Both the position numbers and the translations under genes were made by a program. This document shows, piece by piece, positions 1 to 64,000 of a stretch of DNA of 64,000 bases (within the stretch, counting starts at the first letter, position 1; each line of letters begins with the position of its first letter). The notes beneath the pieces were generated by a model. That model had not been told where the DNA came from. It searched no databases and worked only from the letters and a program-made list of their open reading frames with translations. The stretch lies in the IMG/VR virus record IMGVR_UViG_3300042514_000542, positions 62,001 to 126,000 of that record; one strand, given 5' to 3'.

Positions 1-82
1 TTATCAGGTTTGAAGAGTGTATCGGTTTCAATTTCTGTAACGGTAACGTATGTTGCAGCCATACACAAATTATAGTTCGGTT

Positions 83-322
83 TTAATTAATCTCTTCCCA
101 CAAGTTTTCCAAAGCCTCAAGCATTTCACCTTCATTTCCCTTATAGTATTTCTCAAGATATGTAAAGAATCCCGTGAAACCATATTCCTTAAAAGTTTCC
201 CTAAGATTATTCTTATCCCTCCAACGTGTTCCAGACTTTATTTCCTCTAATACACATTTGAAAGCAGCATCCTTAAAGTCTTCCATAGCTTTAACTTCTT
301 CTGGAGATAATGTGATCTTCAT
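83..322 (-). CDS. hypothetical protein
   Basis: ORF starts 6 nt after the repeat at 329; its stop codon lies inside the repeat at 69. Confidence 0.7.
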   Translation of the reverse strand: MKITLSPEEVKAMEDFKDAAFKCVLEEIKSGTRWRDKNNLRETFKEYGFTGFFTYLEKYYKGNEGEMLEALENLWEEIN

Positions 323-513
323 AACAGTATTATAGTTCGGTTTAATTATCCCTGTTTCTAAGTTCTTCTAGAATTTCTTCTTGAAGCTGTATTTGACGTT
401 GTTGTGGCGTAATAACAATATCACGGGACACGACATAATATACTCCATAATATACTCCAATTGCTAATGCAATAGCAAATACAACAGCTACTAAAATTTC
501 AGATGATTTCATA

Positions 514-915
514 TTAGTCTAAGCTCCAATCAATTTCCTCTTCCAATTCACCCACACACTCTTCCGCCCATTGAGACTCTCGAAAATTCCTATAAGACAT
601 ACCAACCCATAAGGAAAGCATAGCCAATAGTGCCAGTTCCAAAGTCTTGTGTTTGGAATGTTCTACATAGTCTGTAGTGGGAGGTTCCAAATAAGAACCA
701 CTATCATACGCCTCATGTCCAACTTCAAACTCCGTGAAGTCTTCATTCGCCATGATAGTAATGCCATCAAAGTTCATACCCCAATATCCATCCATGTCTT
801 GATAGAACTCATTGGGGAATACACTAATCTTTTGCTTGAGATTACTCTCAACAAATTTTAGAAATACTTCCACTTCTTTATTAGCGAACTTAATCTGTCT
901 TTCTAGGTTATCCAT
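514..915 (-). CDS. hypothetical protein
   Basis: 133 aa ORF, ATG 6 nt after the repeat at 922. Confidence 0.7.
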   Translation of the reverse strand: MDNLERQIKFANKEVEVFLKFVESNLKQKISVFPNEFYQDMDGYWGMNFDGITIMANEDFTEFEVGHEAYDSGSYLEPPTTDYVEHSKHKTLELALLAMLSLWVGMSYRNFRESQWAEECVGELEEEIDWSLD

Positions 916-1376
916 GATAGTATTATAGTTCGGTTTTAATTATTGACAAATAACCAAATTCCCACAATTATACATAAAGCAGCCAACAATGAAATTAGTG
1001 ATAAAATAATTACCAACCAACCACATGTGATTATAATATCTATAATCACCAAAACTGGCAGAAAGATGAGAAACAATCCTAGATATTTTTTAAATATATT
1101 TGACATATTTCTATTAACTAACTTTTATATATTGTGCTATCACTATCAGAATACCAATAATAATCGCAGCTATTACCATATCATTCATATTAAAAATTTC
1201 CAAATTTTTCGTCAGAGGGAAAATCAGATTTGATTAGTTCCTGTATATCCTTCCTAAATTCATAATATTTGTCAAGAAGTTGACTCGCAACATTATCGGA
1301 AAAATATTCTGTATCGAATAATTCGTGAGCAACATTATCGAAGACACTTTCCAGTTCTTCGATAATGTTCTTTCTA

Positions 1377-1619
1377 TTAGCGTTCATATTTAAGAATTAG
1401 AGGATTGGTTGGTAAAACATTAGAAAACTTTGCGGGACGTTTATAGTAACCACGAATTTGTTCACCTTTTTTATTATAGAAATGATTAAGCCTTCCATTA
1501 GTGGATGCTACAATCATTTTATGAGTCTTCTTAGCCGATTCAAGCTTCCTATCAAAGTCCTTAATGAATAAGCTATAGAAGAATTGTTTAAATGTTCGTT
1601 TGTCTTTCTCGTCTTTCAT
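1377..1619 (-). CDS. hypothetical protein
   Basis: ATG 6 nt after the repeat at 1626. Confidence 0.65.
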   Translation of the reverse strand: MKDEKDKRTFKQFFYSLFIKDFDRKLESAKKTHKMIVASTNGRLNHFYNKKGEQIRGYYKRPAKFSNVLPTNPLILKYER

Positions 1620-1643
1620 ATTGCTATTGTAGTTCGGTTTTAA

Positions 1644-2045
1644 TTACGTAAATCCTACGGTTCCCATCAAACATTCTGGACGTTCAATGATCTTATATCC
1701 ATAATCGGACATATCATACTTAAACCAGACCTCATTACTATAATCCTCACCCCACTTAAGTCCATCAATACAATCTAAGTAATGGGTTTCGATCAGTAGG
1801 TATTCATAGTATCCTTCACAGATACCATACGGATCATTGGACTTCTTAACAGTCCCAATAAGTTCATCTTTGTCTAGGAATGATCCACGATACTTTCCAC
1901 CAGATTGCCAAGCATGATAAAGTTCTTTATCTTCTCTCCACTTATCCTTAGCAACACTATCACGATTTTTCTCGCATTCCCTATATACTTCCCAAGACTT
2001 AATCCAAGTTTCGGGAAATGCTATTAGATGGTGAATTTCTTTCAT
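1644..2045 (-). CDS. hypothetical protein
   Basis: Cassette bounded by the repeats at 2052 and 1626. Confidence 0.7.
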   Translation of the reverse strand: MKEIHHLIAFPETWIKSWEVYRECEKNRDSVAKDKWREDKELYHAWQSGGKYRGSFLDKDELIGTVKKSNDPYGICEGYYEYLLIETHYLDCIDGLKWGEDYSNEVWFKYDMSDYGYKIIERPECLMGTVGFT

Positions 2046-2069
2046 ATCAGTATGATATTTCGGTTTTAA

Positions 2070-2357
2070 TTAATCAAATTCAAACCCATAGATCACATAA
2101 TCATTCCCACATTTGATTTCAACTAATCCACCACGATACAAATCAGTATAGTTTTCGTGTAGTTCATCAAAACCTTCTCTTGTTGGAGAGATTGATATAA
2201 TGGTTCCTGATTCATAATAATCAGTCCGATACAATGAATCAACTGTTACGGTATAATCATTATAATTAGGATGGGACTTAGCTACTGATTGTAACTCTTT
2301 GATATGATCCCACCTAAGATTCTGTTTCTCTTGATACTCTTTGAGTTTCTTATTCAT
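2070..2357 (-). CDS. hypothetical protein
   Basis: Start overlaps the upstream stop; its own stop lies in the repeat at 2052. Confidence 0.65.
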   Translation of the reverse strand: MNKKLKEYQEKQNLRWDHIKELQSVAKSHPNYNDYTVTVDSLYRTDYYESGTIISISPTREGFDELHENYTDLYRGGLVEIKCGNDYVIYGFEFD

Positions 2358-3085
2358 GCTTCTAGAAAGTTCTTATAACGCTTTGTATCAACCACAAACC
2401 CACTGGAGTCCTTACGACCTTTACCTAGTGCTACAAGTCCTGCAATGGTATTCTTAGGATCAATGAAGCGTAGGTCATGCTTAGTTGCATCAATAACTTT
2501 CTTACCCTTATACTTGGCGGGAAGTCTCTTATCAAAGACTACCGCTACGTTTCCGCCATTACCCAAGACGATATTAACTCGGTCTTGATTATCTTCCTTA
2601 CGAGAAAATGTAAGGTGATAGTTGGATGGGAACTTACCCATAAGAAAGTTCATAACCCTCTTAAGGTTAGGTGTGTAATCATAAAATTGAACCGTAGGAA
2701 AGTGTTCCATGAAGGTCTTACCATCAAGCTTAACAGTCTCCCATGCAACATCAGAAGTAAGGTTAAGACGAAAAGATACTAGCTCACCTTTCTTAGCAGC
2801 AGTATTAACCTTGGCATTAATCTCCTTATAGAGTTGGCGAAGGAATGCTTCACGATTCTCATGGAAGAACCTAGTCTTTTTAATACGAGCTTGTTGAACC
2901 CTTGGATATGCGCCCATTCCAGAACTGAAAAGGCAAGCCTTAATACATCCAGAACTTGCATTAGGACAAATGTTCTTACCACCTAATGTATAAGGTGCAA
3001 GATGCAAGCCAAAAGAAGTCCAACCATATTTTGTATTCTTCTCCAGTTTAGGATTAGATCGTGATAGTAGTTTTTGCGTGGTCAT
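2354..3085 (-). CDS. GP88-family phage protein (Cys-cluster, radical-SAM-like)
   Basis: Motifs CPNASSGCIKAC, RLNLTSD, FYDYT and DLRFIDP match my recollection of the phage Gene product 88 family. Confidence 0.65.
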   Translation of the reverse strand: MTTQKLLSRSNPKLEKNTKYGWTSFGLHLAPYTLGGKNICPNASSGCIKACLFSSGMGAYPRVQQARIKKTRFFHENREAFLRQLYKEINAKVNTAAKKGELVSFRLNLTSDVAWETVKLDGKTFMEHFPTVQFYDYTPNLKRVMNFLMGKFPSNYHLTFSRKEDNQDRVNIVLGNGGNVAVVFDKRLPAKYKGKKVIDATKHDLRFIDPKNTIAGLVALGKGRKDSSGFVVDTKRYKNFLEA

Positions 3086-4217
3086 AGCTAGATTATATTT
3101 CGGTTTTAATTAAGCCCTACAAACCGTAGAGGTAAAATTCTCTGTATCGAACTCAACAGTAATACTTTCACCATAAGTAACCCATGTAGATATAATATCC
3201 ATAATCTCTTCCTTCTTTTCATCAAAGTCGTCGGAAGTTGCAATATCTTCATAATCCAATGCGTCTTTTACAGCATATTCTACTGCATCCGGTGTCTTAA
3301 ATGATACTCTAATCTTCATACCCAAATTGTAGTTCGGTTTTAATTAAGCACCCTTCAGATAAAGAACACCATCATTATCTTCAATAACCATAAATGTTGG
3401 ATCATCGGAATCTTTAGTAGAACCAATCTTCATAAATTCGAAGTTATCAATAGGTATTGGAGTTGATGTAATAGTTGTATATATAATAGTGCCATCAGCA
3501 TCACACATATCCAAAAAATCCAGTAGATTTTTCCAAGTTGTTATATCTAGTTTGTTCATATTATTTTGATTTAAGAAAGAGACATAAAGGTTCAATAACA
3601 CATACTCCCATTTGAGTTGCTACATCCGCTTTATGAAAGAAAGTAGGTGCATCAAAGTCATTCTTATATACAAATGCCGTTGTCACTTCATCCAATCTAA
3701 CAAGAAATTGTGGATGTTCTTTTGTGATATTGTGATTAATTAAGATATCACATAGATGTTCGTATGCCTTATCAGAAGACTTAATTGGGCCTTGGAATAC
3801 AAACCCATGAGTTTCGCTATAATCCTTTTTTAATTCCACAATATCCATATTTCTGTAGGTAATCATATTGTAATTATATTCCGGTTTTAATTATTGTAAA
3901 TTAGGTTTAATATGTTTATTAGATTAAAAAGTTTATTAGAATTAACCAATTCTAGTAGCAGCCGCCTTAATAGATCCCATGGTGCGTCTATACTTACCAA
4001 GTGTATCAAATACTTTATCTTGTTCTTTGGTTAGAAGTTGTGCGATTTCTGTAGCACTTAAAGAAGGAGATCTTGTATGTGATTGAATGATACCACGAAG
4101 CTTAATCATAAGTTCGTGTGTTACAGCATCGCCATGATTTTGAAATAGTGTACCATCATCTGTCTTGTATACTTTTACTTGTTGCATATCTAATTATACT
4201 TCGGTTTTAATTAAAGG

Positions 4218-4414
4218 GATTCTGGTTTCGGCAACGCCATTCCAACGATCTAAGGTTTAACTTTTAATGTTTAACAACTAAAGGAACAAGTTTTAAGTTT
4301 TGAGTTTTATCCCAATTCGAAAATTGTATCGTTGTCATTAACATTATCGGTAGTTCGATTATCCCATTACAGGATACTGTGCTGTTGAAACATTGTCACC
4401 TACTCCCAGAAATC
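4218..4414 (-). ncRNA. candidate structured RNA / 3' element
   Basis: Non-coding ~200 nt. Ends pair (GATTTCTGG/CCAGAATC); internal hairpins CAATT-TTCG-AATTG and ATCC-TGTAATG-GGAT; contains ACAGCA and repeated AAAACT units. Confidence 0.35.
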
Positions 4415-4416
4415 AT

Positions 4417-4878
4417 TCAAATTTTTGTAGTGCCATTATAGACATCAATATCGTCTTGTAGATCTTCAATCTGTTTTTGAACTCTTGTTACATTGGCATC
4501 AACTTCCTTACTAGGAATTGTGTTGATATAGTTCACCGTAACGTTGACATACTTACCATCAACATATTCACTCTCCTTAAGTTCCTCAATAGGTTGACCA
4601 GAACGGAATGAAGTCCAAAATGCTAGTTCAGCCTTAGCTTCTGTAAGCATGATAAGCTTATCAGCAATACCAACATTGGCCTTGGCAATCCTAGTCTTAA
4701 GATCAATTAGGAATGCCCACTCTTCTTGGAGAGACTTAAGAAGATCATTGGAATTATAATCCTGTTCCACACCCTGCTTATACCTATTGTTGGCTACAAT
4801 TTGTTTTTGTAGCTTGGTGATTCTACCAGTCGTGCGATTCTTTTCCTTTAGTGCTTTTGCGATACTCATTGTGTTCAT
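4417..4878 (-). CDS. coiled-coil hypothetical protein (DIP1984/septicolysin-like pattern)
   Basis: N-terminal IAKALKEKNR, C-terminal IEDLQDDIDVYN; ATG 6 nt after the repeat at 4885. Confidence 0.45.
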   Translation of the reverse strand: MNTMSIAKALKEKNRTTGRITKLQKQIVANNRYKQGVEQDYNSNDLLKSLQEEWAFLIDLKTRIAKANVGIADKLIMLTEAKAELAFWTSFRSGQPIEELKESEYVDGKYVNVTVNYINTIPSKEVDANVTRVQKQIEDLQDDIDVYNGTTKI

Positions 4879-4902
4879 AGTTGTATTATAGTTCGGTTTT
4901 AA

Positions 4903-5556
4903 TTAATAACCCCATGCTTTAAGGGTATGTTGGAATGGTTGTGATTCAATTCCTTTAACCAATTCAAGCATTTTGGTGGCGATATCATTGATTTCTTTTT
5001 GTGCGTGTTCGGATTTTCTAAGTTTTAGAAAGTTTGCAAAGCTTCTCATGTTAAAGGAAACGTCTCCTTGAATTTGCGAGTTATACGTCTTAAAGAATCG
5101 TGCTGATTCCTTTGCCCTCTTACGTCCAAGAATAGGCTCTAGGTCTTTGAGGCATTGATGATAGAGTCTATTAGATTCAATAGAAAAATCGTTCAATCTT
5201 TCAAGCCAAGTCATGTTTGGTGTCTCCCCATGAATATGGGAAATCTCTACATCCCAATCTTCTGGAAGATAATACTTATCCTCTTTAAGTTCTTTATACC
5301 TAGCAGACTCCGCATTCATGCTAGAGATACGATGCTTAAGTAAATGAATGTGACTGGCAATATCTGTATCTACTAGGAAGTGAACCATTCCTTTTTCGAA
5401 TGGTGTCTCATGCCCATTCTCCCATAACATCTTAATCAAATTGGGAACACGATTCTTCTTATCTTCGGTTAGTTCTCTTGAAGTGCTAGTCCATGCTGAA
5501 CATGCTATAACTTCGTCTGATCCATAGAATCCGATTAGTTCTACTTTATTATCCAT
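4903..5556 (-). CDS. thyX: flavin-dependent thymidylate synthase
   Basis: GHETPFE, HLLKHRISSMNAESARY, NMRSFANFLKLR..HAQKEI. Confidence 0.9.
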   Translation of the reverse strand: MDNKVELIGFYGSDEVIACSAWTSTSRELTEDKKNRVPNLIKMLWENGHETPFEKGMVHFLVDTDIASHIHLLKHRISSMNAESARYKELKEDKYYLPEDWDVEISHIHGETPNMTWLERLNDFSIESNRLYHQCLKDLEPILGRKRAKESARFFKTYNSQIQGDVSFNMRSFANFLKLRKSEHAQKEINDIATKMLELVKGIESQPFQHTLKAWGY

Positions 5557-5559
5557 ATA

Positions 5560-6036
5560 TTATTGATACTGATATGGTTTAACTTCTCTTGGAAGAGGAT
5601 CAGTAGCACCTTTGGGTAATGATCCGACATTAGTAAAGCTATAATTGATCTTGGACATAGCAGCATTGTATTCAGCGGCCAATGAGTTATAACTAGCAAT
5701 TACACCAGCAACTTCTTGTTCCCAAAGATTGAATTGTTCTTTGTCTGTCCTATCCCAATCCTTACGGGGAGTTCCCTCGTAACTACCTTCCATTGAAGCT
5801 AGACGAGCTTTATATACTTGAACATCTGCAAGTTTCTTATCACATTCGGCAGCAACATTCTTGAACCATTCATAACGTTTCAACAGAAGTCTTGGATCAA
5901 CTTGTTCTTCTGCAACAATAGATGCTTTACCGATCCATGCACATCCTTTACCAAGGACACTGAATGTAACCCATCCAACAATAAATGCCAGAACTAATGT
6001 TATAATTTTAAGTGTTTTCATATTATTGACTTTCAA
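5560..6036 (-). CDS. membrane-anchored hypothetical protein
   Basis: N-terminal hydrophobic helix followed by coiled coil. Confidence 0.65.
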   Translation of the reverse strand: MKVNNMKTLKIITLVLAFIVGWVTFSVLGKGCAWIGKASIVAEEQVDPRLLLKRYEWFKNVAAECDKKLADVQVYKARLASMEGSYEGTPRKDWDRTDKEQFNLWEQEVAGVIASYNSLAAEYNAAMSKINYSFTNVGSLPKGATDPLPREVKPYQYQ

Positions 6037-6568
6037 GATTTAGAACGATGTTCTTAGTGGCAATTGGTTGTTCCGATATATGAATGATTTGACCACCAGT
6101 GAAGAAGTGACTATGATACACACCCTTTGAAGAGAACCAATAAATGTATTCACATGAGCTTCCATATGTTCCATCATCTTGTAATACTTCTTCTGTTCTT
6201 TTGGCTTGACCACCAATATCAACACTCATTCCGTGAAATTGAGAATCGACAAATTCTCCATCATTAGAAGTTACAGTGTTTGGAGTTAGACGTTTTCCAG
6301 AGGATGTTACCTTACCCATTACAGTTGAATAGAGTAGGACTTGTCCACTGTAAGGACTGATAATATATAGATGTTTGATAGCACCCGGAACATTATCACG
6401 TTTAAGTCTTTCAGCGATATTTCTTTGTTCTGTAGTCCAACCATCTTCATCAGTCTGAACATCAACAGTTTTCTTTGTGACATTTCCAGATGCGGTTGTG
6501 GGATTACTTTCTTCGAGACATGATGTAACGAGAAATGGAATTAGTAGTAGTGTTAGTAGTTTCTTCAT
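6023..6568 (-). CDS. putative lipoprotein
   Basis: Signal peptide with lipobox-like LVTSC; ATG 6 nt after the repeat at 6575. Confidence 0.7.
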   Translation of the reverse strand: MKKLLTLLLIPFLVTSCLEESNPTTASGNVTKKTVDVQTDEDGWTTEQRNIAERLKRDNVPGAIKHLYIISPYSGQVLLYSTVMGKVTSSGKRLTPNTVTSNDGEFVDSQFHGMSVDIGGQAKRTEEVLQDDGTYGSSCEYIYWFSSKGVYHSHFFTGGQIIHISEQPIATKNIVLNLESQ

Positions 6569-6659
6569 AGTTGAATTATAGTTCGGTTTTAATTAAGCAG
6601 ATTACGTTTTCGGTCTATGTTGAATACAGAGTTTATTATTTGCTGAGTGTAATCTTATC

Positions 6660-6785
6660 AAATCACATTTTTTGCTACGTGTCCTAGCCATTAGACGATA
6701 CCATCTTATATAGAATGCGATGGCAGCAGGATTCGAACCTACATCACGATCTTAACAGGATATGCATTATTTGCTGTTGTGATTT
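6660..6785 (-). ncRNA. array unit carrying a circularly permuted tRNA-Asn(GTT)-like module
   Basis: Order: ATC-CTGTTAA-GATCG anticodon arm, TGAT, T arm GTAGG-TTCGAAT-CCTGC, acceptor 3' TGCCATC-G, linker, acceptor 5' GATGGTA, D arm GTCT-AATGGCTA-GGAC. Confidence 0.7.
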
Positions 6786-7059
6786 TATTCAAGAGTCTAT
6801 TTCACTTTGCGGCAGACACATTATAAGTCTTCCTAAGAAGATTGTTATCGTTCGTCCCGTATCTGTTACATATCTATTACTAGACTTAGTTCCACTATCT
6901 ACCATCGCCGTATCGGTTTCCCGACTCTAACTACCTTAGTGCCGTTATTCAGTTCTCTATATGCTGTTAGACTCTTTTTATCAGATTTATTATTGTGGCA
7001 TCGAATCCACTAATGCTTACGCATATTATCCTTGTTGGTTTGCTGTAATAAATCTTTTC

Positions 7060-7200
7060 AAAATGCCATTGTTGTTTGGACTCCAGCGTTTACCAATTCC
7101 GCCATACCTCACATTATTAATAACTGTGGAGGCAGTAGGACTTGAACCTACAAGATTTTCATCGGGAGTTTTGCTTCCTTTTATTTGCTGTTAGCATTTT
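7060..7200 (-). ncRNA. array unit carrying a circularly permuted tRNA-Leu-like module (long variable arm, no intact anticodon loop)
   Basis: ACTCC, variable arm GAT-GAAA-ATC, T arm GTAGG-TTCAAGT-CCTAC, TGCCTC, loop, GAGGTA, D arm GCG-GAATTGGTAAA-CGC, GGAGT. Confidence 0.7.
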
Positions 7201-7206
7201 TATTAC

Positions 7207-7296
7207 AAATTCTGGCTATTCCTAGCTTATTTCCCTTGTTTATGTAGAGCGGGAAATATAAGAGTCGAACTTATTAGTAAGATGCGGACAGAATTT
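7207..7296 (-). ncRNA. array unit: minimal permuted tRNA mimic
   Basis: T arm ATAAG-TTCGACT-CTTAT, acceptor ATTTCCC/GGGAAAT closed by a loop, short D hairpin GCTA-GGAA-TAGC, closing stem AAATTCTG/CAGAATTT. Confidence 0.65.
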
Positions 7297-7957
7297 TATC
7301 AGAACATGTTTTTGGGAAACCGTTCCCTATTAAGGCGGGAGTCGAACCCTAGCCCCACTTAGTTTTGGTAGTGATTTATTATTTGCTGTTAATGTTCTTA
7401 TTCAGAAAAAGTGAAGATTAACTCCTATCTTAAGCTCCATATCACAACCTCTGATATGGTGAGGATACCCGCACGACTTTCATCGTTTTGCATATTTGCT
7501 TTTATTTTTGTTTTAGTTGCTGATACTTTTTCTTATACGATTGACGGATATGGAATCGAACCATTTTAGTTCCCTCGGGCCACCGACAGGTTATTTGATA
7601 TAATAATTGTTTTAGTTGCTGAAGTCAATCTATCAGAGGACGTTTTTATTTCAATTAACGTTTGATTTTATATATTTGCTGAATGTCCTCTTGTTATGGG
7701 ATTTCCGATTCGTCACCCACTATTCAGCCTTTTATATCTTTCGACACCGCTTGACTGAATCACTTATTGATCGTCTTAAATTTCGGATTACGTTTATTTT
7801 CAATAACAATGAATTTGGTTATTTGCTGATTGTAATCCTATATCAGATCGCGTTTTTTATTTCCAATAATAAGTTAATATTTGCTGAATACGATCTTGTT
7901 GATAGTTTTTATTATTTCGAACCGTAGAACTACCAAACTACTGAGATTCTTTTATGT

Positions 7958-7998
7958 CCTCTACTCATGTATTTAAACATAGAGTAGAGGTTTGTCAA
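7958..7998 (-). promoter_or_regulatory. candidate promoter of the RNA array inside an inverted repeat
   Basis: TTGACA (7993-7998), 17 nt, then TAAATA (7970-7975). The TAAATA is flanked by the perfect IR CCTCTACTC/GAGTAGAGG (7958-7966, 7982-7990). Confidence 0.5.
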
Positions 7999-8007
7999 CC
8001 ACGACAA

Positions 8008-9666
8008 TTAGATTTCAACCATATTGAGGATTTCTTGGTCTAGGGCAATGTTGATAAGATCATAAGTAGTCTTAATCTTACCACTTAGGAAGCTTACAGC
8101 ACTGGCTGAATATCCGCCCATATAATATACGTTCTGAACATCTTTACCAGTCTCAAACTTCTCACCAGTTCCTCGACCATATGCATTACTTTGAAGGTTC
8201 CAGAGAACAATCACAAAGTTATCTACATAAGCCTTGGAGAATCCAGCATTACGAAGTGTGTCTAGTGCCGCTTCAACATTAGTTCTACCTAGTGATGCTG
8301 GATTAAACTCTGAATCGGACACTGCTAGAATTCCACTAGGAAAATCTGATTCAGGTGTTCCCTCTCTCTTCATCTTAGCGAAAAGATTAATAACACTTTG
8401 GAAGTTAGTTCCACCATAAAAAGAAGACTTATCATTCTTCCACTTATCGACAGGTGTTTGACCAACCCATTTCCTAAGTTTAGCATCGGAATTGAATTCA
8501 ATCCAATGACCTGCAAAGGTTCCTTGTAGGAATTCACTGAAATATAGTGCTAGAGCTTTACCGACATTATAACAACTTGATTTAGTTCCCGGACATTGTG
8601 AAGACATGCTGCCGCTTACGTCTCTTACCACGATAAGATCAGTAACTTCGTTATCTCTTGCCTTTTGGACAAGTGTATCGAATTGCTTATTGATAGTTGC
8701 TTCCTTGTTCTTAACACCCATCCAAGAACCTTCAAAGAGTTCATGAACAAATCCAGTATACTTAACGTCCTTGGTTTCGGGTGCAGTAATCCATGCGGAA
8801 TACTTGTCACTAAGACCATGATTCTTAAGGAACTTGGACTTAACAAGAATCGACAATGCACGACCATGAATCTTATCAAACTCAAGTTCATTGAACTTAG
8901 CCTTAGAGATTAGCTTTTGCCAATCATGTGCGGTTCCACTGTTCTTAAGCTTACGATATTGCTTATAGGTAGAAGGGGTTTCCTTTTGTCCAAAGATCAA
9001 TGAGCAGATCCACTTAGCGATTGCATTGTTGGATTGTGCATCAATGGTAGTAGCTTGGCTACGTGCTTTGATTTGTGGGAGATACTTCTTCACAAGATCA
9101 CAAGTATTCTTGTTATGAAGTCCTGCAAGAATCAATTGACCAAACTTATCCCAATCAAGCTTACGGTTATTCCAACCATTATAGCTAAGGTCATATTGAA
9201 GCATGGTGAATACATCGTGCCACGATCCAAGAGATACAAACAATAGGATGTTATTCCAGAATGCTTGTGGAGACTTGTCATGTAGCCAAATCATACGCAT
9301 AATTGCTTCATGCTTAAGTTCAGTTCCCTTTTGAGGGGATTCAGTCTTAGTTCCATCAGGAAGATTAACCGTGCGAGGAATGGTTCTCATAAACAAGGCA
9401 AACTTAGTAGCCTTAAGAGGATCTTCACCCCACAACATTTCACAATCTTGTGCGATTTCAGAATACTTACGAGGAACTTTATACTTACCTGCTTTGGTGA
9501 ACTGGTCAGTTAGGGAATCACCAGAACTTGAAAATTTCTTAGCACCGTTACCTGAACGGGTTACATTTGATTGAGCCTTTGCATTATTTAGGAATGCATT
9601 AACTTCTCCACGGGTGACAGCTTTCTTAGTAGCTACGACTTCTGGTTTGCGTTTGTTTTCGAACAT
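8008..9666 (-). CDS. Ro60/TROVE-related helical-repeat plus vWA protein (DUF2828-like)
   Basis: N-terminal helical region (DPLKATKFALFMRTIPR, GSWHDV, KKYLP); C-terminal vWA with MIDAS VVRDVSGSM, GGTNFQSV, AVSDSEFN, VLWNL, GYSAS. Confidence 0.8.
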   Translation of the reverse strand: MFENKRKPEVVATKKAVTRGEVNAFLNNAKAQSNVTRSGNGAKKFSSSGDSLTDQFTKAGKYKVPRKYSEIAQDCEMLWGEDPLKATKFALFMRTIPRTVNLPDGTKTESPQKGTELKHEAIMRMIWLHDKSPQAFWNNILLFVSLGSWHDVFTMLQYDLSYNGWNNRKLDWDKFGQLILAGLHNKNTCDLVKKYLPQIKARSQATTIDAQSNNAIAKWICSLIFGQKETPSTYKQYRKLKNSGTAHDWQKLISKAKFNELEFDKIHGRALSILVKSKFLKNHGLSDKYSAWITAPETKDVKYTGFVHELFEGSWMGVKNKEATINKQFDTLVQKARDNEVTDLIVVRDVSGSMSSQCPGTKSSCYNVGKALALYFSEFLQGTFAGHWIEFNSDAKLRKWVGQTPVDKWKNDKSSFYGGTNFQSVINLFAKMKREGTPESDFPSGILAVSDSEFNPASLGRTNVEAALDTLRNAGFSKAYVDNFVIVLWNLQSNAYGRGTGEKFETGKDVQNVYYMGGYSASAVSFLSGKIKTTYDLINIALDQEILNMVEI

Positions 9667-9696
9667 ATTGTTATTATTGGTTTGTTGTTGAAATTT

Positions 9697-9724
9697 AATT
9701 TACTCTATCTTTTTGGTTTGTCAA
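9697..9724 (-). promoter_or_regulatory. sigma70-like promoter of the Ro-like gene
   Basis: TTGACA-N16-TAAATT upstream of ATG 9666; same spacing as TTGACA-N16-TACAAT before rIIB. Confidence 0.5.
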
Positions 9725-9774
9725 GCGATTGGCTTGAACTTTCTTTTGTTGAAGCTATTGTATTTCGGTTTTAA

Positions 9775-10281
9775 TTAATCTTTCAGAACTTGTAGTCTCC
9801 ATTTAGCCGTTGATCTACTAATCTGTCTCAATTCCTTTTGGTGTCTATGATGATCAATATCATTCTTAGCTTTATCGTTTAGAATTCTACGATTGGGGAT
9901 TTTAATATTATCATAATCATATTCACTTATAAATTGTGGAACATAAAAATAAGAATTTACTGTATCCATGGGTTTCTTAAATCTCCACCAACTTCCAAGT
10001 TGATAACACCAACATTGATATTTTTTCCAGTATTCATTTTTCTTAGATCGCAATCTAATACAAAACAATAGACCTTCACGTTTAGGAAAACCGGGATCAT
10101 CACATCTTTCAATATATCTTAATGGGCCATCATAATCTCTTCCTTCTTTAGCATAAGCTAACAATTCATAATCATAACACTCTTCGGGTGTCAATGGTTC
10201 TTCATCTTCTTCGATTGGGATCTGATGCATGATACTAGAGAAGTCAGCATACCAATCAAGTTCTTTAACTTTTAGTTTCAT
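9775..10281 (-). CDS. hypothetical protein
   Basis: 168 aa ORF whose stop lies in the repeat at 9757. Confidence 0.65.
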   Translation of the reverse strand: MKLKVKELDWYADFSSIMHQIPIEEDEEPLTPEECYDYELLAYAKEGRDYDGPLRYIERCDDPGFPKREGLLFCIRLRSKKNEYWKKYQCWCYQLGSWWRFKKPMDTVNSYFYVPQFISEYDYDNIKIPNRRILNDKAKNDIDHHRHQKELRQISRSTAKWRLQVLKD

Positions 10282-10293
10282 GTCACTATTGTA

Positions 10294-10599
10294 TTATGGT
10301 AGATAATGGGTTACAAACCTTTCCTTAGCTTCCTTAAAATTCCTAGCACCACCTTCAAGATAGTGAAAAATATTAGCACCGGAAAGGTCAATAACATTTA
10401 GTGGTTTAAAGAAATGTCTAAACACATTACCCTTGCAATCAACAATATACCAAAGGAAACCCTTACCATTATCCTTCAAAAATTCAGATAGTAAGCATCC
10501 ACAACTATTCTTATCAAGATTACCAGTTAGCATATCCAATGGTCTTTCGTCTGGTTGCTCCATCATCCAATTATAAACATCTGTTATTGTGTATTTCAT
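10294..10599 (-). CDS. hypothetical protein, paralog of 36867-37169
   Basis: Shared W..(E/S)QPD.R..DM..CGC pattern. Confidence 0.6.
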   Translation of the reverse strand: MKYTITDVYNWMMEQPDERPLDMLTGNLDKNSCGCLLSEFLKDNGKGFLWYIVDCKGNVFRHFFKPLNVIDLSGANIFHYLEGGARNFKEAKERFVTHYLP

Positions 10600-10630
10600 A
10601 TCGTTATTATAGTTCGGTTTTAATTATGGT

Positions 10631-11401
10631 TCAAACATCCCACAGTCTAGCAAAGAATTCATCAAGTTCTTCTTTGGTTATCACGACCTTCTTACTAAAG
10701 ATATAATCATTGATATCATTATAGTTAGTTAAGTTGAAGTTTTCACCATTAACATAAGACCACCATGAACCATTCTTTTGTTGATCGGTGCATTCGGTAG
10801 CCCAATTATGTCCAATGTTGTGAAGCATTTCATGTTGATCGGCACGACCTTGACCATGTAGTTCTTTGGGTGAGAAGAATTGATTACAGAACATACTAAG
10901 ACTATTACGTTCCCAATCCTTTACTCTCCATAGGAAGACATTGGCAACATCATCTTTAGGACATTGGAATGCACGGGCATCAAAGATAGCAGGATTTGAA
11001 TCTGCAAAATCCCAAACGTTGAAGAATTGTTGATAATTTTTAATTACCCAATTCTTATTAAAGTATGCTGTCATCATTGCAGCAGTAACACTTTCAATCT
11101 TATTCTGTCTACCACCAAACCATTGTTGTGTTTCAATGGTATCACTATCATCCAATACAAATGTCACTTCATCACTTTGAGCATATAAGGCTTTACATCC
11201 TTGCATTTGTTTTGCTACCTCTTTAGCAGACTCAAACATACAAGTAATAAGTGTTTGATCGAAAGGTCTTTGACAACCCTTTGTGAACTGACTAAAGCAC
11301 TTGCCATCCACTCGTATAACTATAGGAATTTTAGGTAAGAAATAATTCTCACTTATAGATTCATATCGTTTTATTCTATCCCCCAAAGAGTCATTTTTCA
11401 T
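10631..11401 (-). CDS. tRNA(His) guanylyltransferase Thg1-like 3'-5' polymerase
   Basis: IVIRVDGKCFSQFT, YAQSDEVTF, FDARAF, WR..DW.RNS. Confidence 0.9.
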   Translation of the reverse strand: MKNDSLGDRIKRYESISENYFLPKIPIVIRVDGKCFSQFTKGCQRPFDQTLITCMFESAKEVAKQMQGCKALYAQSDEVTFVLDDSDTIETQQWFGGRQNKIESVTAAMMTAYFNKNWVIKNYQQFFNVWDFADSNPAIFDARAFQCPKDDVANVFLWRVKDWERNSLSMFCNQFFSPKELHGQGRADQHEMLHNIGHNWATECTDQQKNGSWWSYVNGENFNLTNYNDINDYIFSKKVVITKEELDEFFARLWDV

Positions 11402-12314
11402 AATTCCATTTATATCCTTTATGTGTTTGTCTTTTCCCTTTACAACAAGCTACGATAGCTGATGGATCAAATCCAGTCGATTTGATGCTATCCCATGTTT
11501 TAATATGGTTATCATTTAAATCCTTTTGTTCAACTCTTATCCTGTTGTTTACGGGTGTGAAATTTATATTATTATTCTTAAAGTAGTTTTTGATGCATTT
11601 TATAGGAACACCATATTTTTTGTAAAGCCTGTATATTGTATACTCTTCCGTTTTGAAATCTTTAACTATATCTAAATATTTTAAACTATGATCAATTGGT
11701 CCATCTTCATCAATTTTAGAATTTTTTAATTGTTTTATCTCCCACTTATGTTTGTATGATTCTACTGGACAGTCACCAATATAATTTAAAAAATGTTTAG
11801 CAAATATTCGTTTGATATATATTCTGTTATTGGTGAAGTTGATCCATGATTTCCATTCCTGTAATTGCCCATTTAGAAACTCTAAACTATCTTTATCGAA
11901 GGAATCTGTGCATAATTTAATATATCCATGACTCTTATCTAATGAACCATCACCAACATACCATAACAGAATTATAGTGTTTGTCAACTCTAAATCTTTC
12001 GGAACTATTTTAAGTCCTTCTGGATACCACACCATTCTAAGGTTGTAGAATGTTATGCTGCTCTTAGTTCTTATGCTATAATTTATATATGTCTTCTTTG
12101 TTCTCTTATCGTAAATTTCTCTTCTGATCGGACCATCTTTATATCTGGGAGATACCAAGTCTTTAAGTTGATTCCATACATACTCCACATGATCTAAATT
12201 ACTACTACCATACATGAAGCAAGAGCTTTTACCCTTTATAGATAAGCACCCATCACCTAATAAGCATCCTTGAATTACTTCTAATTCGTATTGTGTTAAA
12301 TTTATTACACTCAT
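11391..12314 (-). CDS. LAGLIDADG homing endonuclease with C-terminal NUMOD1-like tail
   Basis: IQGCLLGDGCL and WYVGDGS motifs; IVACCKGKRQTHKGYKW tail; start reassigned to ATG 12314, after ACTAAATAATAGT. Confidence 0.85.
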   Translation of the reverse strand: MSVINLTQYELEVIQGCLLGDGCLSIKGKSSCFMYGSSNLDHVEYVWNQLKDLVSPRYKDGPIRREIYDKRTKKTYINYSIRTKSSITFYNLRMVWYPEGLKIVPKDLELTNTIILLWYVGDGSLDKSHGYIKLCTDSFDKDSLEFLNGQLQEWKSWINFTNNRIYIKRIFAKHFLNYIGDCPVESYKHKWEIKQLKNSKIDEDGPIDHSLKYLDIVKDFKTEEYTIYRLYKKYGVPIKCIKNYFKNNNINFTPVNNRIRVEQKDLNDNHIKTWDSIKSTGFDPSAIVACCKGKRQTHKGYKWNYEK

Positions 12315-12425
12315 ACTATTATTTAGTGTAGAGTGTAACACTTTTCACATTTGGACATAAGAAAGTTCCAGATATAAGAACGGGTCTGGACTCCGCATGA
12401 AAAAGACTCTTACTGTCTATGTGAA

Positions 12426-12531
12426 TGGTGGCCGGGAATTCTCTGTATTATTGAACTTGTTTTCCTTGGCTCTTATAATGATCTTCCACCGGGACTTCCA
12501 GCAGTTATAAGACGGTTCTCAACAGCCGACC
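12426..12531 (-). ncRNA. candidate rod-shaped RNA ending in ACCA
   Basis: Nested stems GGTCGG/CCGGCC, CTGT/ACAG, GAAC/GTTC, TCTTATAA/TTATAAGA; 3' end ACCA; lies in a 320-nt gap without a long ORF. Confidence 0.45.
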
Positions 12532-12666
12532 ATTATATAGAATCAATAGTTGAAGGTAGTCATCAGCACCCATCATTCGTCCCGATTTTACGGATCTTTT
12601 TAAACTCAGATGATATATACGAAGCTCCGAACTACCACTAAATATACCTAGTCTCAACTATTAAAA

Positions 12667-13017
12667 TTATTCAGCCTCAGTGTAGGCACTTTCGATATTA
12701 GCTGGGCAAAGCTTAATCTTAGAAGGATCAAGATCCTTGAAGTATTTCAATGCCCTTGCTTCAAGACTTTCAAATGCCGCAAGAACCATAGCTTCACGTT
12801 CCAATACCTTTGGAAGTTGATATGATGGAGCCTTAGCACGGGCGATAGCAATATCAATACCAAGCTTCTTTTCAAAGCGATCCATCGTAGTGTTAAGAAG
12901 AGAGAATCCATAAAGGATTTCATCATTCTCACGAATTGCAACCGCAACACCGCGAGGTTGATTGGTTTGTGCGTTTCTAATATACTGCTTAATTACTGTT
13001 TGTTTTTCTGTTTTCAT
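12667..13017 (-). CDS. hypothetical protein
   Basis: 116 aa ORF downstream of the repeat at 13042. Confidence 0.65.
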   Translation of the reverse strand: MKTEKQTVIKQYIRNAQTNQPRGVAVAIRENDEILYGFSLLNTTMDRFEKKLGIDIAIARAKAPSYQLPKVLEREAMVLAAFESLEARALKYFKDLDPSKIKLCPANIESAYTEAE

Positions 13018-13059
13018 AATTTTGTCTTTCGTTGTAATGCTATTGTATTTCGGTTTTAA

Positions 13060-13362
13060 TTAACTCTTTTCGAACTTAGCTTTCAATGCTTCATATTGTC
13101 TTTTCTCAAATTCAAACTGTCTTTGATTATACTCTACCTCTTGTTTAAGACGAAGTGCTTCTTCCTCGTCGGTTTCAAGCTTATCACCATATAGAGTGTG
13201 TCTATAATAAGACCCATCTTCACAACTGTAATCGTAATCGAGTTTCAAATTGGTGTATTCATCAGAATAATAACCAAACTCTTGTGTCAAGCTATCAATG
13301 ACTTCATAAAGGGTTCCTGAAAAATGTAGTGTTGTAAGAGTATGTGTCTTTATCTTTTTCAT
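13060..13362 (-). CDS. hypothetical protein
   Basis: Cassette bounded by the repeats at 13369 and 13042. Confidence 0.65.
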   Translation of the reverse strand: MKKIKTHTLTTLHFSGTLYEVIDSLTQEFGYYSDEYTNLKLDYDYSCEDGSYYRHTLYGDKLETDEEEALRLKQEVEYNQRQFEFEKRQYEALKAKFEKS

Positions 13363-13391
13363 AACGTTATTGTATTTCGGTTTTAATTATG

Positions 13392-13521
13392 TGGGAAGTA
13401 GGGGAATTGCACCTAACCGTAAGACTATACGACTACTAACTAGTCTTCACCGTATAATCCCATAAGCCCTAATCGTTCGTCCTTATTGAACGCGCCTTTA
13501 CTCTTTAAGACGTAACTTCCC
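13392..13521 (-). ncRNA. candidate tRNA-like RNA (130 nt)
   Basis: Acceptor-like GGGAAGT/ACTTCCC+A, D-like CGTC/GGCG, CGTTC/GAACG hairpin, long GAAGACTA/TAGTCTT arm, T-like AGG-TGCAATT-CC. Confidence 0.45.
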
Positions 13522-13793
13522 CGTTTTAGATCCTATTACCATCTTTATCATACTTGACTTCAAACCTATTAGGGTTCTCCTTGTCATATTTGATATACTC
13601 TTTGAATTCATTATCAAAGTCTTCAAAAGATGTGAAGTCTTTCCTATCTTGATATTGGTTAATCACCCTTTCAAGTTTGGTTGGTTTGTAATCATTATGT
13701 GAACCAGATGAGAATGAGAATATCAATCCCAATACTGGAATACCCACAATGAAAAGAAATAATACAATTGCTATAATAATACATTCCATAATT

Positions 13794-15293
13794 TTAGAAG
13801 TGTTTTGCTACCCTCTCACGAATCTCTGCAAGCGTCCATTCTCGAATAATTTTCCCGTTGTTGAAGACTTCAACAAATTCACAATTAAGAACATCATCCC
13901 AAGTTGCCTGATCCTTTAGGTAAAATTCACCTTCAAGATCTTTATAGACTGCGAGCAATCCTTTAGCCGATTTCTTCATACCACTAGTATCAGTTTTAGG
14001 ATCTTTGTAAATTTCCACCAATTCTCCATTCTTAACACAAGCTGTAGCTTTACAAGCCCACCCATCAGTATCTCTTGTAACCATTTGATATGTAAAACTT
14101 CCGATACCCAAAACAAGATTAGTAGATGCGAAACCCTTAGCTTTAAGACCCTCGCAGATTCTTTCTGCTACCTCTAAAGTCACTCCATCACCAAGGATAG
14201 CACCAACCTTTTCGTGTAGGACTTTATAACCCTTATCATTAACAGTTCCCCCAAAAATATCCCATAGAAGTTCAACAGTTCCCAATCTTTCGGGACTACC
14301 TTCTGGAGCATCAGGATCACCAATGATAATTAGAACATTATCACCACTATCAGGTCTAAATACCGTTTTATTAACGAAGTGTCCTTCACGGGAAAGGATA
14401 GCCCTTTGCACATCTTCCTCTCTAAGAGTTACGTTTAGGAAAGACCAATAATCGTAGGTGTCAGAAACTAAGCTAACAATACCATAAGGTTGAACTTCAG
14501 TGATGATGTGAAGCATCATTTCCTTCTCGCTTTTATCTCCCCACGAAGAAACCACGCTATGCTCAGTTGCGCTCACACTACATCCGACTAATTCTTCATC
14601 CGAATTAGCATTGTAATACTCTTCGGCAAAGTCTACACCCCAAACAGTATCAGTTCCTACGAAGCTAGTTAAATGCCCCATATCTACTAATGCAGCAGCC
14701 TCGGTTCCCATACAACCACGGGCAGAAAAATTATGACCCTGAAAAGGAACAAATGTTTCGTCACCAGTTTCCTTAGCATATTTTTCAAGCAAGAGTCTAA
14801 ACTGATTTGCGGTAGTCGCAGAAGTAGATAAAGGCCAATAATTAGCACTAATAATAGTTTCAAGATAATTAGTTACCCAAAAGAAGTTTTCATCATTAGG
14901 TTTAGTATTCCAATATTGAAATGTCGGAACCTTATATGGAACCTTACTACCTTCAGGGAGAGCATATACTTGGATAGGTAGATACCCTAGATCATGTAAT
15001 GCTTCCATGTGCTTAGTTCCTACAACATTCTTCTCTCCCAAGTAGTTATTAACCCTTCTAGTAAAGCGTTTAATTACCTTTTCCTTTGGTTGATCAAAAA
15101 ATCCATTCCATTGGTTGATGAAAATCTCTTTAATAACATACTGCATACCTAGTGCAACTACATGTTTCGGAATGTTTTTTCGATAGGATTTTCTAGGAGT
15201 TCCATTACTCACTACTTGTTCGGTATCTGGGTGATAAGCGTTCTTATGGAACATTTTATACCCATCAATTTGTGTTTCAGCGTTGTTTTGCAT
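13794..15293 (-). CDS. nadV: nicotinamide phosphoribosyltransferase-like (Nampt/Namat family)
   Basis: IDGYKMFH, YLETI, HNFSARG, HLTSFVGTDT, ATEHSV, SLVSDTYD, RPDSGD, ILGDGVT, KDPKTD..KKSAKG. Confidence 0.9.
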   Translation of the reverse strand: MQNNAETQIDGYKMFHKNAYHPDTEQVVSNGTPRKSYRKNIPKHVVALGMQYVIKEIFINQWNGFFDQPKEKVIKRFTRRVNNYLGEKNVVGTKHMEALHDLGYLPIQVYALPEGSKVPYKVPTFQYWNTKPNDENFFWVTNYLETIISANYWPLSTSATTANQFRLLLEKYAKETGDETFVPFQGHNFSARGCMGTEAAALVDMGHLTSFVGTDTVWGVDFAEEYYNANSDEELVGCSVSATEHSVVSSWGDKSEKEMMLHIITEVQPYGIVSLVSDTYDYWSFLNVTLREEDVQRAILSREGHFVNKTVFRPDSGDNVLIIIGDPDAPEGSPERLGTVELLWDIFGGTVNDKGYKVLHEKVGAILGDGVTLEVAERICEGLKAKGFASTNLVLGIGSFTYQMVTRDTDGWACKATACVKNGELVEIYKDPKTDTSGMKKSAKGLLAVYKDLEGEFYLKDQATWDDVLNCEFVEVFNNGKIIREWTLAEIRERVAKHF

Positions 15294-15346
15294 AATTTTA
15301 TTTAATATTTTTGTTGGAATTATTTACGGAGTGACTAAATAATAGT

Positions 15347-16135
15347 ATGAAGTATTCAAAAGAAGAGGAATCATTTATTATTGAGAACTACCCCAAATTC
15401 GGTGCGACTTATTGTAGTTCGGTTTTAATTAATAGAGATGTAGAAGCTGTCGGAGCTAAAGCTAGACGAATGGGATTGCGACATGAAAGCAATTTTAAAC
15501 ATCCATCATTATGTAAAAATTTTTCTATAGACATAATTGAAAATCCGACAAAAGAGTTTGCATACTTATTGGGGTTCTTATGGGCAGATGGATATATTTT
15601 AAAAAAGATTGATAAGAAAGGATTCAACCATAATAGAATTGTGTGTGAGATAGTGTCCGATGATTTTGATATGATATGGAATAATTTTAAAGATTTTAGT
15701 AAGTGGTCTGTTAGTAAAAGAAAAAGAAGAGAGAATTGGAAGGAAACCAAAACTGCGACCATTAACAATAAATATCTTTACGAATTTCTAGAATCTTTAG
15801 GTTTCAAATCTAAGCTTGAAGGATTCGATAAAGTATTTAAATACCTCCAGAAATTCAATCTTATTGATTATTTTATATGTGGATTATTTGATGGTGATGG
15901 ACATACTGATTTTAAAAAATTAATAGAATTATCATCTTCCATTTCCCAGAATTGGAAATCCATTGAAGAAATATTTAAAATTAATAACATTTCATACGGT
16001 CTTTATTATTACAAACATCCTACTAAAAACCATTCTGCATCCATTATTAAGATTCAAAATATTGAAGGTTTTAACTGGTTCAATAAAAACTTTCTTAAAA
16101 ATGATATAGGTTTAAAAAGAAAGAGACTTAATTAA
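15347..16135 (+). CDS. LAGLIDADG homing endonuclease, antisense to the surrounding operon
   Basis: AYLLGFLWADGY and FICGLFDGDGH; preceded by ACTAAATAATAGT-ATG. Confidence 0.85.
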   Translation: MKYSKEEESFIIENYPKFGATYCSSVLINRDVEAVGAKARRMGLRHESNFKHPSLCKNFSIDIIENPTKEFAYLLGFLWADGYILKKIDKKGFNHNRIVCEIVSDDFDMIWNNFKDFSKWSVSKRKRRENWKETKTATINNKYLYEFLESLGFKSKLEGFDKVFKYLQKFNLIDYFICGLFDGDGHTDFKKLIELSSSISQNWKSIEEIFKINNISYGLYYYKHPTKNHSASIIKIQNIEGFNWFNKNFLKNDIGLKRKRLN

Positions 16136-16572
16136 ATTGTAAACGTCCACTTAGGTTTCTTAGGATGAACGAAGGTGTTAAGAACACACTCAGCAATTCT
16201 CTTATGTGACATACCATTAGAACCATTGGCGGAAAAGCACTCACCATCATTCAAATCGGAAGCACAATATTCACTAATACCACCAGTAATAGGATATACT
16301 AGATCGGGATTTACACCATCCCACCCAAAAAAATCAATAACATTTTGATGTGGGAATGCATCCTTATCAATGTATCCTTCATCATTCGGATCATCTGGAA
16401 TTTCCACTCCACATTCCTTAGCAACATTTTGTGCTACTGCTAGACAACAGCGACCACCATTTTTATACATACCTCCGGTAGCCTTCTTCTTATTCTTAAT
16501 TAGTGCTTCTGCCCAAAGTTGATTGCGTTGTTTGATTTGAGTCTTAGTTGGGTTTAGTAGGTTGTTTTTCAT
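16132..16572 (-). CDS. hypothetical protein
   Basis: 146 aa ORF after the repeat at 16582. Confidence 0.6.
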   Translation of the reverse strand: MKNNLLNPTKTQIKQRNQLWAEALIKNKKKATGGMYKNGGRCCLAVAQNVAKECGVEIPDDPNDEGYIDKDAFPHQNVIDFFGWDGVNPDLVYPITGGISEYCASDLNDGECFSANGSNGMSHKRIAECVLNTFVHPKKPKWTFTI

Positions 16573-16621
16573 TGTATCAGTATTATAGTTCGGTTTTAAT
16601 TAACGGTAAACGACAATTTCT

Positions 16622-17542
16622 TCATAGCTCAATTTTCATGCACACAACTCTCTCATCATGTGGATAGAAGTATTTGGTAGTCCAATTTTGTTTGGAATTT
16701 GTGGTATAAACCTTATCAAAATGCTCAGATACGTTTTTGATGCCATCATAGCAATCAGAGTGTGTGGTGAATAACATAAGCTTGCCACAATTCTTTTCAC
16801 GAAGTTTCTTACCAAGGCCAATGAATGTTCCACCCATCGAATTAATATCATCGCAGATAAGTGTAGGATGACCACCTAGATCATCAGCACCTACGAAGAA
16901 CTCCTTAATAGAACCATCCTTGACATCACGAACTTTCTCACAACGAATTAGGTTGAATGTCTTAGCGTGATACATGCAAGCAAGGTATTGTGTAATCTTA
17001 CCTACGCGCTTTCCAGCACCAGCATCAGGACATACGATATTCCATTCCTTTTGGTTGACATCGCTTTGAATGATTTGATCAATATATTTCAATTCATCAA
17101 GAACAATAACATTGTTAAGCAATGCTGGAGTCACTTCACTATGAGGACAAAGGATAGTAACACTGTTGAATCCACAACCATTAATCATATCAGTAAAGAC
17201 CTTAATGGTTAATGGTTCACCTTCATTACATACGCGGTCTTGACGAGCGGCGGGAAAGTATGGAAGAATAAGTCTAATGTCATTAAAACCCATACGACGA
17301 GCAGCATCATTTGCCAGAATAATATCAAACAAATCGCCAATCTTATTATATCGTTGAGTGATTACCAGAGTAGATGCTTCTGGACATGCACATTTGTTAG
17401 TAATCTGAAAGTGCGGCTCCCCGCCTTTGAAGTCAAATTTCTTATAGAATACCTCAACACCCTCGAAAGGTGCGAAGGTTTCATCTAGGTTTAAAACGTA
17501 TGGTCGTTCTGCTTTCATGTTCCAATGTATATGCTGCTTCAT
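16622..17542 (-). CDS. prs: ribose-phosphate pyrophosphokinase-like (Prs/Adps family)
   Basis: FKGGEPH, LPYFPAARQDR, CPHS, VCPDAGA, CEKVRD, ICDDINSMGGTF. Confidence 0.9.
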   Translation of the reverse strand: MKQHIHWNMKAERPYVLNLDETFAPFEGVEVFYKKFDFKGGEPHFQITNKCACPEASTLVITQRYNKIGDLFDIILANDAARRMGFNDIRLILPYFPAARQDRVCNEGEPLTIKVFTDMINGCGFNSVTILCPHSEVTPALLNNVIVLDELKYIDQIIQSDVNQKEWNIVCPDAGAGKRVGKITQYLACMYHAKTFNLIRCEKVRDVKDGSIKEFFVGADDLGGHPTLICDDINSMGGTFIGLGKKLREKNCGKLMLFTTHSDCYDGIKNVSEHFDKVYTTNSKQNWTTKYFYPHDERVVCMKIEL

Positions 17543-17628
17543 GTTGCTATTGTAGTTCGGTTTTAATTATGGGGAACGGATAGTAATATTTCATACTATC
17601 CGTTCCGAGGTTTCTCTTACTATGAGAA

Positions 17629-18642
17629 TTAAGCAGGATCAAGAGTTACAACAGTAACACCATCCACTTCATCCCATTCATACCACAAGTCTTGTAGAAT
17701 GTTTAGAACGGTTTCCTTGGTGATCCAAGCAGGAGAGAAACTATTCTGAATTTGGCGAATAGTAACTTGATCATATCCAGCCTCTTCCTTTCTTTGAAGG
17801 TAGGTTTGAACCTTTCCGACTTTAGCTAGATACTCTTCATTAACCTCTTCGGTATCATCTTCAATGGTATCGAAAACATCTTGACCTTTGCTATCCACAA
17901 CAGAAGTGAAGATTTCCTCCACGAAGTCAGCAACAACTTCATACTTGGAGACACGGCACTTTTGGAATGAATAGTCTTTTGGAACAGATACTACATCCTT
18001 TGGATTAACCTTAACAAGAATAAGTCTTTGAGAGAATCCACGGGCATAGTCCAATGATCCACAGTGAAGTCCAAAGCTACATTCATTGGCTCGATTATCA
18101 TCGACACAGTTACGTGCAACTTCGATCACTTCACCAACACCATTATAGATATGTCCATATTCATCGACAGTTCCTTGAAGGACTCTTGTTTCGGTATTTC
18201 CAGTGGCAGAATAGTAGTCATTTCTAACACCCTTATAGGCAATTAGATCACCATCTTCGGTGATAGGAAGTTCCTTATAAGAAAGGAAGTCCGTAAGTTC
18301 TGCAACAGATTGTGCAGAAGGATTCTCACGAAGCTTTTCCCAAAACTTCTCAAAGTGTTCGATGGGAAGACCATCACGAACAATCGAAATAACCTTGGTC
18401 TTCAAGGCTTTAGGTAGTGATTCTCCTTGATAGGTAACATCATCACCATTGATAATAAATCCAGCAGATGTGATCTTGCTAATTGGATTGATGATTTCCT
18501 TCACAGCAGACTCTTGTTCATCCTTCGGTAGTTCAAAGGTCTTAAGAATTCTTGCGTAGTTTTTGTCGGTTTTCTCGACACGAACCTTCTCACCAGTTGA
18601 TAGGAGAAGGATGATTGCGTTTGCGTTAGTTATGTAGTTCAT
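17629..18642 (-). CDS. rIIB: rIIB-like protein
   Basis: DGDLIAYKGV, VDDNRANECSFGLH, VKVNPKDVVSVP.DY..QKCRV. Confidence 0.85.
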   Translation of the reverse strand: MNYITNANAIILLLSTGEKVRVEKTDKNYARILKTFELPKDEQESAVKEIINPISKITSAGFIINGDDVTYQGESLPKALKTKVISIVRDGLPIEHFEKFWEKLRENPSAQSVAELTDFLSYKELPITEDGDLIAYKGVRNDYYSATGNTETRVLQGTVDEYGHIYNGVGEVIEVARNCVDDNRANECSFGLHCGSLDYARGFSQRLILVKVNPKDVVSVPKDYSFQKCRVSKYEVVADFVEEIFTSVVDSKGQDVFDTIEDDTEEVNEEYLAKVGKVQTYLQRKEEAGYDQVTIRQIQNSFSPAWITKETVLNILQDLWYEWDEVDGVTVVTLDPA

Positions 18643-18657
18643 TTTCTTTGTTTTTGT

Positions 18658-18685
18658 ATTGTAATTCAGTTTTTTCGTTTGTCAA
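18658..18685 (-). promoter_or_regulatory. sigma70-like promoter of rIIB
   Basis: TTGACA-N16-TACAAT. Confidence 0.6.
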
Positions 18686-18956
18686 TAGCTAGAATGTATT
18701 TCGGTTTTAATTAAAGTTACCTGCAATGGACGATCACATTCCCATCTTCATCAATCTCTCTATAACCACCAACCCTTCCAACATCAGTATATGGTGCGCG
18801 ATCTTCGCAAACTATATCGAACCAGTCATCCGCTTGTTGTTCACCTTGACCTTCATACCATTCAGCCAATGCTTTCGCTTGTGCTGGGGTAAGATTAACG
18901 AATGTGCATGTCACCTTATCTTTCATATCAGTATTGTATTTCGGTTTTAATTAAGA

Positions 18957-19415
18957 TCACCAGTCGATCAGTTTCACTTCTTTTTTGTAGATTCCAAAAT
19001 TATCATCGCGATAATCCCATCCAGAAAGCCTTTTTTCTATTTTAGCCATTTCTATATAATCTTCATCAGATTTAACATTTGTATCAACCTTTGGTTGAAT
19101 CATCAAAATATGGGTATCATAATAATCTTTTCTACTTAAATTGTAGTAATGATAAATTAATGTAGGTACTCTATACTTTGGTGGTGGTGGAAATCTAGTA
19201 ATATACCCAACCTTAATCACTTGTCGCTTACCAATGAAAGTTGCGCCAGATGAATGTATATAATCGAAACCTAAGTCTTTAATTTTTTTGACTAAATGTT
19301 TATCAATATATACCCCCGATAACTGAACACCATCCAATAGTTTAAAAGCTTCTTTAATTTGTTTGTCAAGACGTTTAATCTCCCCTTCACCATGTATTAA
19401 TTGTAATTTTTTCAT
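18957..19415 (-). CDS. small protein-kinase-like fold protein
   Basis: VIKVG, MIQPKV, DYRDDNFG and KLIDW resemble kinase catalytic-loop and DFG-equivalent motifs. Confidence 0.45.
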   Translation of the reverse strand: MKKLQLIHGEGEIKRLDKQIKEAFKLLDGVQLSGVYIDKHLVKKIKDLGFDYIHSSGATFIGKRQVIKVGYITRFPPPPKYRVPTLIYHYYNLSRKDYYDTHILMIQPKVDTNVKSDEDYIEMAKIEKRLSGWDYRDDNFGIYKKEVKLIDW

Positions 19416-19416
19416 A

Positions 19417-21345
19417 TCAATCTTTCATCAACAAAATCTTACGAAGATCCTGTCTAGTAATAGTTGCGTTGTAGTTGCCAAGAGATTTAAGGATACGTCC
19501 ACGGGTAGAATTCTCCTTCATAATCTGTACCTTTACATCTTCAAGTTTTCCAAACTTAGAAGGATTTTTAGCAATATACTTTACAAGCCTATCCTTTGGT
19601 TTGGATGCATAGAAAAAGCCTTGAATGGAATATGTAGCATTATTAATGGCTCTTTGACGTTTATCCGCTTCATCAAATCTAGCCTTAGCGTCAGTATATT
19701 CTTGACTACTTGGAAGAATCCAACCAAGTTCCAAAAGGTTCTCAATCATCTTCTTACTATTAGCAGTCCAAAAATTATAGCGTGTTCCATAATCCTTGGT
19801 GGGTGCGATAGTTCTAGCATTGAGTTGATAAATGTTTTCCGTTTCAAGATGCCAATCATCTTCCAAATCAGCACCCTTGAAAGAATCCTTACGAACTTTT
19901 TCATCAAGTTCTTGAGCGGTGTAGTAATCCCTATTTCCATAGGAATTATACACAAGATATTGACCATTATCTAGATTGGTATTAACAAGCTTTGGAAGTT
20001 TAAGGCTCTTAATATCTACAAAAGCACAATCGGAAATATCAATACTGTCGTCCAAGTTCTTCAACAACTCAGCATGATCCTTATTAGAAATATATACATA
20101 TCCATCATAATCATCACCCTTAATAGATTTAAGGGCATTGATGAGACGTTTGTGCCAATTAGTGGTACTTTGAATGTCTGGAAAGATATAGATTATCTCC
20201 TTCGTGGCGGTAGAGTTAGCATAAACTTGTATAACGTGATCCCCAGCATTATCTCTACTACGTCCAACTTTATAATAATATTTATGAGTTGATGCGAAAC
20301 AATCCTTGTATGAATAAGAGAACCAATCACCATCATAATTACTACCATGCTGCTCGTTACCAGTTACCACAGCACCAAACTTTGGAGTAGTTAGGGCTGA
20401 TACTTCTTCTTGTGTAATTTTATCTAATGCATCTTCAATCTCCTTAAAGACTTTTTCATTAAGGGGCGTGTTCTCAATACTCTCACGGGAGATTGGTAGT
20501 GATAATTTACCAATAGGAACATCTACCACGACATACTTAAAGAATGAACGGTTGACTCTAGTGGATGTATTATATGGATAAATCACACCACCCATTCTCA
20601 CATAATATTTATTACTATAATAGTCTGGTTCATACTCATATTGATGGAAAGTATATTCACCTACCGTCTTTGATCGAATTGGACTATATGGCTCGGCTTG
20701 GGTTTTATTGTACTGATTATCGAATTTAATATTAGAATTCGGTAGAAAGAATGATACGAATTTGTTGGTTTTTTGGCTAAAGTCATATACATCTAAAGAC
20801 TTAACTTCAAGACTGATTTCAATACCTTGTTCCGTAGTAGGTTCTTGGGAGATTTCATAAATCTCACCAACAGGGATACCACCATTACCAGCACCTAGAG
20901 TGCAGATGTAACTAGTCTTGATACCATTATGATAAGAGGTGATGTAGAAAGTATCACTATAGGCATGTCCAGCTTTTGAACCCACACCGAATCCACCAAT
21001 GGAATCATTCTCATTGGTCTTAGTGGATTCGAAATACATACCGAAGACATTACGAACATCGTGATCATTAAGACCCTTTGCATAATCCCTTACAGCCCAA
21101 ACCCATTGATTATTCACAGACTTAAGAGAAACATTTACAGCTTCTTTAATCTTATGTTTAACGTGTTCGTCTTGAGCATTGCAGATGTATTCTCGAATAA
21201 CTGCAAGGGTTTTATCGGTATAGATACGATCCCGAAGGAAGTAGCTTGCCATTTCCATGCCCTTATTGGACATACCCATGATACTCTTGTTATCTTTGAT
21301 ATCGTCAGAGGCGATAGTCTTTGTTGTTAGTATTCCCGTTTTCAT
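19417..21345 (-). CDS. rIIA: rIIA-like protein (GHKL ATPase domain)
   Basis: IREYICNAQDEH, VRDYAKGL, STK..NDSIGGFGVGSKAGHAYSDTF. Confidence 0.9.
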   Translation of the reverse strand: MKTGILTTKTIASDDIKDNKSIMGMSNKGMEMASYFLRDRIYTDKTLAVIREYICNAQDEHVKHKIKEAVNVSLKSVNNQWVWAVRDYAKGLNDHDVRNVFGMYFESTKTNENDSIGGFGVGSKAGHAYSDTFYITSYHNGIKTSYICTLGAGNGGIPVGEIYEISQEPTTEQGIEISLEVKSLDVYDFSQKTNKFVSFFLPNSNIKFDNQYNKTQAEPYSPIRSKTVGEYTFHQYEYEPDYYSNKYYVRMGGVIYPYNTSTRVNRSFFKYVVVDVPIGKLSLPISRESIENTPLNEKVFKEIEDALDKITQEEVSALTTPKFGAVVTGNEQHGSNYDGDWFSYSYKDCFASTHKYYYKVGRSRDNAGDHVIQVYANSTATKEIIYIFPDIQSTTNWHKRLINALKSIKGDDYDGYVYISNKDHAELLKNLDDSIDISDCAFVDIKSLKLPKLVNTNLDNGQYLVYNSYGNRDYYTAQELDEKVRKDSFKGADLEDDWHLETENIYQLNARTIAPTKDYGTRYNFWTANSKKMIENLLELGWILPSSQEYTDAKARFDEADKRQRAINNATYSIQGFFYASKPKDRLVKYIAKNPSKFGKLEDVKVQIMKENSTRGRILKSLGNYNATITRQDLRKILLMKD

Positions 21346-21481
21346 CGTGGTTAGTATATTTCGGTTTTAATTATCGTTTTCCAGTAAGTCTTTGAAATAT
21401 GTGTTTGATCGCAACACCGATCATCCAAATAATTGTTTTAATTGCATCTATCATAGTAGCTCTATTGTATTTCGGTTTTAA

Positions 21482-21895
21482 TTAATCATATTCGTTGAAC
21501 CAAGTAGCATCTCTAGTTGAGATGGGCAATGTCCCACCAGCGAGAACATAACCATCTTCTGCTTTCTTAAGTTGTGATTTTAGAATCTCAATATGTCGTC
21601 TTTTCCTACATAGGAATGCATGTTTAGCGAGTTCTCTGGTTTCGTATGCGAATCTTTTCACGCCATCATTACGAACAAATTTACGATATCTTTTGACATC
21701 TTCTTCATCATTCAAATTTGTCCAATCAGGAACCACCCAAACTCCTTTAGGTGTTCTTGAAGAAATTATAAAAACCCTACACTCCAATCTAGTGTTATGG
21801 TTGTAGTAAGTATCTGCGTCATACCTAAACATATAGATATCATTCTCTGGTAAATCCTCTGGTGTAGGTTTATTAAAAAGTTTCATACGATCCAA
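21482..21895 (-). CDS. hypothetical protein
   Basis: 137 aa ORF whose stop lies in the repeat at 21464. Confidence 0.6.
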   Translation of the reverse strand: MDRMKLFNKPTPEDLPENDIYMFRYDADTYYNHNTRLECRVFIISSRTPKGVWVVPDWTNLNDEEDVKRYRKFVRNDGVKRFAYETRELAKHAFLCRKRRHIEILKSQLKKAEDGYVLAGGTLPISTRDATWFNEYD

Positions 21896-22371
21896 TCTGG
21901 TTTATTTTGCTTCCATTGATGAATGTGCTTCTTATCGTGAATGTAATAAAGTCTGTAACAATTTACTGGATCGCTTTCGTCAAATTCTGGAAGTGTTCTA
22001 CAAATAGTATCATCGCTGATAGCTATTGCGAATTTCTGTAGATCATTAGAGTCAAATCCTAATCTCCAACTATTGGACTCACACCAATCTAATACATCTT
22101 CACTCTTATGACGCTTACCATAACGTTCAGTATATTCATTAGCTGTAGCGTAAGCATGTTCAATAGTCCATAGAAAATTATCATAACTAGAACGAATCCA
22201 TTTCGAAGTCGGATGGTTCTCATGAGTTTTCTTATATGGGGCATCAACACCTTGTAAGTGATACATTGTGCAAAGCATCTGACAATGTTCAAGCAACATT
22301 TTCGTTGCGTGTTTATTAACTTGCCATTTGGCCGATTGAACGGGACAGTTATCAATATGGAACAGGTTCAT
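21883..22371 (-). CDS. pyrimidine-dimer DNA glycosylase / endonuclease V-like protein
   Basis: MNLFHID..P..SA...KHATKMLLEHCQML, YKKTHENHP.SKW, YRLYY. Confidence 0.75.
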   Translation of the reverse strand: MNLFHIDNCPVQSAKWQVNKHATKMLLEHCQMLCTMYHLQGVDAPYKKTHENHPTSKWIRSSYDNFLWTIEHAYATANEYTERYGKRHKSEDVLDWCESNSWRLGFDSNDLQKFAIAISDDTICRTLPEFDESDPVNCYRLYYIHDKKHIHQWKQNKPDWIV

Positions 22372-22378
22372 AATATGA

Positions 22379-23035
22379 TTATAGTTCGGTTTTAATTAGC
22401 TTGTTTGGAATTACTTCCGAATGCATCCAGTGTGTATCAGTCGTAACATGATTTGGTCTTACCCATTTCGCCACATTACTTCCAAAGTTTTCATATGCAA
22501 ATCCATCGGCATTGCGAACTACGTATCCTTCATGCACCTTACGATCCCTATTCATAAAGTCTTCAATATATACTGAAACATTACCGGGACTTCTTTCATC
22601 CCATAGAAAAGGCTTGGCTATAATAGGAACATGTTCAATACCCAACAACTGACAGAACTCTACAGTATCTTTCCAAGACAAGCAATAGTTAGTTTCATCC
22701 CAAATGGAGAAACAGTAGAAGTATGATTTAAGATCATCATAACCAATGGAATGTTTAGCGTAAAGATTCTCACCACACACTCTCCATCCTTCTGGAATGT
22801 CATTCTTAATAGATGCATGAAATTGTTTGATCCATGAACGTGATGGATGATCTTTACTATCCAATGAACGAGCATGATAATGATCATTATATAGAGTGGA
22901 ATTTTCACCATCCATCTTTTCGGTGATAATCATTGACTTACCATTGAAGCATGAAGTATCCTTAAGAATTTTATCATCAGAAGTCGCTCCCGGCGACCAG
23001 TTAAGGTGCTTTGTTCGTGGATACTTAATTTTCAT
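22379..23035 (-). CDS. RNA ligase (short Rnl2-like nucleotidyltransferase)
   Basis: YPRTKHL, TEKMDGEN, CGENLYAKHSI, EGYVV, AKWVR. Confidence 0.85.
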   Translation of the reverse strand: MKIKYPRTKHLNWSPGATSDDKILKDTSCFNGKSMIITEKMDGENSTLYNDHYHARSLDSKDHPSRSWIKQFHASIKNDIPEGWRVCGENLYAKHSIGYDDLKSYFYCFSIWDETNYCLSWKDTVEFCQLLGIEHVPIIAKPFLWDERSPGNVSVYIEDFMNRDRKVHEGYVVRNADGFAYENFGSNVAKWVRPNHVTTDTHWMHSEVIPNKLIKTEL

Positions 23036-23067
23036 ACCACTATTGTAGTTCGGTTTTAATTAAAGGG

Positions 23068-23320
23068 TTGATAGAATAGAAGTGCGTTGTTACACCAAAG
23101 GAGTTATGATCATCTAGCGACCTAGAGTCACATCCTATGAAACGCAATTCACGAGCATCGCAGCACCTTTGCAACAGTGTATGGTATCGTCAGCCATTTC
23201 TATTTTGCAAGGATGTATGTCTTAGTTGAATTGTATACATACGAATTACCTCTTCTCCACGTTTAGTTCCATTCATTATAAGGTGGCTACCTCTAAGCCT
23301 ACTTCCTTCTATTCTATCAA
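23068..23320 (-). ncRNA. candidate large structured RNA (253 nt)
   Basis: Perfect 15-bp closing stem TTGATAGAATAGAAG/CTTCTATTCTATCAA; internal stems GTATGT/ACATAC, ATCC/GGAT, GTGAC/GTCGC; no long ORF. Confidence 0.6.
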
Positions 23321-23323
23321 TGT

Positions 23324-23386
23324 GGAACCGTGTTGTAATGATCAACAGTAATAACCTAGCTGAGTTAGCATTGTTATTTCGGTTCC
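23324..23386 (-). ncRNA. candidate small three-way-junction RNA
   Basis: Closing stem GGAACCG/CGGTTCC followed by ACA; arms AATAAC/GTTATT and TGTTG/CAACA. Confidence 0.4.
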
Positions 23387-23393
23387 GATCCTA

Positions 23394-24176
23394 TTAAATT
23401 TTACACCATTTCCTGTCCATTTTAGGAACATCAATAGACAACAGTTTATTTCTCAAATAGATATACTTTCCAGTCTTTAAATTACCACCAAAAGATAGCT
23501 TATATACCATATTTGTATTTTTGATTTTTTTAATCGTGGTATCTATATTACAATAACTAGAAAACACGTTCTTTATAAATTGTAAAATATCACATGTCCC
23601 AATAATGGTAATAATTTGATTTCCATGGCTAGAAGCGATACAACCATCTCCATCTATATACCCTATTATATAGGCCAAAGCATGATTAACTGTTGGTATG
23701 TTTTCTGGCGGTTTAATCGTCGCCGTCTTATTCTGAGTAATGTTAAATCTATTAACTAATGTATTAACAATATCTGGAACCCCGGTGAATTCACATCCGA
23801 CATATTTTCCACCACCTCTAAAATAAAGTGGGCCATCATATTTAAAGTGTTCTTTTAACAGATTAACTGTCTTTAAATCTCTAGAGTGTAGCGTTAAACG
23901 AACCCTATTATTGGCTTCATCAATACATCCATCTGCTGCTAACAACCCAACCAAATACCAAGTCGTCAGATCATCATTATCGAAAGCCTTCTGATCTATA
24001 TTATATCTTGAGCCTTTACGTTTACCATTTCTTTTACTTTTACGCACACCAATATCTAAAATAGATCTACAAGATTTACATTGGGAAGTGTAAAGGTTTT
24101 TACTTTTTGATCTTTTATAAAAAGATTCTAATGGTTTAGTTTCTTTACAGGTTGTGCAGGTTTTGTTGTTAGTCAT
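23394..24176 (-). CDS. LAGLIDADG homing endonuclease with N-terminal Cys4 zinc finger
   Basis: CTTCKE..CKSC, WYLVGLLAADGCI, AYIIGYIDGDGCI; start reassigned to ATG 24176, after ACTAAATAATAGT. Confidence 0.85.
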   Translation of the reverse strand: MTNNKTCTTCKETKPLESFYKRSKSKNLYTSQCKSCRSILDIGVRKSKRNGKRKGSRYNIDQKAFDNDDLTTWYLVGLLAADGCIDEANNRVRLTLHSRDLKTVNLLKEHFKYDGPLYFRGGGKYVGCEFTGVPDIVNTLVNRFNITQNKTATIKPPENIPTVNHALAYIIGYIDGDGCIASSHGNQIITIIGTCDILQFIKNVFSSYCNIDTTIKKIKNTNMVYKLSFGGNLKTGKYIYLRNKLLSIDVPKMDRKWCKI

Positions 24177-24715
24177 ACTATTATTTAGTGTGATCAACAA
24201 CAAAACCCAAACTAACCACCTTAGAATGTAGTAATTTTAGAATTTCTCAATTCACAGGCAATGTCTCTTGTATCAACATTAACCCATACGCCCATAAATT
24301 GGTTTTTCCTAATGAACACCTGTTGTTGTCCACCAATCAAATGAAAACTCCCATCTGCGTTTCTAACTGCTGTTAAGTTAAAAACTTTAGGTGATTTTAA
24401 TTGATCCTTATTACGCATCCATCGTTTGTCTCTTTTTGTCTTTGTCATACTTATATGTTTTTATTTTTTATACCGGGACCATTGAGAAGAAAGTCTTCCA
24501 CTTCCATCATATTGATTTCATCATCAACCTCTTCCTTAAGTTTACCCAATTCCTTGAATAATTTATCGAGATTTTCGATGCTGTTTGTAGTAACATCGAA
24601 ATTACTAATATCTGATATCAACTTGTTGGTTTTTTGTTTCAACTGTTCTATTCTGCCACCCGATTCTTGTTCTTTGTTCACTGTCATAAAGAATCTATCA
24701 CACCAAAACGCTTTG

Positions 24716-25378
24716 TCAAGACGTTCTTTGATGGTCTAAAATTTGTATGGATTTTGTTGACATCACATCTTCAATTTCGGAAAAACTCCAGACACTATTC
24801 TTATAGTCCCAACCAACATCCAATCCTTTTTGATATTGTGCATCTGGTTTACGACCTTTATCTTGTAGGTGGGAATGTCCAGATAATTGCCAAGCCCCAC
24901 GATTATCCTTGTGCCAAATCCTTAGAGGAAAGTGGTTCATAACAATAATCTGCGTTCCTATCATAATCTCTTGATGATTTCCTATGAAGGTAAGATTCTT
25001 ATACTTCAATGGGTAAATCTCCACATCGACAATACCGTATTGTTCTACTATCTGTTCCTTATAAATCCTATACATGTTGGATTCATGATTCCCCCACATG
25101 ACATAAATATTCTTACAATTAAGTCTATCGATCCAACCATTACATTGACCATCGGTAGCATTTAGGAAAAAATCTCCAAGGAACCACAATGTATCATCCT
25201 CACCAACAGTATCATTAATCTCCCTAAGAGTTTGTTCTGCTGCTTCCTCTGCATTATTATATCCACGCATTTCCCAAATAGGGGAAGTCCAAGTTTTTGG
25301 ATCGTGGAAAACATGCCAATCACTACTCCAATAGTGTTTGTTCCTCTGGTCGTATGGGAATTTCAGTATTTTGTGCAT
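24716..25378 (-). CDS. calcineurin-like metallophosphoesterase
   Basis: SDWHVFH, FLGDF, WGNHE, HFP, GHSH. Confidence 0.85.
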   Translation of the reverse strand: MHKILKFPYDQRNKHYWSSDWHVFHDPKTWTSPIWEMRGYNNAEEAAEQTLREINDTVGEDDTLWFLGDFFLNATDGQCNGWIDRLNCKNIYVMWGNHESNMYRIYKEQIVEQYGIVDVEIYPLKYKNLTFIGNHQEIMIGTQIIVMNHFPLRIWHKDNRGAWQLSGHSHLQDKGRKPDAQYQKGLDVGWDYKNSVWSFSEIEDVMSTKSIQILDHQRTS

Positions 25379-25622
25379 TTTTTAAATAGTCTACAATTTC
25401 GTTTATTGATGATAGCCTATCAGAGACTTCATCATTGTCAATTACTATTAAAACAGGGGTTGACTTTATTTTATATTTGGCATATAGATCACTATCCGTT
25501 TTACCCTCTTCGTATAATGAAATATAATCGTAGGGTATTCCTTCACTATCTAATCTTCTAAATAACATGAAGTCAACGCCCCAGCATTTATTGAGAAATA
25601 GTATATGATTACTGATATCCAT
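25323..25622 (-). CDS. thioredoxin/glutaredoxin-like small protein with degenerate active site
   Basis: KYKIKSTPVLIV matches the thioredoxin cis-Pro region, but only one Cys is present; start uncertain. Confidence 0.4.
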   Translation of the reverse strand: MDISNHILFLNKCWGVDFMLFRRLDSEGIPYDYISLYEEGKTDSDLYAKYKIKSTPVLIVIDNDEVSDRLSSINEIVDYLKNAQNTEIPIRPEEQTLLE

Positions 25623-25790
25623 CCTGATCTTCTAATTCCTCTTCTGTTATATCAGATAAATCAATACATTTTCTATACATATCTATCAACCTTTGTGTTA
25701 CCTCAAAGTATTCTTCAAAATATTTATTGTTAATATATAGAGACTTCATTTTAGTAAGCTCTCCAAATCTAGGTATAAGTTCATCCTTTT

Positions 25791-26234
25791 TCATAGCAGT
25801 TGTCCAATACGTTGTGAAATGATCTTGTTATCAATACTACCATTAGATAGCTCCAATGCCCTCTTAATGGCTTTACCCATGTCTTTCTTAGATGTAGCAC
25901 CAACATCAGCGATAGCTGTTACAATGATATTCTCAACCTCTGCTTCGGTCAATGGTGCTGGTAGGTATTCATTAAGAATCTCAATCTCATCTTTTTCAAT
26001 TTTGATAAGATCATCTCTCATAGAGCTTACATAAAGCTTCATTGCATCTTCTCTTGTAGAGACAGCTTTACGAACAATACCAAGAATCTCCAATTCACTA
26101 ACTGGTTCATCAATATTACCCTTAGCCAACGAAGCATTGGTTATAGAATTTTTCAATGCACGAAGAACATTCAACCTAGTTGTGTCCTTATCACGCATTG
26201 CCTGTTTTAGATCTGTATTTATTTTATCAATCAT
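25791..26234 (-). CDS. GatB/YqeY domain protein
   Basis: INTDLKQAMRDKD..LRALK, EIEILNEYLP..LTEAE, KDMGK; start ATG 26234, 6 nt after the repeat. Confidence 0.85.
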   Translation of the reverse strand: MIDKINTDLKQAMRDKDTTRLNVLRALKNSITNASLAKGNIDEPVSELEILGIVRKAVSTREDAMKLYVSSMRDDLIKIEKDEIEILNEYLPAPLTEAEVENIIVTAIADVGATSKKDMGKAIKRALELSNGSIDNKIISQRIGQLL

Positions 26235-26482
26235 ACTCAAATTATATTTCGGTTTTAATTAACGCTTTGGTGTGTATTGTTTTACACACTTATCACAAAG
26301 TTCTTCTTCCACTAGGGATACGAACAATGACGTATCATATCCCCTTGAATACATAAGATTAAATGCTGCCTGAATCCATTGTTGACGACTCTTAGCAAAG
26401 TCATTACGTTCTTGTTTAAGAACTCTGATGATTTCCGTCTTACTTAAGTCGGAAAGATCAGTCGGATGTTGTTCACATTTCA

Positions 26483-27019
26483 TTAGATCGCTACAGTGAA
26501 CTTCTGACTATCAGAATAATTCTTTGAGTTAGGATCAATAAGATTAATCTTATCAAGAAACTCATAGATATCCTTACATGTATAAGGATATCCCTTAAGT
26601 CTCGATTGAATCATCTTAGTGGTCACAGCACCATTATTCTTAAGGTAAGAATAGATTTTCTTTTGAACATCGACAGGAATGTTAGTAGACGCCATAGCGG
26701 TTTGAACCACAGCAGTAGGTGTAGATTGCGCTGGTGTAATTGTAGTAGGTGATGCTACACCAAATTGATATTCACGATACCCATTAGGATTGTGGGTTTC
26801 ATTAACACCCTCTAAAATACCATTTTCTAGAAGTTCGAGGAATAGTTCCTTCACATCATCGTGATATACATAATTTTCCTGATATGATGTATCGAGTAAA
26901 TATACAATATCATTAAGATTTTTTCTAATCACCTTAGTAATATCCCAGATCGAAAACTTAGTAGTTCCGAATGATTTGATTGCTATAAGGATGGCCGTTG
27001 TTGTTTGTATTGTCTTCAT
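26483..27019 (-). CDS. hypothetical protein
   Basis: 178 aa ORF in an operon with the PARP gene. Confidence 0.6.
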   Translation of the reverse strand: MKTIQTTTAILIAIKSFGTTKFSIWDITKVIRKNLNDIVYLLDTSYQENYVYHDDVKELFLELLENGILEGVNETHNPNGYREYQFGVASPTTITPAQSTPTAVVQTAMASTNIPVDVQKKIYSYLKNNGAVTTKMIQSRLKGYPYTCKDIYEFLDKINLIDPNSKNYSDSQKFTVAI

Positions 27020-27023
27020 AATT

Positions 27024-28259
27024 TTATTTTACTTCTAATAGATATTTGATTCTGATTTGATTTCCATTATAGACAATCAATTCGTCATTTAGGAAAGATG
27101 TGTTTTGTGGCAATGCCCAGCAGGAATCATATCCAGATGGTAATTGACTGAAAGTATGTTTTGTATAGTAAGGATTACCCATCACGAAGTCACAGATAAA
27201 TAACCACCCACTATCACCCTTACCTTGACCCCATCTACCTAGAGTATACCCTAAACTTTTTGATGCTGTTTCAGATCCGTAAGTCCCGTTTCCAAAGGCT
27301 TTTCCGGCTATAGCGACAGTAGATGGTGGACTAGGTTGTAGACCACTTTTTAAAATACTGAGAATATTTGCGGAAGAACTTCCATGCCACACTTCCTTAA
27401 CATTCACCGGATTCTTCACAAAGTTAGCATTGTAATCCACAATGTCAACCTCATAAATGTTGATAATTTTAACATGTTGATAATGATGCATTGGTTTATT
27501 CGTGCTATTATACCAATCTTGAATTTTCTTAATAACCTTGGGATCAGTCACCAGAGACATATTGAGATTGAATACCTTTTCAGTAGAAGGTTTAGTGGCA
27601 TCAACAGGTGCTTTAAGTGCCATTTCAACACTGTTATCAAGAGCGTCCAATACATCAGATTCCTTCTTAACTACATCAACATTTGGAAAGATATTCTCAT
27701 ATAATAATCCACCACCCTTTGGTCTTGGGATGATCTTAAGATAATCATCAATTTTTTGATTGAAATCATCCTGACCATTCTTCTTAATGTTTTTGAAGAA
27801 GTAATCGAGTAGAATACGTGCCTCTGAGATACCCTCTTTGGTTACGATACCCAAGGGGGTTTGGAATACACCGTTATTGAAACTAATACTAGTTGAGTTG
27901 GTGATCTTATGGACATTGCTATCTGCAAGTCTCTTAACAAGAGTCTTAAGACTACTATCCGATAACTTAATTTGTGATAAGGCGATATCCGCCAATGACG
28001 TATTAGCAATAACCTTATTGGTTACAGCACCTTCCATTAGGACTTTAGCATGAGTATAACCCTTACGTTCCTTCTCACGGATTTTCTTATCAAAAAATGA
28101 CTTACCAACACATCCGAAATCCTTTGATTGTGGGTTCTTTGCCCCAACTACACCAAATTCCGCCATAACTCTTCCGTCGTCATGTAATTCGGCTTGCCAA
28201 AACTTATATGAGTTAGCTTTTAAGTCTGAGAAAACGAGCTTTACTTTTTCTTTTATCAT
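27024..28259 (-). CDS. WGR-domain PARP-like ADP-ribosyltransferase
   Basis: N-terminal WGR-like region (SYKFW..EFGVVG); catalytic WHGS..N..SIL..GL, G.AFG.G.YG, NDELIVY. Confidence 0.85.
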   Translation of the reverse strand: MIKEKVKLVFSDLKANSYKFWQAELHDDGRVMAEFGVVGAKNPQSKDFGCVGKSFFDKKIREKERKGYTHAKVLMEGAVTNKVIANTSLADIALSQIKLSDSSLKTLVKRLADSNVHKITNSTSISFNNGVFQTPLGIVTKEGISEARILLDYFFKNIKKNGQDDFNQKIDDYLKIIPRPKGGGLLYENIFPNVDVVKKESDVLDALDNSVEMALKAPVDATKPSTEKVFNLNMSLVTDPKVIKKIQDWYNSTNKPMHHYQHVKIINIYEVDIVDYNANFVKNPVNVKEVWHGSSSANILSILKSGLQPSPPSTVAIAGKAFGNGTYGSETASKSLGYTLGRWGQGKGDSGWLFICDFVMGNPYYTKHTFSQLPSGYDSCWALPQNTSFLNDELIVYNGNQIRIKYLLEVK

Positions 28260-28536
28260 TAGTATGATTGTATTTCGGTTTTAATTATTCTTTCTATAAC
28301 CCACTGTTGATATTGATATCCATCTTTTTGCGGATCATACAAATCATCATTATCAATACAATTCCATGTGTCTCCGACACGAATAGGAGTAAAACTTAAA
28401 AGATCGTTATATGTGTAAGTTAGACCATCACATAAGTTATTTGCGCATGAATACCTATCGGAAGATTCATATATACGAATATTCTTTGGAATGTCCGATA
28501 ACACTATACCGTATACCTTTTCGTGTTCATCCCATG

Positions 28537-29619
28537 TCATAAGTCTAATAGTTGTTCCATTGCCACTTTCACAAGTTTATCTTCAACCACTCTATCATCA
28601 AGTAGACAGAATGCCAATGATGTTTGCCAAGCCTTGAATCTACCAGTGATATATAGTGCCTGTTCCTTACGGGTTTCCAAAAGCTTAATATGATTCTTAA
28701 GTTCGTATTCTATAATATTGAGAGTATGAACATACTTACCATAAGATTCTGTGACCTTACCGATAAAGTCCTTACACTTCTCCGCAATTTCGAAATCAAG
28801 TGTCGTTTCGATGTAATTATAGAATTCCTTCTCTTCTACAAACTTAGGTGAAGCCAAGAACACATCAAGAACTTGCTTGATGCCTTTGATACCAGTAGCA
28901 AGCTTGTGGAGTTCACAGTATTCATCTGCCTTGATCTTCTTTAATGTTTGACCATCAGGTGAATATAACACTACGCCTTCTTTACCAGTCCATGCTGCAA
29001 CATCAAGGATACATTCTTCGACAGAATTATATTCATACTTTTCAGGACGATTAACTCCAAACATTTTAGATGAACCATCCAATGCGGCTTGATTTGCATA
29101 TCTCATTGTGCGGTGTCCCACAATACCAACCAAAGTTAAAGTAGGTTCATCATGTTCACGAAGAACAATAATGTTTGAAGGAGTGGTCCATTCAAATAAC
29201 AATGATGATATCCCAGCATCCAACCAATTATTATCAAATGCCTTTGGATACTTCTTTATAAGAAGATCAATCTCATGACCATTAGCCATTTGACGAGCAT
29301 CAACAGTTCCACGGGTTCTTATGATAAGTTCCCCTTTATACTTTGAAACGATTAATAAACTTCCGTCTAATTTATGTCGCGCTTCGATCTTCCATGAGTT
29401 GTCCCAAGGTTGAAAATCAGGACGCTCACCAAAGTTAGTGAACTTGGCAAAACCTTGTGATACTACAAAGTTATCAGACTTACGAACAATACAAGAACGG
29501 AATCGTGCATTGTCATCAAACCACTTCGTAGCCATATCGACAGGGTTGATCAACCAACATTCATCTCCTGCTATGGTGCAGTCTTTGAATTTGAATTGTT
29601 CTGGATCGGGTAACTTCAT
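28537..29619 (-). CDS. RNA ligase, T4 Rnl1-like
   Basis: KFTNFGE, HKLDGSLLI, FEWTTP.N.IV, EGVVL, KKIK. Confidence 0.8.
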   Translation of the reverse strand: MKLPDPEQFKFKDCTIAGDECWLINPVDMATKWFDDNARFRSCIVRKSDNFVVSQGFAKFTNFGERPDFQPWDNSWKIEARHKLDGSLLIVSKYKGELIIRTRGTVDARQMANGHEIDLLIKKYPKAFDNNWLDAGISSLLFEWTTPSNIIVLREHDEPTLTLVGIVGHRTMRYANQAALDGSSKMFGVNRPEKYEYNSVEECILDVAAWTGKEGVVLYSPDGQTLKKIKADEYCELHKLATGIKGIKQVLDVFLASPKFVEEKEFYNYIETTLDFEIAEKCKDFIGKVTESYGKYVHTLNIIEYELKNHIKLLETRKEQALYITGRFKAWQTSLAFCLLDDRVVEDKLVKVAMEQLLDL

Positions 29620-29864
29620 AGTCTTTTGTATTCTTTTAATAATTCCTTCGCGGCATGTTCTATATCGGGATTAAGCCAATCCCGATTTTGAGGTAAATCG
29701 TCAATAATAGCTTTCAACAATAACAGACACTCATCAAAATCTTTGTTGCGTTTCGTAATCAATAATTCCTTATATTCCTCGAATATATTATTCATATGGT
29801 AAGTATACTTCGGTTTTAATTAATGGACTTACTTGGAAATTTCAACCTCCAAGTAAGTTAAGTT

Positions 29865-30836
29865 TTATTTCAATTGCATTAGCATATTGGTAGCGTCACC
29901 TGTAATCATAGTAGGTGTCTTACCATCCCACTTCTTAACAGCATCAGCCAGAGCATTAGCCTTAATCATTTCAATTTCAATATCAACAAGTTTCTTACGT
30001 TCTTCGGCAGCAGCAGAGAACTCAATAGCTTGTGCTTTCTGACCTTCGGCTTCTGACAATAGGCGTTTATTGATTTCAAGTTGTTGTGCAGTTCTTTGTT
30101 TCTCACGCTCAACTTCCATTTCTGCAACATAAGCATCATTAATAGCCTTTTGAATTTCTGGTTGTTCAAAGAACAGACCTTCAGCAAGACCAATGGATGT
30201 AATGGTAATACCATACTTCTTGAAATGTTCAGTGACTTGAGTTTTCAAGGCTTCTGTAATTTCATTTTTCTCAGATTTACTTTCTTGTAGGGATCTTGAT
30301 GCAAATTCTTGTGATAGAACTGTGTGAACTCGCTCACGGACATTTTGATCCATAATAGTTGTTAGATCACCACCACGATAGTAGTATAGATAAGTCGCTG
30401 TATCAGCTTCTTCTACGTGTGCTGATGCGTTAATACCAACACTGAATCCAATAGAATCCCTAGATTCAACACCGAAAGTTTTTTCGGATAGATTTATCCT
30501 ATTACCAGTAGGTTCGGTAATCCAATTTCGAGTAACAGGACTTCTATTAACGGTAATAACCCTAACGGTTGGAATCCATTCAATACTATGTCCCCATCTA
30601 CCTACTTGTCTTTCCCTTTGAGGAATTACAATTCGTTTTGCGGCTACCTGATTTTCTTGTAGAAATTCAATACTTTCCAATTTCTCCTGATTCTCTGTTC
30701 CCATTTCAAGGGGGATTACAAATGCAGTTTCATTGGGTTCAATTTCTACGATTGGGTCAACTCGAACTGGTTTCATACAAGATGATTGCATAATTACCAG
30801 TGCGGCTAGTGTCATTGTTATTAGTGTTTTCTTCAT
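29865..30836 (-). CDS. SPFH/band-7 domain lipoprotein
   Basis: Lipobox QSSC, SRDSIGFSV, FKKYGITITSIG, coiled coil, KWDGKTP. Confidence 0.8.
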   Translation of the reverse strand: MKKTLITMTLAALVIMQSSCMKPVRVDPIVEIEPNETAFVIPLEMGTENQEKLESIEFLQENQVAAKRIVIPQRERQVGRWGHSIEWIPTVRVITVNRSPVTRNWITEPTGNRINLSEKTFGVESRDSIGFSVGINASAHVEEADTATYLYYYRGGDLTTIMDQNVRERVHTVLSQEFASRSLQESKSEKNEITEALKTQVTEHFKKYGITITSIGLAEGLFFEQPEIQKAINDAYVAEMEVEREKQRTAQQLEINKRLLSEAEGQKAQAIEFSAAAEERKKLVDIEIEMIKANALADAVKKWDGKTPTMITGDATNMLMQLK

Positions 30837-31261
30837 ATTATTTCTGTTTTGTTTTTGGTTTGATAATTCGAACTACGAATAGTCCATAGAAGACAACAGC
30901 AGCAACCTTTACCGCTGTTTGTGTGGTTTGCCAAAATTGGTATTCGGCTCTTGCAGCTTGATAATCAAATCCCTTAAGGACTTGCTTTGATGCTGCGATT
31001 GCAGATTCCCCTTCGAAAAACCATCCGAAGTTGAAGCTGATTATAGTCAGTAATACTGCTATTGTCAAGTATATATATTTTGTCATATTTTGTATTGTTA
31101 AATGTCTTTCCAGATCAAGCCTTTTCTGAATTTCGTAATTAGTTCTTTTTCCTTAGCTGTCATTACTCTCTTCTTACTCTTGAATCGAGTAGTCATAGAA
31201 TCCTTCACAAGACTCTTGGTGTTCATGTGAAAGGTTTTACCCATTGTGTAATATTGTGGCA

Positions 31262-31675
31262 TTATCTTAGCTTAAGAGACTGTTTAATATTATTCTCATG
31301 TCTTTCAAGAATTTCTTCTCCCACACCATGAACGTTCTTACCACCATGACGATTTTCAACCACTAGGAATATAACATCCGCATCAAAGTTTTTAGCCTCT
31401 TTTTCATAATAGGTAAAATCATTAACTTTGGTATTAGTATTATTCACGATGATATCAGTTACAGTGGATTCCTTAAGAGCTTCTTTGAAATTATACATAC
31501 AAACACTATGGGCATGTGCAAGTTTATTAACATCCCAATTATAATTTCCATCCTTATCAGTAAAGAAATCATCAGCACTAACAGAAACCCATCCAATATT
31601 TCGAGTAAGTTTTGTGGTTACAAAATCCTTACCAGCACCGGAACATCCTCTCAAAATCCATACAGTTTTTTTCAT
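31262..31675 (-). CDS. P-loop kinase, Pnk kinase / AAA_33-like
   Basis: ILRGCSGAGK, SADDFF, VNNTNT, NVHGV. Confidence 0.8.
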   Translation of the reverse strand: MKKTVWILRGCSGAGKDFVTTKLTRNIGWVSVSADDFFTDKDGNYNWDVNKLAHAHSVCMYNFKEALKESTVTDIIVNNTNTKVNDFTYYEKEAKNFDADVIFLVVENRHGGKNVHGVGEEILERHENNIKQSLKLR

Positions 31676-31679
31676 ATTA

Positions 31680-32117
31680 TTATTTCTTAATTTCTATCAT
31701 TTTAGGCCAATCTGGAAATACCGAATTGTTTTTTCCGTTCGCCACTGTTAAATGTAATCCTCTATAGTTTTCACCATCAACAATACCTAATTTCTTTTTC
31801 ATCTGATCAAGGTCTTCAGAAAAGACCTTGAGGTAATACATAAGGAATCCTTTACGATAACCACCTTCAATCAAGTAAGGATCATAAGTAAATTCAAACT
31901 CTTTCTTATCATACCACATAGCCTTTTTCCAGTTGACTTTGGTATGATGTTTTTGTGAGAAGATTGTAATGTGACTTCCATGCCTGGGAGTTCCCATACG
32001 AATCCAATAGTGAGTTGAAATAAACCAATAGTAAAGCTTAACGAAATCAGGCGACACATCAAGGACGATACGACCTTTGTGTGGCTCAACTGAAATTTTC
32101 CCAATAGCGGTTAACAT
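31680..32117 (-). CDS. putative 2H phosphoesterase
   Basis: Two HxT motifs, HITIF and LHLTV, about 65 aa apart. Confidence 0.55.
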   Translation of the reverse strand: MLTAIGKISVEPHKGRIVLDVSPDFVKLYYWFISTHYWIRMGTPRHGSHITIFSQKHHTKVNWKKAMWYDKKEFEFTYDPYLIEGGYRKGFLMYYLKVFSEDLDQMKKKLGIVDGENYRGLHLTVANGKNNSVFPDWPKMIEIKK

Positions 32118-32137
32118 AGGGTTAGTGTATTTCGGTT

Positions 32138-32854
32138 TTAATTAATTCTTTCTTTAGCTATGTTAAAATACTCTTCGGATATCTCACTACCTATAAAGTT
32201 CATATTCATTTCTTTAGCAACTTTTCCAGTAGTTCCAGTTCCCATGAATGGGTCATATACAGTATCACCATCAGCACCAAATCTGCGAAGTATTCTTTCA
32301 ACTAATTGTTCTGGAAATGTTGCCCCATGTCCTTTGATTCTTTTACCTCTGGGTATTTCCCAAATATTAGGTTCAGTTCCACGACCAAAGTTACATTTAG
32401 AAAACATTCTACTTATAGCCTTCTCTTCGTCTTCAAATATTAGAAGTAATTCTGTTCTACTATTTAAAACATTGGATTGCATTGCGGGTTGACCATGACC
32501 CTTATCCCAAACTATAATGTCTTTTAAGTTATCGGAAAAGTCTCCAATCATCTTAAAAAATGCTCTCTTACTTCCAGTGACAATTTGAATATTGTAAAAA
32601 ACAATATCACCAACCCTTATAAGTTCCTTTAGGATAGAACTGTGTAATTCATAAAATTCTTCAATTGGTAGGTTATCAGAAAATCCATTATACTTTGTTG
32701 AGAATTCTTTAGTTACCTGTCTTGAGCAATACTTACCATTCATAATACGAAGATTCATATTGTATGGTGGTGAAGTTACAACAATATCTATAGACTTGTC
32801 ATCCATTCTAGATAAAGTATCTAGACAACTCTCATTATGTAGTATGGTCAACAT
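32138..32854 (-). CDS. amino (N4-C/N6-A) DNA methyltransferase, beta class
   Basis: VTSPPYN precedes HGATFP and YDPFMGTGTTG. Confidence 0.9.
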   Translation of the reverse strand: MLTILHNESCLDTLSRMDDKSIDIVVTSPPYNMNLRIMNGKYCSRQVTKEFSTKYNGFSDNLPIEEFYELHSSILKELIRVGDIVFYNIQIVTGSKRAFFKMIGDFSDNLKDIIVWDKGHGQPAMQSNVLNSRTELLLIFEDEEKAISRMFSKCNFGRGTEPNIWEIPRGKRIKGHGATFPEQLVERILRRFGADGDTVYDPFMGTGTTGKVAKEMNMNFIGSEISEEYFNIAKERIN

Positions 32855-32878
32855 GATCTTATTATATTTCGGTTTTAA

Positions 32879-33526
32879 TTAATTCTTTGTTGTTAAAGGT
32901 GTCAGTCCACTCAATCCTGTTACAGTGTCTATTAAAAACACTTCACCATTTCTGGGATTTTTATATCTCTCGAAATCCTTTACAGACCATCCCAAGAGAT
33001 ACATTAAATAAAGCTTGTTAAACTCTCCGTGAGCTACCACAATATTGTGTTCATACTTACTAGTAGCTAGAATATGTTGATGGAACAATACTGCGCGTTG
33101 GTAACAGTCGGCAAACGACTCACCACCAGAAGGACGGTAATAGAAATTGAAATGTGATTCTGTTTTATTTCCCATTTCAACAATATCCCTAAGATTACCC
33201 CATTCTCTTTCACGTATCAGGGGCAATTCTTCAAATTTATTAATTTGATAGTTTTGATAACCCGTGATCCTACCATGTAGGATATTTGCTGTTTGGTATG
33301 CCCTCTTATAAGAACTATGATATAAATTAAAATTACATCTGGGTTCTCTAGGTGGATTGTCTGATTTAGCGTCATGTTCAACCAAACTCATAATATCATC
33401 AGCCGCATTAATAGCATCATCCTTTCCTCGTTCAGCCAATTCAATATCACAATCTAGATTTCTAAAATATTCAGATTTATCGATATTCCCCTTCGACAAT
33501 CCGTGTCTAACTAAGTAAATTTTCAT
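32879..33526 (-). CDS. histidine phosphatase (phosphoglycerate mutase family)
   Basis: LVRHG.S.GN, IREREWG, GGES, VVAHG. Confidence 0.85.
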   Translation of the reverse strand: MKIYLVRHGLSKGNIDKSEYFRNLDCDIELAERGKDDAINAADDIMSLVEHDAKSDNPPREPRCNFNLYHSSYKRAYQTANILHGRITGYQNYQINKFEELPLIREREWGNLRDIVEMGNKTESHFNFYYRPSGGESFADCYQRAVLFHQHILATSKYEHNIVVAHGEFNKLYLMYLLGWSVKDFERYKNPRNGEVFLIDTVTGLSGLTPLTTKN

Positions 33527-33981
33527 ATTCTATTCCTTAAAGTATGCATCAGTGATCACTTCATTTTTATCATAATCAATCACTAACATAGGTGATCCAT
33601 CGTATCTCACATCATCCCTCAATTGAAGACCCCACTTATAAGTCATACAAAGTGTCATGATATCTATTGCAAAGAACTTACCAATCAAATCTTTTAGATC
33701 AACTTCAGGAAGATCCCACTCGAAACTATGCATGTTGAAGAATGGTTGATCCCTACCATCGAGAGGATCGTTATCATCAAATATATTAGGATATTCCTCT
33801 AACCACACATATGTAGAGGAAGAATTTAATTCCGTTTTTCTAACAGTATATTGTTGACCCGGAACTAGTTTCTTAGCATCTTCGTTAACGTTAATAAACC
33901 AACTTCTAGTAGGCTCTATAAATGTTATCTTCTGCCCTACTTTTGGTAGACCATGTAATATTTTTCTGTCATTAAACATGC

Positions 33982-34398
33982 TCATAATAGTGGTAGATGG
34001 TCTGTTAGACCATCGAATTTGCTCGATTCATGTGGCCCGATTGCAATTGCCGTCTTAGTCTTAACTCCATTAAATTCAGTCGCACCGTTGTCGATAATCA
34101 TATGGGATATTAACCCATTGTCAAGAGCCTTTTGGTGAAGTTCGTCAAGTTCTTGTTCACTGTTGACATAGACACAGATTTTACGAAATGAGTTTTTCAA
34201 CCAATGGTCTATTTCATCGACATGTTTAGATTCTAAGTCTTGATAAAAGTAGTCATCCCTATACACATGTTGATAATCGTAGTCAACCCGACCACCTTTT
34301 GTTAAGAATGACATTGATGCATGACTCGATTGGGCGCACATCTTCCCCTTCCTCATGTTGAGGTCTTTTCGGATTACTATAACCTGTTTAGTATTCAT
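33982..34398 (-). CDS. pth2: peptidyl-tRNA hydrolase type 2
   Basis: KQVIVIRKDL.M.KGK.CAQ.SHA, KICV, IIDNG.TEF, TAIAIGP. Confidence 0.9.
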   Translation of the reverse strand: MNTKQVIVIRKDLNMRKGKMCAQSSHASMSFLTKGGRVDYDYQHVYRDDYFYQDLESKHVDEIDHWLKNSFRKICVYVNSEQELDELHQKALDNGLISHMIIDNGATEFNGVKTKTAIAIGPHESSKFDGLTDHLPLL

Positions 34399-34738
34399 AT
34401 TTCGTTATTAGTGAACCAATTTTCCAGTGTTAGAAATGATATATTTTCTAATGATATATCACAACTAAACTCTTTAGTGAGAAAAGTAAAATAAGGACTT
34501 ATGTTGTGAGTTTTCACATACTCGTCATATTTTACACGAAACCCATTAAAATCATCGTTCAAAATGGTTGGTTGGTTATCTTTAAACCATGTATTATATT
34601 CATCATATGATTTCTTAGAATCTTCATATAATTGCAAAAAATCATACTCTGCCTTTTCCAAGGATTCATAGGTAAATGGATATGTGTTCACACCACAATA
34701 CTCTTCATCGCTATAATACTCTGTTAATACTAATTTCA

Positions 34739-35419
34739 TTACTTACAAGTGTAGATTCTCGACGGAACATGTCCCCCTTGAAATGTCCCCCAAGGGACTG
34801 TCATTGCATCGCCTGTTACGTCCGAAAACTTAGCCATTTTAGGATACCACATCTTATCAGTAATTTTATCAACCTTGTCCTTATGGACAAAGATGTGATA
34901 TCCACCACGGGTTTCCGTTACATCACAGTAGCCACCGCAAAGTTCAATACATGTTTGAAGAGTTTCATCGTTTTTATCGTCAACATCAAACATGATATAC
35001 TTTCGTTCACCTACGGACTTTTGGATTTCACTCATTACCTCTTGATGTGGATTAGAATTCTTCCCACCACATTCTAGAACAGTAGCAAGCTTGCCAATAC
35101 TACGCACAGTAGCCTTCCACAGATCCCTTGGACTGATACTGATGTAACATGCCAAAGACTCTTGTGGAACGTCTCTACCATCCAATTTATAAGCACCAAC
35201 CCTGCATTGCATTTGATCGATCTTATCGAAGATATACTCCTTCTTGGAAGTCTTTCTACATAGTTGCCCTTTGTCGCTTTTAATCCACGGCATTTCGGGG
35301 CAATACTTCTTCCTACAAAATAGAGTAAGATAGTATTGTTCGGTTTCCTTACAATCGGGTAGCCATTCAATAAACTCTCTCAACTTTTGCTCGTCTTTGA
35401 TGATTTCGTAATGTTTCAT
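34739..35419 (-). CDS. conserved phage protein, possible AEP primase-like fold
   Basis: MFDVDD and ETRGGYH motifs. Confidence 0.4.
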   Translation of the reverse strand: MKHYEIIKDEQKLREFIEWLPDCKETEQYYLTLFCRKKYCPEMPWIKSDKGQLCRKTSKKEYIFDKIDQMQCRVGAYKLDGRDVPQESLACYISISPRDLWKATVRSIGKLATVLECGGKNSNPHQEVMSEIQKSVGERKYIMFDVDDKNDETLQTCIELCGGYCDVTETRGGYHIFVHKDKVDKITDKMWYPKMAKFSDVTGDAMTVPWGTFQGGHVPSRIYTCK

Positions 35420-35443
35420 GTTGTGATTATACTTCGGTTTTAA

Positions 35444-36859
35444 TTAACTCTCTTCCTCCATATCGGCTTCGTTATTATCCCTCGCAGCGGATTCCTTAAT
35501 AACAAATTTAGGTGATTTGAATTTTAATGCGGTTCTCTTGGGATTGTTTTCAATTCTAAGAACAATACCCTCATTAACAACACCAGTGGTGCAAAGTTCA
35601 CAATCCTTATCAAGATGAGCCTCCTTAAGTTTTGCCAAGAAATTATCATTCCAATCTTTATCCATAGGGATATCATCAGCAAACATATCTCTAGCCAATC
35701 CAGTATAATATACTGGAACTGTTTTCAATCCAAGATCATGACAAAATTCCTCAATCTCATACCATTCCAATTCGTAGATTTTACCTTCAGGTAGGTTACA
35801 AGTAATTCTATATACTCGGAATTCGCATTCACCTTTAGCTACACCGTAATCATAACCCTTTTGGATGGTCGCACCACCGGAGGTATATCCCACAATTTCA
35901 CCATACACAGTATAACGTTCTGGAATTTCACCCTCAAGTTCTGCTGCAATAACACCCCATACATCATCAGTATAGTTCCCATCGCGTCTATTCTTAAGAA
36001 CACTACGACTAGAGTATACGAACTTATATTCCGTGTCTGGAATATTAAGTCCAAGATTGGGTACATAATATCCGATCTTATTAAGAATAGGTCTAGTGAT
36101 GCTGAATGGTTTCTTACAAAGAATGTTCGCAAAGATCGCAGACGTTCCATGCATCTTAGAAGATACCGTAATAAAATCATCAGGATTAACTAAGAAGATA
36201 TTCCTACCAAGATGTTCAGTCTTATAATGAAATGCGAATTGACCATCAACAAGTTGAGATTTGATACCTTCGGCCTTTCTATTGAACCATGCATTAATAG
36301 GCTTATATAGTTTAACACGAATAGGTCTTGGCATGACACCAATGGTTTTCTCAACCCATTTTGGAACACGGCTCTTTTTCTCATTAGCTTCACCGCTATT
36401 TCTAGCATCACCCTTAACGTATTTCTTGGCTAGAACATCTTCACCAACAGTATCAAAGATATCACCAAGTTTAAAGGTGTCTTCATCTACTTCATAATAT
36501 TTTGCTAGTTCGGATACTTTGAATAGGAATCCTTGGGATGGAATGGATCTTAGGCCAATAGCCTTAACACGACCATGCTTACCGAAAAATCCCTTGGTTT
36601 TTCCATCAGCATTAAGTTCGGCGTTATCTCTAAGATTTGCCCAAGATAGGAACTTAAGAGAAATGGCACATTCTACTGGAAAGTAGACCACAAGATCACC
36701 TTCGTTATAAGAACCTTTTCCAATGATAATAGTATTACCAAAGACTTCCACCAAAGAAAGTCTATCTGCGTTGGGGTGATCCTTAATAACAGGAACCTTT
36801 ACGACAGTTGGTAGGTAGTTGGGATCTGCACCCTCGCTAATAGTTAATTTTGCTTTCAT
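35444..36859 (-). CDS. RNA ligase, DRB0094 family (N-terminal OB/tRNA-binding domain)
   Basis: IKDHPNADRL, SKMHGTS, VYGEIVG, EGIVLR, KFKSPKF. Confidence 0.85.
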   Translation of the reverse strand: MKAKLTISEGADPNYLPTVVKVPVIKDHPNADRLSLVEVFGNTIIIGKGSYNEGDLVVYFPVECAISLKFLSWANLRDNAELNADGKTKGFFGKHGRVKAIGLRSIPSQGFLFKVSELAKYYEVDEDTFKLGDIFDTVGEDVLAKKYVKGDARNSGEANEKKSRVPKWVEKTIGVMPRPIRVKLYKPINAWFNRKAEGIKSQLVDGQFAFHYKTEHLGRNIFLVNPDDFITVSSKMHGTSAIFANILCKKPFSITRPILNKIGYYVPNLGLNIPDTEYKFVYSSRSVLKNRRDGNYTDDVWGVIAAELEGEIPERYTVYGEIVGYTSGGATIQKGYDYGVAKGECEFRVYRITCNLPEGKIYELEWYEIEEFCHDLGLKTVPVYYTGLARDMFADDIPMDKDWNDNFLAKLKEAHLDKDCELCTTGVVNEGIVLRIENNPKRTALKFKSPKFVIKESAARDNNEADMEEES

Positions 36860-36866
36860 AGTGTGA

Positions 36867-37169
36867 TTATACTTCGGTTTTAATTAAGTCCTTCTTCAGT
36901 TCACCAAATGTTTTCGATCTATTATGGTAGCCATATTCAATAATTTCTGATAGATATTTATCATCTTCAAATCGGGCAACTGGTGAACCAGAAAACATCC
37001 AAGATACACTACCACACCATTCAAATTCTGGAAATCCATTATGTCTACCATATTGAACCATAACACAACCACAGGGGTCGTTATCAAGACATTCTCTCAT
37101 ATCAACATTTCTATCATCGGGTTGTGATTCAATCCAATCGTGAAATTCTTTAATTTTTACTCTTTTCAT
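36867..37169 (-). CDS. hypothetical protein, paralog of 10294-10599
   Basis: WIESQPDDRNVDM..CGC; C-terminus LIKTEV is the translated promoter repeat. Confidence 0.6.
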   Translation of the reverse strand: MKRVKIKEFHDWIESQPDDRNVDMRECLDNDPCGCVMVQYGRHNGFPEFEWCGSVSWMFSGSPVARFEDDKYLSEIIEYGYHNRSKTFGELKKDLIKTEV

Positions 37170-37414
37170 TTAATTTCTCTATTTCTTTCTCGGTTTTTTC
37201 TTTAATCTTTTTAGCAACTTCCAGCATTTTTAATGCGAAATCATCTGGATGTTTTTCTACATGAATCTCCCAGAACATGACATACCCAATGGCATTCATC
37301 AAGCGTTTACCGTAGATTCTTTTAAGTCTGTATGGATCTTCTTCAAGCATTCTTTACATGTCACTCTTTTACGTTTCGGTGTAACTCTACCAGACGATTG
37401 TGAGAATTCCATAT

Positions 37415-38266
37415 TTATTCAAAATCGCGGATACTATGGATAAAGGGAAATCTGGGAATTTGCTTATCAGGTGTCTTATTAAAGAAAACCACAGTAGCCA
37501 ATTTACCAATGTAGTTATCCTTGTTATCTAACAGTTCTTTAAGGTATGCTCTATCACCTTTAATATTGGAATTGAAACTATGTCCAAGTTCGTTTTCAAA
37601 AACCATAGCACCTGCAAGCCCCGCACGATTTCCAACACCTTCCACAATATCAAGAATCTTATACTCTTCATCTTGGAATTCTTTCCTCTTAAGAAGATTA
37701 GCAGAACGCTTGAATTCATACGGTGTATCGAGTCGAACCATTTGACCCTCATAACCTCTATCAAGATATGCACCATAAACTTTATCTAAGGTTTCAAGAT
37801 CATCAATTCTTTGTGTAGTTACTCTAACAATACAATCGGGAAGATTAAAATTTTCTTTGATTGTTTTGATCCAATTTTTACGTTGTCTAAAAGTGTGTTT
37901 ATCACTGGCAGTATCATACCACCAGAATTGAACCATTTCGGCACTTTCCACCAAATCATCTTTGGTCGGTTTTTGCTTCTTAATCAAAGATGACATTTTG
38001 TTGAAGTCATGCTTCAAATCGTGGTTGTATAATTCACCATCAAGGATCAAATCTGGATACTTTTCAAATACGGGTTCCAGTGCTTCAAGAATATGTGGAA
38101 TAGTTGCCCAAGGTTTACCATTACGAGACTTTGCCCCATTACGAGTAATCACCGCTCGACAATTATGAACTAATATATCATTAGCGTAGAAGTTATGATT
38201 ATCTTCTACTTCTATATCATATCGATCATAAAAATCTTCTAATTTTTCTATCTTAACAATTTTCAT
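37415..38266 (-). CDS. lig: ATP-dependent DNA ligase C-terminal part, preceded by a 35-aa split intein C-fragment
   Basis: MKIVKIEK..YDIEVEDNHNFYANDILVHN|C (intein blocks F/G), then SRNGK, LDGELY, YEGQM, KRK, PRFP. Confidence 0.9.
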   Translation of the reverse strand: MKIVKIEKLEDFYDRYDIEVEDNHNFYANDILVHNCRAVITRNGAKSRNGKPWATIPHILEALEPVFEKYPDLILDGELYNHDLKHDFNKMSSLIKKQKPTKDDLVESAEMVQFWWYDTASDKHTFRQRKNWIKTIKENFNLPDCIVRVTTQRIDDLETLDKVYGAYLDRGYEGQMVRLDTPYEFKRSANLLKRKEFQDEEYKILDIVEGVGNRAGLAGAMVFENELGHSFNSNIKGDRAYLKELLDNKDNYIGKLATVVFFNKTPDKQIPRFPFIHSIRDFE

Positions 38267-39146
38267 ATTTATTTAAAATCTCCTCAACTCGTTCTTTATT
38301 AATCTCATCATCCCAAATAGTCTCAAAGTTATAATTTAAATTGATTATGTGGTCTTCTTTTATTTTATCTCTTTGCCATATTTGTTCCGCTGTTAACTTT
38401 CCATGGATTGTATTGAACATATCATGTGGTTTATAATATTTTGGATTTGCGTGCCAAAAGCACCCGTTAACCTCAATCACCAATTTTTTATTAGGTATGT
38501 ATATATCAACAATTGGGCAAAACCTTCTCTCCATAATTGGATTGTAAGATTTAAAGTATTCATTTGTTTCGGTTTCATATTCTACTCCCAAATCGTCTAA
38601 AATCTGCAATGTATCTCTATGCGGTTTAGATAATCTAAATGTCTTTCGAAAAAATCCCGGAATCTCCGATGGATGCTCGACACCATGATTAGTTATCCAG
38701 TAATCTTTAATTTTTTGTTTAATTACAGGAGATTTAAAATTATTATCTACTCCATATGTGTCTAAACATTTTAATCTCTTTTGTTCCTTTACTATATTTG
38801 ACTGGGATATATTTGTTATATTCTCACCATATTTCTCTCTTATAGTTTTAATTTTACTGGCACTAACACTTGGAAGGAAACATGTATCGGAAATGTTTCT
38901 AGTTTCAACTCCTGTTTCATTTCGTAATCTATCTATAATAACACCAGCACCACCTATAGATATTCCAATTTCTTGGAAATACTTGACTATAGAGTTTGCA
39001 CTCATATGTTCATTAAGATATAAATCAATTAATAAATCATTTGTTATTATTTCTCTAATATATTTTCTTCTATCGTGATTATTTGGGTGTTTCGACAATA
39101 CATCTCTATCCAATATCAAGCTTTCAAATTTTTCCTTTTCAGTCAT
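38253..39146 (-). CDS. free-standing Vsr/DUF559-like (EDxHD-type) homing endonuclease
   Basis: N-terminal repeats (YGVDNNFKSP, HGVEHPSE); C-terminal VDIYIP..VIEVNGCFWH..RD.IK..ETIW; preceded by CTAAATAATATAG-ATG. Confidence 0.8.
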   Translation of the reverse strand: MTEKEKFESLILDRDVLSKHPNNHDRRKYIREIITNDLLIDLYLNEHMSANSIVKYFQEIGISIGGAGVIIDRLRNETGVETRNISDTCFLPSVSASKIKTIREKYGENITNISQSNIVKEQKRLKCLDTYGVDNNFKSPVIKQKIKDYWITNHGVEHPSEIPGFFRKTFRLSKPHRDTLQILDDLGVEYETETNEYFKSYNPIMERRFCPIVDIYIPNKKLVIEVNGCFWHANPKYYKPHDMFNTIHGKLTAEQIWQRDKIKEDHIINLNYNFETIWDDEINKERVEEILNKYENC

Positions 39147-39185
39147 CTATATTATTTAGTCAAAACTGGATGGTTTCAACCAAAA

Positions 39186-39875
39186 TTAGATGGAATTTTT
39201 TAAAGTTTCTGTTCCATCCAATTCATCGACTCTTCGCCAACATTTAAGATTATCTACCCAAACTCTATGATTACCAGTAAGAACTAACTCTTTACCACTG
39301 TCTGTTGTAATTTTATACCAATTAGATGTTTTCTCTTTTATGTCTACTCCGTTCAACATAACACATTTTATAGACTTGTATTCATTCTCCCCTGTAGTCT
39401 CGTTATAAGTTTTAATTTTTGGTAAATCTGTTGTCATAGAATCTAGAAATAATTCATACAACTCATGTATCTTCATATCTTCATTTTCTAATGATATCAT
39501 ACTATATCCATGCAAACATCCATCAAGCTTGGGTTGACTATATACAGGAAATTTTACCTTATCTTTACGGTCTTCCCATTTCTTAGCAAGCATGGGTTCT
39601 ACGTATTCAGAGGTGTCGATCTTTGAGATATCAACATGATATCCAGTGTCCTTCTTCTTAGTCCAAGATGCTTGTGCTTCGAATAACGCCTGTTCTTCTG
39701 GTGTTCTTTGATTTGCACGATTTTCGTTTGTAACTAAACAGACAGTCCATTCCGTAGTCTGTAACTTGCCATTAAGTTGTCCATGAATAGTTCTATACGA
39801 ATCTTTTTCGATTTCTACAGTCCATGTTTGAATCGCTCCCGTATTTGTTCGGGAATATAATGTGGGTAGTTGCAT
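39186..39875 (-). CDS. lig: ATP-dependent DNA ligase N-terminal part, followed by a 110-aa split intein N-fragment
   Basis: PMLAKK..YSQPKLDG|CLHG (intein Cys1 codon at 39516-39518), block B LTGNHRV, W.RVDEL, then stop. Confidence 0.9.
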   Translation of the reverse strand: MQLPTLYSRTNTGAIQTWTVEIEKDSYRTIHGQLNGKLQTTEWTVCLVTNENRANQRTPEEQALFEAQASWTKKKDTGYHVDISKIDTSEYVEPMLAKKWEDRKDKVKFPVYSQPKLDGCLHGYSMISLENEDMKIHELYELFLDSMTTDLPKIKTYNETTGENEYKSIKCVMLNGVDIKEKTSNWYKITTDSGKELVLTGNHRVWVDNLKCWRRVDELDGTETLKNSI

Positions 39876-39882
39876 GTGATGA

Positions 39883-40326
39883 TTATAGTTCGGTTTTAAT
39901 TAATTCGGGATTTTCGTAGATATTTCCAATAATTTCATATTTTTTAAAATCCTTGGATGTGTGGTTAAAGGCTCTACCGACTACTTCTGACTTAGATTCT
40001 CCGATCCTTCTATATATGTAAGGTGAATTAAAACTACCATCATAAAAGTCCACAACCATAAGAAATCTCAAATCTATTCCTTGCATCTGATGAAAGTTTT
40101 TAGATATAGTTTCTAAGATATCTCCCTCATAAATCTCTTTACCGTTTTTATCTTTAAATCCAGTGAATTGCATAACCTTAGAATACTTCAACCAATCATT
40201 GAAATCCCACACATCACCACCCCGACCACTCATTGAGTTATGTTCTACATGATGTTTTTCAATACCATGATGCATTTTATCATTATACCACGCTCTAAAT
40301 TTAATTTCTCTATTCATATCATTCAA
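39883..40326 (-). CDS. YopX family protein
   Basis: REIKFRAW, MQFTG.KDKNGKEIYEGDI, IIGNIYENPEL. Confidence 0.85.
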   Translation of the reverse strand: MNDMNREIKFRAWYNDKMHHGIEKHHVEHNSMSGRGGDVWDFNDWLKYSKVMQFTGFKDKNGKEIYEGDILETISKNFHQMQGIDLRFLMVVDFYDGSFNSPYIYRRIGESKSEVVGRAFNHTSKDFKKYEIIGNIYENPELIKTEL

Positions 40327-40540
40327 CCATCATAAACTCCAAGCTGTCTCCAACCTCTTCTTCCCCAAACAAAATCACAACCATCCTTGTGTCCACTCTC
40401 GTCTGTAATATCAACTAACCCTTTACAATTTTCACAACATTTAAAATTGTCCAAATCAGAATTTTTTAACTTAGTCCCATCAAACGGACAATACCAATAT
40501 CCATCTTGATCATAATTGGCTAGACATTTGGGACATCTTA

Positions 40541-41086
40541 TCATAATGGAATGTATACTGAACTTTTTGGCTTCTCTGTAGGCTTCATTTCCCCATTATC
40601 TATATCATAGATGATAAATTCAACAGGGAATTTTGATTCAATATCCTTAAGGATAGCTTCTACAATGATCCACGAACCACCAGCACGAACAGATGCCATA
40701 CCGTATGGAATACCAATAGTGAATGGAGATTCTAGTTTACATAGTCGATCACATGCTCTATAGATAGCATCATATAGATAGTCATACCTACAGTTCCTAT
40801 TTAAAGGATGACCATCATTACCGATACCAACTTGGCCATATAGATTAATGACCAACCTATTATCAGGTAGAATTGCGACTGAACTTCTACCGAGTTTATC
40901 GCTCTTTTGAGCTATCATACTACTACCCATGAGATTATCATGATAATCTAAGTCTGCTTGATAAACCTCTGGCCATTTTTCCTTAAGGTAGTATGCAATA
41001 CCACTACCCATAACACATTCGATATTGGCACAATGCATTGCAACATCCCAATCCCCGTCAAGCAAATTTCCTTTTTTATATTTCAT
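40541..41086 (-). CDS. macro domain ADP-ribose-processing protein
   Basis: KGNLL, HCAN..VMGSGIA, INLYGQ, IP.GM...AGGSW. Confidence 0.85.
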   Translation of the reverse strand: MKYKKGNLLDGDWDVAMHCANIECVMGSGIAYYLKEKWPEVYQADLDYHDNLMGSSMIAQKSDKLGRSSVAILPDNRLVINLYGQVGIGNDGHPLNRNCRYDYLYDAIYRACDRLCKLESPFTIGIPYGMASVRAGGSWIIVEAILKDIESKFPVEFIIYDIDNGEMKPTEKPKSSVYIPL

Positions 41087-41856
41087 ATATATTTTTCTGT
41101 TTTAATAAATGACTCTGTATGAGTTTCGTTCAAGATTTTATACTTCATATCTGGATAATGTAGTTCCATATATAAGTCTAACTCATCTTCATTTAAAGCG
41201 CATACAAAAAACTTCTTTTCATCAATACCAACCTCATACATATTATGTAGAATGGTATCGTAATAGATGACTTTGTAAACTCTACCATAACCGACACGAA
41301 TAGCGTATTCAGCAAATAAGAAAAACACACAGATGACCATCCACCAATTAGTATCAGTTCCGAATATCCAACCAACACCACCAAACTTACACATTAAGAG
41401 CAATCCGATAATTGACATGATCCAGCCCCACCAATCAAATGGTTTAAATAATCTACCTACTTCTTTTGGTGTGTTCATTTGGTTCCTAATTTTTGTTTAA
41501 TCGCTTCTTCAAGTTTATCTATGACTTTGGTCAATTCCGGTGTCTTTCCAATATTTTCCTTTTTATATAGTTTGAAATATCTCTCCCTCAAAGAGACTAA
41601 TACTTCATCTACAGGTTCGGGTTCTACTTTCTTTTTTCGTTTAGCAGCCATTATACCCAATCCTCCTTTTTACCATATGCATAAAAATGATTAGTGTTGT
41701 TTCTAATTGAGCCTTCTGCATGACCATCCCAATAACACGTATTTGATAGTTCTTCCATCTTCTCACGAATAGAGTTTAACTCTTCTGCGCCATACCCCCA
41801 CTCATCTTTCAGTTCCTTTAGTAGTGTCGTAATCATAGTCATAGTATAGTTCGGTT

Positions 41857-42441
41857 TTAATTAATACCAAGTGCATTGAGCATCTGAATCTTCAATTTTT
41901 CAAAATCATCTTTTTGATATCCCATTTTCTCTTTCCATACTTCAAACTCATTAACTCTTACGAATTGTTCTTTTGGTAGATTGTTTAGGAATGCGGCTTT
42001 ACCATATTGTTCTCTGGAATGTTCACAATACGGTAGATTATCAACCAATATGTTATGAGTGTTGACGAACTTGGGATTTACTTCTATGGATAAAATATCT
42101 TCTCTCGAAAAAATATTCGAATTTGGATCAAACCCCAATTCAAGTTTCTTATTACACCATCTTATGTAGTCCCCTACTGATGCTGTTAGAATATAGACAT
42201 TATCATGCCCTACCAATTCTCTGGAAAATTTGATAAGATCATCCGTCCACGATCTTTTACAGGTAACATACCATTCTATTTCACCATGAACATCCCAACC
42301 CTTGGGATTCACGTAAAACTTCTCACATCTCCAATGTTCACCATACATGTCAATCAATTGATCAGCATGTTTCTCATGGTCGGCGTATAAGCTGTGGGCA
42401 AGGCATTCGTCGTAATCGAGCATAATAACTCTTTTTTTCAT
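41857..42441 (-). CDS. HAD-superfamily phosphatase
   Basis: LDYDECL, ILTAS, LVDN. Confidence 0.65.
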   Translation of the reverse strand: MKKRVIMLDYDECLAHSLYADHEKHADQLIDMYGEHWRCEKFYVNPKGWDVHGEIEWYVTCKRSWTDDLIKFSRELVGHDNVYILTASVGDYIRWCNKKLELGFDPNSNIFSREDILSIEVNPKFVNTHNILVDNLPYCEHSREQYGKAAFLNNLPKEQFVRVNEFEVWKEKMGYQKDDFEKLKIQMLNALGIN

Positions 42442-42482
42442 ATTTTTTGTAGATTATGGTGTGTGATAGGTTAAATATATTT

Positions 42483-43469
42483 ATGCGAAAGTCAAAAATT
42501 AGTTTAGCAGATGAAGAAGCGATTGTCAATCAGTATTTAAAGGAAAAAAATGTAGAAAAATTAAGATCTAAATATAAAACATCATTTAAAGATATTAAAA
42601 ATATTCTAATTAAAAATAATATATATTCAGGTAGAAGATCAACTTCATTGAATTTAAAATATTTTGAAAATATAGATAGTAATGAAAAAGCTTATTGGTT
42701 AGGATTTATTTCGGCTGATGGATCTTTGTCTAAAAATGGGTATAAATTATCCTTTGGTGTTAAGGATTCTGATATATTAGAAAAATTTAAAAGAGCCATA
42801 TCATCTGGAAGCCCTGTATCAGATTTCAACGTATATGATGAGAGGACAGATAAAACTTACAATAGATATAGTCTTCAGATATGTTCTAAAGAATTTTGCC
42901 AATATATAAGAAATCATGGAGTTGATGAAAACAAGTCAAAAGTATTCAAATTCCCAAAGATTGATGAGAAATATTACTCCCATTTTATTAGAGGGTTATA
43001 TGACGGTGATGGTAGTATATGTATAGTCAAATCCAAGGTTATAGAGAATATCAACTTTAGGGCAAATATTATAAGTTCTTTGGAGTGTGTTAACTACATT
43101 AAAGTTTATTTAGAAAGCATCAATATCTCATCTAATAAAATATTTTCCAAACACGACCAAAATATTCACTATATTACATTTGGAAAGGACGTTATTAAAT
43201 TTTTAAATTGGATTTATAAAGACTCATCCGAAGAAACTAGGTTGGATAGAAAATACAATAAATTTATCGATAATCTACATGATTATAATACCCAACATAA
43301 GATTTTTCAAATTAAAAATCATCAAACCGGAGTTACACATAAAGTTAAGAATTTGATTAAATTCTGTAAAGATAATAATTTAAACGATAATTACTTGAGG
43401 TATAATATGACTAATGGAAAAATTCCAACAAAAGGTAAGCACTTAGGATGGGAATTATTACCCAATTAA
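42483..43469 (+). CDS. LAGLIDADG homing endonuclease, antisense orientation
   Basis: AYWLGFISADG and HFIRGLYDGDG; start reassigned to ATG 42483, after TAAATATATTT. Confidence 0.85.
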   Translation: MRKSKISLADEEAIVNQYLKEKNVEKLRSKYKTSFKDIKNILIKNNIYSGRRSTSLNLKYFENIDSNEKAYWLGFISADGSLSKNGYKLSFGVKDSDILEKFKRAISSGSPVSDFNVYDERTDKTYNRYSLQICSKEFCQYIRNHGVDENKSKVFKFPKIDEKYYSHFIRGLYDGDGSICIVKSKVIENINFRANIISSLECVNYIKVYLESINISSNKIFSKHDQNIHYITFGKDVIKFLNWIYKDSSEETRLDRKYNKFIDNLHDYNTQHKIFQIKNHQTGVTHKVKNLIKFCKDNNLNDNYLRYNMTNGKIPTKGKHLGWELLPN

Positions 43470-43473
43470 TCTA

Positions 43474-44208
43474 TCATACTTTATATTCTTTCTCAGAGTC
43501 AAAGAAAAATAACTCATTTATATCTACACAGCGACAATATACACCATCAACAGTTTGTCTCATATTGTTGTGCATATGTCCGTGGAATATTGTTTTACAT
43601 TCGACCACCTTTACTATTTCACTTACCAATTCTCTCTGGGCGAGACAGTCATGATAAAGTGTTGGGTCTACGTCATGAAATCTTTTCCAGTGTGTTGGTA
43701 TGGTATGTGATGAGTGATTAAACTGTTCGGGACAATCATGTGAAAACATGATATCACATTTCTCTATAACTTTATAGTCTATTGGTATTGTTCCTTCGGC
43801 AGTCCAATAATCATAATCTTGTCTTCTACTATATCTATCAATGCTTATACCACCAGCAAGTAATAATGCCTTCTTCCCATTAGGGAATACTGCATATGCA
43901 TGATCTTTAATTAGGAAAACATTTGAAAATTTCTGATCCCATATTTCATCATATGTTGCATCATGATTACCACGGATGATGTAAAAATTAATACCTAAAT
44001 TATGACATAGTTTATTAGTATTATACAACCACATAGTTGTATTCTTAATGGCATATTCTTTTTTGGCAAATCCCAAGCCAACATCACCCAGATGGATAAG
44101 ATCAACCCCGCCATCAACCCTACTTCCTATGATATCTTTGGTAATTTGTTGTGAATGTGTATCACCTAAAAGGATCACTTTATCATTTTTGAATTTATAA
44201 TTTTCCAT
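43474..44208 (-). CDS. calcineurin-like metallophosphoesterase
   Basis: GDTH, HLGDVG, RGNHD, SHDCP, HGHMH. Confidence 0.85.
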   Translation of the reverse strand: MENYKFKNDKVILLGDTHSQQITKDIIGSRVDGGVDLIHLGDVGLGFAKKEYAIKNTTMWLYNTNKLCHNLGINFYIIRGNHDATYDEIWDQKFSNVFLIKDHAYAVFPNGKKALLLAGGISIDRYSRRQDYDYWTAEGTIPIDYKVIEKCDIMFSHDCPEQFNHSSHTIPTHWKRFHDVDPTLYHDCLAQRELVSEIVKVVECKTIFHGHMHNNMRQTVDGVYCRCVDINELFFFDSEKEYKV

Positions 44209-44734
44209 TTTCTAATATTTCTCGAATAATTGGCCTTGCGGCACTGTTTGCTGTATGTATATAATACTTTGGAATACTTACATTACGGGCTTTACAAGCC
44301 TTTACCAGATATTCGGCGCAATGCGCCCCTGTTTTGATTTTAAAGTCTTGCCATCCTATCATCTGAAACTGTTTTGTCAACTCTTCACTAGTTGGATTTG
44401 TGGCTAACTCTCTAGAAACATCCCAAAGATCATTATCAAAACTGACAACATCAGGAATACCTACATCATCGATGTATTTAACAAATTCATCATAAGATCT
44501 AACGATATCCCAACTACCCTCTGGTATTCCACTCACATCCAATAGATGTTGTTTAATATCCCAAATAACCGCTCTTTTCGGCATTCTCACATCATCCAAG
44601 AACAGACATCTTTCATGATTGTAATTTACATTACTCTCCTTCTTCTTCCATAATGGACTATCCCAATATGCCTTAATATTTGTTACACGGGATCTATCTC
44701 CCTTTCCTCCATGCCATGCTTCACTCATAACCAA
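44195..44734 (-). CDS. cyclic-phosphate-processing receiver-like domain protein with short N-terminal extension
   Basis: LFLDDVRMP, IVRSYDEF, VSFDNDL, TGAHCA, IHTAN. Confidence 0.7.
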   Translation of the reverse strand: MVMSEAWHGGKGDRSRVTNIKAYWDSPLWKKKESNVNYNHERCLFLDDVRMPKRAVIWDIKQHLLDVSGIPEGSWDIVRSYDEFVKYIDDVGIPDVVSFDNDLWDVSRELATNPTSEELTKQFQMIGWQDFKIKTGAHCAEYLVKACKARNVSIPKYYIHTANSAARPIIREILENGKL

Positions 44735-44942
44735 GTTAAATCTATTTCTATGTTAAAGTTTTCTTTGTTTGTCTCAATAATACCTTCTTCTTCGAAATAT
44801 CTAAGGTAATTTATAAGCTTTTCATCTATAAACCAATTCGACTCTCTAGGTAGATGTGGAAGTGCCATCAATATGTATATTGCACCTATCTCTTCTAGAG
44901 TCATCCCATCAGCTAATTCTAAAGGTAATGTTATTTCCTTTT

Positions 44943-45860
44943 TCATACTTTATATTTTTTCCACACAGCACTTTGACCCCTACCAAACTTAAGAAGCTTC
45001 ATATCGTTTTCAAGTTCAGATAATAGTAGTTTTGCTGTTTGTTCTTGAATACCACAAGTCTCCATCACACGATTTAAGGTGATCAATGGAGGCTCATCAA
45101 TAGCTAGAATGAGTTCTTTTCTTGTTTCTTTGATGGGTTCTTTTTTAACTTTCACTTCTTCGGATTTTTCGGGTTTTTCATATTCACCGATAAACTCATA
45201 ACCACCGGATGTAAAAATCGCTTCGTGCATCATTGTAGCACCAAATCTGTTTTTGTAAACATCAAAAAGTCTAGAATCTTTATTATCCTTGTTCTTCAAG
45301 ATTTCGATGTTCGTATCAACAGCATATAGAAGGGATGTTCCACCACGTATCTCGCCACTCACTGTCTCTTGAACAATGAATAGAATGGTACAATCATGAT
45401 CCTTAGCCCTCTTAACTAGATTATTAGTGAAATATTCATTCTTGGCTTTAGAATTCAGTTCCTCAATAGTGGTTAAAGTCTGGTAGGAATCGATAACCAT
45501 AAAGTCCCTATCGGGAATGGTATCCATGATTTCCTCAATATCTGTTATAGTTCCAACTTCAAGGTTTTCGATACCAAGCCTCTTACAGTTATAGGCTATT
45601 TGAAATACTGCTTCCTCACCAGTGGAGTAAGCAACATTATAACCCACATTGGTAAGCATTTCGGCAAGAGTTAAGGCAAATACGCTCTTACCCACTCCCG
45701 GTCTTGCCTTGAGTGTTATAGTAGAACCGGGAAGTATACCACCCATACCAAATATAGCATCCAAGTTATCTTCACCCGTTTTAAGCCTGTTAAAAAAAAT
45801 ATCCGGTATTTGAATATCGGATATTTTCGTAAATGGTGTCTTTTCTAAATCCAGTGTCAT
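44943..45860 (-). CDS. RadA/Sms-like RecA-fold ATPase
   Basis: Walker A RPGVGKS, GEEA..QI, VIDSYQT, G.T.L.YAVD, KNRFG. Confidence 0.8.
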   Translation of the reverse strand: MTLDLEKTPFTKISDIQIPDIFFNRLKTGEDNLDAIFGMGGILPGSTITLKARPGVGKSVFALTLAEMLTNVGYNVAYSTGEEAVFQIAYNCKRLGIENLEVGTITDIEEIMDTIPDRDFMVIDSYQTLTTIEELNSKAKNEYFTNNLVKRAKDHDCTILFIVQETVSGEIRGGTSLLYAVDTNIEILKNKDNKDSRLFDVYKNRFGATMMHEAIFTSGGYEFIGEYEKPEKSEEVKVKKEPIKETRKELILAIDEPPLITLNRVMETCGIQEQTAKLLLSELENDMKLLKFGRGQSAVWKKYKV

Positions 45861-46073
45861 GGAGCTAGTGTATTTCGGTTTTAATTAACATTATTAATGT
45901 GCCAGTAGCTTATTTCTGCATGGAAGTCCTTCTCAGTCTTTATCGACCCCTCCTTTACGTATATAAATGATTCAGGTCGTTCATTATCATACCCCCAAAT
46001 CTCGATCATATTATCATCCACCATCTGGAAACTGTATGACCCAATCACTCCTTCGTATATCGCTTCTTTCATT

Positions 46074-46952
46074 TTATAGTCTTGTTAATACGTTTTTTAC
46101 TAACGATTTAAATTTATATGTCATTTTGTTATTTGGGAATTGCTTCCAGTATTGTATCACAACTGCGAAGAATTCATCTGAGTTCAACAACCCATATTCC
46201 GGGAAACCCAATTTTTTAGACATGTTAGACCTGATGGTTGGGGTTATTGTCTTACCCTTACCTTTTTTCATGGCTTTATAATACATGTCAATCATATCTT
46301 GATATGCGTGTTTCAATAAAACCTCTGTCTGTCTTGGTATCTGGTCTGCTACGTGATGGGCATATTCGTGGATGTAAATATCATGGTCATCCATTTGTTT
46401 TGAATTTATAAAAATCGAATCACTAAAATAAAGTCCCCTATCCCTTTTATCACTATGTTTTTTAGTGTCGGGATTTCTTAATAAATCGGTAATTATAAAT
46501 GTTGGTCTTCTATTGGGTAGTAAATCTTTTATATAGATCATAAATTTTCTAATCACACTATTTAAAATTCTATAATTATATGAATTTTTAGAAAAATCAC
46601 CATCAACAGTATTAGTGTCTATTAGAACTTTCACACCCATATATTCCAAAACTTGAGTGTAATGGGTTTTAGATGGTTTTTTTAAACCATTTAAATATTT
46701 ATCAAACTCATTATTCAAAAAGATTGAAGCCTTTTCTGGGTAGATCTCTAATAGATTATCATAACTACTTCGGATAATTTTATCATTTTCATCATCGAAA
46801 TCATCCACATCACTATCAGTAATATAATCAATCCAATTCTGTTTAAATTGTGGAGTGTTAAAATCGACATTTCCAATGTATGATAGTTCCCTCTTCCTTA
46901 GAGGGTTTCTCTGTTTTCTCTCATAAAACAATTTAAATGGCATCATCAATAT
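46074..46952 (-). CDS. HExxH metallopeptidase-like protein, probably late/virion
   Basis: IHEYAHH, then EFFA; TAAATATATTG-ATG late-type start near 46949. Confidence 0.5.
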   Translation of the reverse strand: MLMMPFKLFYERKQRNPLRKRELSYIGNVDFNTPQFKQNWIDYITDSDVDDFDDENDKIIRSSYDNLLEIYPEKASIFLNNEFDKYLNGLKKPSKTHYTQVLEYMGVKVLIDTNTVDGDFSKNSYNYRILNSVIRKFMIYIKDLLPNRRPTFIITDLLRNPDTKKHSDKRDRGLYFSDSIFINSKQMDDHDIYIHEYAHHVADQIPRQTEVLLKHAYQDMIDMYYKAMKKGKGKTITPTIRSNMSKKLGFPEYGLLNSDEFFAVVIQYWKQFPNNKMTYKFKSLVKNVLTRL

Positions 46953-46954
46953 AT

Positions 46955-47548
46955 TTATCGATTTTTCCAAGATTTATAGTGATCATCGCAGAGAGATTTA
47001 TACCAGTTCTCCGTTCGAAGAACTCCTACATCACCACATTTTTCACAAGTTGTAGTGGATTTTCCTAGAATTTCATCAAGTTTTCGATACTCCTCATAAT
47101 ATAATTTATAATCCTCACCATAGAAATCACCTTGATCACGTAATTCTCCGAATTTCTCTTTGAAAATACAAGTCTTATAGTGAACATCATGACCTTTAGA
47201 TTTAGCATCATCTAGTAACTTCTTCATTTCCGTGAAATATTCACGGATGATTTCTTTCCAGCCAATACCACATTCAAAACCATATCGAAGATTTGTTAGG
47301 TCTTCTTTTTTCATATTCACTTCTGGGCAAAAGTTATGGTATCTATCATACCATTCTTCTACATATGGTGATAACTCCAAAGTGAATTCGGGAAACTCAT
47401 TAACAAGATCCCACCATTCCTCACTTATATTACTTTTTACAAATTCCATACTTTCGATTATTTTTCCACCAGATTCAATTATAAATCTGATTGGACAGTA
47501 TTTCTTCTTCCCTAGCTTTCTTAAGCTTATAATGGGTCGATTCTTCAT
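46955..47548 (-). CDS. hypothetical protein (C-terminal CxxC..C..H)
   Basis: KEKFGELR and TCEKCG..LCDDH; ATG 6 nt after the repeat at 47555. Confidence 0.6.
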   Translation of the reverse strand: MKNRPIISLRKLGKKKYCPIRFIIESGGKIIESMEFVKSNISEEWWDLVNEFPEFTLELSPYVEEWYDRYHNFCPEVNMKKEDLTNLRYGFECGIGWKEIIREYFTEMKKLLDDAKSKGHDVHYKTCIFKEKFGELRDQGDFYGEDYKLYYEEYRKLDEILGKSTTTCEKCGDVGVLRTENWYKSLCDDHYKSWKNR

Positions 47549-47572
47549 GCACCCACTATACTTCGGTTTTAA

Positions 47573-48646
47573 TTAAGCCTTTATCGTGCAACCAAGTGTA
47601 GAGATGTTCGCCTTACCATTGGATATAAGAACTTGTTCTACAGAGAAAAGATCCTTATCCTCACCGACACTTACGATGTTGAAACCTTGTTGCCAATTCA
47701 TTCCCGAACCGTATGCAGCGTCCAATGAACATAAACAACCACCTTCGAATCCATAATACTGTTTCTCTGGACGACCACCAATAGATGGAACTCTTTGGCA
47801 TGATGATCCAATTCTATGAGTGTGACCATGTAGAATGGATGTGTGCCACTTATCAAGTTCACCCCTAGCAGACGCACCCCCATTTTTTCGAACCGTTTCA
47901 CCATGAGTTACAATAAGACCATTAAGATCTACGTAATCGACATGTTCGACCTTATCCTTAAATTCTCCCATGAATACATTTTCATATGAGAGAATATCAG
48001 TAATGTTTGATAAACTTCCAAGCTCTCCAAGTCTATCTGACAGATATCGTCTCCATCTACCACTAACAGATTGTCCCGAATGGTTACTAACCGTTTCGTA
48101 AATCTTAGCACCACCAGAAACACCAATCAACTCATGTAGGAAAGCATGATATGCTTCTCTCTCTGATTGAAGCGACCAACTATTCTTAAGATCTTTTGGA
48201 TATTTTGAAATAGCCAAGAAGTCCATTGTGTCGCCATTTAGAATGATGGTCTTTGGCTTTAATTGAAATATTGTTTCAAGAAAAATATCAATCGCCTTCT
48301 TATCCTCACAACCGAAGTGGAAATCGGAACCAACAACGGCATAATCATTAAGCGTTATTTTTGACGAGTTTTCGTATTTGGGTTCAATCTTAATCGGTGC
48401 TAATTGTGATAGGAACTCAAGAACCTCATCTTCATTCCTTTGAAACCTTTTAGGTTTATCTCTTTGGAGATTATCATTGATATACGGGACGACATCAGGA
48501 ACTCCTGTTCCGTCAACCCCAAAATCTTCGATATATGCTCTATACCAATCTGCTGCTGTTGACTTGGCAACACCAAACTCTTCTTTAATTTGGCTATACG
48601 TATAACCGTTTTGCCTCGCTGAAATTACCTGTTGTTTTACATTCAT
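47573..48646 (-). CDS. metallophosphoesterase with N-terminal HTH
   Basis: YTYSQIKEEFGVAKSTAADW helix-turn-helix; SDFH, NGD..DF, THG, GHTHR. Confidence 0.8.
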   Translation of the reverse strand: MNVKQQVISARQNGYTYSQIKEEFGVAKSTAADWYRAYIEDFGVDGTGVPDVVPYINDNLQRDKPKRFQRNEDEVLEFLSQLAPIKIEPKYENSSKITLNDYAVVGSDFHFGCEDKKAIDIFLETIFQLKPKTIILNGDTMDFLAISKYPKDLKNSWSLQSEREAYHAFLHELIGVSGGAKIYETVSNHSGQSVSGRWRRYLSDRLGELGSLSNITDILSYENVFMGEFKDKVEHVDYVDLNGLIVTHGETVRKNGGASARGELDKWHTSILHGHTHRIGSSCQRVPSIGGRPEKQYYGFEGGCLCSLDAAYGSGMNWQQGFNIVSVGEDKDLFSVEQVLISNGKANISTLGCTIKA

Positions 48647-48881
48647 ATTTTATTTTTATTTTACATTCTATCATAGGTATCTTTCAATTCATTGAAAAAT
48701 GCCATAATCTCTGCTTGAGATGGTTTAGTATCCATATCGGTGAGTTCATCCTTCGCGTCCTCATATGTATCATGACTACTACGTATTGTCAAGCGACCAG
48801 AATGAACATCTTTCATCAAAATAACGAAAGTTCCATCCTTCTGTGGTTGAATTTTATATTTAACGTGTTCCTTCACTTCTA

Positions 48882-49856
48882 TTATTTATTCTTTCCGGCG
48901 TAAAACTGAACCGTTGAGGTTAATGCATCGATATGATCGAATAGGTCGAATTGTCTATAATAATATCTTGACTCCAAGGCATATCTGAAATCGTGACCCT
49001 TTCGATCTTCTACAAATTTAATCTTTGGTTCGATCATTAAAATTTTACCGATATCCTCAATCATTTTTAAATTTGTCATTTCAACACCAGATCCAATATT
49101 ATAAACTTTCCCAGATTCTCCAATTTCAGCAATTTCTAAAATACTCTTATTATGATCATCAACATATATCCACTCTCTTATATTCTCACCTGTTCCATAT
49201 ACAGGAACACTCTTACCAGATAAAATATTTCTAATGATTGTCGGTATTAGTTTTTCATCATGTTGATGTGAGCCAAAGTTATTACAGCAACGGGTCGTTA
49301 CAATATCTAATCCGAAAGTTTCAGCATATGAATTAGCAACTAAATCTGCCGATGCTTTAGATGCTGAATATGGACTTCTTGGATTTAGATTTGAATCTTC
49401 CGTAAATGGTTTTTGATGTGCTTTTAAATGACCATAGACTTCATCGGTGGAAATATTAATCACTCTAGCTTGTGGTTGTTTCAACCTAACCATCTCAAGT
49501 AACTTTGTGATACCCATAACATTGTTATAGATGAATGCCTGTGGTCCACTAATACTTCTATCAACATGAGATTCTGCTGCAAAGTGAAATATGTAGTCAA
49601 ACTTCGTCTTGTTTATGTGACCATTCCAGAAGAAATCACTATCTGGATCTAGATTACATAAATCGAAGGGGATTTCCTCATACTTGTTTTCGTTTTGGAA
49701 AAAGTGGGTTGACATTTTTCTATGACCAACACCCCATTTATCTACATTTACTATAAACATTTTTTTATAGTTTTTATCAATGTATTCTATAAAGTTACTT
49801 CCTATGAAGCCGCAACATCCAGTTAAAAGGATATTTTTATTGTTTAAATCTACCAT
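48882..49856 (-). CDS. rfbB: dTDP-glucose 4,6-dehydratase
   Basis: TGCCGFIGSN, HFAAESHVDRSI, ISTDEVYG, PYSASKA, GHDFRY. Confidence 0.9.
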   Translation of the reverse strand: MVDLNNKNILLTGCCGFIGSNFIEYIDKNYKKMFIVNVDKWGVGHRKMSTHFFQNENKYEEIPFDLCNLDPDSDFFWNGHINKTKFDYIFHFAAESHVDRSISGPQAFIYNNVMGITKLLEMVRLKQPQARVINISTDEVYGHLKAHQKPFTEDSNLNPRSPYSASKASADLVANSYAETFGLDIVTTRCCNNFGSHQHDEKLIPTIIRNILSGKSVPVYGTGENIREWIYVDDHNKSILEIAEIGESGKVYNIGSGVEMTNLKMIEDIGKILMIEPKIKFVEDRKGHDFRYALESRYYYRQFDLFDHIDALTSTVQFYAGKNK

Positions 49857-50101
49857 ATTTTTTATTTAATTAAATCCCAATATAAACTAAACGTTGCATA
49901 GTTCGATTCAAATACCCATGGCGAATCAGGATCTTTTAATCTTATAAAGTCCTTTTTCAAATCGCAACATTCTAAAATTCCAATTGATCCGTCATAAATA
50001 AGTTTATATCTTCCACCACAAATGATCGGAAATTCATCTTCAAGTGTTATCATTCCTATGTTTTATCATTGATTATCCCGTTGTCAAGGGTAAATATCCT
50101 T

Positions 50102-50572
50102 ATGGACGAAGAGGAAGACCTTGACCGTGATGTTGATTCTATCATAGCTCAAATTAAAAATCAAGGAAAAACAATCAAAAATGTTGAAAAAGAAAGACCC
50201 GAACTGAATAAGGAGGATCTTGAAAAATTCATCATTGATAATGCTGCGTCTGTTGTTGCGGATTCCATAGAGATGATTCAAAGCCTCAAAATAGACGTTA
50301 TGGCTGGGAAAGACTCTAGGATAGTGGAATCTACCGCAGAACTCGTTAAAGCCGTCACAGGTGCTATTGACGCTCTTTCTAAGCTTAAGCTGTCTGATGA
50401 CAAGATCAAGGCACAAAAAGATATTAAGAAAATGGATATTGATGCTAAGGGTGATCAATTAGCACTAGGTAATCAAGCTGGTGTCTTTTTGAGTAGAGAA
50501 GAAATAATTAAAAATCTTTTCAATAGAGTTGAAGAACCTAAGACTACTGAACCGCCCGCAATTGACGTTTAG
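50102..50572 (+). CDS. hypothetical late protein
   Basis: TAAATATCCTT-ATG start; coiled-coil acidic ORF. Confidence 0.6.
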   Translation: MDEEEDLDRDVDSIIAQIKNQGKTIKNVEKERPELNKEDLEKFIIDNAASVVADSIEMIQSLKIDVMAGKDSRIVESTAELVKAVTGAIDALSKLKLSDDKIKAQKDIKKMDIDAKGDQLALGNQAGVFLSREEIIKNLFNRVEEPKTTEPPAIDV

Positions 50573-51489
50573 TTGCCCAATTGTCCAGAATTTGTGTGAA
50601 GCAAATACTCTTTATCCCTTTCGATACCGGAAATCTTAATTTTCGATGATCTTATTTCATCTGAATCGAACTCATCACCCATAAGATCTAGAACCACTTC
50701 TCTCTCCTTATCACCATCCTTAAATACTTTCTTGATTTGTGAATTAGTGGATTTTGAAGTATTTTTCTCAGAATCGAATGGATTAAATTTTTTCTTATCC
50801 CCATACATGCGGAAATCCTCTTCACCTAGATAATCCTCAACCTTTTTGAAAATATCCTCCGATACATCATTAACGGTAAGATAAAAATAGGAATCTTTTA
50901 TCATATAATTCCCAACAGGTTTTATAACCCATTTACCCAACTTCTCTTCTGCGTATCTTGTCTGATTAGCCTTATCGACAATTGGTAGTGTATTATCAGT
51001 TTCAGATGAACTCTTGAGACTACTCCTAAACACATTCTCAGTCTGCTTAATAGAATTGGTAATTGTGGTCTGAATAAATGGTGGTAATTTATTATATGTG
51101 TCTACTGCACATCCAAGCATATAACTACCATCCTCATGGATTGTGTTGTTTTGATGGGAAACTATCCTATTACCAAGCATCCCCATTATATCGGGACTAT
51201 TTACAAAATATTTTTTATCCTTGGAGAATTCACGAACATATGAACCAAGAGGACCATTTAATAAAACTTCGATATAATACATTATCGAGTAAGTGTCTAA
51301 GTCCTTACCCTCTTCGTCAAGCTTATCTATAAACTTCTTAAGTTGTGATAATCCAAGCTCATAGATCTTTTTGAACTCTACCATGAATTCAATATCCTTC
51401 TCGGTAAAAGAATCACCAAGATTTGTAATTGTTTCCAAATCTTCTTTAGTGAAGCACAATGCTCGAAGCGTTTCAACACGATTATTCAT
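50569..51489 (-). CDS. hypothetical protein of the tail/baseplate operon
   Basis: 306 aa ORF translationally coupled to the baseplate hub gene. Confidence 0.6.
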   Translation of the reverse strand: MNNRVETLRALCFTKEDLETITNLGDSFTEKDIEFMVEFKKIYELGLSQLKKFIDKLDEEGKDLDTYSIMYYIEVLLNGPLGSYVREFSKDKKYFVNSPDIMGMLGNRIVSHQNNTIHEDGSYMLGCAVDTYNKLPPFIQTTITNSIKQTENVFRSSLKSSSETDNTLPIVDKANQTRYAEEKLGKWVIKPVGNYMIKDSYFYLTVNDVSEDIFKKVEDYLGEEDFRMYGDKKKFNPFDSEKNTSKSTNSQIKKVFKDGDKEREVVLDLMGDEFDSDEIRSSKIKISGIERDKEYLLHTNSGQLGN

Positions 51490-52823
51490 TACTCTACATC
51501 CTCCTTAATATCTGATTTAGGTCCAATATACGTTTTTGTTGCAAATATCTGGTTGGTATATAGATCAGCGAAGAATATATGTCTAACCTCCGTGGCATAC
51601 CATCTACCTAAAAGCTTTTCATCACTTTTTAAAGCATCCTTAGAGTTCTTCAGTTTCTTGGCCGAAAATATATCTAAAAATTTACCAGAACTTCTTGAGG
51701 TGTTTCCGACATTTGTGAATGTTAGTTGAAGATTATAAAATGTAAGAGCGTTGTGAACTTCAGCTTCCACAATTTTAATTCCATGATCTACCGAATATGG
51801 GAACTTGTATCTCTTAAATCTTTCATCGGTTGAATTATTCTTAATAGCAAAAGGTTTAACCTTACCAGAATTTGCCTTAAAAATATCTACAAACTTTTTC
51901 GCCCATTTTTTCTTAATTTCTTCAAAATCCAATTTCTTAATTTTTTGCTGACCTAGTGTATGATCATATCCAATAACTAGGGAATTGATGAAGTAATCGG
52001 ATGTCCATGAATACATAGGTGTTGAATATCCAAGACTTCTCAACCCACCGATGTATTCACCAACTTCTGGCCCAGATGGTGGGTTATTAGGATTATCGAA
52101 ACCGATATCTGTTACAAGATCACCAAGAGCAAATGCTTCCATTTCATAATCCTTATTATCCTTATATATTTTAGATAGTAGATCCAACCTATATTTCTTA
52201 GTGGTATCATCATAACTAATGAAGCCCTTCACATAAATCTCATCATCTTTGGCGTAAAATAGTCTCAGGAAATATCTCATCAAATCCATATATCGAAATG
52301 TTGCTGGTGGATAGTAAGTTAATTCAAAGTCACCAGATTCCCAATTTTCTTCATCGACCATATCTTCCCCAAGAACTTCCTTAAATATTTCTTTTAGAAT
52401 ATCACCAATTTTACCACTATATATTTTCCCATATGGAACCATGTCGGTGAATGCTATAGCTTCCTTAGCTACCAATGTTAATGTTTTAAAATTTTCTGCG
52501 CGGGTCATTGGATTAACGGTATCTGAATCATCTAAAACGACAAATGTGTGTTCAAATCCGATATCATTTTTAAATTTCGGGTCAACTGGTTTGAATTTTA
52601 TTAAAAATTCATCCCTACCATCACCCCTTAAAAAATATTCACGCTCCATGAAATCAAATGGATTGGCTATGGATATAGTCCCTTCCATAAAGGGTTCGAA
52701 TACATTATCAATTAATGTCATACCACGGACAGCAGACTTCGTAAATGAAACTTCTTGGTTATCTGGGTTAGATAACTTGAATTCACATTCATAGTCAATG
52801 TCATTAATTTTAAATGTTTCCAT
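51489..52823 (-). CDS. baseplate hub protein (gp27-like)
   Basis: Size, position and pattern: IDNVFEPFMEGTISI, YSG.I.DILKEI, GRWYA..VRH.F. Confidence 0.6.
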   Translation of the reverse strand: METFKINDIDYECEFKLSNPDNQEVSFTKSAVRGMTLIDNVFEPFMEGTISIANPFDFMEREYFLRGDGRDEFLIKFKPVDPKFKNDIGFEHTFVVLDDSDTVNPMTRAENFKTLTLVAKEAIAFTDMVPYGKIYSGKIGDILKEIFKEVLGEDMVDEENWESGDFELTYYPPATFRYMDLMRYFLRLFYAKDDEIYVKGFISYDDTTKKYRLDLLSKIYKDNKDYEMEAFALGDLVTDIGFDNPNNPPSGPEVGEYIGGLRSLGYSTPMYSWTSDYFINSLVIGYDHTLGQQKIKKLDFEEIKKKWAKKFVDIFKANSGKVKPFAIKNNSTDERFKRYKFPYSVDHGIKIVEAEVHNALTFYNLQLTFTNVGNTSRSSGKFLDIFSAKKLKNSKDALKSDEKLLGRWYATEVRHIFFADLYTNQIFATKTYIGPKSDIKEDVE

Positions 52824-53224
52824 TAGTAATGTCTTCCACCAAATATAGTTGAATCTGTAATATCCTGATAAATTGCAACTCTTACCGCATCTGAAATATA
52901 TTTAATCTGAACACCACCATCAACATAAAATGGTGCGCCTGTAAATTTATCCTTATTAAGTAAGTATAATATCCACCAACTATCAATATCTCCGTAAATA
53001 TTATACGAAAGTATTGTCATTGCCATACGACTTGGTGGTGTGTAAAACTCGATGTATTGACTATCGATTTCTGGGAAGTCAACCTTGTTCAGAATGTTAT
53101 AGGTGTAAAATTCCTTATCATCGGTTGACTGTTTAAAGACTTTGAAAATACGTTCATAATCTCTTATATCCAATGCCGATAGAGATGCTACTTCATTTTG
53201 ATAATTACCAATATCTATACTCAT
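52823..53224 (-). CDS. baseplate wedge protein (gp53-like)
   Basis: LSYNIYGD..WWILYLLN LysM-like motif. Confidence 0.65.
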   Translation of the reverse strand: MSIDIGNYQNEVASLSALDIRDYERIFKVFKQSTDDKEFYTYNILNKVDFPEIDSQYIEFYTPPSRMAMTILSYNIYGDIDSWWILYLLNKDKFTGAPFYVDGGVQIKYISDAVRVAIYQDITDSTIFGGRHY

Positions 53225-53225
53225 A

Positions 53226-54113
53226 TTATACTTCTTTCATGAAACCTGCGTGTTCCAACGTAAGTGACTGGAATGACATTGTTATTTGATATGCTTCTGG
53301 GACGATAACACCATTAATTTCTCTTCTGGTTCCTAATAAATTAACTGAAAACTGATTACAGTAAGCCCAACGTATGAAACGATGACCGGGAACCTTAACT
53401 TTATAAATTCTAGGTGGATCAACGGCAATACTATTCTTCCTCAATGGCCTATTGATTTCTGTTAGTTTATGTATGAGTGTTTTATTTTTTTCGATGCTGT
53501 CGGGATTTATGGTATTCGATAATACAAATGATACTTCTAATGGTCCATCATTCTTTTCAAACTGATAGAACATTGGAGATTCGATATATGTTCCGGGGTT
53601 TCCACCAGATCCCATTGTTTTAGCGGCAGACATAATATCCGACCCTGCCGCTTTCATATTACCCTTGAGAGCATTCCCAGCGGCACTCGCAACACTTCCG
53701 GCAGCAGATTTAAGAGATGCACCATCACTTAAATTCATAGCTTGTCCAATACCACCAGCAAGCCCTTTAGCCCCCTCAAATATATCCCCACCGATACCAC
53801 CAGAACCACCTATACCATTTTGGAACGTATCACCAAAGGTGTTACCGAATGATCTTACATTATCACCAAAGAATGGGAAGTTGAAATCGTCTTCCGCTTC
53901 TGTAGCCTCACCATACATCTTATCATAAAATGCTTTAGCATCACCACTCCCACCCTCTGTTGCAATTGCAACAAAGCCCTGAATGGCTTGCATGATCTGA
54001 TTAGATTTCAACCTATATGACTTCACCCAAACTCTGGGTGCTTTTTTACGCATACCAGAACCTCTTGGAGAACTTGTCCAATCATATTCCTTAACCACAT
54101 CATACTTCGACAT
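53226..54113 (-). CDS. baseplate tail-tube cap (gp48-like)
   Basis: Position; Gly-rich centre; PRIYKV..CNQFSVN..PEAYQITMSFQSL. Confidence 0.5.
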   Translation of the reverse strand: MSKYDVVKEYDWTSSPRGSGMRKKAPRVWVKSYRLKSNQIMQAIQGFVAIATEGGSGDAKAFYDKMYGEATEAEDDFNFPFFGDNVRSFGNTFGDTFQNGIGGSGGIGGDIFEGAKGLAGGIGQAMNLSDGASLKSAAGSVASAAGNALKGNMKAAGSDIMSAAKTMGSGGNPGTYIESPMFYQFEKNDGPLEVSFVLSNTINPDSIEKNKTLIHKLTEINRPLRKNSIAVDPPRIYKVKVPGHRFIRWAYCNQFSVNLLGTRREINGVIVPEAYQITMSFQSLTLEHAGFMKEV

Positions 54114-54121
54114 ATTATTAT

Positions 54122-56032
54122 TTAAGCGATGGCATATGGGCTAGATGTAAACCTAGACCTATTGTTTGAAATTGTCTCCATTTGCTTAGGTGATTGTTGT
54201 GGTTGTTGAACAACCGTAACATTACTACCACCAGAACCAGTTCCAGATATTCTCTTGAGTTCATTCAAACTATTAGCACCAATATTAACCATAGATGTTA
54301 ATAATTTGGTTTGTTGCATAGCCTGAGTGTGTAACAATAGTAAGGCTTTAACTTCGGTGTTTGAACCCCTTATAAGCATAGAAAAATTCTCATTATTACT
54401 ACCTGTAAAGTTTTCTTTTGATGTTTGGGTTTTAGACTCTTGGATTTTCTTCTCATCCTCCGAGGTGAATAGATTTGCGATCCACCCACCAATCTTATCG
54501 GCTATACCTCTTAGAACCTTCATAGCACTATCAGCAATGCCAGAAATTGTATCAACGATTCCGGGTATCCACTTGTTTATCATCTCTTTGGTTTTATCTG
54601 CCATTACATTCAAACTATCAGCAAACCATGCACCAGCTTCCTTAGCCTTATCCCAAGCCTTACTAGAAAAATCTTTAACGGTATTCCACACCTTGGGTGC
54701 TTCTTCAGAAACTTTATTCCATGTATCTTTGGCGAAATCTGATGTCTTTTTCCACGCATCTTTTGTAAAGTCTCCAATAACACTAACGGCATCACCCATT
54801 GGTCCTTTAATGTTATCCCAAACACCCTTAACATAGTTTACAACACCCTTAGAAGCATCCTTAGATCCTCCTTCAGCTATCTTACCACTATTATCTGTCT
54901 CATCGTCTAATATACCAAACCATCTCAATGGTGCAGCTAACCAATCAGGTAAATCCTTAAGTTTTTTCTTAATCCATTCTTTTAAGCGACCCATCCAAGA
55001 ATTATCCGCTTTAAAGGTTCCTTCTTTTTCTTTTGGGGAATTCAACCATCCAGATAAGACTTCAAAACCTTTAATTATCATACCACCCGTAGGAACCATA
55101 GTTAATAAACCAAGACCTATTTGTTTCAGTCCTTCACCAACATTACCACCCTTAAATGCATCATAAGCCATACCGAAACGTTTAAATGTTCCGATAAGTG
55201 GAAGATATAATGCATTATCGATTATGGTTTGCCCGATAGTTGCCATCCACCCTTTAATGGTCTTCCAACCATTTTCAGGACTTAATGCACCGCCTTTGTC
55301 GAACACACCCTTACTTTGGGTAAATGCTATCAATAAATCAGCACCTATAGATAGAAATGGTCCAATACCGGGAATGAAATTAAGGAATGCTGATATAAGT
55401 TCGGCAACACCTAAGAATATATCACCATTCTTAAATGCCTTGATAGCAAATGCAAATCCAATTATACCACCAATGAATGGTAATTTCTTTAATAGCTTTA
55501 GAGAAAACTTCTTGAGAATTGTTTTTGATAGCATTTTCAATGCCCCCATCATTCCCAATTTACCGATTGCCGCTACAACCTTACCACCAGCATCACCAAA
55601 AAATCCAGATATGGATGCTATAATACCACCAACGGATGCTGCTAATAATGCTAGACCACCTAAAATCATAGACATTAAACCACCACCTTTTGTTTCTTCT
55701 GATTGTGGTGATGGTGAGGGTGTCACAGCTTTTCTTTGTGACTTTGCTATCGAACTAGATAATGTTTTCTCTGCCTTATCTTTGGTTTGTTTCTTCTGAT
55801 ATTCAAAGAATAGTGTGTTGAAAAGTGTGAATGTCTCCGTTAGTCTTTTCTTCTCCACACCAGATAGTGTGGACTTACTTTTTGATTTCTCACCTTCATC
55901 TAAGGGAGAATCCTCGGATTTAATGATATTTTTATTAATTAAAGAGTTACCTTTAGGTACACCTCTCTCTTCAGAAAGTTGGTCTAATAAGCCCAACATC
56001 TTACTCAAGAGATTTACAATATCGTCATTCAC
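54122..56032 (-). CDS. tape-measure / gp29-like baseplate protein
   Basis: Long Gly/Ala-rich amphipathic helical repeats (KLPFIGGIIG, IPGIGP, W-periodic repeats). Confidence 0.6.
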   Translation of the reverse strand: MNDDIVNLLSKMLGLLDQLSEERGVPKGNSLINKNIIKSEDSPLDEGEKSKSKSTLSGVEKKRLTETFTLFNTLFFEYQKKQTKDKAEKTLSSSIAKSQRKAVTPSPSPQSEETKGGGLMSMILGGLALLAASVGGIIASISGFFGDAGGKVVAAIGKLGMMGALKMLSKTILKKFSLKLLKKLPFIGGIIGFAFAIKAFKNGDIFLGVAELISAFLNFIPGIGPFLSIGADLLIAFTQSKGVFDKGGALSPENGWKTIKGWMATIGQTIIDNALYLPLIGTFKRFGMAYDAFKGGNVGEGLKQIGLGLLTMVPTGGMIIKGFEVLSGWLNSPKEKEGTFKADNSWMGRLKEWIKKKLKDLPDWLAAPLRWFGILDDETDNSGKIAEGGSKDASKGVVNYVKGVWDNIKGPMGDAVSVIGDFTKDAWKKTSDFAKDTWNKVSEEAPKVWNTVKDFSSKAWDKAKEAGAWFADSLNVMADKTKEMINKWIPGIVDTISGIADSAMKVLRGIADKIGGWIANLFTSEDEKKIQESKTQTSKENFTGSNNENFSMLIRGSNTEVKALLLLHTQAMQQTKLLTSMVNIGANSLNELKRISGTGSGGSNVTVVQQPQQSPKQMETISNNRSRFTSSPYAIA

Positions 56033-56045
56033 ATATAGTATTTAA

Positions 56046-56768
56046 TCATGAATCGAAAAACGAGACATCAACATCCAACACTTTATTTGTATTATATGTT
56101 AGAACTTCAATTTCCTTAGTTTTCAACTCTTGAATATATGCAATAATCTCTTTATTGATAGTTAGAGGGAGATTCTCAACGATTTTGAATCTATCCTTAA
56201 TTGGAAGATTTGATACCTCTAAAGTATCCTCACCAACAGTAAGTTTGTCCACATATTTCACAATTTCATATGTATAAATATTACCGATATTTTTACCAAA
56301 CTCAGAATCATCCTTTTTAACTGAATCCATTGCCGATTGAATCACCTTGGATTCTGCTGCAAGTGTTGGAACTTTCAACTCTACCTGAACCGAACCCTTA
56401 ACAGTTTTTGTGGTTTTTGGTGTATTCTTTTTCGCTGTTTCAATTATTGGTAGTAGATCAATCTCTACTTCATCTTTAGTTATTTTACTACCAATAACAT
56501 CTGATCTTAGCTTTAAAACGATGGATAGTTTATCTGTAACCAGAATATCAGATTTTCCCGTATTCTCAATAATCACATCATTTAGAACTTTCTGAAATTT
56601 TAATGCGGCGATAACACCATCACCAATTGTGCTAATTAAATCCTTTTGTTGTTTGAAGGATAAATTTGAACACTCTATGTCTTTTTTCAGAGAGTTTACA
56701 TAAACCTTGGTTTTTTGATCCTTAATCTCTTGGATCTTTTCTAAAAATGATTTTACATTATCTTCCAT
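56046..56768 (-). CDS. baseplate hub assembly protein (gp26-like)
   Basis: SFKQQKDLI motif and position in the baseplate module. Confidence 0.5.
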   Translation of the reverse strand: MEDNVKSFLEKIQEIKDQKTKVYVNSLKKDIECSNLSFKQQKDLISTIGDGVIAALKFQKVLNDVIIENTGKSDILVTDKLSIVLKLRSDVIGSKITKDEVEIDLLPIIETAKKNTPKTTKTVKGSVQVELKVPTLAAESKVIQSAMDSVKKDDSEFGKNIGNIYTYEIVKYVDKLTVGEDTLEVSNLPIKDRFKIVENLPLTINKEIIAYIQELKTKEIEVLTYNTNKVLDVDVSFFDS

Positions 56769-56789
56769 AAAGTTATTTACATCGACAGT

Positions 56790-57524
56790 TTAAATATTCA
56801 AGTTTTGATTCTGATTATCCATCTCTTCCGAATATTTCTCAATATAATATTGAATTTCCATAGGTGTACTTTGGAGTAGAATGTTTCCATCAATTCTTTT
56901 GGATAATAGGAATATCACATCTTTGAAATAGTATTCATCAAAATTTCCAAACAGTCCTCTTAGGAAAAAGTATATATCATTTGATAAAAAGTTTAATCTA
57001 AAGTCTTTCAGAGATGGGTTATCTACAGAAAATATCTTAGATTTCTCAGAAATGATTTTATTATAAATTTTGTTATAAATTACAGGTGGTAGATTATCAA
57101 TAATATCATGTTTCTCCTGTATTGATAGATTTATTAGATTTATAGATATACCAGAAATGTTTATATATTTTATAATATTATATACTGGAATGAAGTCATC
57201 TCTCTGAAATAGGTTTGGTAAACCTATAATAATTTTCAAATCATTCTCTTCTATTACTATATCTTCTGATATATCAAAAAGCTGTGATATGATATATGAG
57301 AGTTGAATTTTGATGGGTTTATTATTAAAATTGAAATTAATAGTAGAGGATACATCCATATCCCAACACTTCAGCAGATTTTCAAATTTCTGAAAAGTAT
57401 TCGACCCCTCGAAAGAATTGATATACTTTATGAATTGATCGTCGTACCCCTTAGCTAATATTTCAGATATATCTTTTAGATCCGAAAAAGTTATTTTACA
57501 ATTGTTCATAATTTTCACAACCAA
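56790..57524 (-). CDS. baseplate-associated hypothetical protein
   Basis: Position in the late module. Confidence 0.45.
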   Translation of the reverse strand: MVVKIMNNCKITFSDLKDISEILAKGYDDQFIKYINSFEGSNTFQKFENLLKCWDMDVSSTINFNFNNKPIKIQLSYIISQLFDISEDIVIEENDLKIIIGLPNLFQRDDFIPVYNIIKYINISGISINLINLSIQEKHDIIDNLPPVIYNKIYNKIISEKSKIFSVDNPSLKDFRLNFLSNDIYFFLRGLFGNFDEYYFKDVIFLLSKRIDGNILLQSTPMEIQYYIEKYSEEMDNQNQNLNI

Positions 57525-58098
57525 ATGTAACAGATCTTATCTTAAATTCGGTATCTGCATAATCCAAGGTGTATCCTTCAACCGCTGTTGGAAACACCTT
57601 TTTAAACTTAAATCCCTTGATGAATTGACCACCGTTGGTATATTGTTTGACCACCATAGTCCCTTTTAGAGATGTTCCCTCTTCAATCAACCCTTTAATA
57701 CCCAATGCAATCATCCATGGTCTGAAATAATTATGATCAATATCTAATTGGGTTTCCAAGAAATTAACAGAAAAGCCCCTATCTAGAAAGTTTGATCTGG
57801 CATTCAGACCATAACCGGGAAGAAACCCACCCATAGTAGATCCAGACTCCATCGCCACAAATCCCGATGATTCATCAGGTAGTGCTACGGATTGTGCTAC
57901 CAATATATTACCACTCTTAGTCATGGCATTTGGTGAAGTTTTAGCTTGCCATTTTTCACCAGCCTCACTTAGAACGCTATTAATAGATCCCTCGGATACA
58001 CCATCTATGCTTACTGACCATATTACTGGTAGATGTAGGAAAAATCTTTGATCACCCGAAAATGCTCCAAGGAATTCGTTAATACTGTTACTCACAAT
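57496..58098 (-). CDS. tail-tube-fold protein (gp54/gp19-like)
   Basis: AQSVALP, FLET..YFRPWM, FKKVFPTAV; likely GTG start after TAAATAATATT. Confidence 0.6.
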   Translation of the reverse strand: MVSNSINEFLGAFSGDQRFFLHLPVIWSVSIDGVSEGSINSVLSEAGEKWQAKTSPNAMTKSGNILVAQSVALPDESSGFVAMESGSTMGGFLPGYGLNARSNFLDRGFSVNFLETQLDIDHNYFRPWMIALGIKGLIEEGTSLKGTMVVKQYTNGGQFIKGFKFKKVFPTAVEGYTLDYADTEFKIRSVTFGCENYEQL

Positions 58099-58160
58099 AT
58101 TATTTAAGTATAAAAACAAAAATCCCAACCGATAAACGATTGGGATTTTAAGGATTTTTA

Positions 58161-58727
58161 TTACTTGGCGAAGTTCTCATACCAGTGATATGAGAATGTT
58201 GTCGGAATCGATAGAATTTCACCCGTTCCGTCAGCGATTTGATAACCAATTTCACCAATGGTTTTAATAGCCATACCAACAAACTTGATCTGTTCAATAA
58301 CTTCGAAACCCTGACCACCGCTATTATTTTGTCCACATGGAACTGCTAATAGATCCAGAATCATATAAGATTCTGGTCCAGGCATACACATTTGTCCAGT
58401 AGTAGTTTCATTATCGAATGATGTTCTGGATGCTATTTCGAATTTCTTACGAAGACTTAAATCTTGTGTGTGATAAAATTCTATAGCATAACTTTCAGAA
58501 CCCGGATATGATGATTTACCATTAAGGTTGAATGTTTGTCCTGAATAGTTAACTTGCTTATTCTCAATATCTCTACCGGGAATTGAAGCTGTTTTAGCGA
58601 ATACTAAATCAGTCTCCCCGTTCAATGATAGACCGGGAAGTTCGATTTGTTTAACTCTCATGAAGAAATCCCTAGCGAATTGTCTTTGAGATGCAAGATT
58701 GAAGAATGTGTTGATGTCTGCGGGCAT
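58161..58727 (-). CDS. gp19: tail tube protein
   Basis: Directly after the sheath gene; AKTASIPGR, V.YSGQ, IGEI, TTFSYHW. Confidence 0.75.
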   Translation of the reverse strand: MPADINTFFNLASQRQFARDFFMRVKQIELPGLSLNGETDLVFAKTASIPGRDIENKQVNYSGQTFNLNGKSSYPGSESYAIEFYHTQDLSLRKKFEIASRTSFDNETTTGQMCMPGPESYMILDLLAVPCGQNNSGGQGFEVIEQIKFVGMAIKTIGEIGYQIADGTGEILSIPTTFSYHWYENFAK

Positions 58728-58750
58728 ATTATTATTTAGTTATAAAGTTA

Positions 58751-61060
58751 TTATCCAATCAATTCTGTGAAGTTTGCATCGGTGCGAGTTGCGATAAAGC
58801 TAACTAAGATGAACTCAGCAGTTCTCACTGGTTTGATGTAAATATCTGCCCTCATCTCATTACTATCGATCACTTGAGGTGTATTATTCCTTTCGTCACA
58901 AACGATAACGTAGTCATAAATACCTTGATTATTCTTAGCATACTCAAAGATAGGTGTAATAGTGTTGACAAATCTTGTTCTAGTGAACTCGGTATTCGGT
59001 TCAAAAACAAAGAACACTGAGGCTTTCTTAGTTGGTCTTTCTAGAGCTAAGAAACATCTACGAACATTAATTCTATCAAATGCACTTGGTTTTCTACTCA
59101 TAGTCTTTTGACCGAAGATAGCCATACCTTGTGATGGTGAGAATAGAACTGGGTTAAGATTGCTCTTATAGAGTTCGTCACGTTGTTTTTGGTTAGGTGT
59201 GATTGCGATATTCACCACATTTCCACTTACTAATCCTCTGGTGTATCCAGCAGGAGCAGACCATGGGAATTCAGCGGCATCGTTACGAGCAAACGTTGCA
59301 CCCGCCACAGGGGAGAATGGAACCCAAATCTTATCACCTAAGAATTCATCATATACTTGCGCCCAGTTTGCATATACAGCGGCATAGGAAGTATTTTCCA
59401 ATTCGAATTGGTGTCTCATCGCCCAATAGATATCTGTTTGGAAATTTTTATCTCTATCTGATAGAACTTTAGTATTCTTACCAGTGATCATAATATGGCG
59501 AATTGGGTCTGCGATTAGCATACAGTCACCACGACCACCTGTATTAGATGGAAGGTTACAGAAGTTTTCAAACTTATTGAAGATTACGCTATAATTAGCT
59601 CTAATGTCTTCACCAGCAGCAGTTAAGCTATTGGATGTTCTAAGTTCTTCGATCTTAGCACTTAATGCTATTGAGTATGCAGCATCATCGTAGTAAGTGC
59701 TAGATAGTCCTTGCATATTCGTTATAACATGGATAGTTCCAAGTCCTGCTTCAACCACAACATCAATGTCGTAGATTTCGTCATTTTTAACTGCTTCTAA
59801 TGCTCTTTCAAGTTTTGAAGGAATCGATCCCAACTCTTTGGTTGTGATTTGACCAGAACTAAATGTTCCGACAGGATATAGGTTATCTGAAACTTCAAGT
59901 TGTCCAACAAGTGTTGTATATCCAACAGAATCGATACCAGATACAGTAACACCAGCAGCAGAAAGTGTAGTTGTTAGCATACGAACCTTACGTGTTGGAA
60001 TACCAGAAATACCAACAGAAGTCGTTCCAAATTTGTTAGAGACATATGGATTGACAAGAACTTCGATATTTCTATCAGTTGAATCTTCACTTTCTAGGAA
60101 GAATGATACGAATGGCCCACCCGTTTGATTAGGGCGAGTTCTATACGAATCAATAGATCCTACAATCGCACCATCGAGAATATAGTCAAGTTTATATGAT
60201 TCAGTGGCATAAAGACTCTTACGAAGTTTAAACACACCAATGTTAAGAAGATCATCATCTTCTCTACCGTCAATGTTATAATCGGTAAGGTTTTCCATGA
60301 TTTGGGAAATACTACCAGAGTTACCATTTGGTGTTGCGGTTAGTGCAAATTGGAAGGTTCCAAGTGGAACGTTTGTGAAGTTCGAAGTAAAGGTTGAAGA
60401 TACACTTACAGTCTTTGCGCCGATGATCGCATCATAATTAGTTGATGGGTTGATATTAGAGTTATCTGAAACACCGACATAATAACCTTCAAACTGACTA
60501 TTGATAGTAGTTTGAGCTTTGTTAAGAATGATAAGACCAGCTTGGCCAAGTGCAGAGAAAGATGAAAGTTGTGCGCGGTTACAACCAGATTGACTCCATG
60601 TGAATAGAGAACCTTCTTGAATTTGGTTATATTGAGTTTCACTAAGAGTTACATGAACAGGATTCCCCAGAACTATAGTTGAATTAGCAGTAGTTAAATC
60701 TGATCTAATAGAAGAAAGGGATGTGGCATATGCTTTAGCAGGATATACCAACGCTGAATATTCCGATCCGAATCCAGTTCCAGAACCAGCACCATAAGGA
60801 AGACGAGAAGTGTAGATATGTGCAGGTGAATTAAGTAATTCTTTAATACCGTGATAGAAATATCTCTCTGCTGCGTTGGTAGGAACTCCGTAAATTTGAT
60901 CTAAATCTGCCTTAGACGTAATCTTAATTACCTCGTCTGTATAACCTTGGGATGCATATCCAGCAATGAAAATGTTCGTTCCTACGTTCTGTGGAGCGAT
61001 AAGAGATAGATCACGTTCGAAGATTTCGACACCGGGAGATAAAATTGTGCGAGTTGCCAT
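58751..61060 (-). CDS. gp18: tail sheath protein
   Basis: LSPGVEIFERDLS, PWSAPAGYTRG, GQKT, AFDRINVRR, FEPN..FTR, IKPVRTAEFI. Confidence 0.95.
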   Translation of the reverse strand: MATRTILSPGVEIFERDLSLIAPQNVGTNIFIAGYASQGYTDEVIKITSKADLDQIYGVPTNAAERYFYHGIKELLNSPAHIYTSRLPYGAGSGTGFGSEYSALVYPAKAYATSLSSIRSDLTTANSTIVLGNPVHVTLSETQYNQIQEGSLFTWSQSGCNRAQLSSFSALGQAGLIILNKAQTTINSQFEGYYVGVSDNSNINPSTNYDAIIGAKTVSVSSTFTSNFTNVPLGTFQFALTATPNGNSGSISQIMENLTDYNIDGREDDDLLNIGVFKLRKSLYATESYKLDYILDGAIVGSIDSYRTRPNQTGGPFVSFFLESEDSTDRNIEVLVNPYVSNKFGTTSVGISGIPTRKVRMLTTTLSAAGVTVSGIDSVGYTTLVGQLEVSDNLYPVGTFSSGQITTKELGSIPSKLERALEAVKNDEIYDIDVVVEAGLGTIHVITNMQGLSSTYYDDAAYSIALSAKIEELRTSNSLTAAGEDIRANYSVIFNKFENFCNLPSNTGGRGDCMLIADPIRHIMITGKNTKVLSDRDKNFQTDIYWAMRHQFELENTSYAAVYANWAQVYDEFLGDKIWVPFSPVAGATFARNDAAEFPWSAPAGYTRGLVSGNVVNIAITPNQKQRDELYKSNLNPVLFSPSQGMAIFGQKTMSRKPSAFDRINVRRCFLALERPTKKASVFFVFEPNTEFTRTRFVNTITPIFEYAKNNQGIYDYVIVCDERNNTPQVIDSNEMRADIYIKPVRTAEFILVSFIATRTDANFTELIG

Positions 61061-61111
61061 ATTGTTATTTATCTTTTACTTGACAAACTTTATAAAAGAT
61101 TAAATACAAAA

Positions 61112-61693
61112 TCAATTTTCATTCAGAATCTCTACATGCATCTGGCTATATAAGAACGTGAAGCCACTTTCGATCTCTTCACCCTGATCACTTTTTTGAT
61201 TATATGTAATCTGATCAATGCTTGTTGGAAATGCTTTTATATACTTGAAATGAATTCTCTTCTTTTGGAACTCATCAAGACCATAAACAGATAAATCTGT
61301 CATATAATCATTGAAATTAGCATCATCTGGAACCAATCCTTTCTGATTATATACACCAGTTTTATGGTCGTGTAATAAATTCAACCAAGACCATATAGTG
61401 AAATAGTTATTATACATGGAGTCCACATTGAATTTAATGTTAACTGGTGGTGGGGAATCCTTACTAAAAGAAGACTGATACAATGTAGATCCAGCAAATC
61501 GAGTTTCCACACCCTTTACGGCAACTTCTGGTATAACTGTTCCAAATACAGAGAATTGAACACTATCTGGTAAAATGGTGGAATTATTCCTAGTGTATTT
61601 GCTGGCAATTGGTTTTAAAATGGAGGGAAGGTCAAAAACAAGTATAAACTTGTCTTGACGGGCTTTATTTAAGACGCTTTGTTGGATATCCAT
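61112..61693 (-). CDS. tail completion / tube-fold protein (gp3-like)
   Basis: FSVFG..IP, VD..YNNY..IWSW, AFPTSI. Confidence 0.55.
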   Translation of the reverse strand: MDIQQSVLNKARQDKFILVFDLPSILKPIASKYTRNNSTILPDSVQFSVFGTVIPEVAVKGVETRFAGSTLYQSSFSKDSPPPVNIKFNVDSMYNNYFTIWSWLNLLHDHKTGVYNQKGLVPDDANFNDYMTDLSVYGLDEFQKKRIHFKYIKAFPTSIDQITYNQKSDQGEEIESGFTFLYSQMHVEILNEN

Positions 61694-61701
61694 GTTATTA
61701 T

Positions 61702-62433
61702 TTAACTACCCAATTTAGTCGAATTCTCTAAAACTGCATTTTCAATGTATTTGACTACATCTTTGGGAATAGCTTGAAGGACTGACTCGGCTTTTTTTAA
61801 ATCGGTTTCTCTATCTGATATATCAAAAGAAAGATGTTTATCGAAAACTCTCCTTTGGGTGTGACCACCATGAAATATTGAAACAGATGCCCATAAATTA
61901 CCTTGATACTCATCAAACCTACAACTCCAAACAAATCTCCAACCACGTTCCTTTCCCCAGTGTTTTTCCACTTTTATATTATATGCCTCATCTTCTGTTT
62001 TTGGTGGTGGAAACGAGTAGTCATTAGTTTTCCAATCAAATATCAAACCACCAACACCATACTTATCTTTCGCACCTTTAAAAATTATAGGAGATAAAAA
62101 TTTCAAAGCTGTCTCTTCCAAACTTTTTGCGTAACCCACTTCTGGTTCTTTTTTTGGAATTTCTCTACCCAATAATTCACTAATAGCTATTCCTTTCACT
62201 GCCACGATACCAAATCCATCATCAGCTACTATATAATTAGCATTATGACCTATTTCACCATTTAATCCTACCCAATAATCAATAAACTTTTTAGCTTGTT
62301 CTCTTGCGGTTGGACCACTATAAGTTTCAACCGTATCATCAGAATCCCCGCTATGATTTCTATAAGTAACCGTAATTTGTTCAGGTTTACTTAATTCTTG
62401 ATTGTTTTCAAAAAATGTTTTAAATGTTATCAT
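61702..62433 (-). CDS. hypothetical virion protein
   Basis: MITFKTFFE start resembles T4-like head-internal protein leaders; late-type promoter. Confidence 0.45.
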   Translation of the reverse strand: MITFKTFFENNQELSKPEQITVTYRNHSGDSDDTVETYSGPTAREQAKKFIDYWVGLNGEIGHNANYIVADDGFGIVAVKGIAISELLGREIPKKEPEVGYAKSLEETALKFLSPIIFKGAKDKYGVGGLIFDWKTNDYSFPPPKTEDEAYNIKVEKHWGKERGWRFVWSCRFDEYQGNLWASVSIFHGGHTQRRVFDKHLSFDISDRETDLKKAESVLQAIPKDVVKYIENAVLENSTKLGS

Positions 62434-62442
62434 TGCTGTTAT

Positions 62443-64000
62443 TTATCCAAATAGTCTCTCATATGCTCCCCACTGTTCATCCGTGAATGTTCTACTAGGA
62501 TCTACGTGTGGCATACTACCACCAAGAAGATGCCAACCATCGGCTTGAAGTTGTGATATTTCATTCATTTGTTCAGTTTGTCCACCAAAAGCTATCGGTG
62601 CTAGTCTCGATTGCTCAATTCTATGAACCTGTTCATTGGTATATATACTAGTAGCACTTTCGAAATACTGAATACCATAATCCAAGGGTGATATTTTGGA
62701 TGGTTTACCACAGTTATCAAACTCTTCAATAGTGAACCATCTTTCACATAAATCTTTATCTAGAATCATCAATGCCCAAATCGTAGCCATGGTTCTGTCA
62801 TCATGCTTACCGGAAACCGCACCCCAAGTATCATTTGGCAGTTTTACAAAGTCTTTAAAGATTTCCTCAAGGGATTGATCATTTCTAAAAACAACAACAC
62901 CCCTATCGCTATAATAATAGCGAGCATTGGCACACGCATAGTATTTGGTGTTTCTGCTTGATATCATACCAAATAATTCCAAACTCTTTCTTCCAGCCAG
63001 TTTGGAACCCCAGTTAACTATCTTAGGGTATCCATAATCCATACCTAATCTATCAGCAACTTGACCACCTTGGTTATTTCTCTCAATACATACCAATGGA
63101 TTTCCCCAATGTTGTAATATCTCATATAACTTGTTGGAGAATTCTGCTACTGGAATTGTATTATCATAATATTCACCAACTTCAATGATTTCATTGAGAT
63201 CTGTAATATCTAATATCTTAATAACTGAATAGTCACCCCCAACACCCTCGGATACATCAACACCAGCGACATATAACTTATCTGGACTTGGTAATTCCCA
63301 TATCTTATACTTACCATCCATTAAAATCTCTACTGGTTCTCTAACTTCCTTTAATAAATTCTTATATAAAGTTTCATTTAAAGATGATGTTCCTGTATTA
63401 ATGAAAACACATTCATATTCCTGTTGCCACTTTTCTTCAGATGCAAGACCACTTTTAATTTTATCAGCCCATGTCTGGGTTCTACCTGGTACTTCATTCC
63501 ATAAAATTTTATCATGAACCCACCCATTCTTACCTTCCACTGCACCTGAATATAATGTATGGAAAAGATTACCCGTACCATTAGCAGTAGAACAAATGAA
63601 AACTTTTGATGTATTGGATGCTGAAACGATGGGGAATACAGATGCCCAGAATGGGTCCATTAAATGTTCTTCGATGAAAGCACACTCATCAATAACCAGT
63701 ATAGATACTGCCTGACCACGGGCAGCAGTTCCAGTTGTTGTTGAAATCTGAATTCTACTTCCATTTTCTAAATCCATTCCCGTCTTACCATAAGTTTCAG
63801 CGATTGGGGATTTTAACCAGTTTGGCATTAATTCATACGCCATTCTAATTCTACCAAAAATTTCAATAGCGGTTGCCTCTTTGTTAGCTACTAGAAGAAT
63901 ACGCTCATCGTTGAAGAATAATGCAACCCATAATAGATAGATTGTCATAAGGGTGGATTTACCGATCTGACGACTTGCTAAAAGAATAAAGAATCTATCA
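62443..64000 (-). CDS. gp17: terminase large subunit (5' end outside the window)
   Basis: Frame is open to the window edge: SRQIGKS Walker A, AARG, VIDECAF, STANG, QEYEC, GVDVSEGVGGDYS, HDD. Confidence 0.95.
   Translation of the reverse strand, partial: DRFFILLASRQIGKSTLMTIYLLWVALFFNDERILLVANKEATAIEIFGRIRMAYELMPNWLKSPIAETYGKTGMDLENGSRIQISTTTGTAARGQAVSILVIDECAFIEEHLMDPFWASVFPIVSASNTSKVFICSTANGTGNLFHTLYSGAVEGKNGWVHDKILWNEVPGRTQTWADKIKSGLASEEKWQQEYECVFINTGTSSLNETLYKNLLKEVREPVEILMDGKYKIWELPSPDKLYVAGVDVSEGVGGDYSVIKILDITDLNEIIEVGEYYDNTIPVAEFSNKLYEILQHWGNPLVCIERNNQGGQVADRLGMDYGYPKIVNWGSKLAGRKSLELFGMISSRNTKYYACANARYYYSDRGVVVFRNDQSLEEIFKDFVKLPNDTWGAVSGKHDDRTMATIWALMILDKDLCERWFTIEEFDNCGKPSKISPLDYGIQYFESATSIYTNEQVHRIEQSRLAPIAFGGQTEQMNEISQLQADGWHLLGGSMPHVDPSRTFTDEQWGAYERLFG

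What the first reader, a model, noticed from the sequence alone, without database searches (positions are those of the whole stretch)
69..47575. 35 copies of a non-canonical promoter driving leaderless mRNAs
The repeat has a -10 hexamer but replaces the -35 with a fixed TAATTAAAACCGAA block directly upstream. 26 of 35 copies put the ATG exactly 6 nt after the hexamer, where transcription would start, leaving no room for a Shine-Dalgarno site. It is absent from the structural region. Inference: a middle-promoter class read by a phage sigma factor or activator, in a host that translates leaderless mRNA efficiently, which is also a clue to host identity.
Basis: partly seen in the sequence, partly recalled or inferred. 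Interest (0 to 1): 0.6.

Follow-up and report, generated by a model that had tools for sequence, protein, structure and literature searches.

The report
Phage promoter repeat driving leaderless genes
A lake-water relative of phage T4 places the same 21-base promoter, which has no -35 box, in front of dozens of early-type genes so that transcription should start on the ATG itself; its late and standard promoters are laid out the same way, so the phage appears to do without ribosome-binding sites.

Summary
The window has 35 co-oriented minus-strand copies of TAATTAAAACCGAA-N-TAyAAT (33 exact blocks; about 2 expected by chance). In 25 of them, not 26, the ATG lies exactly 6 nt after the hexamer. 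None lies in the structural region.

The 206.6-kb genome is a distant T4-like myovirus from lake metagenomes and carries 66 copies. Relatives with only about 55-70% protein identity keep the core TAATTAAAACCG unchanged.

It is a promoter, not a translation signal:
- Copies precede tRNA genes.
- A subset carries TTGACA at correct -35 spacing.
- The hexamer varies like a sigma70 -10 element.
- The base before the ATG is always a pyrimidine.

Leaderless geometry is not special to this motif. T4-type late promoters (TAAATA-N5/6-ATG, 55 sites) and canonical TTGACA/TGn promoters show it too. No Shine-Dalgarno enrichment exists anywhere.

What reads the 12-bp block at -27 to -16 is unknown. No MotA, AsiA or phage RNA polymerase was found. 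A second gp55-like sigma exists but is absent from a complete relative with the same motif.

My best reading is a functional analogue of T4 middle promoters that also acts as a cassette boundary like the PeSL elements. Timing, start sites and host remain untested.

The parts
69..89 (-). B-class promoter copy (block 76-89, hexamer TATAAT 69-74); ATG 6 nt downstream at 60-62; ORF runs off the window start (107 aa in the genome)
922..942 (-). B-class promoter, TATAAT, N6-ATG, ORF 514-915 (133 aa)
1626..1646 (-). B-class promoter, TACAAT, N6-ATG, ORF 1377-1619 (80 aa)
   Evidence: Contigs of other lake runs stop matching at 1646/1647
2052..2072 (-). B-class promoter, TATCAT, N6-ATG, ORF 1644-2045 (133 aa)
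3092..3112 (-). B-class promoter, TATAAT, N6-ATG, ORF 2354-3085 (243 aa, phrog_1617)
3326..3346 (-). B-class promoter, TACAAT, N6-ATG, ORF 3110-3319 (69 aa)
   Evidence: Loose contig ends at 3347
3873..3893 (-). B-class promoter, block variant CCGGA (1 mismatch), TATAAT, N6-ATG, ORF 3561-3866 (101 aa)
4193..4213 (-). B-class promoter, TATAAT, ATG 5 nt downstream, ORF 3942-4187 (81 aa)
4885..4905 (-). B-class promoter, TATAAT, N6-ATG, ORF 4417-4878 (153 aa)
6575..6595 (-). B-class promoter, TATAAT, N6-ATG, ORF 6023-6568 (181 aa)
9757..9777 (-). B-class promoter, TACAAT, no adjacent ATG; about 90-nt leader before ORF 8008-9666 (552 aa, DUF7788)
10606..10626 (-). B-class promoter, TATAAT, N6-ATG, ORF 10294-10599 (101 aa)
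13042..13062 (-). B-class promoter, TACAAT, 24-nt leader, ORF 12667-13017 (116 aa)
13369..13389 (-). B-class promoter, TACAAT, N6-ATG, ORF 13060-13362 (100 aa)
15411..15431 (-). B-class promoter, TACAAT, no adjacent ATG; lies upstream of the NAPRTase-like gene, which has its own late promoter
16582..16602 (-). B-class promoter, TATAAT, ATG 9 nt downstream, ORF 16132-16572 (146 aa)
17549..17569 (-). B-class promoter, TACAAT, N6-ATG, ORF 16622-17542 (306 aa); a hairpin lies directly upstream
18693..18713 (-). B-class promoter, TACATT, 50-nt leader, ORF 17629-18642 (337 aa)
18933..18953 (-). B-class promoter, TACAAT, N6-ATG, ORF 18717-18926 (69 aa)
21353..21373 (-). B-class promoter, TATACT, ATG 7 nt downstream, ORF 19417-21345 (642 aa, GHKL ATPase-like)
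21464..21484 (-). B-class promoter, TACAAT, ATG 9 nt downstream opening only a mini-ORF; 111 nt upstream of the next copy
22378..22398 (-). B-class promoter, TATAAT, N6-ATG, ORF 21883-22371 (162 aa)
23042..23062 (-). B-class promoter, TACAAT, N6-ATG, ORF 22379-23035 (218 aa)
26241..26261 (-). B-class promoter, TATAAT, N6-ATG, ORF 25791-26234 (147 aa)
28267..28287 (-). B-class promoter, TACAAT, ATG 7 nt downstream, ORF 27024-28259 (411 aa, PARP catalytic + WGR domains)
29802..29822 (-). B-class promoter, TATACT, N6-ATG, ORF 29616-29795 (59 aa), followed by the Rnl1-type RNA ligase gene 28537-29619
32124..32144 (-). B-class promoter, TACACT, N6-ATG, ORF 31680-32117 (145 aa)
32861..32881 (-). B-class promoter, TATAAT, N6-ATG, ORF 32138-32854 (238 aa)
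35426..35446 (-). B-class promoter, TATAAT, N6-ATG, ORF 34739-35419 (226 aa)
36866..36886 (-). B-class promoter, TATAAT, N6-ATG, ORF 35444-36859 (471 aa, RNA ligase)
39882..39902 (-). B-class promoter, TATAAT, N6-ATG, ORF 39186-39875 (229 aa)
41088..41108 (-). Degenerate copy (TTATTAAAACAGAA, 2 mismatches, no good hexamer); probably decayed
41843..41863 (-). B-class promoter, TATACT, in-frame ATGs at 0 and 6 nt, ORF 41651-41842
45867..45887 (-). B-class promoter, TACACT, N6-ATG, ORF 44943-45860 (305 aa)
47555..47575 (-). B-class promoter, TATAGT, N6-ATG, ORF 46955-47548 (197 aa); last copy before the structural region
12312..12325 (-). T4-type late promoter TAAATA-N5-ATG, ORF 11391-12314
15291..15304 (-). 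Late promoter TAAATA-N5-ATG, NAPRTase-like ORF 13794-15293
15336..15349 (+). Late promoter TAAATA-N5-ATG, ORF 15347-16135
24174..24187 (-). Late promoter TAAATA-N5-ATG, ORF 23394-24176
39144..39158 (-). Late promoter TAAATA-N6-ATG, ORF 38253-39146
42472..42485 (+). Late promoter TAAATA-N5-ATG, ORF 42483-43469
46944..46957 (-). Late promoter TAAATA-N5-ATG, ORF 46074-46946
49854..49868 (-). Late promoter TAAATA-N6-ATG, ORF 48882-49856
50091..50104 (+). Late promoter TAAATA-N5-ATG, ORF 50102-50572
54111..54124 (-). Late promoter TAAATA-N5-ATG, ORF 53226-54113
56766..56779 (-). Late promoter TAAATA-N5-ATG, ORF 56046-56768
58725..58738 (-). Late promoter TAAATA-N5-ATG, ORF 58161-58727
61058..61071 (-). 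Late promoter TAAATA-N5-ATG, tail sheath gene 58751-61060
61691..61704 (-). Late promoter TAAATA-N5-ATG, ORF 61112-61693
62431..62445 (-). Late promoter TAAATA-N6-ATG, ORF 61702-62433
24692..24719 (-). Canonical sigma70-type promoter (TTGACA-N13-TGnTAnnnT), ATG 4 nt after the hexamer
25414..25441 (-). Canonical sigma70-type promoter (TTGACA-N13-TGnTAnnnT), 35 nt before ORF 24716-25378 (phosphoesterase)

Best explanation
The repeat is a phage-specific promoter class without a -35 box, which I call class B.

Layout, counted from the predicted start:
- An invariant 12-bp core TAATTAAAACCG sits at -27 to -16.
- Three looser bases follow (GAA/AAn in this genome).
- A sigma70-type -10 hexamer TAyAAT sits at -12 to -7.
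- Six free bases end in a pyrimidine.
- The A of the ATG is +1, so the mRNA has no leader.

Inferred mechanism. The host core polymerase with its primary sigma melts the -10 element. The block replaces the -35 contact and is read by a sequence-specific protein that is most likely phage-encoded and not yet identified. This would be a functional analogue of the MotA box/MotA-AsiA system of T4 middle promoters, not a homolog of it.

Transcripts then run through several small genes, because there are no terminators. Downstream genes are translated by coupling.

The element closes all three reading frames (TAA at offsets 0, 4 and 17) and supplies the next gene's start. It therefore also serves as a universal cassette boundary at which related phages have swapped genes, as at PeSL elements.

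Shown: the anatomy, the conservation, the promoter-like signatures, the absence of known readers and the cassette breakpoints.
Inferred: the start site, the polymerase and sigma used, the existence of an adaptor protein, and the timing.
For: Evidence that it is a promoter and not a translation signal:
- Copies precede tRNA genes. TTGACAT+block+hexamer lies before tRNA-Glu, a tRNA with anticodon CTA and tRNA-Asp. The tRNA-Asp 5' end is the 6th base after the hexamer.
- 5 of 66 copies have TTGAC(A/T) giving a 16-nt spacer to the hexamer.
- Hexamer positions 1, 2, 4 and 6 are near-invariant while positions 3 and 5 vary.
- The base before the ATG is a pyrimidine in 25 of 25 window copies and 124 of 141 copies in relatives, never G.
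- Every copy is co-oriented with its gene.

Selection on the block:
- At 15 orthologous sites in a relative with mean 69% protein identity, the block is 98% identical and the hexamer 84%. N6 is 57%, codons 2-15 are 60% and the upstream 43 nt are 34%.
- 141 copies occur in IMG/VR relatives that are 70-75% identical in nucleotides.
- In a relative at about 55% protein identity the 12-bp core persists while the next 3 nt vary; 20 of 29 copies have N6-ATG.

Evidence that the block needs its own reader:
- The phage also has canonical TTGACA-N13/14-TGnTAnnnT promoters, 17 observed against 0.5 expected. This implies the host holoenzyme uses -35 and TGn, both of which class B lacks.
- The 21-mer is at chance level in 185,579 bacterial species genomes, with 4 single hits.
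- A generic sigma70 scan does not pick the copies out: 85 found against 79 expected.

Leaderless geometry is general:
- TAAATA-N5/6-ATG occurs at 55 sites and a gp55 ortholog is present.
- T4 late promoters span -13 to -6 (PMC2988020).
- There is no SD enrichment: 7% against 6.7% background.
- 61% of promoter-less genes start within -20 to +10 nt of the upstream stop.
- 96% of starts are ATG.

Cassette role:
- Upstream stop codons fall inside the element in 36 of about 51 cases.
- 22 of 77 homology breakpoints lie within 40 nt of a copy, against 5.7 +/- 2.3 expected.
- Contigs from other lakes diverge exactly at the block edge.
Against: - No transcript data exist. No RNA run holds the sequence, so start sites, activity and timing are untested.
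- No candidate block-binding protein was found. MotA_activ, MotCF and AsiA models give nothing.
- About 45 conserved proteins scanned with PHROGs or Pfam show no DNA-binding or sigma domain. Most of the roughly 300 ORFs were not scanned.
- The genes behind class B resemble T4 immediate-early genes as much as middle genes, which would fit recognition by unaided host polymerase.
- The breakpoint enrichment is partly confounded, because the copies sit at gene boundaries.
Confidence: 0.5

Rival explanations
1. Class B is the immediate-early class and is read by unmodified host sigma70 holoenzyme. The block is an intrinsic spacer or proximal element that the phage has optimised. Its copies are kept identical by selection for strength and by recombination among copies, as with the very strong T4 early promoters and PeSLs.
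For: - Gene content is early-like: a Dda-like helicase, RNA ligases, kinase/phosphatase genes and many small orphan ORFs.
- No phage factor was found.
- T4 early promoters also show consensus beyond the standard elements (PMC2988021).
- PeSL promoters are near-identical repeats (PMC4122927).
Against: - Class B lacks both -35 and TGn, while the same phage uses perfect TTGACA plus TGn elsewhere.
- The block is conserved more strictly (98%) than the -10 hexamer (84%), which is unusual for spacer contacts.
- The motif is absent from bacterial genomes beyond chance.
Confidence: 0.22
2. A phage-encoded alternative sigma reads the whole 21-bp element on host core polymerase, as gp55 reads TATAAATA. 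Candidates are the gp55 paralog at genome 24657-25001 or an unrecognised sigma.
For: - The genome encodes two gp55-like proteins. The paralog scores E 1.3e-12 against phrog_234, is 37% identical to the ortholog, and matches T4 gp55 in PDB 7D7C at E 2e-4.
- gp55-type sigmas need no -35 element.
- The paralog sits in the tRNA cluster behind a TTGACA+block promoter.
Against: - The paralog is absent from the complete relative G001 (56 motif copies), from G003, and from the fragment G004, which covers the orthologous tRNA region.
- The hexamer has the sigma70 pattern T-12 A-11 ... T-7, not the gp55 pattern.
- The Sigma70_r2 model finds only the gp55 ortholog.
Confidence: 0.08
3. A phage-encoded RNA polymerase reads the 21-bp element as its own promoter, as in T7, N4 or crAss-like phages. 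It would be either packaged in the virion or made early.
For: - Near-identity of many copies is typical of phage-polymerase promoters.
- The element starts with TAAT and ends with TATA-like bases, as T7-group promoters do (from my own knowledge).
- Five large late proteins (650-890 aa) have no family match.
Against: - The T7-type RNA_pol model gives no match (the control was uninformative).
- No DxDGD-type catalytic motif occurs in any large ORF.
- The phage is T4-like with a gp55 late system, which uses host core polymerase.
- The TTGACA subset and the -10-like variation fit sigma70.
Confidence: 0.05
4. The element acts at the RNA level, either as a processing site that cuts polycistronic RNA just before each AUG or as a translation enhancer that replaces Shine-Dalgarno pairing. 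It would not be a promoter.
For: - The distance to the ATG is fixed.
- There is no SD anywhere.
- There are no terminators between genes: 6 found against 9.2 expected.
Against: - Copies precede tRNA genes.
- The TTGACA subset has correct spacing.
- The late genes use a different element, TAAATA, which is the known gp55 promoter, at the matching distance.
- The block has no self-complementarity.
- The Y-1/R+1 rule is a property of transcription starts.
Confidence: 0.05

Closest known systems
T4 middle promoters (MotA box plus sigma70 -10; MotA/AsiA sigma appropriation)
   Same: A host-type -10 element is combined with a phage-specific upstream element that replaces the -35 box. There are about 60 copies per genome, in front of prereplicative genes and tRNAs, in a T4-type phage (PMC2988021).
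   Different: - The element differs in sequence: TAATTAAAACCG against (a/t)(a/t)TGCTT(t/c)a.
- It lies 3 bp from the -10 element (at -27 to -16) instead of 12 +/- 1 bp (centred at -30).
- It is near-invariant, whereas MotA boxes are degenerate.
- No MotA or AsiA homolog is present.
- Transcripts are leaderless.
PeSL/PmSL composite promoter elements of T4-like hyperplastic regions (Arbiol 2010; Comeau 2014)
   Same: Near-identical promoter repeats sit between small variable ORFs, are concentrated outside the structural modules, and coincide with indel and replacement breakpoints between related phages (PMC4122927).
   Different: - There is no stem-loop terminator.
- There is no -35 box.
- There is no Shine-Dalgarno site.
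- The element itself carries the upstream stop codon in all three frames and abuts the next ATG.
-10-adjacent leaderless genes of Deinococcus-Thermus, and the -35-less leaderless middle/late promoters of Thermus phages phiYS40 and P23-45
   Same: A -10 TANNNT motif lies at a fixed short distance from the ORF and gives leaderless mRNA (PMC12340547). In the Thermus phages, phage promoters without a -35 box drive leaderless transcripts (my own knowledge of Sevostyanova 2007 and Berdygulova 2011; those papers are not held).
   Different: - Those hosts and phages still use GGAG sites for leadered genes; here SD is at background level.
- This is a different phage lineage, T4-like and from fresh water.
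- The extra 12-bp block has no counterpart there.
T4 late promoters read by gp55
   Same: The phage's second leaderless class, TAAATA at -11 to -6, matches the T4 late core, and a gp55 ortholog lies next to the gp47 and gp46 genes (PMC2988020).
   Different: - The repeat under study does not match this consensus.
- In T4, cyanophage S-T4 and pelagiphage HTVC008M the TAAATA-to-ATG distance is scattered and SD sites are used.

Membership tests
T4 middle (MotA-dependent) promoters | sigma70-type -10 element TAtaaT at -12 to -7 and no -35 element | tested here: met
   The hexamer is TAyAAT with T1, A2, A4 and T6 near-invariant. There is no conserved -35 box except TTGAC in 5 of 66 copies.
T4 middle (MotA-dependent) promoters | MotA box (a/t)(a/t)TGCTT(t/c)a centred at -30, 12 +/- 1 bp from the -10 element | tested here: not met
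   The block is TAATTAAAACCG(AA), 1-3 bp from the hexamer, and contains no TGCTT (definition from PMC2988021).
T4 middle (MotA-dependent) promoters | motA and asiA genes in the phage | tested here: not met
   PF09114, PF09158 and PF09010 give no six-frame match at E <= 10. Very remote homologs cannot be excluded.
PeSL/PmSL elements | Conserved promoter repeats between small ORFs in variable regions, associated with indel breakpoints between related phages | tested here: met
   There are 66 copies in the variable half of the genome. 22 of 77 breakpoints lie within 40 nt of a copy, against 5.7 expected. Upstream flanks at orthologous sites are unrelated (34% identity). Contigs from other lakes diverge at the block edge.
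PeSL/PmSL elements | Stem-loop terminator just upstream of the promoter, and a Shine-Dalgarno site before the start codon | tested here: not met
   Terminator-like sites number 6 against 9.2 expected. The upstream stop codon lies inside the element. No class B gene has an SD tetramer (0 of 42).
gp55-dependent T4-type late promoters | TATAAATA-type element at -13 to -6 with no upstream element | tested here: not met
   The hexamer register and bases differ (T-12 A-11 y A A T-7), and a conserved upstream block is present. The separate TAAATA class of this phage does meet the feature.
Leaderless-mRNA promoters (-10 motif adjacent to ORF) | -10 motif at a fixed distance such that +1 falls on the start codon | tested here: met
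   N6-ATG occurs in 39 of 66 genome copies, 46 of 56 copies in G001 and 99 of 141 copies in relatives' loci, with a pyrimidine at -1.
Leaderless-mRNA promoters (-10 motif adjacent to ORF) | Primary transcript 5' end mapped to the start codon | not testable with these tools
   No RNA run holds the sequence. The runs that were laid are DNA contigs.
Single-subunit or non-canonical phage RNA polymerase promoters | A phage-encoded RNA polymerase gene | tested here: inconclusive
   PF00940 gives no match, but the control was uninformative. There is no polymerase PHROG among the large ORFs scanned. No DxDGD-type motif occurs in any large ORF. Five large late ORFs remain without annotation.

The most novel reading that the evidence does not exclude
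A lineage of T4-like freshwater jumbo phages runs its whole expression programme without ribosome-binding sites. Three promoter classes would each start transcription on the start codon, and in one case on the mature 5' end of a tRNA. The largest class would be switched on by a new sigma-appropriation-type adaptor, unrelated to MotA/AsiA, that reads a 12-bp box in the promoter spacer at -27 to -16. The same box would serve as a three-frame stop and as a recombination joint for plug-and-play gene cassettes.
Probability: 0.3. Interest if true: 0.8.

Novelty: new variant of a known kind. Interest (0 to 1): 0.6.

Why it matters
If the start sites are confirmed, this would be, to my knowledge, the first T4-type phage in which early-type, canonical and gp55-dependent late promoters are all placed to give leaderless mRNAs. 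No Shine-Dalgarno sites are used anywhere.

That makes three things testable:
- How a virus can rely on 70S-type initiation and translational coupling alone.
- Which abundant lake bacterium supports such translation.
- What protein reads an invariant box placed in the promoter spacer, a position for which no phage adaptor is known.

The element is also a very compact, self-contained unit for gene expression and cassette exchange: stop codon, promoter and start within 30 bp. This is of interest for understanding how hyperplastic regions of large phages evolve.

Tried and rejected
Rejected as the general reader because it is absent from the complete relative G001 and from G003 and G004, although those carry the motif.
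- MotA_activ, MotCF, AsiA, Sigma70_r2 and T7-type RNA_pol models on the whole genome. Only gp55 was found.
- Catalytic DxDGD-type motif grep. Nothing relevant.
- Host markers WhiB, psbA-type Photo_RC and ribosomal protein S21. None present.
- Motif scan of 185,579 species genomes. Four single hits at chance level, giving no host lead.
- Megablast of 20 kb against GenBank phages. No match. Protein searches give only 30-42% identity to cyanophages, a pelagiphage and others.
- The 76-aa protein at genome 25821-26051 (97% identical in G001, behind a TTGACA+block promoter), considered as a candidate factor. It is an orphan: no PHROG, Pfam or Atlas match and only two clusters in 5.8 billion proteins. 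It was not detected in the incomplete G002. It remains speculation only.
- PHROG or Pfam scans of about 45 conserved proteins. These found enzymes (RNA repair, nucleotide metabolism, glycosyltransferases) but no DNA-binding domain.
- RNA evidence. No RNA run holds the stretch.
- Joints reported by read laying at motif copies have sides of only 22-31 letters. I treat them as repeat artefacts, not rearrangements.
- G005, an unrelated 30-kb virus record with one exact hit. Single copy, treated as chance.
- 'relatives' search.
- Sevostyanova 2007 (PMC1885378). Not held.
- Scanning the whole proteome through one large alignment. Not attempted, to avoid an oversized call.
- TAG recoding, prompted by the tRNA with anticodon CTA. 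TAG is the rarest stop (16 of 270), but coding density under the standard code is 94%, so I see no sign of recoding.

Full report
**What the window is.** The window is bases 62,001-126,000 of a single 206,590-bp virus record. CheckV rates the record as complete. It has 35% G+C and comes from lake-water metagenomes: 16 DNA runs hold all or part of it and no RNA run does.

It is a distant member of the T4 superfamily. It encodes:
- a gp17-type terminase and a tail sheath;
- a gp43-type DNA polymerase, gp41-like helicase, UvsX, gp46/gp47, and a gp55 late sigma at genome 177897-178343;
- UvsY and a UvsW-like helicase;
- a Dda-like helicase.

The closest GenBank phages are only 30-42% identical in terminase and sheath. 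Megablast finds nothing.

**The observation.** On the minus strand, TAATTAAAACCGAA occurs 35 times between 76 and 47575: 33 exact, one with 1 mismatch and one degenerate. About 2 hits are expected by chance. Each good copy is followed by one free base, a hexamer (mostly TATAAT or TACAAT), six free bases and, in 25 of 35 copies, ATG. No copy lies in the structural part of the window.

Genome-wide there are 66 copies with at most one mismatch, always pointing the same way as the gene behind them. Of these, 39 have the ATG exactly 6 nt after the hexamer.

**Why it is a promoter and not a translation signal.** Four independent signatures point to transcription.

1. Copies stand before tRNA genes. 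The genome has 23 tRNA genes. TTGACAT+block+hexamer units lie 12, 14 and 5 nt before tRNA-Glu, a tRNA with anticodon CTA and tRNA-Asp. The mature 5' end of tRNA-Asp is the 6th base after the hexamer.
2. Five of the 66 copies carry TTGAC(A/T) immediately 5' of the block, giving a 16-nt spacer to the hexamer. This is a canonical -35/-10 arrangement with the block as the spacer. Relatives have such hybrids too.
3. The hexamer varies as a sigma70 -10 element does. T1, A2, A4 and T6 are almost fixed, while positions 3 and 5 are free.
4. The base before the ATG is T or C in 25 of 25 window copies and in 124 of 141 copies in relatives, and is never G. That is the pyrimidine(-1)/purine(+1) preference of bacterial transcription starts (established knowledge). 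With the hexamer at -12 to -7, the A of the ATG is base +1.

A transcribed translation enhancer would not be needed before tRNAs. It would also not be replaced by a different element in late genes.

**Conservation.** The 21-mer pattern was found in 30 stretches of IMG/VR contigs from eight metagenome data sets. Those stretches align to this genome at only 68-85% nucleotide identity over part of their length. Yet they hold 141 copies, 99 of them with N6-ATG.

A complete relative, G001 (211,724 bp, with terminal repeats), has 56 copies, 46 with N6-ATG. It shares 178 of my roughly 303 ORFs at 26-97% protein identity. At 15 orthologous promoter sites the identities are:

| Segment | Identity |
|---|---|
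| Block | 98% |
| Hexamer | 84% |
| N6 | 57% |
| Codons 2-15 | 60% |
| 43 nt upstream | 34% (unrelated) |

A more distant relative, G002 (about 55% protein identity), keeps TAATTAAAACCG, but the next three bases vary. It has 29 copies, 20 with N6-ATG. The functional core is therefore 12 bp at -27 to -16, at a fixed 3-bp distance from the -10 element.

In other lake runs no substitution is listed inside a block copy (40 of 77 substitution rows were shown); one low-depth X2 contig has a 1-base insertion behind 3880, inside the variant copy 3873-3893.

**The wider picture: three promoter classes, all leaderless.** Genes without the repeat show a second element. TAAATA is followed after 5 nt (44 sites) or 6 nt (11 sites) by the ATG of a long ORF. 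This is the core of the T4 late promoter, which spans -13 to -6 (PMC2988020). With 5 nt after it, +1 again falls on the A of the ATG. G001 and G002 show the same peak. T4, cyanophage S-T4, pelagiphage HTVC008M and a Flavobacterium phage do not.

A third class is canonical: TTGACA-N13/14-TGnTAnnnT, with 17 sites against 0.5 expected. It lies before the DNA polymerase gene and other replication-region genes (UvsY, the UvsW-like helicase and a thymidylate-kinase-like gene sit behind looser TTGAC promoters). It probably also drives the operon that holds gp55. In 10 of the 17 sites the ATG lies 4-12 nt after the hexamer, so the leaders are 0-5 nt long.

Promoter-less genes show no Shine-Dalgarno signal. 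SD-like tetramers occur before 7% of them, against 6.7% before random ATGs. On the same measure, long ORFs in 50-kb stretches score as follows:

| Genome | Long ORFs with an SD-like tetramer upstream |
|---|---|
| T4 | 46% |
| HTVC008M | 42% |
| S-T4 | 23% |
| Flavobacterium phage | 4% |
| This phage | 8% |

Sixty-one percent of promoter-less genes start within -20 to +10 nt of the upstream stop, including 31 ATGA overlaps. ATG is the start codon in 96% of genes. The leaderless layout is therefore a property of the whole phage and hence of its host's translation. It is not a property of the repeat.

**Who reads the block.** The phage uses perfect -35 and TGn elements elsewhere, which implies its host polymerase needs them. 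Class B has neither. A generic sigma70 scan does not enrich for the copies: 85 found against 79 expected. The 21-mer is at chance level in 185,579 bacterial species genomes, so it is not a host promoter type. The block is conserved more strictly than the -10 element. Together these facts point to a dedicated sequence-specific reader.

- There are no MotA, MotCF or AsiA matches.
- There is no sigma70-family protein other than gp55.
- There is no T7-type polymerase.
- There is no two-barrel catalytic motif.
- There is no DNA-binding domain in about 45 conserved proteins scanned.

A second gp55-like gene (genome 24657-25001, 114 aa) looked promising. It is 37% identical to the ortholog and matches T4 gp55 in PDB 7D7C. 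However, it is missing from G001, G003 and G004, which carry the motif. It cannot be the general reader.

The best-supported model is therefore by analogy. T4 middle promoters combine a host -10 element with a phage box that replaces the -35 box. They number about 60 and serve prereplicative genes and tRNAs (PMC2988021). Here the box differs in sequence, is much closer to the -10 element and is near-invariant, and the proteins are not homologous. Whether the class is early or middle cannot be told from sequence. The genes behind it include a Dda-like helicase, two RNA ligases, kinase and phosphatase genes, a PARP-like protein, tRNAs and many small orphan ORFs. These fit either class.

**Second role: cassette boundary.** TAATTAA gives TAA in two frames, and TATAAT gives it in the third. 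The stop codon of the upstream gene lies inside the element in 36 of about 51 cases, at offsets 0, 4 and 17. The commonest intergenic gaps are 24 and 20 nt. Intrinsic terminators are not enriched.

Several results tie the copies to gene exchange:
- Between this genome and G001, 22 of 77 homology breakpoints in the region lie within 40 nt of a copy. Random placement gives 5.7 +/- 2.3, with a maximum of 14 in 1000 trials. Gene boundaries are a partial confounder.
- Upstream flanks at orthologous promoters are unrelated.
- In three other lake runs, contigs stop matching exactly at the 5' edge of a block (window 1646/1647, 2072/2074, 3346/3347) and continue with unlike sequence.

This is the behaviour described for PeSL/PmSL promoter elements of T4-like hyperplastic regions (PMC4122927). 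Here there is no stem-loop, no -35 box and no SD site.

**Host.** The host is unresolved. The habitat is fresh water. The lack of SD sites resembles a Bacteroidota phage. However, the canonical -35/TGn promoters and the lack of enrichment for TAnnTTTG argue against that phylum; this is an inference from the known Bacteroidota promoter consensus. The lack of SD on leadered genes argues against Actinobacteria and Deinococcus-Thermus, and no WhiB gene is present. There is no psbA and no S21 gene.

**Verdict.** The promoter and leaderless reading is well supported by indirect evidence. The 'middle class read by a phage sigma or activator' part is plausible but unproven, and the one sigma candidate fails a conservation test. 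This is a new variant of known kinds: T4 middle-type promoters, PeSL elements and -10-adjacent leaderless genes. It sits in a phage whose whole expression layout is unusual.

Noticed in passing
L032:4657-5001 (+) = genome 24657-25001: A second, short gp55-like sigma gene (114 aa) lies inside the tRNA cluster. It is 37% identical to the phage's own gp55 ortholog and scores E 1.3e-12 against phrog_234. It is absent from the close complete relative G001.
   Followed up: yes
L032:3941-4013 (+) = genome 23941-24013: A tRNA with anticodon CTA (amber suppressor; ARAGORN labels it Pyl) lies behind a TTGACAT+block promoter and is conserved in relatives. TAG is the rarest stop codon (16 of 270), but I saw no sign of recoding. 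One gene pair (window 33530-33985 and 32879-33526) is in frame across a TAG.
   Followed up: partly
L032:1625-1696 (+) = genome 21625-21696: One of four tRNA-Met(CAT) genes looks like an initiator tRNA. Its 5' end reads CGCGG with base 1 unpaired, its anticodon loop is CTCATAA, and its 3' end reads GCAAC. A phage-borne initiator tRNA would fit a leaderless lifestyle.
   Followed up: partly
L032:8688-8788 (+) = genome 28688-28788: At tRNA-Asp the predicted transcription start coincides, within 1 nt, with the mature 5' end. The tRNA may be made without a 5' leader.
   Followed up: partly
L032:1437-1470 and L032:3906-3941 (+): At two tRNA promoters the 3' part of the block (CCGGA or CCGA) is repeated in inverted form just after the hexamer (TCCGG or TCGG), so the -10 element sits in the loop of a short palindrome. 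The same is seen in relative L026. It may be an operator.
   Followed up: no
L032:1317-1365 (+) = genome 21317-21365: A block copy with hexamer TATAAA is followed at once by a GC-rich hairpin and a T run. This could be a tiny RNA or an attenuated promoter.
   Followed up: no
genome 48226-48665 (-) = L033:8226-8665: Four copies of a variant element, TAATTAAAACAGAA-T-GAGAAT/GAGACT, lie at the far end of the array. A run of copies with hexamer TAGAAT lies at 48.8-53.6 kb. These are possible sub-classes.
   Followed up: no
window 10631-11401, 27024-29619, 31262-31675, 32879-33526, 35444-36859 (-); L032:18158-19660 (-): There is a large RNA and tRNA repair and maintenance set: a Thg1-like tRNA-His guanylyltransferase, Rnl1- and Rnl2-type RNA ligases, an AAA_33 kinase, a histidine phosphatase and a CCA-adding enzyme, alongside the 23 tRNA genes. 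A PARP-like protein (PARP catalytic + WGR + regulatory domains) lies among them.
   Followed up: partly
L038:6644-13364 = genome 186644-193364: An island of eight glycosyltransferase and FkbM-methyltransferase genes that is absent from G001.
   Followed up: partly
L032:5821-6051 (+) = genome 25821-26051: A 76-aa orphan protein is 97% identical in G001, where the shared-protein mean is about 65%. It has no family, Atlas or structure lead. It lies behind a TTGACAT+block promoter.
   Followed up: partly
L037:18340-19077 (-) = genome 178340-179077: A GIY-YIG-type homing endonuclease gene is inserted just upstream of the gp55 gene. Its best match in G001 lies at another locus.
   Followed up: no

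What the first reader, a model, noticed from the sequence alone, without database searches (positions are those of the whole stretch)
6599..9666. Ro60-like protein gene followed by an array of 12 Y-RNA-like modules with a constant handle and variable payloads
Seen in sequence: directly downstream of the TROVE-like/vWA gene, on the same strand, 12 back-to-back units are each closed by a different 7-10 bp stem (e.g. AGATTAC/GTAATCT, AGAGGAC/GTCCTCT, GGATTAC/GTAATCC, AGAACAT/ATGTTCT). The stem sequences differ while pairing is kept. In 11 units (A/T)CAGCA follows the 5' strand at near-fixed spacing. Payloads range from ~30-nt A-rich loops to ~160-nt folded domains, several tRNA-like. Established: bacterial Ro60 (Rsr) binds Y RNAs through a terminal stem, and YrlA RNAs carry a permuted tRNA-like domain. 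Inference: one ring protein loads about a dozen different adaptor RNAs, an RNA-programmed RNP repertoire that could act as decoys for host tRNA nucleases/ligases or tether RNA-processing enzymes. I do not recognise the CAGCAA handle as the known Y-RNA motif, so it may be an undescribed family.
Basis: partly seen in the sequence, partly recalled or inferred. Interest (0 to 1): 0.95.

Follow-up and report, generated by a model that had tools for sequence, protein, structure and literature searches.

The report
Phage Ro60-like gene with RNA array
A jumbo phage carries a gene for a Ro60-like ring protein followed by about thirteen small RNA genes that share one constant handle and display different tRNA look-alike pieces. 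The same gene-plus-RNA pair recurs in many phage groups, and the handle closely resembles that of the unexplained Class I RNAs of social amoebae.

Summary
On the minus strand, a 552-aa gene (8008-9666) is followed by 13 back-to-back modules (7897-6599). Eleven have a 7-10 bp closing stem of varying sequence, then (A/U)CAGCA(A/U), a variable payload and a GAUA spacer.

The protein is a DUF7788/DUF2828 member. Its predicted fold matches Ro60 best, and the MIDAS site is conserved.

The pairing recurs widely:
- 79 related viral loci carry 360 units on the gene's strand and 60 on the other.
- Felix O1-like, Listeria, Enterococcus, Klebsiella and mycobacterial phages at about 25% protein identity carry the same units.
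- No neighbouring protein gene is conserved.

Payloads imitate tRNA parts:
- anticodon stem-loops (63 of 175 short units, against 5 in shuffles);
- YrlA-like T-arm/acceptor/D-arm cores;
- occasionally a whole tRNA.

No Rfam family reaches its threshold. The nearest are YrlA, which matches the tRNA-like core only, and Dictyostelium Class I RNA, which shares the AAG start, the stem, UUACAGCAA and the CUG end.

My best reading is a Ro60-type RNP whose handle binds the protein and whose payloads bait tRNA-directed enzymes. Expression and binding are untested. I could not check whether Dictyostelium has the protein partner.

The parts
8008..9666 (-). Ro60-like protein gene (552 aa): N-terminal helical repeats plus C-terminal vWA/DUF7788 domain. 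MIDAS residues D349, S351, S353, T420 and D451.
   Evidence: ORF. Pfam DUF7788 at 1.4e-10. phrog_850 'RNA-binding protein' at 9e-32. AF2 model pLDDT 84.8. Foldseek top hits are Ro60 9nfa_A and phage phiLo Ro60 9l5y_B. Invariant columns.
9697..9724 (-). Promoter-like site (TTGACA-16-TAAATT) upstream of the gene.
   Evidence: Consensus scan only. The number of such sites in the region is not above shuffles.
7898..8007 (-). Leader between the stop codon and the first unit. It holds a 9-bp hairpin (7990-7958) and a partial tRNA-like piece.
   Evidence: Fold of -28.5 kcal/mol, z = -3.9.
7845..7896 (-). Unit 1: short, with handle UUCAGCAA.
   Evidence: (45.9 bits). RF01414 at 30.9 bits.
7785..7838 (-). 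Unit 2: short. The payload hairpin has a 7-nt loop UUGUUAU, which is Asn-like (GUU).
   Evidence: 42.8 bits; sequence read.
7693..7784 (-). Module 3: no CAGCA handle (UUCAGUCAA instead) and two internal hairpins.
7635..7691 (-). Unit 4: short. The payload hairpin has the loop ACGUUAA, which is Asn-like (GUU).
   Evidence: 60.2 bits; RF01414, 30.7 bits.
7539..7630 (-). Unit 5: stem GAUUGAC/GUCAAUC, payload with a T-arm-like hairpin.
7404..7533 (-). Unit 6: 9-bp stem and a structured 110-nt payload. It is 87% identical in the nearest relative, L004.
7301..7398 (-). Unit 7: payload with a T-arm (GGGUUCGACUCCC) and a further hairpin.
   Evidence: (34.2 bits).
7207..7296 (-). Module 8: 8-bp closing stem but no CAGCA handle.
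7060..7200 (-). Unit 9: T arm, acceptor-like hairpin and D arm (YrlA-like order).
   Evidence: Weak tRNA hit at 7127-7178.
6983..7055 (-). Unit 10: 10-bp stem, GNRA hairpin and a T-arm-like hairpin.
   Evidence: (30.6 bits).
6791..6976 (-). Unit 11: handle ACAGCAU and a 160-nt structured payload.
6660..6785 (-). Unit 12: permuted tRNA-like payload in the order T arm, 7-bp acceptor-like hairpin, D arm.
6599..6655 (-). Unit 13: short and last in the array. The payload hairpin has the 7-nt loop AUUCAAC.
   Evidence: (43.2 bits).

Best explanation
The gene and the array form one module, a phage Ro60-type ribonucleoprotein system.

Proposed mechanism (all inferred):
1. The array is transcribed on the gene's strand as part of a small-RNA/tRNA operon. 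It is then cut in the 4-nt GAUA spacers into RNAs of about 50-190 nt.
2. Each RNA carries the same handle: A-A-G/A at the 5' end, a 7-bp terminal stem, single-stranded (A/U)CAGCAA next to the 5' strand, an A-rich run before the 3' strand, and a C/U-U-G end. The ring-shaped Ro60-like protein binds this handle.
3. The variable payload sticks out and imitates a part of tRNA. It may be an anticodon stem-loop (often Lys-UUU-like; Asn-GUU-like in this window), a T-arm/acceptor/D-arm core as in YrlA, or a whole tRNA.
4. The RNPs act as baits for tRNA-directed enzymes during infection. Most likely they soak up host anticodon nucleases or other tRNA-targeting defence factors. Recruiting tRNA end-healing or repair enzymes is a close second.

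What is shown: the anatomy, the stem covariation, the co-occurrence with the gene, the Ro60-like fold and the tRNA-part mimicry.
What is inferred: transcription and processing, protein binding to the handle, and the bait function.
For: Protein:
- Predicted fold is closest to Ro60 and to phage phiLo Ro60 over the full length, and the MIDAS site is invariant.
- Relatives are annotated 'Ro-like RNA binding protein' or 'TROVE domain containing protein'.

Gene-RNA association:
- 79 loci carry 360 units on the gene's strand and 60 on the other, and the units cluster next to the gene.
- No other protein family is shared by more than 11 of 78 loci.
- The same units sit next to homologues of about 25% identity in Felix O1-like, Listeria, Enterococcus, Klebsiella and mycobacterial phages.
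- In the reverse search from the RNA pattern, 12 of 17 true arrays hold the gene on the same strand. A 13th has it just outside the fetched piece.

Stem covariation:
- Defined from anchors alone, 36% of neighbouring units pair perfectly at 7 of 7 positions, against 1% with shuffled partners. These comprise 72 distinct stems.
- 138 cells have changes on both sides, against 48.5 in shuffles.

Payload mimicry:
- Anticodon-loop-like hairpins occur in 63 of 175 short units, against 5.0 +/- 2.1 in shuffles.
- A T arm occurs in 75 of 122 long units, and 36 of those have an acceptor-like hairpin directly after it.
- The YrlA model matches these tRNA-like cores.

Context:
- The related loci hold 285 tRNA genes on the gene's strand and none on the other.
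- A Thg1-like gene lies two ORFs upstream in the window, and RtcB lies nearby in a Listeria phage.
- One homologue is fused to a 2H/LigT phosphoesterase.
- In some relatives a handle-like fold covers the gene's own start codon, as expected for an autoregulating RNA-binding protein.
- In the literature, the Felixounavirus Bas63 homologue gp130 is Ro60-like by structure and counters the ppl defence (PMC11482910).
Against: - There are no expression, processing or binding data.
- The Ro60 similarity exists at fold level only (TM about 0.5). There is no TROVE profile hit and no PDB sequence hit.
- The handle is unlike the known Ro60-binding helix of Y RNA/YrlA.
- Three units enclose complete tRNAs. 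That would also fit a processing or leader-trailer role for the stem.
- A giant-virus-like homologue locus (L207) has no units.
- No target nuclease is identified. The published anti-defence phenotype concerns ppl, which its authors think acts on DNA.
- The U-rich 'anticodons' could partly reflect base composition, although the shuffles control for it.
Confidence: 0.6

Rival explanations
1. This is the same RNP, but it works as a repair or quality-control scaffold rather than a decoy. As proposed for Ro60/YrlA with RtcB in bacteria, the tRNA-like RNAs would tether the ring protein to end-healing and sealing enzymes (RtcB, 2H/LigT, Thg1-like, PNPase), or gate its access to damaged tRNAs.
For: - One homologue is fused to a 2H/LigT phosphoesterase domain (P0229).
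- RtcB lies 1.3 kb downstream in Listeria phage LMTA-57.
- A Thg1-like gene lies at 10631-11401 in the window.
- Phage phiLo Ro60, its Yrl RNAs and host PNPase form a complex (PMC12135203).
- The jumbo-phage survey places ROT/TROVE proteins among RNA-repair components (PMC7824862).
Against: - Repair genes are not conserved neighbours; no family is found in more than 11 of 78 loci.
- A dozen different payloads, many of them bare anticodon-arm mimics that turn over quickly between close relatives, look more like a bait repertoire than a tether for one enzyme.
Confidence: 0.25
2. The closing stem and CAGCAA are a processing or stability cassette of the phage small-RNA/tRNA operon, recognised by a host RNase or another factor. 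The neighbouring Ro60-like protein does not bind it.
For: - The exact 4-nt GAUA spacing between units suggests defined cleavage.
- Three units enclose complete tRNAs, like a leader-trailer clamp.
- The arrays are embedded among tRNA genes.
Against: - The handle follows the protein family across hosts whose RNase sets differ greatly: cyanobacteria, enterobacteria, Firmicutes and mycobacteria.
- Canonical tRNAs in the same operons mostly lack the handle.
- A handle mimic over the protein's own start codon is hard to explain without protein binding.
- In the reverse search the gene is nearly always present.
Confidence: 0.1
3. The region holds decayed tRNA genes, mobile elements with terminal inverted repeats, or small protein genes on the opposite strand. 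It is not a functional RNA family.
For: - Several payloads contain tRNA fragments.
- ORFs of 52-103 aa exist on the plus strand.
- Each unit has terminal inverted repeats.
Against: - The invariant handle, compensatory stem changes and fixed geometry recur across hundreds of units in unrelated phages.
- The inverted repeats differ between units while an internal motif stays constant, which is the reverse of a transposon family.
- There are no long direct repeats.
- The homologous stretch in Lbo-JY46 is left unannotated.
Confidence: 0.03

Closest known systems
Bacterial and phage Ro60 (Rsr) with Y RNAs, especially YrlA/YrlB (Rfam RF02553; Chen et al. 2014, PMC4201824)
   Same: - A ring/vWA protein gene has several small RNA genes beside it on the same strand.
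- The RNA ends pair in a terminal stem.
- One module imitates tRNA in the order T arm, acceptor-like stem-loop, D arm.
   Different: - The protein is DUF2828/DUF7788, with no TROVE profile match.
- The handle is a short variable stem plus single-stranded CAGCAA, not the conserved bulged Ro60-binding helix.
- YrlA scores reach only 21-42 bits against a gathering score of 69, and only on the tRNA-like core.
- Arrays reach about 13 units.
- Many units carry only an anticodon-arm mimic.
Thermus phage phiLo phiRo60 with Yrl1/Yrl2 (PMC12135203; PDB 9L5Y)
   Same: - It is a phage-encoded Ro60 homologue with Y-like RNAs encoded next to it.
- It is the second-best structural match to the model.
   Different: phiLo has two RNAs with a CGAA bulge motif. 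Here the handle is CAGCAA, the arrays are large and the payloads imitate tRNA parts.
Class I RNAs of dictyostelid social amoebae (Rfam RF01414; Kjellin et al. 2021, PMC7919456)
   Same: - Same size, about 55-60 nt.
- AAG start.
- Terminal stem of 6-7 bp with variable, covarying sequence.
- (C)UUACAGCAA directly after the 5' strand.
- A variable middle, an A-rich 3' part, and a CUG(U/A) end.
- RF01414 gives the two best Rfam hits in the whole window.
   Different: - Scores of 31-39 bits stay below the gathering score of 41.5.
- The spacing differs by one nucleotide.
- The amoebal genes are dispersed and have their own DUSE promoters.
- Their known direct binder is an RRM protein (Rnp1A/CIBP).
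- I could not test whether Dictyostelia encode a DUF2828/DUF7788 protein.
Felixounavirus Bas63 gp130 (PhageMaP preprint, PMC11482910)
   Same: It belongs to the same protein family, judging by its Felix O1-like relatives. The preprint reports it as Ro60-like by structure, located directly upstream of the tRNA stretch, and acting as a counter to the ppl defence. The authors guessed that some 'tRNAs' might be Y RNAs.
   Different: No RNA partner was identified there. Here the partner candidates are located in a Felix O1-like genome, for example L002 5726-5802, 5888-5955, 6313-6389 and 6403-6533.

Membership tests
Ro60/TROVE proteins | Sequence match to the TROVE domain or to solved Ro60 chains | tested here: not met
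   Pfam gives only DUF7788. There is no PDB sequence hit with the single sequence or the profile. One distant homologue weakly matches vWA_Ro60, below its cut-off.
Ro60/TROVE proteins | Fold: helical-repeat ring followed by a vWA domain | tested here: met
   AF2 model pLDDT 84.8, pTM 0.82. The two best Foldseek PDB hits are Ro60 (9nfa_A, E=3.4e-5, TM 0.48) and phage Ro60 (9l5y_B, E=4.1e-5, TM 0.46/0.53) over 551-602 columns. The next hits are isolated vWA domains.
Ro60/TROVE proteins | MIDAS motif in the vWA domain | tested here: met
   D349, S351, S353, T420 and D451 are invariant in 20 homologues.
Ro60/TROVE proteins | Binds Y RNA through the terminal stem | not testable with these tools
   There is only indirect support, from co-occurrence and from the operator-like mimic.
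DUF2828/DUF7788 (Pfam PF11443 + PF25043) | C-terminal DUF7788 domain above the gathering score | tested here: met
   41.3 bits against 27.1.
DUF2828/DUF7788 (Pfam PF11443 + PF25043) | N-terminal DUF2828 domain | tested here: inconclusive
   The window protein itself has no hit. Close relatives (P0039, P0067 and others) and all distant phage homologues match it above the cut-off.
YrlA / bacterial Y RNA (RF02553) | Encoded beside the Ro60-type gene, with 5' and 3' ends paired in a terminal stem | tested here: met
YrlA / bacterial Y RNA (RF02553) | tRNA-like domain in the order T arm, acceptor-like stem-loop, D arm | tested here: met
   Window units 9 and 12. 36 long units in relatives. The YrlA model aligns to these cores.
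YrlA / bacterial Y RNA (RF02553) | Conserved Ro60-binding helix and a score at or above the gathering threshold (69 bits) | tested here: not met
   The window has no YrlA hit at E<=10. Relatives score 21-42 bits, and the stem part is unaligned or non-canonical.
Dictyostelium Class I RNA (RF01414) | RNA of 42-65 nt with a short terminal stem joining the 5' and 3' ends | tested here: met
   Short units of 50-62 nt with 7-bp stems. Compare PMC7919456.
Dictyostelium Class I RNA (RF01414) | 11-nt motif CCUUACAGCAA next to the 5' strand | tested here: met
   The window has (A/U)UUCAGCAA or AACAGCAA. Lbo-JY46 has CUUACAGCAA, 10 of 11 positions. 34 of 37 D. discoideum RNAs carry ACAGCAA.
Dictyostelium Class I RNA (RF01414) | Conserved ends: AAG start and CUGU end | tested here: met
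   In the phage logo, A is 97% at position -1 (not imposed by the scanner) and G/A is 76/22% at position 1; the scanner allowed only A or G at position 0. On the 3' side, C/U at -2 is free, while U at -1 and the following G were required by the scanner. The next base, not imposed, is A 63% / U 30%.
Dictyostelium Class I RNA (RF01414) | Rfam gathering score (41.5 bits) | tested here: not met
   30.9 and 30.7 bits in the window. The best relatives score 39.3 and 37.3. None passes in 15 loci.
Dictyostelium Class I RNA (RF01414) | Dispersed genes with a DUSE promoter in a dictyostelid genome | tested here: not met
   Here the units are tandem and lie in phage genomes.
Canonical tRNA genes | Cloverleaf recognised by ARAGORN or by Rfam tRNA at threshold | tested here: not met
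   ARAGORN calls none in the window. The best Rfam tRNA score is 19.6 bits against 29. In relatives, 3 units do enclose a whole tRNA.
CRISPR-like repeat-spacer array | Long identical direct repeats separating the variable spacers | tested here: not met
   Only handle-centred similarities of 16-31 nt at 73-88% identity.

The most novel reading that the evidence does not exclude
The CAGCAA-handle RNAs of phages and the Class I RNAs of dictyostelid amoebae are one RNA family. Class I RNAs have been held to be unique to Dictyostelia and have had no known function since 2004. If they are the same family, Class I RNAs are Y-RNA-like partners of a DUF2828/Ro60-like protein. That protein might be the uncharacterised pull-down protein DDB_G0281243 or another vWA protein. 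The system would have been inherited, or acquired from phage, bacterial or giant-virus sources by these bacterivores. The phage arrays would then be a programmable display of tRNA-part baits on that ancient handle.
Probability: 0.45. Interest if true: 0.9.

Novelty: new variant of a known kind. Interest (0 to 1): 0.82.

Why it matters
- It gives a candidate RNA partner to a very large orphan protein family. DUF2828/DUF7788 has 3500 clusters at 50% identity and occurs in 510 deposited phage genomes. These include model phages related to Felix O1, the Listeria Pecentumvirus group and mycobacteriophages.
- It defines an RNA family that Rfam lacks.
- It suggests that phages field whole repertoires of tRNA-part mimics, including bare anticodon arms, mounted on one protein. 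This bears on the arms race around tRNA-cleaving defence systems and on RNA repair.
- The handle's near-identity to Dictyostelium Class I RNA turns a twenty-year-old open question into a direct test: does a DUF2828/Ro60-like protein bind Class I RNAs?

Tried and rejected
- **Eukaryotic homologues.** The representative-library search returned only the close clade in its top 150. A search with the giant-virus-like homologue L154 returned only unnamed metagenome proteins and one 'TROVE domain containing protein' from a viral metagenome.
- **DDB_G0281243.** It appears in no held text other than the preprint, and in no supplement. Avesson 2011 is not held.
- **Giant-virus link.** L154 has handle-like elements downstream of its gene. 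A second giant-virus-like locus, L207, has none. I left this as a side note.
- **LigT-fusion protein P0229.** Its locus is not on record.
- **Second fold search (viral library).** The model was no longer stored.
- **Conserved protein neighbours.** There are none.
- **Promoter and terminator scans.** Counts are not above shuffles.
- **Reverse DNA pattern search.** The 16-base pattern gave mostly chance matches, 63 of 80 loci. Only loci with at least 3 units were used.


Full report
**1. What is in the window**

The 552-aa ORF at 8008-9666 lies on the minus strand. Read on that strand, the 1.4 kb downstream of it (7897-6599) is a head-to-tail series of modules.

My stem scanner finds 11 units in which CAGCA sits 9-11 nt after the unit start and the two ends form a 7-10 bp stem. 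Two further modules lack the handle: 7784-7693, and 7296-7207, which has an 8-bp closing stem. The count is therefore 13 rather than 12.

- Minimum-free-energy folding recovers the closing stem in all 11 handle units and in 7296-7207, and leaves CAGCAA unpaired in the units shown. Module 7784-7693 has no terminal stem.
- WCAGCAA occurs ten times on the minus strand inside the array. The whole window has 26 matches, against 14.3 +/- 3.7 in shuffles.
- The region has no long direct repeats. Only the handle is shared, so the units are not copies of one another.
- ARAGORN calls no tRNA anywhere in the window.

**2. The protein**

By sequence it matches only Pfam DUF7788, the C-terminal vWA-like part of the old DUF2828 family, and PHROG 850 'RNA-binding protein'. 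Neither the sequence nor a 20-member profile finds any solved structure.

An AlphaFold model built from that alignment is confident (pLDDT 84.8, pTM 0.82). It has about 18 helices followed by an alpha/beta domain. Its two best Foldseek matches in the PDB, both over the whole length, are Ro60 in a Ro60/La/pre-5S complex (E=3.4e-5, TM 0.48) and the Ro60 of Thermus phage phiLo (E=4.1e-5, TM 0.46/0.53). The next hits are isolated vWA domains. The MIDAS residues are invariant.

Distant phage homologues score above threshold for both DUF2828 and DUF7788. They are deposited as 'Ro-like RNA binding protein' in mycobacteriophages.

The family is very large:
- 3500 clusters at 50% identity;
- 510 deposited phage genomes.

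The protein is therefore Ro60-like in fold and in annotation history, but it is not a TROVE-profile member.

**3. The gene and the RNAs travel together**

The window comes from a 206.6-kb IMG/VR contig. I fetched 79 further viral loci encoding relatives at 36-85% identity.

- These loci carry 360 units on the gene's strand and 60 on the other. The units lie mostly directly downstream of the gene, and upstream in some lineages. They are joined by an exact 4-nt GAUA spacer.
- A test free of circularity used only CAGCAA positions and fixed geometry. In it, 102 of 282 neighbouring units pair perfectly at 7 of 7 positions, against 1% with shuffled partners. These 102 comprise 72 distinct stems.
- On an alignment of 55 short units, the seven core pairs show 138 cells changed on both sides, against 48.5 in shuffles and 13-30 when the partner is slid.
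- A covariance model from these units contains no window sequence. It finds six window units and nothing else in 64 kb.
- No neighbouring protein family is shared by more than 11 of 78 loci. By contrast, 285 canonical tRNA genes lie on the gene's strand and none on the other.

The association reaches far beyond this clade. The cyanophage Lbo-JY46 (44% identity) has five units right after its gene. At 23-26% identity, units with the same handle lie next to the gene, on its strand, in all of these phages:
- Felix O1-like UAB_Phi87;
- Listeria phage LMTA-57;
- Enterococcus phage Ben;
- Klebsiella phage KP2025;
- Mycobacterium phage Loadrie.

I also searched IMG/VR from the RNA side with a junction pattern. 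Of 17 genuine arrays, 12 hold the gene on the same strand in the fetched piece. A 13th is the contig of L029, where the gene lies just outside that piece.

**4. Anatomy of the handle**

Across 262 units with standard spacing, the consensus runs as follows:
- A, A, then G (76%) or A;
- five variable paired bases, with a C-G pair favoured at the inner end of the stem;
- two or three bases ending in A (88%);
- CAGCAA, followed by A/U-rich sequence;
- on the 3' side, an A-rich run, the complementary strand ending C/U-U, then G and A/U-rich spacer.

Some of these positions (A or G at the first base, CAGCA, the final U and the following G) were required by the scanner; the A before the unit, the A before CAGCA and the sixth base of CAGCAA were not. 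CAGCAA stays constant in all phage groups except for occasional variants such as CAGCAU and CAGCGA, while the terminal pairs drift. For example, mycobacteriophages have UGG...CCA and Felix O1-like phages have AGACC...GGUCU.

**5. Payloads**

*Short units.* Of 175 distinct short units, 120 hold a hairpin with a stem of at least 4 bp and a 7-nt loop, against 55 +/- 6 in shuffled payloads. In 63, the loop reads pyrimidine-U-NNN-purine-H like an anticodon loop, against 5.0 +/- 2.1 (maximum 15) in shuffles. The commonest loop is CUUUUAA, and it sits on stems of varying sequence. From my own memory, this is the loop of bacterial tRNA-Lys(UUU). UGU, AUG and CUU follow in frequency. In the window, units 2 and 4 show GUU (Asn-like) loops.

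*Long units.* Of 122 long units, 75 contain a T arm. In 36 of these, a 7-bp acceptor-like hairpin starts directly after it, and four have linkers beginning NCC. This is the YrlA order of T arm, acceptor-like stem-loop and D arm described by Chen et al.. Three units enclose a complete tRNA.

*Turnover.* The repertoire changes quickly. Only about five of the 13 window modules have recognisable orthologues in the nearest relative, whose protein is 85% identical.

**6. Comparison with known RNA families**

No Rfam family reaches its gathering score.

*YrlA.* The YrlA model matches only the tRNA-like cores of long units in relatives (21-42 bits against 69). Its Ro60-binding stem does not align with the handle.

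*Dictyostelium Class I RNA.* Unexpectedly, the two best Rfam hits in the whole 64-kb window are to RF01414 (30.9 and 30.7 bits against 41.5). Both lie on array units. Relatives reach 39.3 and 37.3 bits.

Class I RNAs are described as follows (PMC7919456):
- 42-65 nt long;
- starting AAG and ending CUGU;
- with a 6-bp terminal stem of variable, compensating sequence;
- with the motif CCUUACAGCAA beside the 5' strand, and otherwise variable;
- reported as unique to Dictyostelia.

The curated D. discoideum sequences show ACAGCAA in 34 of 37 RNAs, and all begin with G and end in UG. One Lbo-JY46 unit shares the first 18 handle positions with DdR-31 apart from a single extra C.

The published pull-down with DdR-21 gave Rnp1A/CIBP, GuaB, NdkC and the uncharacterised DDB_G0281243. 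I could not obtain any dictyostelid protein to test for a DUF2828/DUF7788 homologue.

**7. How it most likely works**

*Shown:* a conserved gene-RNA module, a Ro60-like fold, a constant handle with a covarying stem, and payloads that imitate tRNA parts.

*Inferred:* the array is transcribed with the gene and tRNA operon and is cut in the GAUA spacers. The ring protein binds the handle. The exposed payloads bait tRNA-directed enzymes.

Three observations support protein binding:
- The pair is maintained across hosts whose RNases differ greatly.
- No other protein is a conserved partner.
- In 9 of 34 relatives the gene's own 5' end reads AAG-AUG-UU(C/U)-(G/A)AC-AGC-AAA. In six of these nine the exact 7-nt complement of AGAUGUU lies 59-71 nt downstream, and others keep a shorter ACAUCU or CAUCU complement. 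This places the start codon inside a handle-like stem, the classic layout of an autoregulatory operator. The window's own gene lacks this mimic.

Between the two functions, I favour sequestration of host tRNA-targeting nucleases. The reasons are that many payloads are bare anticodon arms, the repertoire is large and turns over fast, and the Bas63 homologue is a published counter-defence gene.

A repair-scaffold role is a serious rival. It is supported by a fusion of one homologue to a 2H/LigT phosphoesterase, RtcB near the Listeria phage gene, a Thg1-like gene two ORFs upstream in the window, and the phiLo Ro60-Yrl-PNPase complex.

**8. Novelty and limits**

Ro60-Y RNA systems, including phage ones, are known, so this is a new variant of a known kind. 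Five features are new:
- the DUF2828/DUF7788 protein branch gains an RNA partner;
- the handle is undescribed in phages;
- arrays reach about 13 units;
- payloads include anticodon-arm mimics;
- the handle resembles that of the amoebal Class I RNAs.

I found no paper describing any of these.

Everything here is computational. Transcription, processing, binding and function remain untested. The Ro60 assignment rests on a predicted structure with TM of about 0.5.

Noticed in passing
L008, L010, L011, L016, L027, L029, L032 at about 3999-4070 (also L022 and L037; weaker in L061, L079, L017, L018): The 5' end of the Ro60-like gene itself looks like a handle. It reads AAG-AUG-UUC-GAC-AGC-AAA, and the complement AACAUCUG lies 59-71 nt downstream, so the start codon sits in the 5' strand of the stem. 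This could be an autoregulatory operator. The window's own gene (ATGTTCGAAAAC...) lacks it.
   Followed up: partly
window 10631-11401 (-), 13794-15293 (-), 16622-17542 (-), 11391-12341 (-), 4903-5556 (-): Neighbours on the same strand are a Thg1-like tRNA 5'-end guanylyltransferase-family protein, NAPRTase plus a PRPP-synthetase-like protein (NAD salvage), a LAGLIDADG endonuclease and ThyX. Klebsiella phage KP2025 also has a nicotinamide phosphoribosyltransferase next to its tRNA/DUF2828 region.
   Followed up: partly
P0229 (843 aa, from the representative library): A homologue is fused at its C terminus to a 2'-5' RNA ligase/2H phosphoesterase (LigT-like) domain (86 bits). This links the family to RNA end-healing. 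Its genomic locus was not on record.
   Followed up: partly
L154 6295-7986 and 8190-8420 (IMG/VR contig GVMAG-M-3300013285-6_000001): A contig binned as a giant-virus MAG encodes a DUF2828+DUF7788 protein. Downstream are several elements in which a hairpin is followed directly by AUACAGCAA, plus one mini-unit. Relatives include a 'TROVE domain containing protein' from a viral metagenome. A second giant-virus-like locus (L207, next to a zf-MYND gene) has no units.
   Followed up: partly
L035 6922-7281; L008, L010, L013: A tmRNA gene and many canonical tRNA genes directly flank the arrays in relatives, all on the gene's strand. The 64-kb window itself has no callable tRNA.
   Followed up: partly
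L087 about 2690-2735, 2870-2920, 3030-3075, 3210-3255: In Enterococcus phage Ben, each unit is preceded by a repeated element of about 50 nt (AAAAGGTTTTG...) containing a hairpin. This may be an individual promoter or a processing element.
   Followed up: no
window 7784-7693 and 7296-7207: Two modules in the array lack the CAGCA handle. One has UUCAGUCAA in its place. The other keeps an 8-bp closing stem. They may be decaying units or a different class.
   Followed up: partly
window 7990-7958 (-): A strong 9-bp hairpin lies 18 nt after the stop codon of the gene, overlapped by a TTGACA-17-TAAATA promoter-like string (7998-7970). It could be a processing site, an attenuator or the array's own promoter.
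   Followed up: no
L086 3357-3788: The deposited annotation of Klebsiella phage KP2025 has a 432-nt 'tRNA-Arg' that runs into the start of the DUF2828 gene. It is probably an annotation artefact or an interrupted tRNA.
   Followed up: no
window array against L004, L005 and L006: Repertoire turnover is fast. Units 2, 5, 6, 9 and 11 have orthologues in the closest relative (72-87% identity), while most other units have none.
   Followed up: yes

What the first reader, a model, noticed from the sequence alone, without database searches (positions are those of the whole stretch)
6660..6785. A complete tRNA-Asn(GTT) can be rebuilt from one unit, circularly permuted at position 28/29
The unit starts at tRNA position 29 (ATC-CTGTTAA-GATCG-TGAT-T arm-TGCCATC-G73), passes an ~11-nt linker, then gives positions 1-28 (GATGGTA..D arm..A-CG). 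Joining 28 to 29 restores a perfect CGATC/GATCG anticodon stem with a canonical C-U-GUU-A-A loop, and G73 is the Asn discriminator. Established: permuted tRNA genes in red algae and archaea mature through a circular intermediate. Inference: this is either a Y RNA that keeps an anticodon decoy or a cryptic tRNA matured by handle excision and phage RNA ligase.
Basis: partly seen in the sequence, partly recalled or inferred. Interest (0 to 1): 0.75.

Follow-up and report, generated by a model that had tools for sequence, protein, structure and literature searches.

The report
Phage Y-RNA-like permuted tRNA mimic
Right after a Ro60-like protein gene, a lake-water jumbo phage carries a row of small structured RNAs on a common 'handle'; this one is a complete tRNA-Asn look-alike in circularly permuted order, most likely a tRNA mimic rather than a hidden working tRNA, and the same unannotated RNA family also occurs in Felix O1-type coliphages.

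Summary
On the minus strand, 6785..6660 is one RNA unit: an 8-bp closing stem, the motif ACAGCAAAUAA, then tRNA positions 29-73, a 12-nt linker, positions 1-28, an A-rich linker and the closing stem. Joining 28 to 29 gives a canonical tRNA-Asn(GUU) cloverleaf.

It is not a one-off. It is unit 12 of 13 abutting units in the 1.4-kb gap downstream of a 552-aa protein. That protein carries DUF2828/DUF7788 domains and belongs to PHROG 850; its predicted fold is Ro60/TROVE+vWA.

Related phages keep the gene-then-array order (82 model hits downstream, 4 upstream). Of the 44 best distinct units, 20 keep a full anticodon arm with U33 and R37, broken after nt 26, 28 or 29. Shuffled flanks give 0.78. At least 14 anticodons occur.

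Best reading: a Y-RNA-like (YrlA-type) tRNA mimic that partners the Ro60-like protein. The cryptic-tRNA reading is unlikely:
- The genome has no EndA or RtcB.
- A canonical tRNA-Asn(GTT) lies elsewhere in it.
- The break site varies between units.
- Relatives cap the acceptor with 1-5-nt loops.
- Family members depart from real tRNAs (A32, non-G1).

Expression could not be tested. The family also occurs, unannotated, in the cultured Leptolyngbya phage Lbo-JY46 and in about 250 Felix O1-like phage records.

The parts
6660..6785 (-). Unit 12 of the array: handle-embedded, circularly permuted complete tRNA-like RNA (Asn GUU-type). This is the finding.
   Evidence: Covariance model R1 scores it 97.9 bits, E 2e-17. 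An ortholog lies in L085/L086.
6778..6785 (-). Closing stem, 5' strand (AAATCACA). It pairs with 6660-6667.
   Evidence: The closing stem has compensatory changes at all 8 pairs across the family.
6767..6776 (-). Conserved handle motif CAGCAAAUAA, single-stranded, directly 3' of the closing-stem strand.
   Evidence: Seven of the 10 minus-strand genome copies of CAGCAAATA lie in the array. The motif is invariant in alignments A2/A3.
6747..6761 (-). Anticodon-arm element. ATC (29-31), loop CTGTTAA (32-38, anticodon GTT at 6756-6754) and GAT (39-41) form the local hairpin. The next two bases, CG (42-43), pair with C27 G28 at 6679-6678.
   Evidence: It is identical in the ortholog. Homologous units covary here: ACC/GGT, AGC/GCT, TCC/GGA, ACA/TGT, GC/GC.
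6726..6742 (-). T arm GTAGG-TTCGAAT-CCTGC.
   Evidence: RNAalifold predicts it. In L085, G64 is A, turning U.G into U-A.
6699..6725 (-). Acceptor stem closed into a hairpin: TGCCATC (66-72), G73, 12-nt linker CATTCTATATAA, GATGGTA (1-7).
   Evidence: There are 7 bp with compensatory changes across the family. C follows N73 in 10 of 13 units.
6678..6698 (-). U8 C9, D arm GTCT-AATGGCTA-GGAC, A26, C27 G28.
   Evidence: The run A26-C27-G28-U is conserved in many units.
6660..6677 (-). 3' A-rich linker TAGCAAAAAA and closing stem 3' strand TGTGATTT.
   Evidence: GCA here can pair with TGC at 6766-6764, and L085 has the compensatory TAC/GTA.
6599..7896 (-). Array of 13 abutting units, 4-6 nt apart, with a 3' tail GAUA(AG).
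- U1 7896-7845.
- U2 7838-7785.
- U3 7760-7722 (atypical).
- U4 7691-7635.
- U5 7630-7539.
- U6 7533-7404.
- U7 7398-7301.
- U8 7296-7207 (permuted tRNA-like, no CAGCAA motif).
- U9 7200-7060 (permuted tRNA-like, open 5-bp anticodon stem).
- U10 7055-6983.
- U11 6976-6791.
- U12 6785-6660.
- U13 6655-6599.
   Evidence: Model R1 also hits 7060-7200 (50 bits) and 7301-7398 (29.5 bits). No full-length unit lies elsewhere in the genome.
7967..7999 (-). Candidate sigma-70-type promoter of the array: TTGACA, 17 nt, TAAATA, overlapping an inverted repeat. The TTGACA is conserved at this place in relatives.
   Evidence: Sequence reading. The consensus scan did not list it, so this is inference only.
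8008..9666 (-). Ro60-like protein, 552 aa (DUF2828/DUF7788, PHROG 850 'RNA-binding protein'), with an invariant MIDAS motif DxSxS (D349, S351, S353).
   Evidence: Foldseek places Ro60/TROVE on top (E 7e-8). VIA-align gives Z 13-16.4 over 375-428 residues. AFDB Swiss-Prot returns Ro60 of 5 species and telomerase p80.
10631..11401 (-). Thg1-like 3'-5' nucleotidyltransferase, a tRNA 5'-end repair type. It also lies upstream of the Ro60-like gene in close relatives.
   Evidence: Pfam PF04446, 2.8e-30. Neighbours in L085-L087.

Best explanation
The unit is one cassette of a phage array of small non-coding RNAs. All cassettes share a 'handle': a 7-10-bp closing stem, the single-stranded motif ACAGCAAAUA on the 5' side, an A-rich stretch on the 3' side and a GAUAAG tail. 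Each carries a variable cargo.

Here the cargo is a complete tRNA body.
- The acceptor stem is closed by a 12-nt loop.
- The handle leaves sideways from a nick-like three-way junction between nt 28 and 29 of the anticodon stem.
- So the L-shape and a canonical GUU anticodon loop are both displayed.

Most likely it works like a bacterial Y RNA of the YrlA type. The handle would be bound by the Ro60-like protein encoded immediately upstream. The tRNA-shaped module would engage proteins that recognise tRNAs: host anticodon nucleases or other tRNA-targeting defence enzymes, RNase P, the CCA-adding enzyme, modification or repair enzymes. It would act as a decoy or a tether inside the phage's tRNA-repair gene set.

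Shown: the structure, family membership, covariation, gene linkage and the protein fold. Inferred: that the RNA is expressed, that it binds the protein, and its decoy or tether role. It is probably not a decoding tRNA.
For: Structure and conservation:
- The anatomy is verified base by base.
- RNAalifold on a plain MAFFT alignment of 11 units recovers the closing stem, T arm, acceptor and D arm; 21 of 24 pairs have compensatory changes.
- On 87 model-aligned distinct units, 92.7% of cells are paired against 56.1% in shuffles and 38-47% when partners are slid. The covariation score is 0.547 against 0.138, reached by 0 of 500 shuffles.
- G-U pairs are frequent, which fits RNA of this strand.

The anticodon arm is a family feature:
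- 20 of 44 distinct units have 5 bp, a 7-nt loop, U33 and R37, against 0.78 +/- 0.86 in shuffles.
- The hairpin strands covary and 14 different anticodons occur.

Link to the protein:
- 82 model hits lie downstream of the gene and 4 upstream; none lies on the other strand; 37 of 42 loci have a hit.
- Within this genome, full-length units occur only here.

The protein has the Ro60/TROVE+vWA fold and belongs to PHROG 850 'RNA-binding protein'.

The architecture matches YrlA:
- The order is Ro site, V, T arm, capped acceptor, D arm (PMC4201824).
- Rfam YrlA scores 38, 33 and 30 bits (E 4e-5 to 8e-3) on units of relative L094.

Context: a Thg1-like gene, three ATP-dependent RNA ligases, a kinase and a CCA-adding-type enzyme lie in the same genome.

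Arguments for a mimic rather than a decoder:
- A32 occurs in 6 of 13 units against 2 of 75 canonical tRNAs of these phages. G1 occurs in 2 of 13 against 43 of 75. The 1:72 pair is mismatched in 3 of 13.
- Acceptor loops are only 1-5 nt in Felix-type and other units.
- Many cassettes have no tRNA cargo at all.
Against: - There is no expression data. No RNA run could be listed, and the DNA runs laid did not cover the unit.
- Binding to the Ro60-like protein is inferred from synteny only.
- The protein resembles Ro60 only at fold level: 10-15% identity, TM about 0.5, no sequence-profile hit and no Pfam TROVE hit.
- The handle lacks the known Ro-binding motifs (GNCGAAN0-1G, or a bulged helix).
- Rfam YrlA scores only 15 bits on this unit and stays below gathering score everywhere.
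- Thermodynamic folding alone does not give the permuted cloverleaf: -18 to -19 kcal/mol against an MFE of -27.7, z-score -1.24.
- This particular unit is fully tRNA-like (C32, U33, A37, G1-C72, G73, a 12-nt linker beginning CA), so processing or charging of this copy is not excluded.
- In some more distant relatives another ORF lies between the gene and the RNA.
Confidence: 0.6

Rival explanations
1. Cryptic permuted tRNA gene. RNase P and 3' processing open the acceptor loop, the handle is cut away, and a phage RNA ligase seals nt 28 to nt 29 (possibly through a circular intermediate). The product is a working tRNA-Asn.
For: - The rebuilt molecule is a flawless tRNA-Asn(GUU) with G73.
- The phage has three ATP-dependent RNA ligases, a kinase and a CCA-adding-type enzyme.
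- C follows N73 in 10 of 13 units.
- Anticodon loops are canonical in length, U33 and R37.
- M. smegmatis YrlA is cut by RNase P and receives CCA in vivo (PMC4201824).
- A nick in a duplex is the substrate type of Rnl2-like ligases (general knowledge).
Against: - The complete genome has no tRNA splicing endonuclease and no RtcB.
- There is no bulge-helix-bulge at the break.
- The break follows nt 26, 28 or 29. The 5' and 3' linkers vary over 15-21 nt (two outliers 31 and 35) and 2-15 nt, so no ruler for precise excision is visible.
- A canonical tRNA-Asn(GTT) already exists at genome 24561-24633.
- A32 is enriched and G1 depleted relative to the phages' real tRNAs.
- Relatives have acceptor loops of 1-5 nt.
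- Orthologous handles carry different anticodon arms.
- Cassettes without tRNA cargo share the same handle.
Confidence: 0.07
2. Y-like RNA that is opened but not re-joined. [quoted passage not shown] The result is a two-chain, possibly aminoacylatable tRNA held on the handle, and this processed form is the active one.
For: - The acceptor stem is a perfect 7 bp with G1-C72 and G73, and the 12-nt linker begins with CA.
- C74 is conserved in 10 of 13 units.
- A phage CCA-adding-type enzyme is present.
- There is a precedent in PMC4201824.
Against: - Many family members have linkers too short (1-5 nt) or far too long (67-130 nt), or a mismatched 1:72 pair.
- There is no direct evidence of ends.
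Confidence: 0.12
3. The handle is a general processing, stability or display scaffold for diverse small RNAs and works without the Ro60-like protein. The cargoes could be tRNA decoys for host tRNA-targeting defences, antisense loops or other mimics. The gene linkage would then reflect only a shared tRNA-related neighbourhood.
For: - Cargoes are very diverse, including none.
- Arrays merge with canonical tRNA clusters in L008, L010, L039 and Felix-type phages.
- Cassettes are gained and lost between strains.
- The handle resembles Dictyostelium Class I RNAs, which bind an RRM protein.
Against: The order and strand of gene and RNA are conserved over protein identities from 93% to about 40%. This matches the rule for Ro60 and Y RNAs, which lie within 4 kb on the same strand.
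Confidence: 0.15
4. Chance or debris: a decayed junction of two tandem tRNA genes that happens to look like a permuted tRNA.
For: - Junctions of tandem canonical tRNAs give weak hits to the unit model (22-28 bits).
- With a free junction, ARAGORN rebuilds almost anything.
Against: - The full model scores 97.9 bits.
- All helices covary.
- The ortholog shows stem-preserving changes.
- The strict test gives 20 of 44 against 0.78 expected.
Confidence: 0.02

Closest known systems
Bacterial and phage Y RNAs of the YrlA type (Rfam RF02553; Chen et al. 2014, PMC4201824)
   Same: - Encoded next to, and on the same strand as, a Ro60-type protein.
- The 5' and 3' ends pair.
- There is a tRNA-like module in the order V, T arm, capped acceptor stem-loop, D arm.
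- tRNA tertiary nucleotides are kept.
- Rfam YrlA gives significant sub-threshold hits on relatives' units.
   Different: - The handle motif is ACAGCAAAUA, not GNCGAAN0-1G.
- Up to 13 cassettes abut in one array instead of 1-2 genes.
- A complete anticodon arm with a canonical loop is retained, and the handle leaves from inside the anticodon stem.
- The protein is DUF2828/DUF7788, not Pfam TROVE.
Deinococcus radiodurans Yrn1
   Same: A Y RNA whose tRNA-like part can be drawn with an 'anticodon arm' of 5 bp.
   Different: In Yrn1 the loop has 6 nt, the arm order differs and the D arm is doubtful. Here the loop has 7 nt with U33 and R37, and the whole cloverleaf is present.
Thermus phage phiLo Ro60 with Yrl1/Yrl2 (PMC12135203; PDB 9KOP, 9L5Y)
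   Same: A phage-encoded Ro60-fold protein with phage-encoded partner RNAs nearby. It is the best structural match of the protein here.
   Different: phiLo has two RNAs with a CGAA motif upstream of the gene. No tRNA mimicry or array was described for it.
Circularly permuted tRNA genes of Cyanidioschyzon merolae and some archaea
   Same: The 3' half is encoded before the 5' half, the acceptor ends are joined by a short linker, and permutation restores a full cloverleaf.
   Different: Those genes mature through a bulge-helix-bulge cut by the splicing endonuclease, followed by ligation to a circle (general knowledge). Here there is no BHB, no EndA and no RtcB, the break position varies, and a canonical isoacceptor is present.
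Two-piece tmRNA from circularly permuted ssrA genes (alpha-proteobacteria, some cyanobacteria; general knowledge)
   Same: A bacterial tRNA-like domain encoded in permuted order, whose linking loop can be excised to leave two base-paired chains without ligation.
   Different: tmRNA is aminoacylated and carries a tag reading frame. Here no ORF or tag module is present and the acceptor is probably left capped in many members.
Dictyostelium Class I RNAs (Rfam RF01414; PMC7919456)
   Same: - A short closing stem starting GAU.
- CAGCAA directly after the 5' strand; this covers C6, C9, A10 and A11, four of the five near-invariant positions of the 11-nt motif.
- An A-rich run before the 3' strand.
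- A CUG tail.
- The short cassettes score up to 30.9 bits here and 39.3 bits in Leptolyngbya phage (gathering score 41.5). In the 64-kb window such hits occur only in the array.
   Different: - All hits are below the gathering score.
- Class I RNAs are eukaryotic, separately transcribed and bound by an RRM protein.
- No evolutionary link has been shown.

Membership tests
Y RNA / YrlA-like RNA | Encoded within a few kb of, and on the same strand as, a Ro60 (TROVE+vWA) protein gene. | tested here: met
   The array starts about 110 nt after the stop of the 552-aa protein and lies on the same strand. The protein's fold is Ro60/TROVE+vWA. The synteny gives 82 hits downstream against 4 upstream. The protein is not a Pfam TROVE member.
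Y RNA / YrlA-like RNA | The 5' and 3' ends form a stem that encloses the rest. | tested here: met
   The closing stem has 8 bp, and all 8 pairs show compensatory changes.
Y RNA / YrlA-like RNA | Conserved Ro-binding sequence (GNCGAAN0-1G, or the metazoan bulged helix). | tested here: not met
   A different conserved motif, ACAGCAAAUA, stands at the equivalent place. No CGAA-type motif is present.
Y RNA / YrlA-like RNA | tRNA-like module with T arm, D arm and an acceptor-like stem-loop. | tested here: met
Y RNA / YrlA-like RNA | Reaches the Rfam RF02553 gathering score (69 bits). | tested here: not met
   This unit scores 15.4 bits. Relatives' units score 30-38 bits.
Y RNA / YrlA-like RNA | Physically bound by the Ro60 protein. 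| not testable with these tools
   Needs immunoprecipitation or gel shift.
Circularly permuted tRNA gene (red-algal/archaeal type) | The 3' half precedes the 5' half, and permutation restores the full cloverleaf. | tested here: met
Circularly permuted tRNA gene (red-algal/archaeal type) | Bulge-helix-bulge motif formed by leader and trailer at the junction. | tested here: not met
   The flanks of the break are A-rich single strands. At most a 3-bp helix lies 2 nt away.
Circularly permuted tRNA gene (red-algal/archaeal type) | Splicing endonuclease and RtcB-type ligase available. | tested here: not met
   PF01974 and PF01139 are absent from the complete phage genome, and the controls were positive. 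The host is unknown.
Circularly permuted tRNA gene (red-algal/archaeal type) | Circular intermediate and a mature, aminoacylated tRNA. | not testable with these tools
   No RNA run was listed.
Canonical tRNA gene | Contiguous cloverleaf detected by tRNA finders. | tested here: not met
   ARAGORN finds 0 genes in the window. Rfam tRNA scores 16.3 bits against a gathering score of 29.
Dictyostelium Class I RNA (RF01414) | Reaches the gathering score of 41.5 bits. | tested here: not met
   The best score is 30.9 bits in the window and 39.3 bits in L095.

The most novel reading that the evidence does not exclude
The anticodon-bearing cassettes are genuine permuted pre-tRNAs. [quoted passage not shown] This would give conditionally activated working tRNAs, a bacterial-virus counterpart of red-algal and archaeal permuted tRNAs that uses different enzymes.
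Probability: 0.07. Interest if true: 0.9.

Novelty: new variant of a known kind. Interest (0 to 1): 0.68.

Why it matters
Y RNAs that mimic tRNAs are known, but three things here go beyond them.

- A whole tRNA, including a canonical anticodon loop, is displayed from a side-exit handle. At least 14 different anticodons are seen across phages. That points to a function which reads the anticodon arm, for example decoying or recruiting tRNA-targeting enzymes in the phage-host arms race.
- The RNAs come as modular arrays of up to 13 cassettes on one conserved handle. This is a new organisation for Ro60-associated RNAs.
- The partner protein family (DUF2828/DUF7788, PHROG 850) is widespread: 510 cultured phage records match it at E 1e-5 or better. 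That count mixes families by organism name. Felix O1-like and cyanophage records were checked here; the Listeria, Campylobacter and Mycobacterium records were not, and some of them may be canonical Ro60.

The RNA family is unannotated even in about 250 Felix O1-like genomes, where spurious ORFs are sometimes called over it. A function for this protein family and these RNAs can therefore be tested directly in E. coli, Salmonella and Leptolyngbya systems.

Tried and rejected
- I first thought the 'anticodon loop' CUGUUAAG was just a copy of the inter-unit junction motif, which is CUGAUAAG and reads CUGUUAAG in L021/L032. I rejected this as a general explanation: homologous units carry unrelated, canonical anticodon loops at the same place.
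- ARAGORN on rebuilt sequences with a free junction choice cannot serve as a statistic, because 53 of 61 cores pass. A strict geometric test with shuffled flanks replaced it.
- Single-sequence MFE folding does not recover the structure and its z-score is not significant.
- Expression evidence was not obtainable. No RNA run was listed. The four lake-metagenome DNA runs laid did not cover 6658-6804.
- Megablast against cultured phages found nothing; only protein-level and model-based searches did.
- A sequence-profile search of PDB did not find Ro60. NCBIfam gave no hit.
Burroughs & Aravind 2016 is not held, so prior mention there cannot be excluded.
- Whether Dictyostelium has a DUF2828 protein could not be checked, because organism names were blanked.
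Full report
**Observation**

The feature lies on the minus strand. Read 5' to 3' from 6785 to 6660, it is a 126-nt unit:
- an 8-bp closing stem, AAATCACA with TGTGATTT;
- the motif ACAGCAAAUAA and a 5-nt linker;
- tRNA positions 29-73: ATC, the loop CTGTTAA, GATCG, a 4-nt variable region, the T arm, TGCCATC and G73;
- a 12-nt linker;
- positions 1-28: GATGGTA, TC, the D arm, A26 and CG;
- an A-rich 10-nt linker.

ARAGORN and Rfam at gathering score see nothing in the native order. Once the 5' part is placed before the 3' part, ARAGORN calls tRNA-Asn(gtt). All usual tertiary nucleotides are present.

**Is it more than chance?**

A free search over junctions is too permissive: 53 of 61 permuted cores can be 'rebuilt'. 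I therefore required a 5-bp anticodon stem, a 7-nt loop, U33 and R37, with fixed geometry relative to the D and T arms. I compared the result with shuffles of the 5' flank.
- 13 of 31 cores pass, against 0.54 +/- 0.71 expected.
- On the units found by a covariance model, 20 of 44 pass, against 0.78 +/- 0.86 expected, with a maximum of 5 in 1000 shuffles.

A single unit passes by chance about 2% of the time. As a family feature it is far beyond chance.

**Surroundings**

The window is part of a complete 206.6-kb phage genome of 35% GC from lake water.

The unit is cassette 12 of 13 in the 1.4-kb non-coding stretch 7896-6599. The cassettes abut, 4-6 nt apart. Each has a closing stem of different sequence and an A-rich 3' linker, and most carry CAGCAA(A/C)UA and a GAUA(AG) tail. 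Their cargoes differ:
- none (U1, U2, U4, U13);
- partial tRNA-like elements (U5, U7, U10);
- permuted tRNA-like bodies (U8; U9 with an open 5-bp anticodon stem; U12);
- larger conserved RNAs (U6, U11).

Directly upstream on the same strand lies a 552-aa protein (8008-9666).
- It carries DUF7788, and its relatives also carry DUF2828.
- It matches PHROG 850 'RNA-binding protein'.
- Its AlphaFold model (pLDDT 79.6) matches Ro60/TROVE structures over nearly the full length. Foldseek gives E 7e-8 to 1e-4. VIA-align gives Z 13-16.4 over 375-428 residues, well above the vWA-only matches at Z 9.7 or less. In AFDB Swiss-Prot, Ro60 of five species and telomerase p80 come out on top.
- Sequence profiles do not see the relationship.

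The genome also encodes a Thg1-like enzyme two genes upstream, three ATP-dependent RNA ligases, a P-loop kinase, a CCA-adding-type enzyme, a PARP-like protein and NAD-salvage enzymes. It has no splicing endonuclease and no RtcB. Its 23 canonical tRNAs lie elsewhere and include tRNA-Asn(GTT).

**Relatives**

Homologs of the protein are numerous: 1524 reach E 1e-3 or better. I fetched 80 viral loci and several metagenome contigs.

The same kind of array follows the gene in these loci. RNAalifold on a plain alignment of 11 units predicts the closing stem, T arm, acceptor and D arm, and 21 of 24 pairs have compensatory changes.

A covariance model built with the proposed structure gave these results:
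- It finds 89 units in 43 sources, all on the gene's strand.
- 82 lie downstream of the gene and 4 upstream, and 37 of 42 loci have a hit.
- In this genome it finds full-length units only in the array.
- On the model-fitted alignment, 92.7% of cells are paired against 56% in shuffles and 38-47% with slid partners. That alignment leans towards the structure, so the independent RNAalifold result and my position-defined counts matter more.

The closest relative (protein 93% identical, L085/L086) has an ortholog of the finding.
- Its anticodon element is identical.
- It carries stem-preserving changes in the T stem and the acceptor stem.
- It has a compensatory G:C to A:U change in a 3-bp helix that lies 2 nt from the break on both sides.

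Homologous units in more distant phages keep the same design with other hairpin sequences and other anticodons: AUU, CUU, CAU, GUC, UAU, UUC, UUU, UGU, UGA, UCA, CAG and CUG. The break follows nt 26, 28 or 29.

**Cultured phages**

The protein family occurs in 510 cultured phage records.
- Leptolyngbya phage Lbo-JY46 (44% identity) has the same handle array right after the gene.
- In Felix O1-like phages the gene heads the canonical tRNA cluster. The cluster contains handle cassettes, including a permuted tRNA-like unit with a full anticodon arm (66 bits).
- That unit is present in 252 records, mostly unannotated or overlapped by doubtful ORFs.
- In SUSP2 and ESh19 its loop reads CUGGUAA, and the acceptor is closed by a very short loop with compensatory stem changes.

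**What it most likely is**

The order (handle, V, T arm, capped acceptor, D arm, handle), the position next to a Ro60-fold gene on the same strand, and the tRNA mimicry are those of YrlA-type Y RNAs (PMC4201824). Rfam's YrlA model gives significant though sub-threshold hits on relatives' units.

I therefore read the unit as a Y-RNA-like tRNA mimic. Its handle is the probable binding site of the Ro60-like protein. Its tRNA body, here including a real anticodon arm, engages tRNA-recognising factors.

The decoy or tether role is inference. It is suggested by the tRNA-repair gene context, the diversity of anticodons on otherwise orthologous handles, and cassette turnover between strains.

**Why not a hidden working tRNA**

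- No EndA, RtcB or BHB is present.
- Break sites and linker lengths vary.
- The unit is redundant with a canonical tRNA-Asn.
- A32 occurs in 6 of 13 units against 2 of 75 canonical tRNAs. G1 occurs in 2 of 13 against 43 of 75. Some 1:72 pairs are mismatched.
- Several members have acceptor loops of 1-5 nt.
- Cassettes with no tRNA cargo share the same handle.

The window's own copy is nevertheless fully canonical, and M. smegmatis YrlA is known to be cut by RNase P and CCA-tailed. An 'opened' form is therefore a live sub-variant.

**Limits**

- No transcript evidence could be obtained.
- Protein binding is inferred.
- The promoter assignment upstream of the array (TTGACA, 17 nt, TAAATA) rests on my reading and on conservation, not on the scan.
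- Literature searches found no prior description, but the library is incomplete.

**Verdict**

This is a new variant of a known kind (Y-RNA-like tRNA mimics), with new features: a side-exit handle, a retained anticodon arm, modular arrays and a non-TROVE-annotated Ro60-like partner. Cultured systems are available to test it.

Noticed in passing
window 7845-7896, 7635-7691, 6599-6655; L095 5234-5291: The short 'empty' cassettes resemble Dictyostelium Class I RNAs (RF01414): a GAU stem, CAGCAA, an A-rich run and a CUG tail. They score up to 30.9 bits here and 39.3 bits in Leptolyngbya phage (gathering score 41.5). In the 64-kb window such hits occur only in the array. Class I RNAs are described as unique to Dictyostelia.
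   Followed up: partly
window, 35 sites, e.g. 6575-6592, 9757-9774, 10606-10623 (all minus strand): A phage-specific promoter-like motif, TTAAAACCGAACTATAAT, sits just upstream of many ORFs. There are 35 matches against 0.18 expected. It is also seen upstream of genes in related contigs and as a repeated element in lake metagenome contigs.
   Followed up: partly
genome 23941-24013 (outside the window): ARAGORN calls a tRNA with anticodon CTA (amber-reading) among the 23 canonical tRNAs. Whether TAG is recoded in this phage was not examined.
   Followed up: no
window 7205-7402; L085: Cassette-level presence/absence variation. A lake-metagenome contig joins 7205 to 7402, and the 93%-identical relative lacks U7-U8 but has extra cassettes and a GIY-YIG gene inserted before the last cassette.
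   Followed up: partly
window 6791-6976 (U11), 7404-7533 (U6), 7539-7630 (U5): Larger cargoes are conserved in several related phages (L005, L087, L021, L032, L095). It is unknown what these structured RNAs are. U5 has a T arm preceded by a conserved GC-rich element.
   Followed up: no
L096 4720-5535 (Enterobacteria phage UAB_Phi87, NC_027360.1): Felix O1-like phages carry at least four handle cassettes between canonical tRNA genes. Small hypothetical CDS are annotated on the opposite strand at or next to this region (5373-5630 overlaps two cassettes) and are probably spurious.
   Followed up: partly
L032 5990-6100: One cassette carries a non-permuted tRNA-like cargo: D arm, anticodon arm and T arm in normal order, with the acceptor stem replaced by the handle (Rfam tRNA 52.6 bits, model positions 6-65). 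Both topologies therefore occur in the family.
   Followed up: no
L040 5806-6208: A tmRNA gene (Rfam 52.8 bits) lies directly after the array in one related phage contig.
   Followed up: no
window 11391-12341, 15347-16135(+), 23394-24203, 42456-43469(+), 37415-38266: There are four LAGLIDADG homing-endonuclease-like ORFs. A DNA ligase ORF begins with an intein-splicing-domain remnant, and the preceding ORF has a Vsr-like endonuclease hit. This suggests split or invaded genes.
   Followed up: no
window 27024-28259: A phage PARP-like protein (WGR, PARP regulatory and PARP catalytic domains) lies next to an Rnl1-type RNA ligase. NAPRTase and PRPP-synthetase genes lie nearby (13794-15293, 16622-17542).
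   Followed up: no
L055, L061, L072, about 5600-5900: In more distant relatives (protein about 44% identical) the gene is followed by another ORF. After that comes a single permuted tRNA-like RNA with a different handle and a 21-130-nt insert in the acceptor loop, and then canonical tRNAs.
   Followed up: partly
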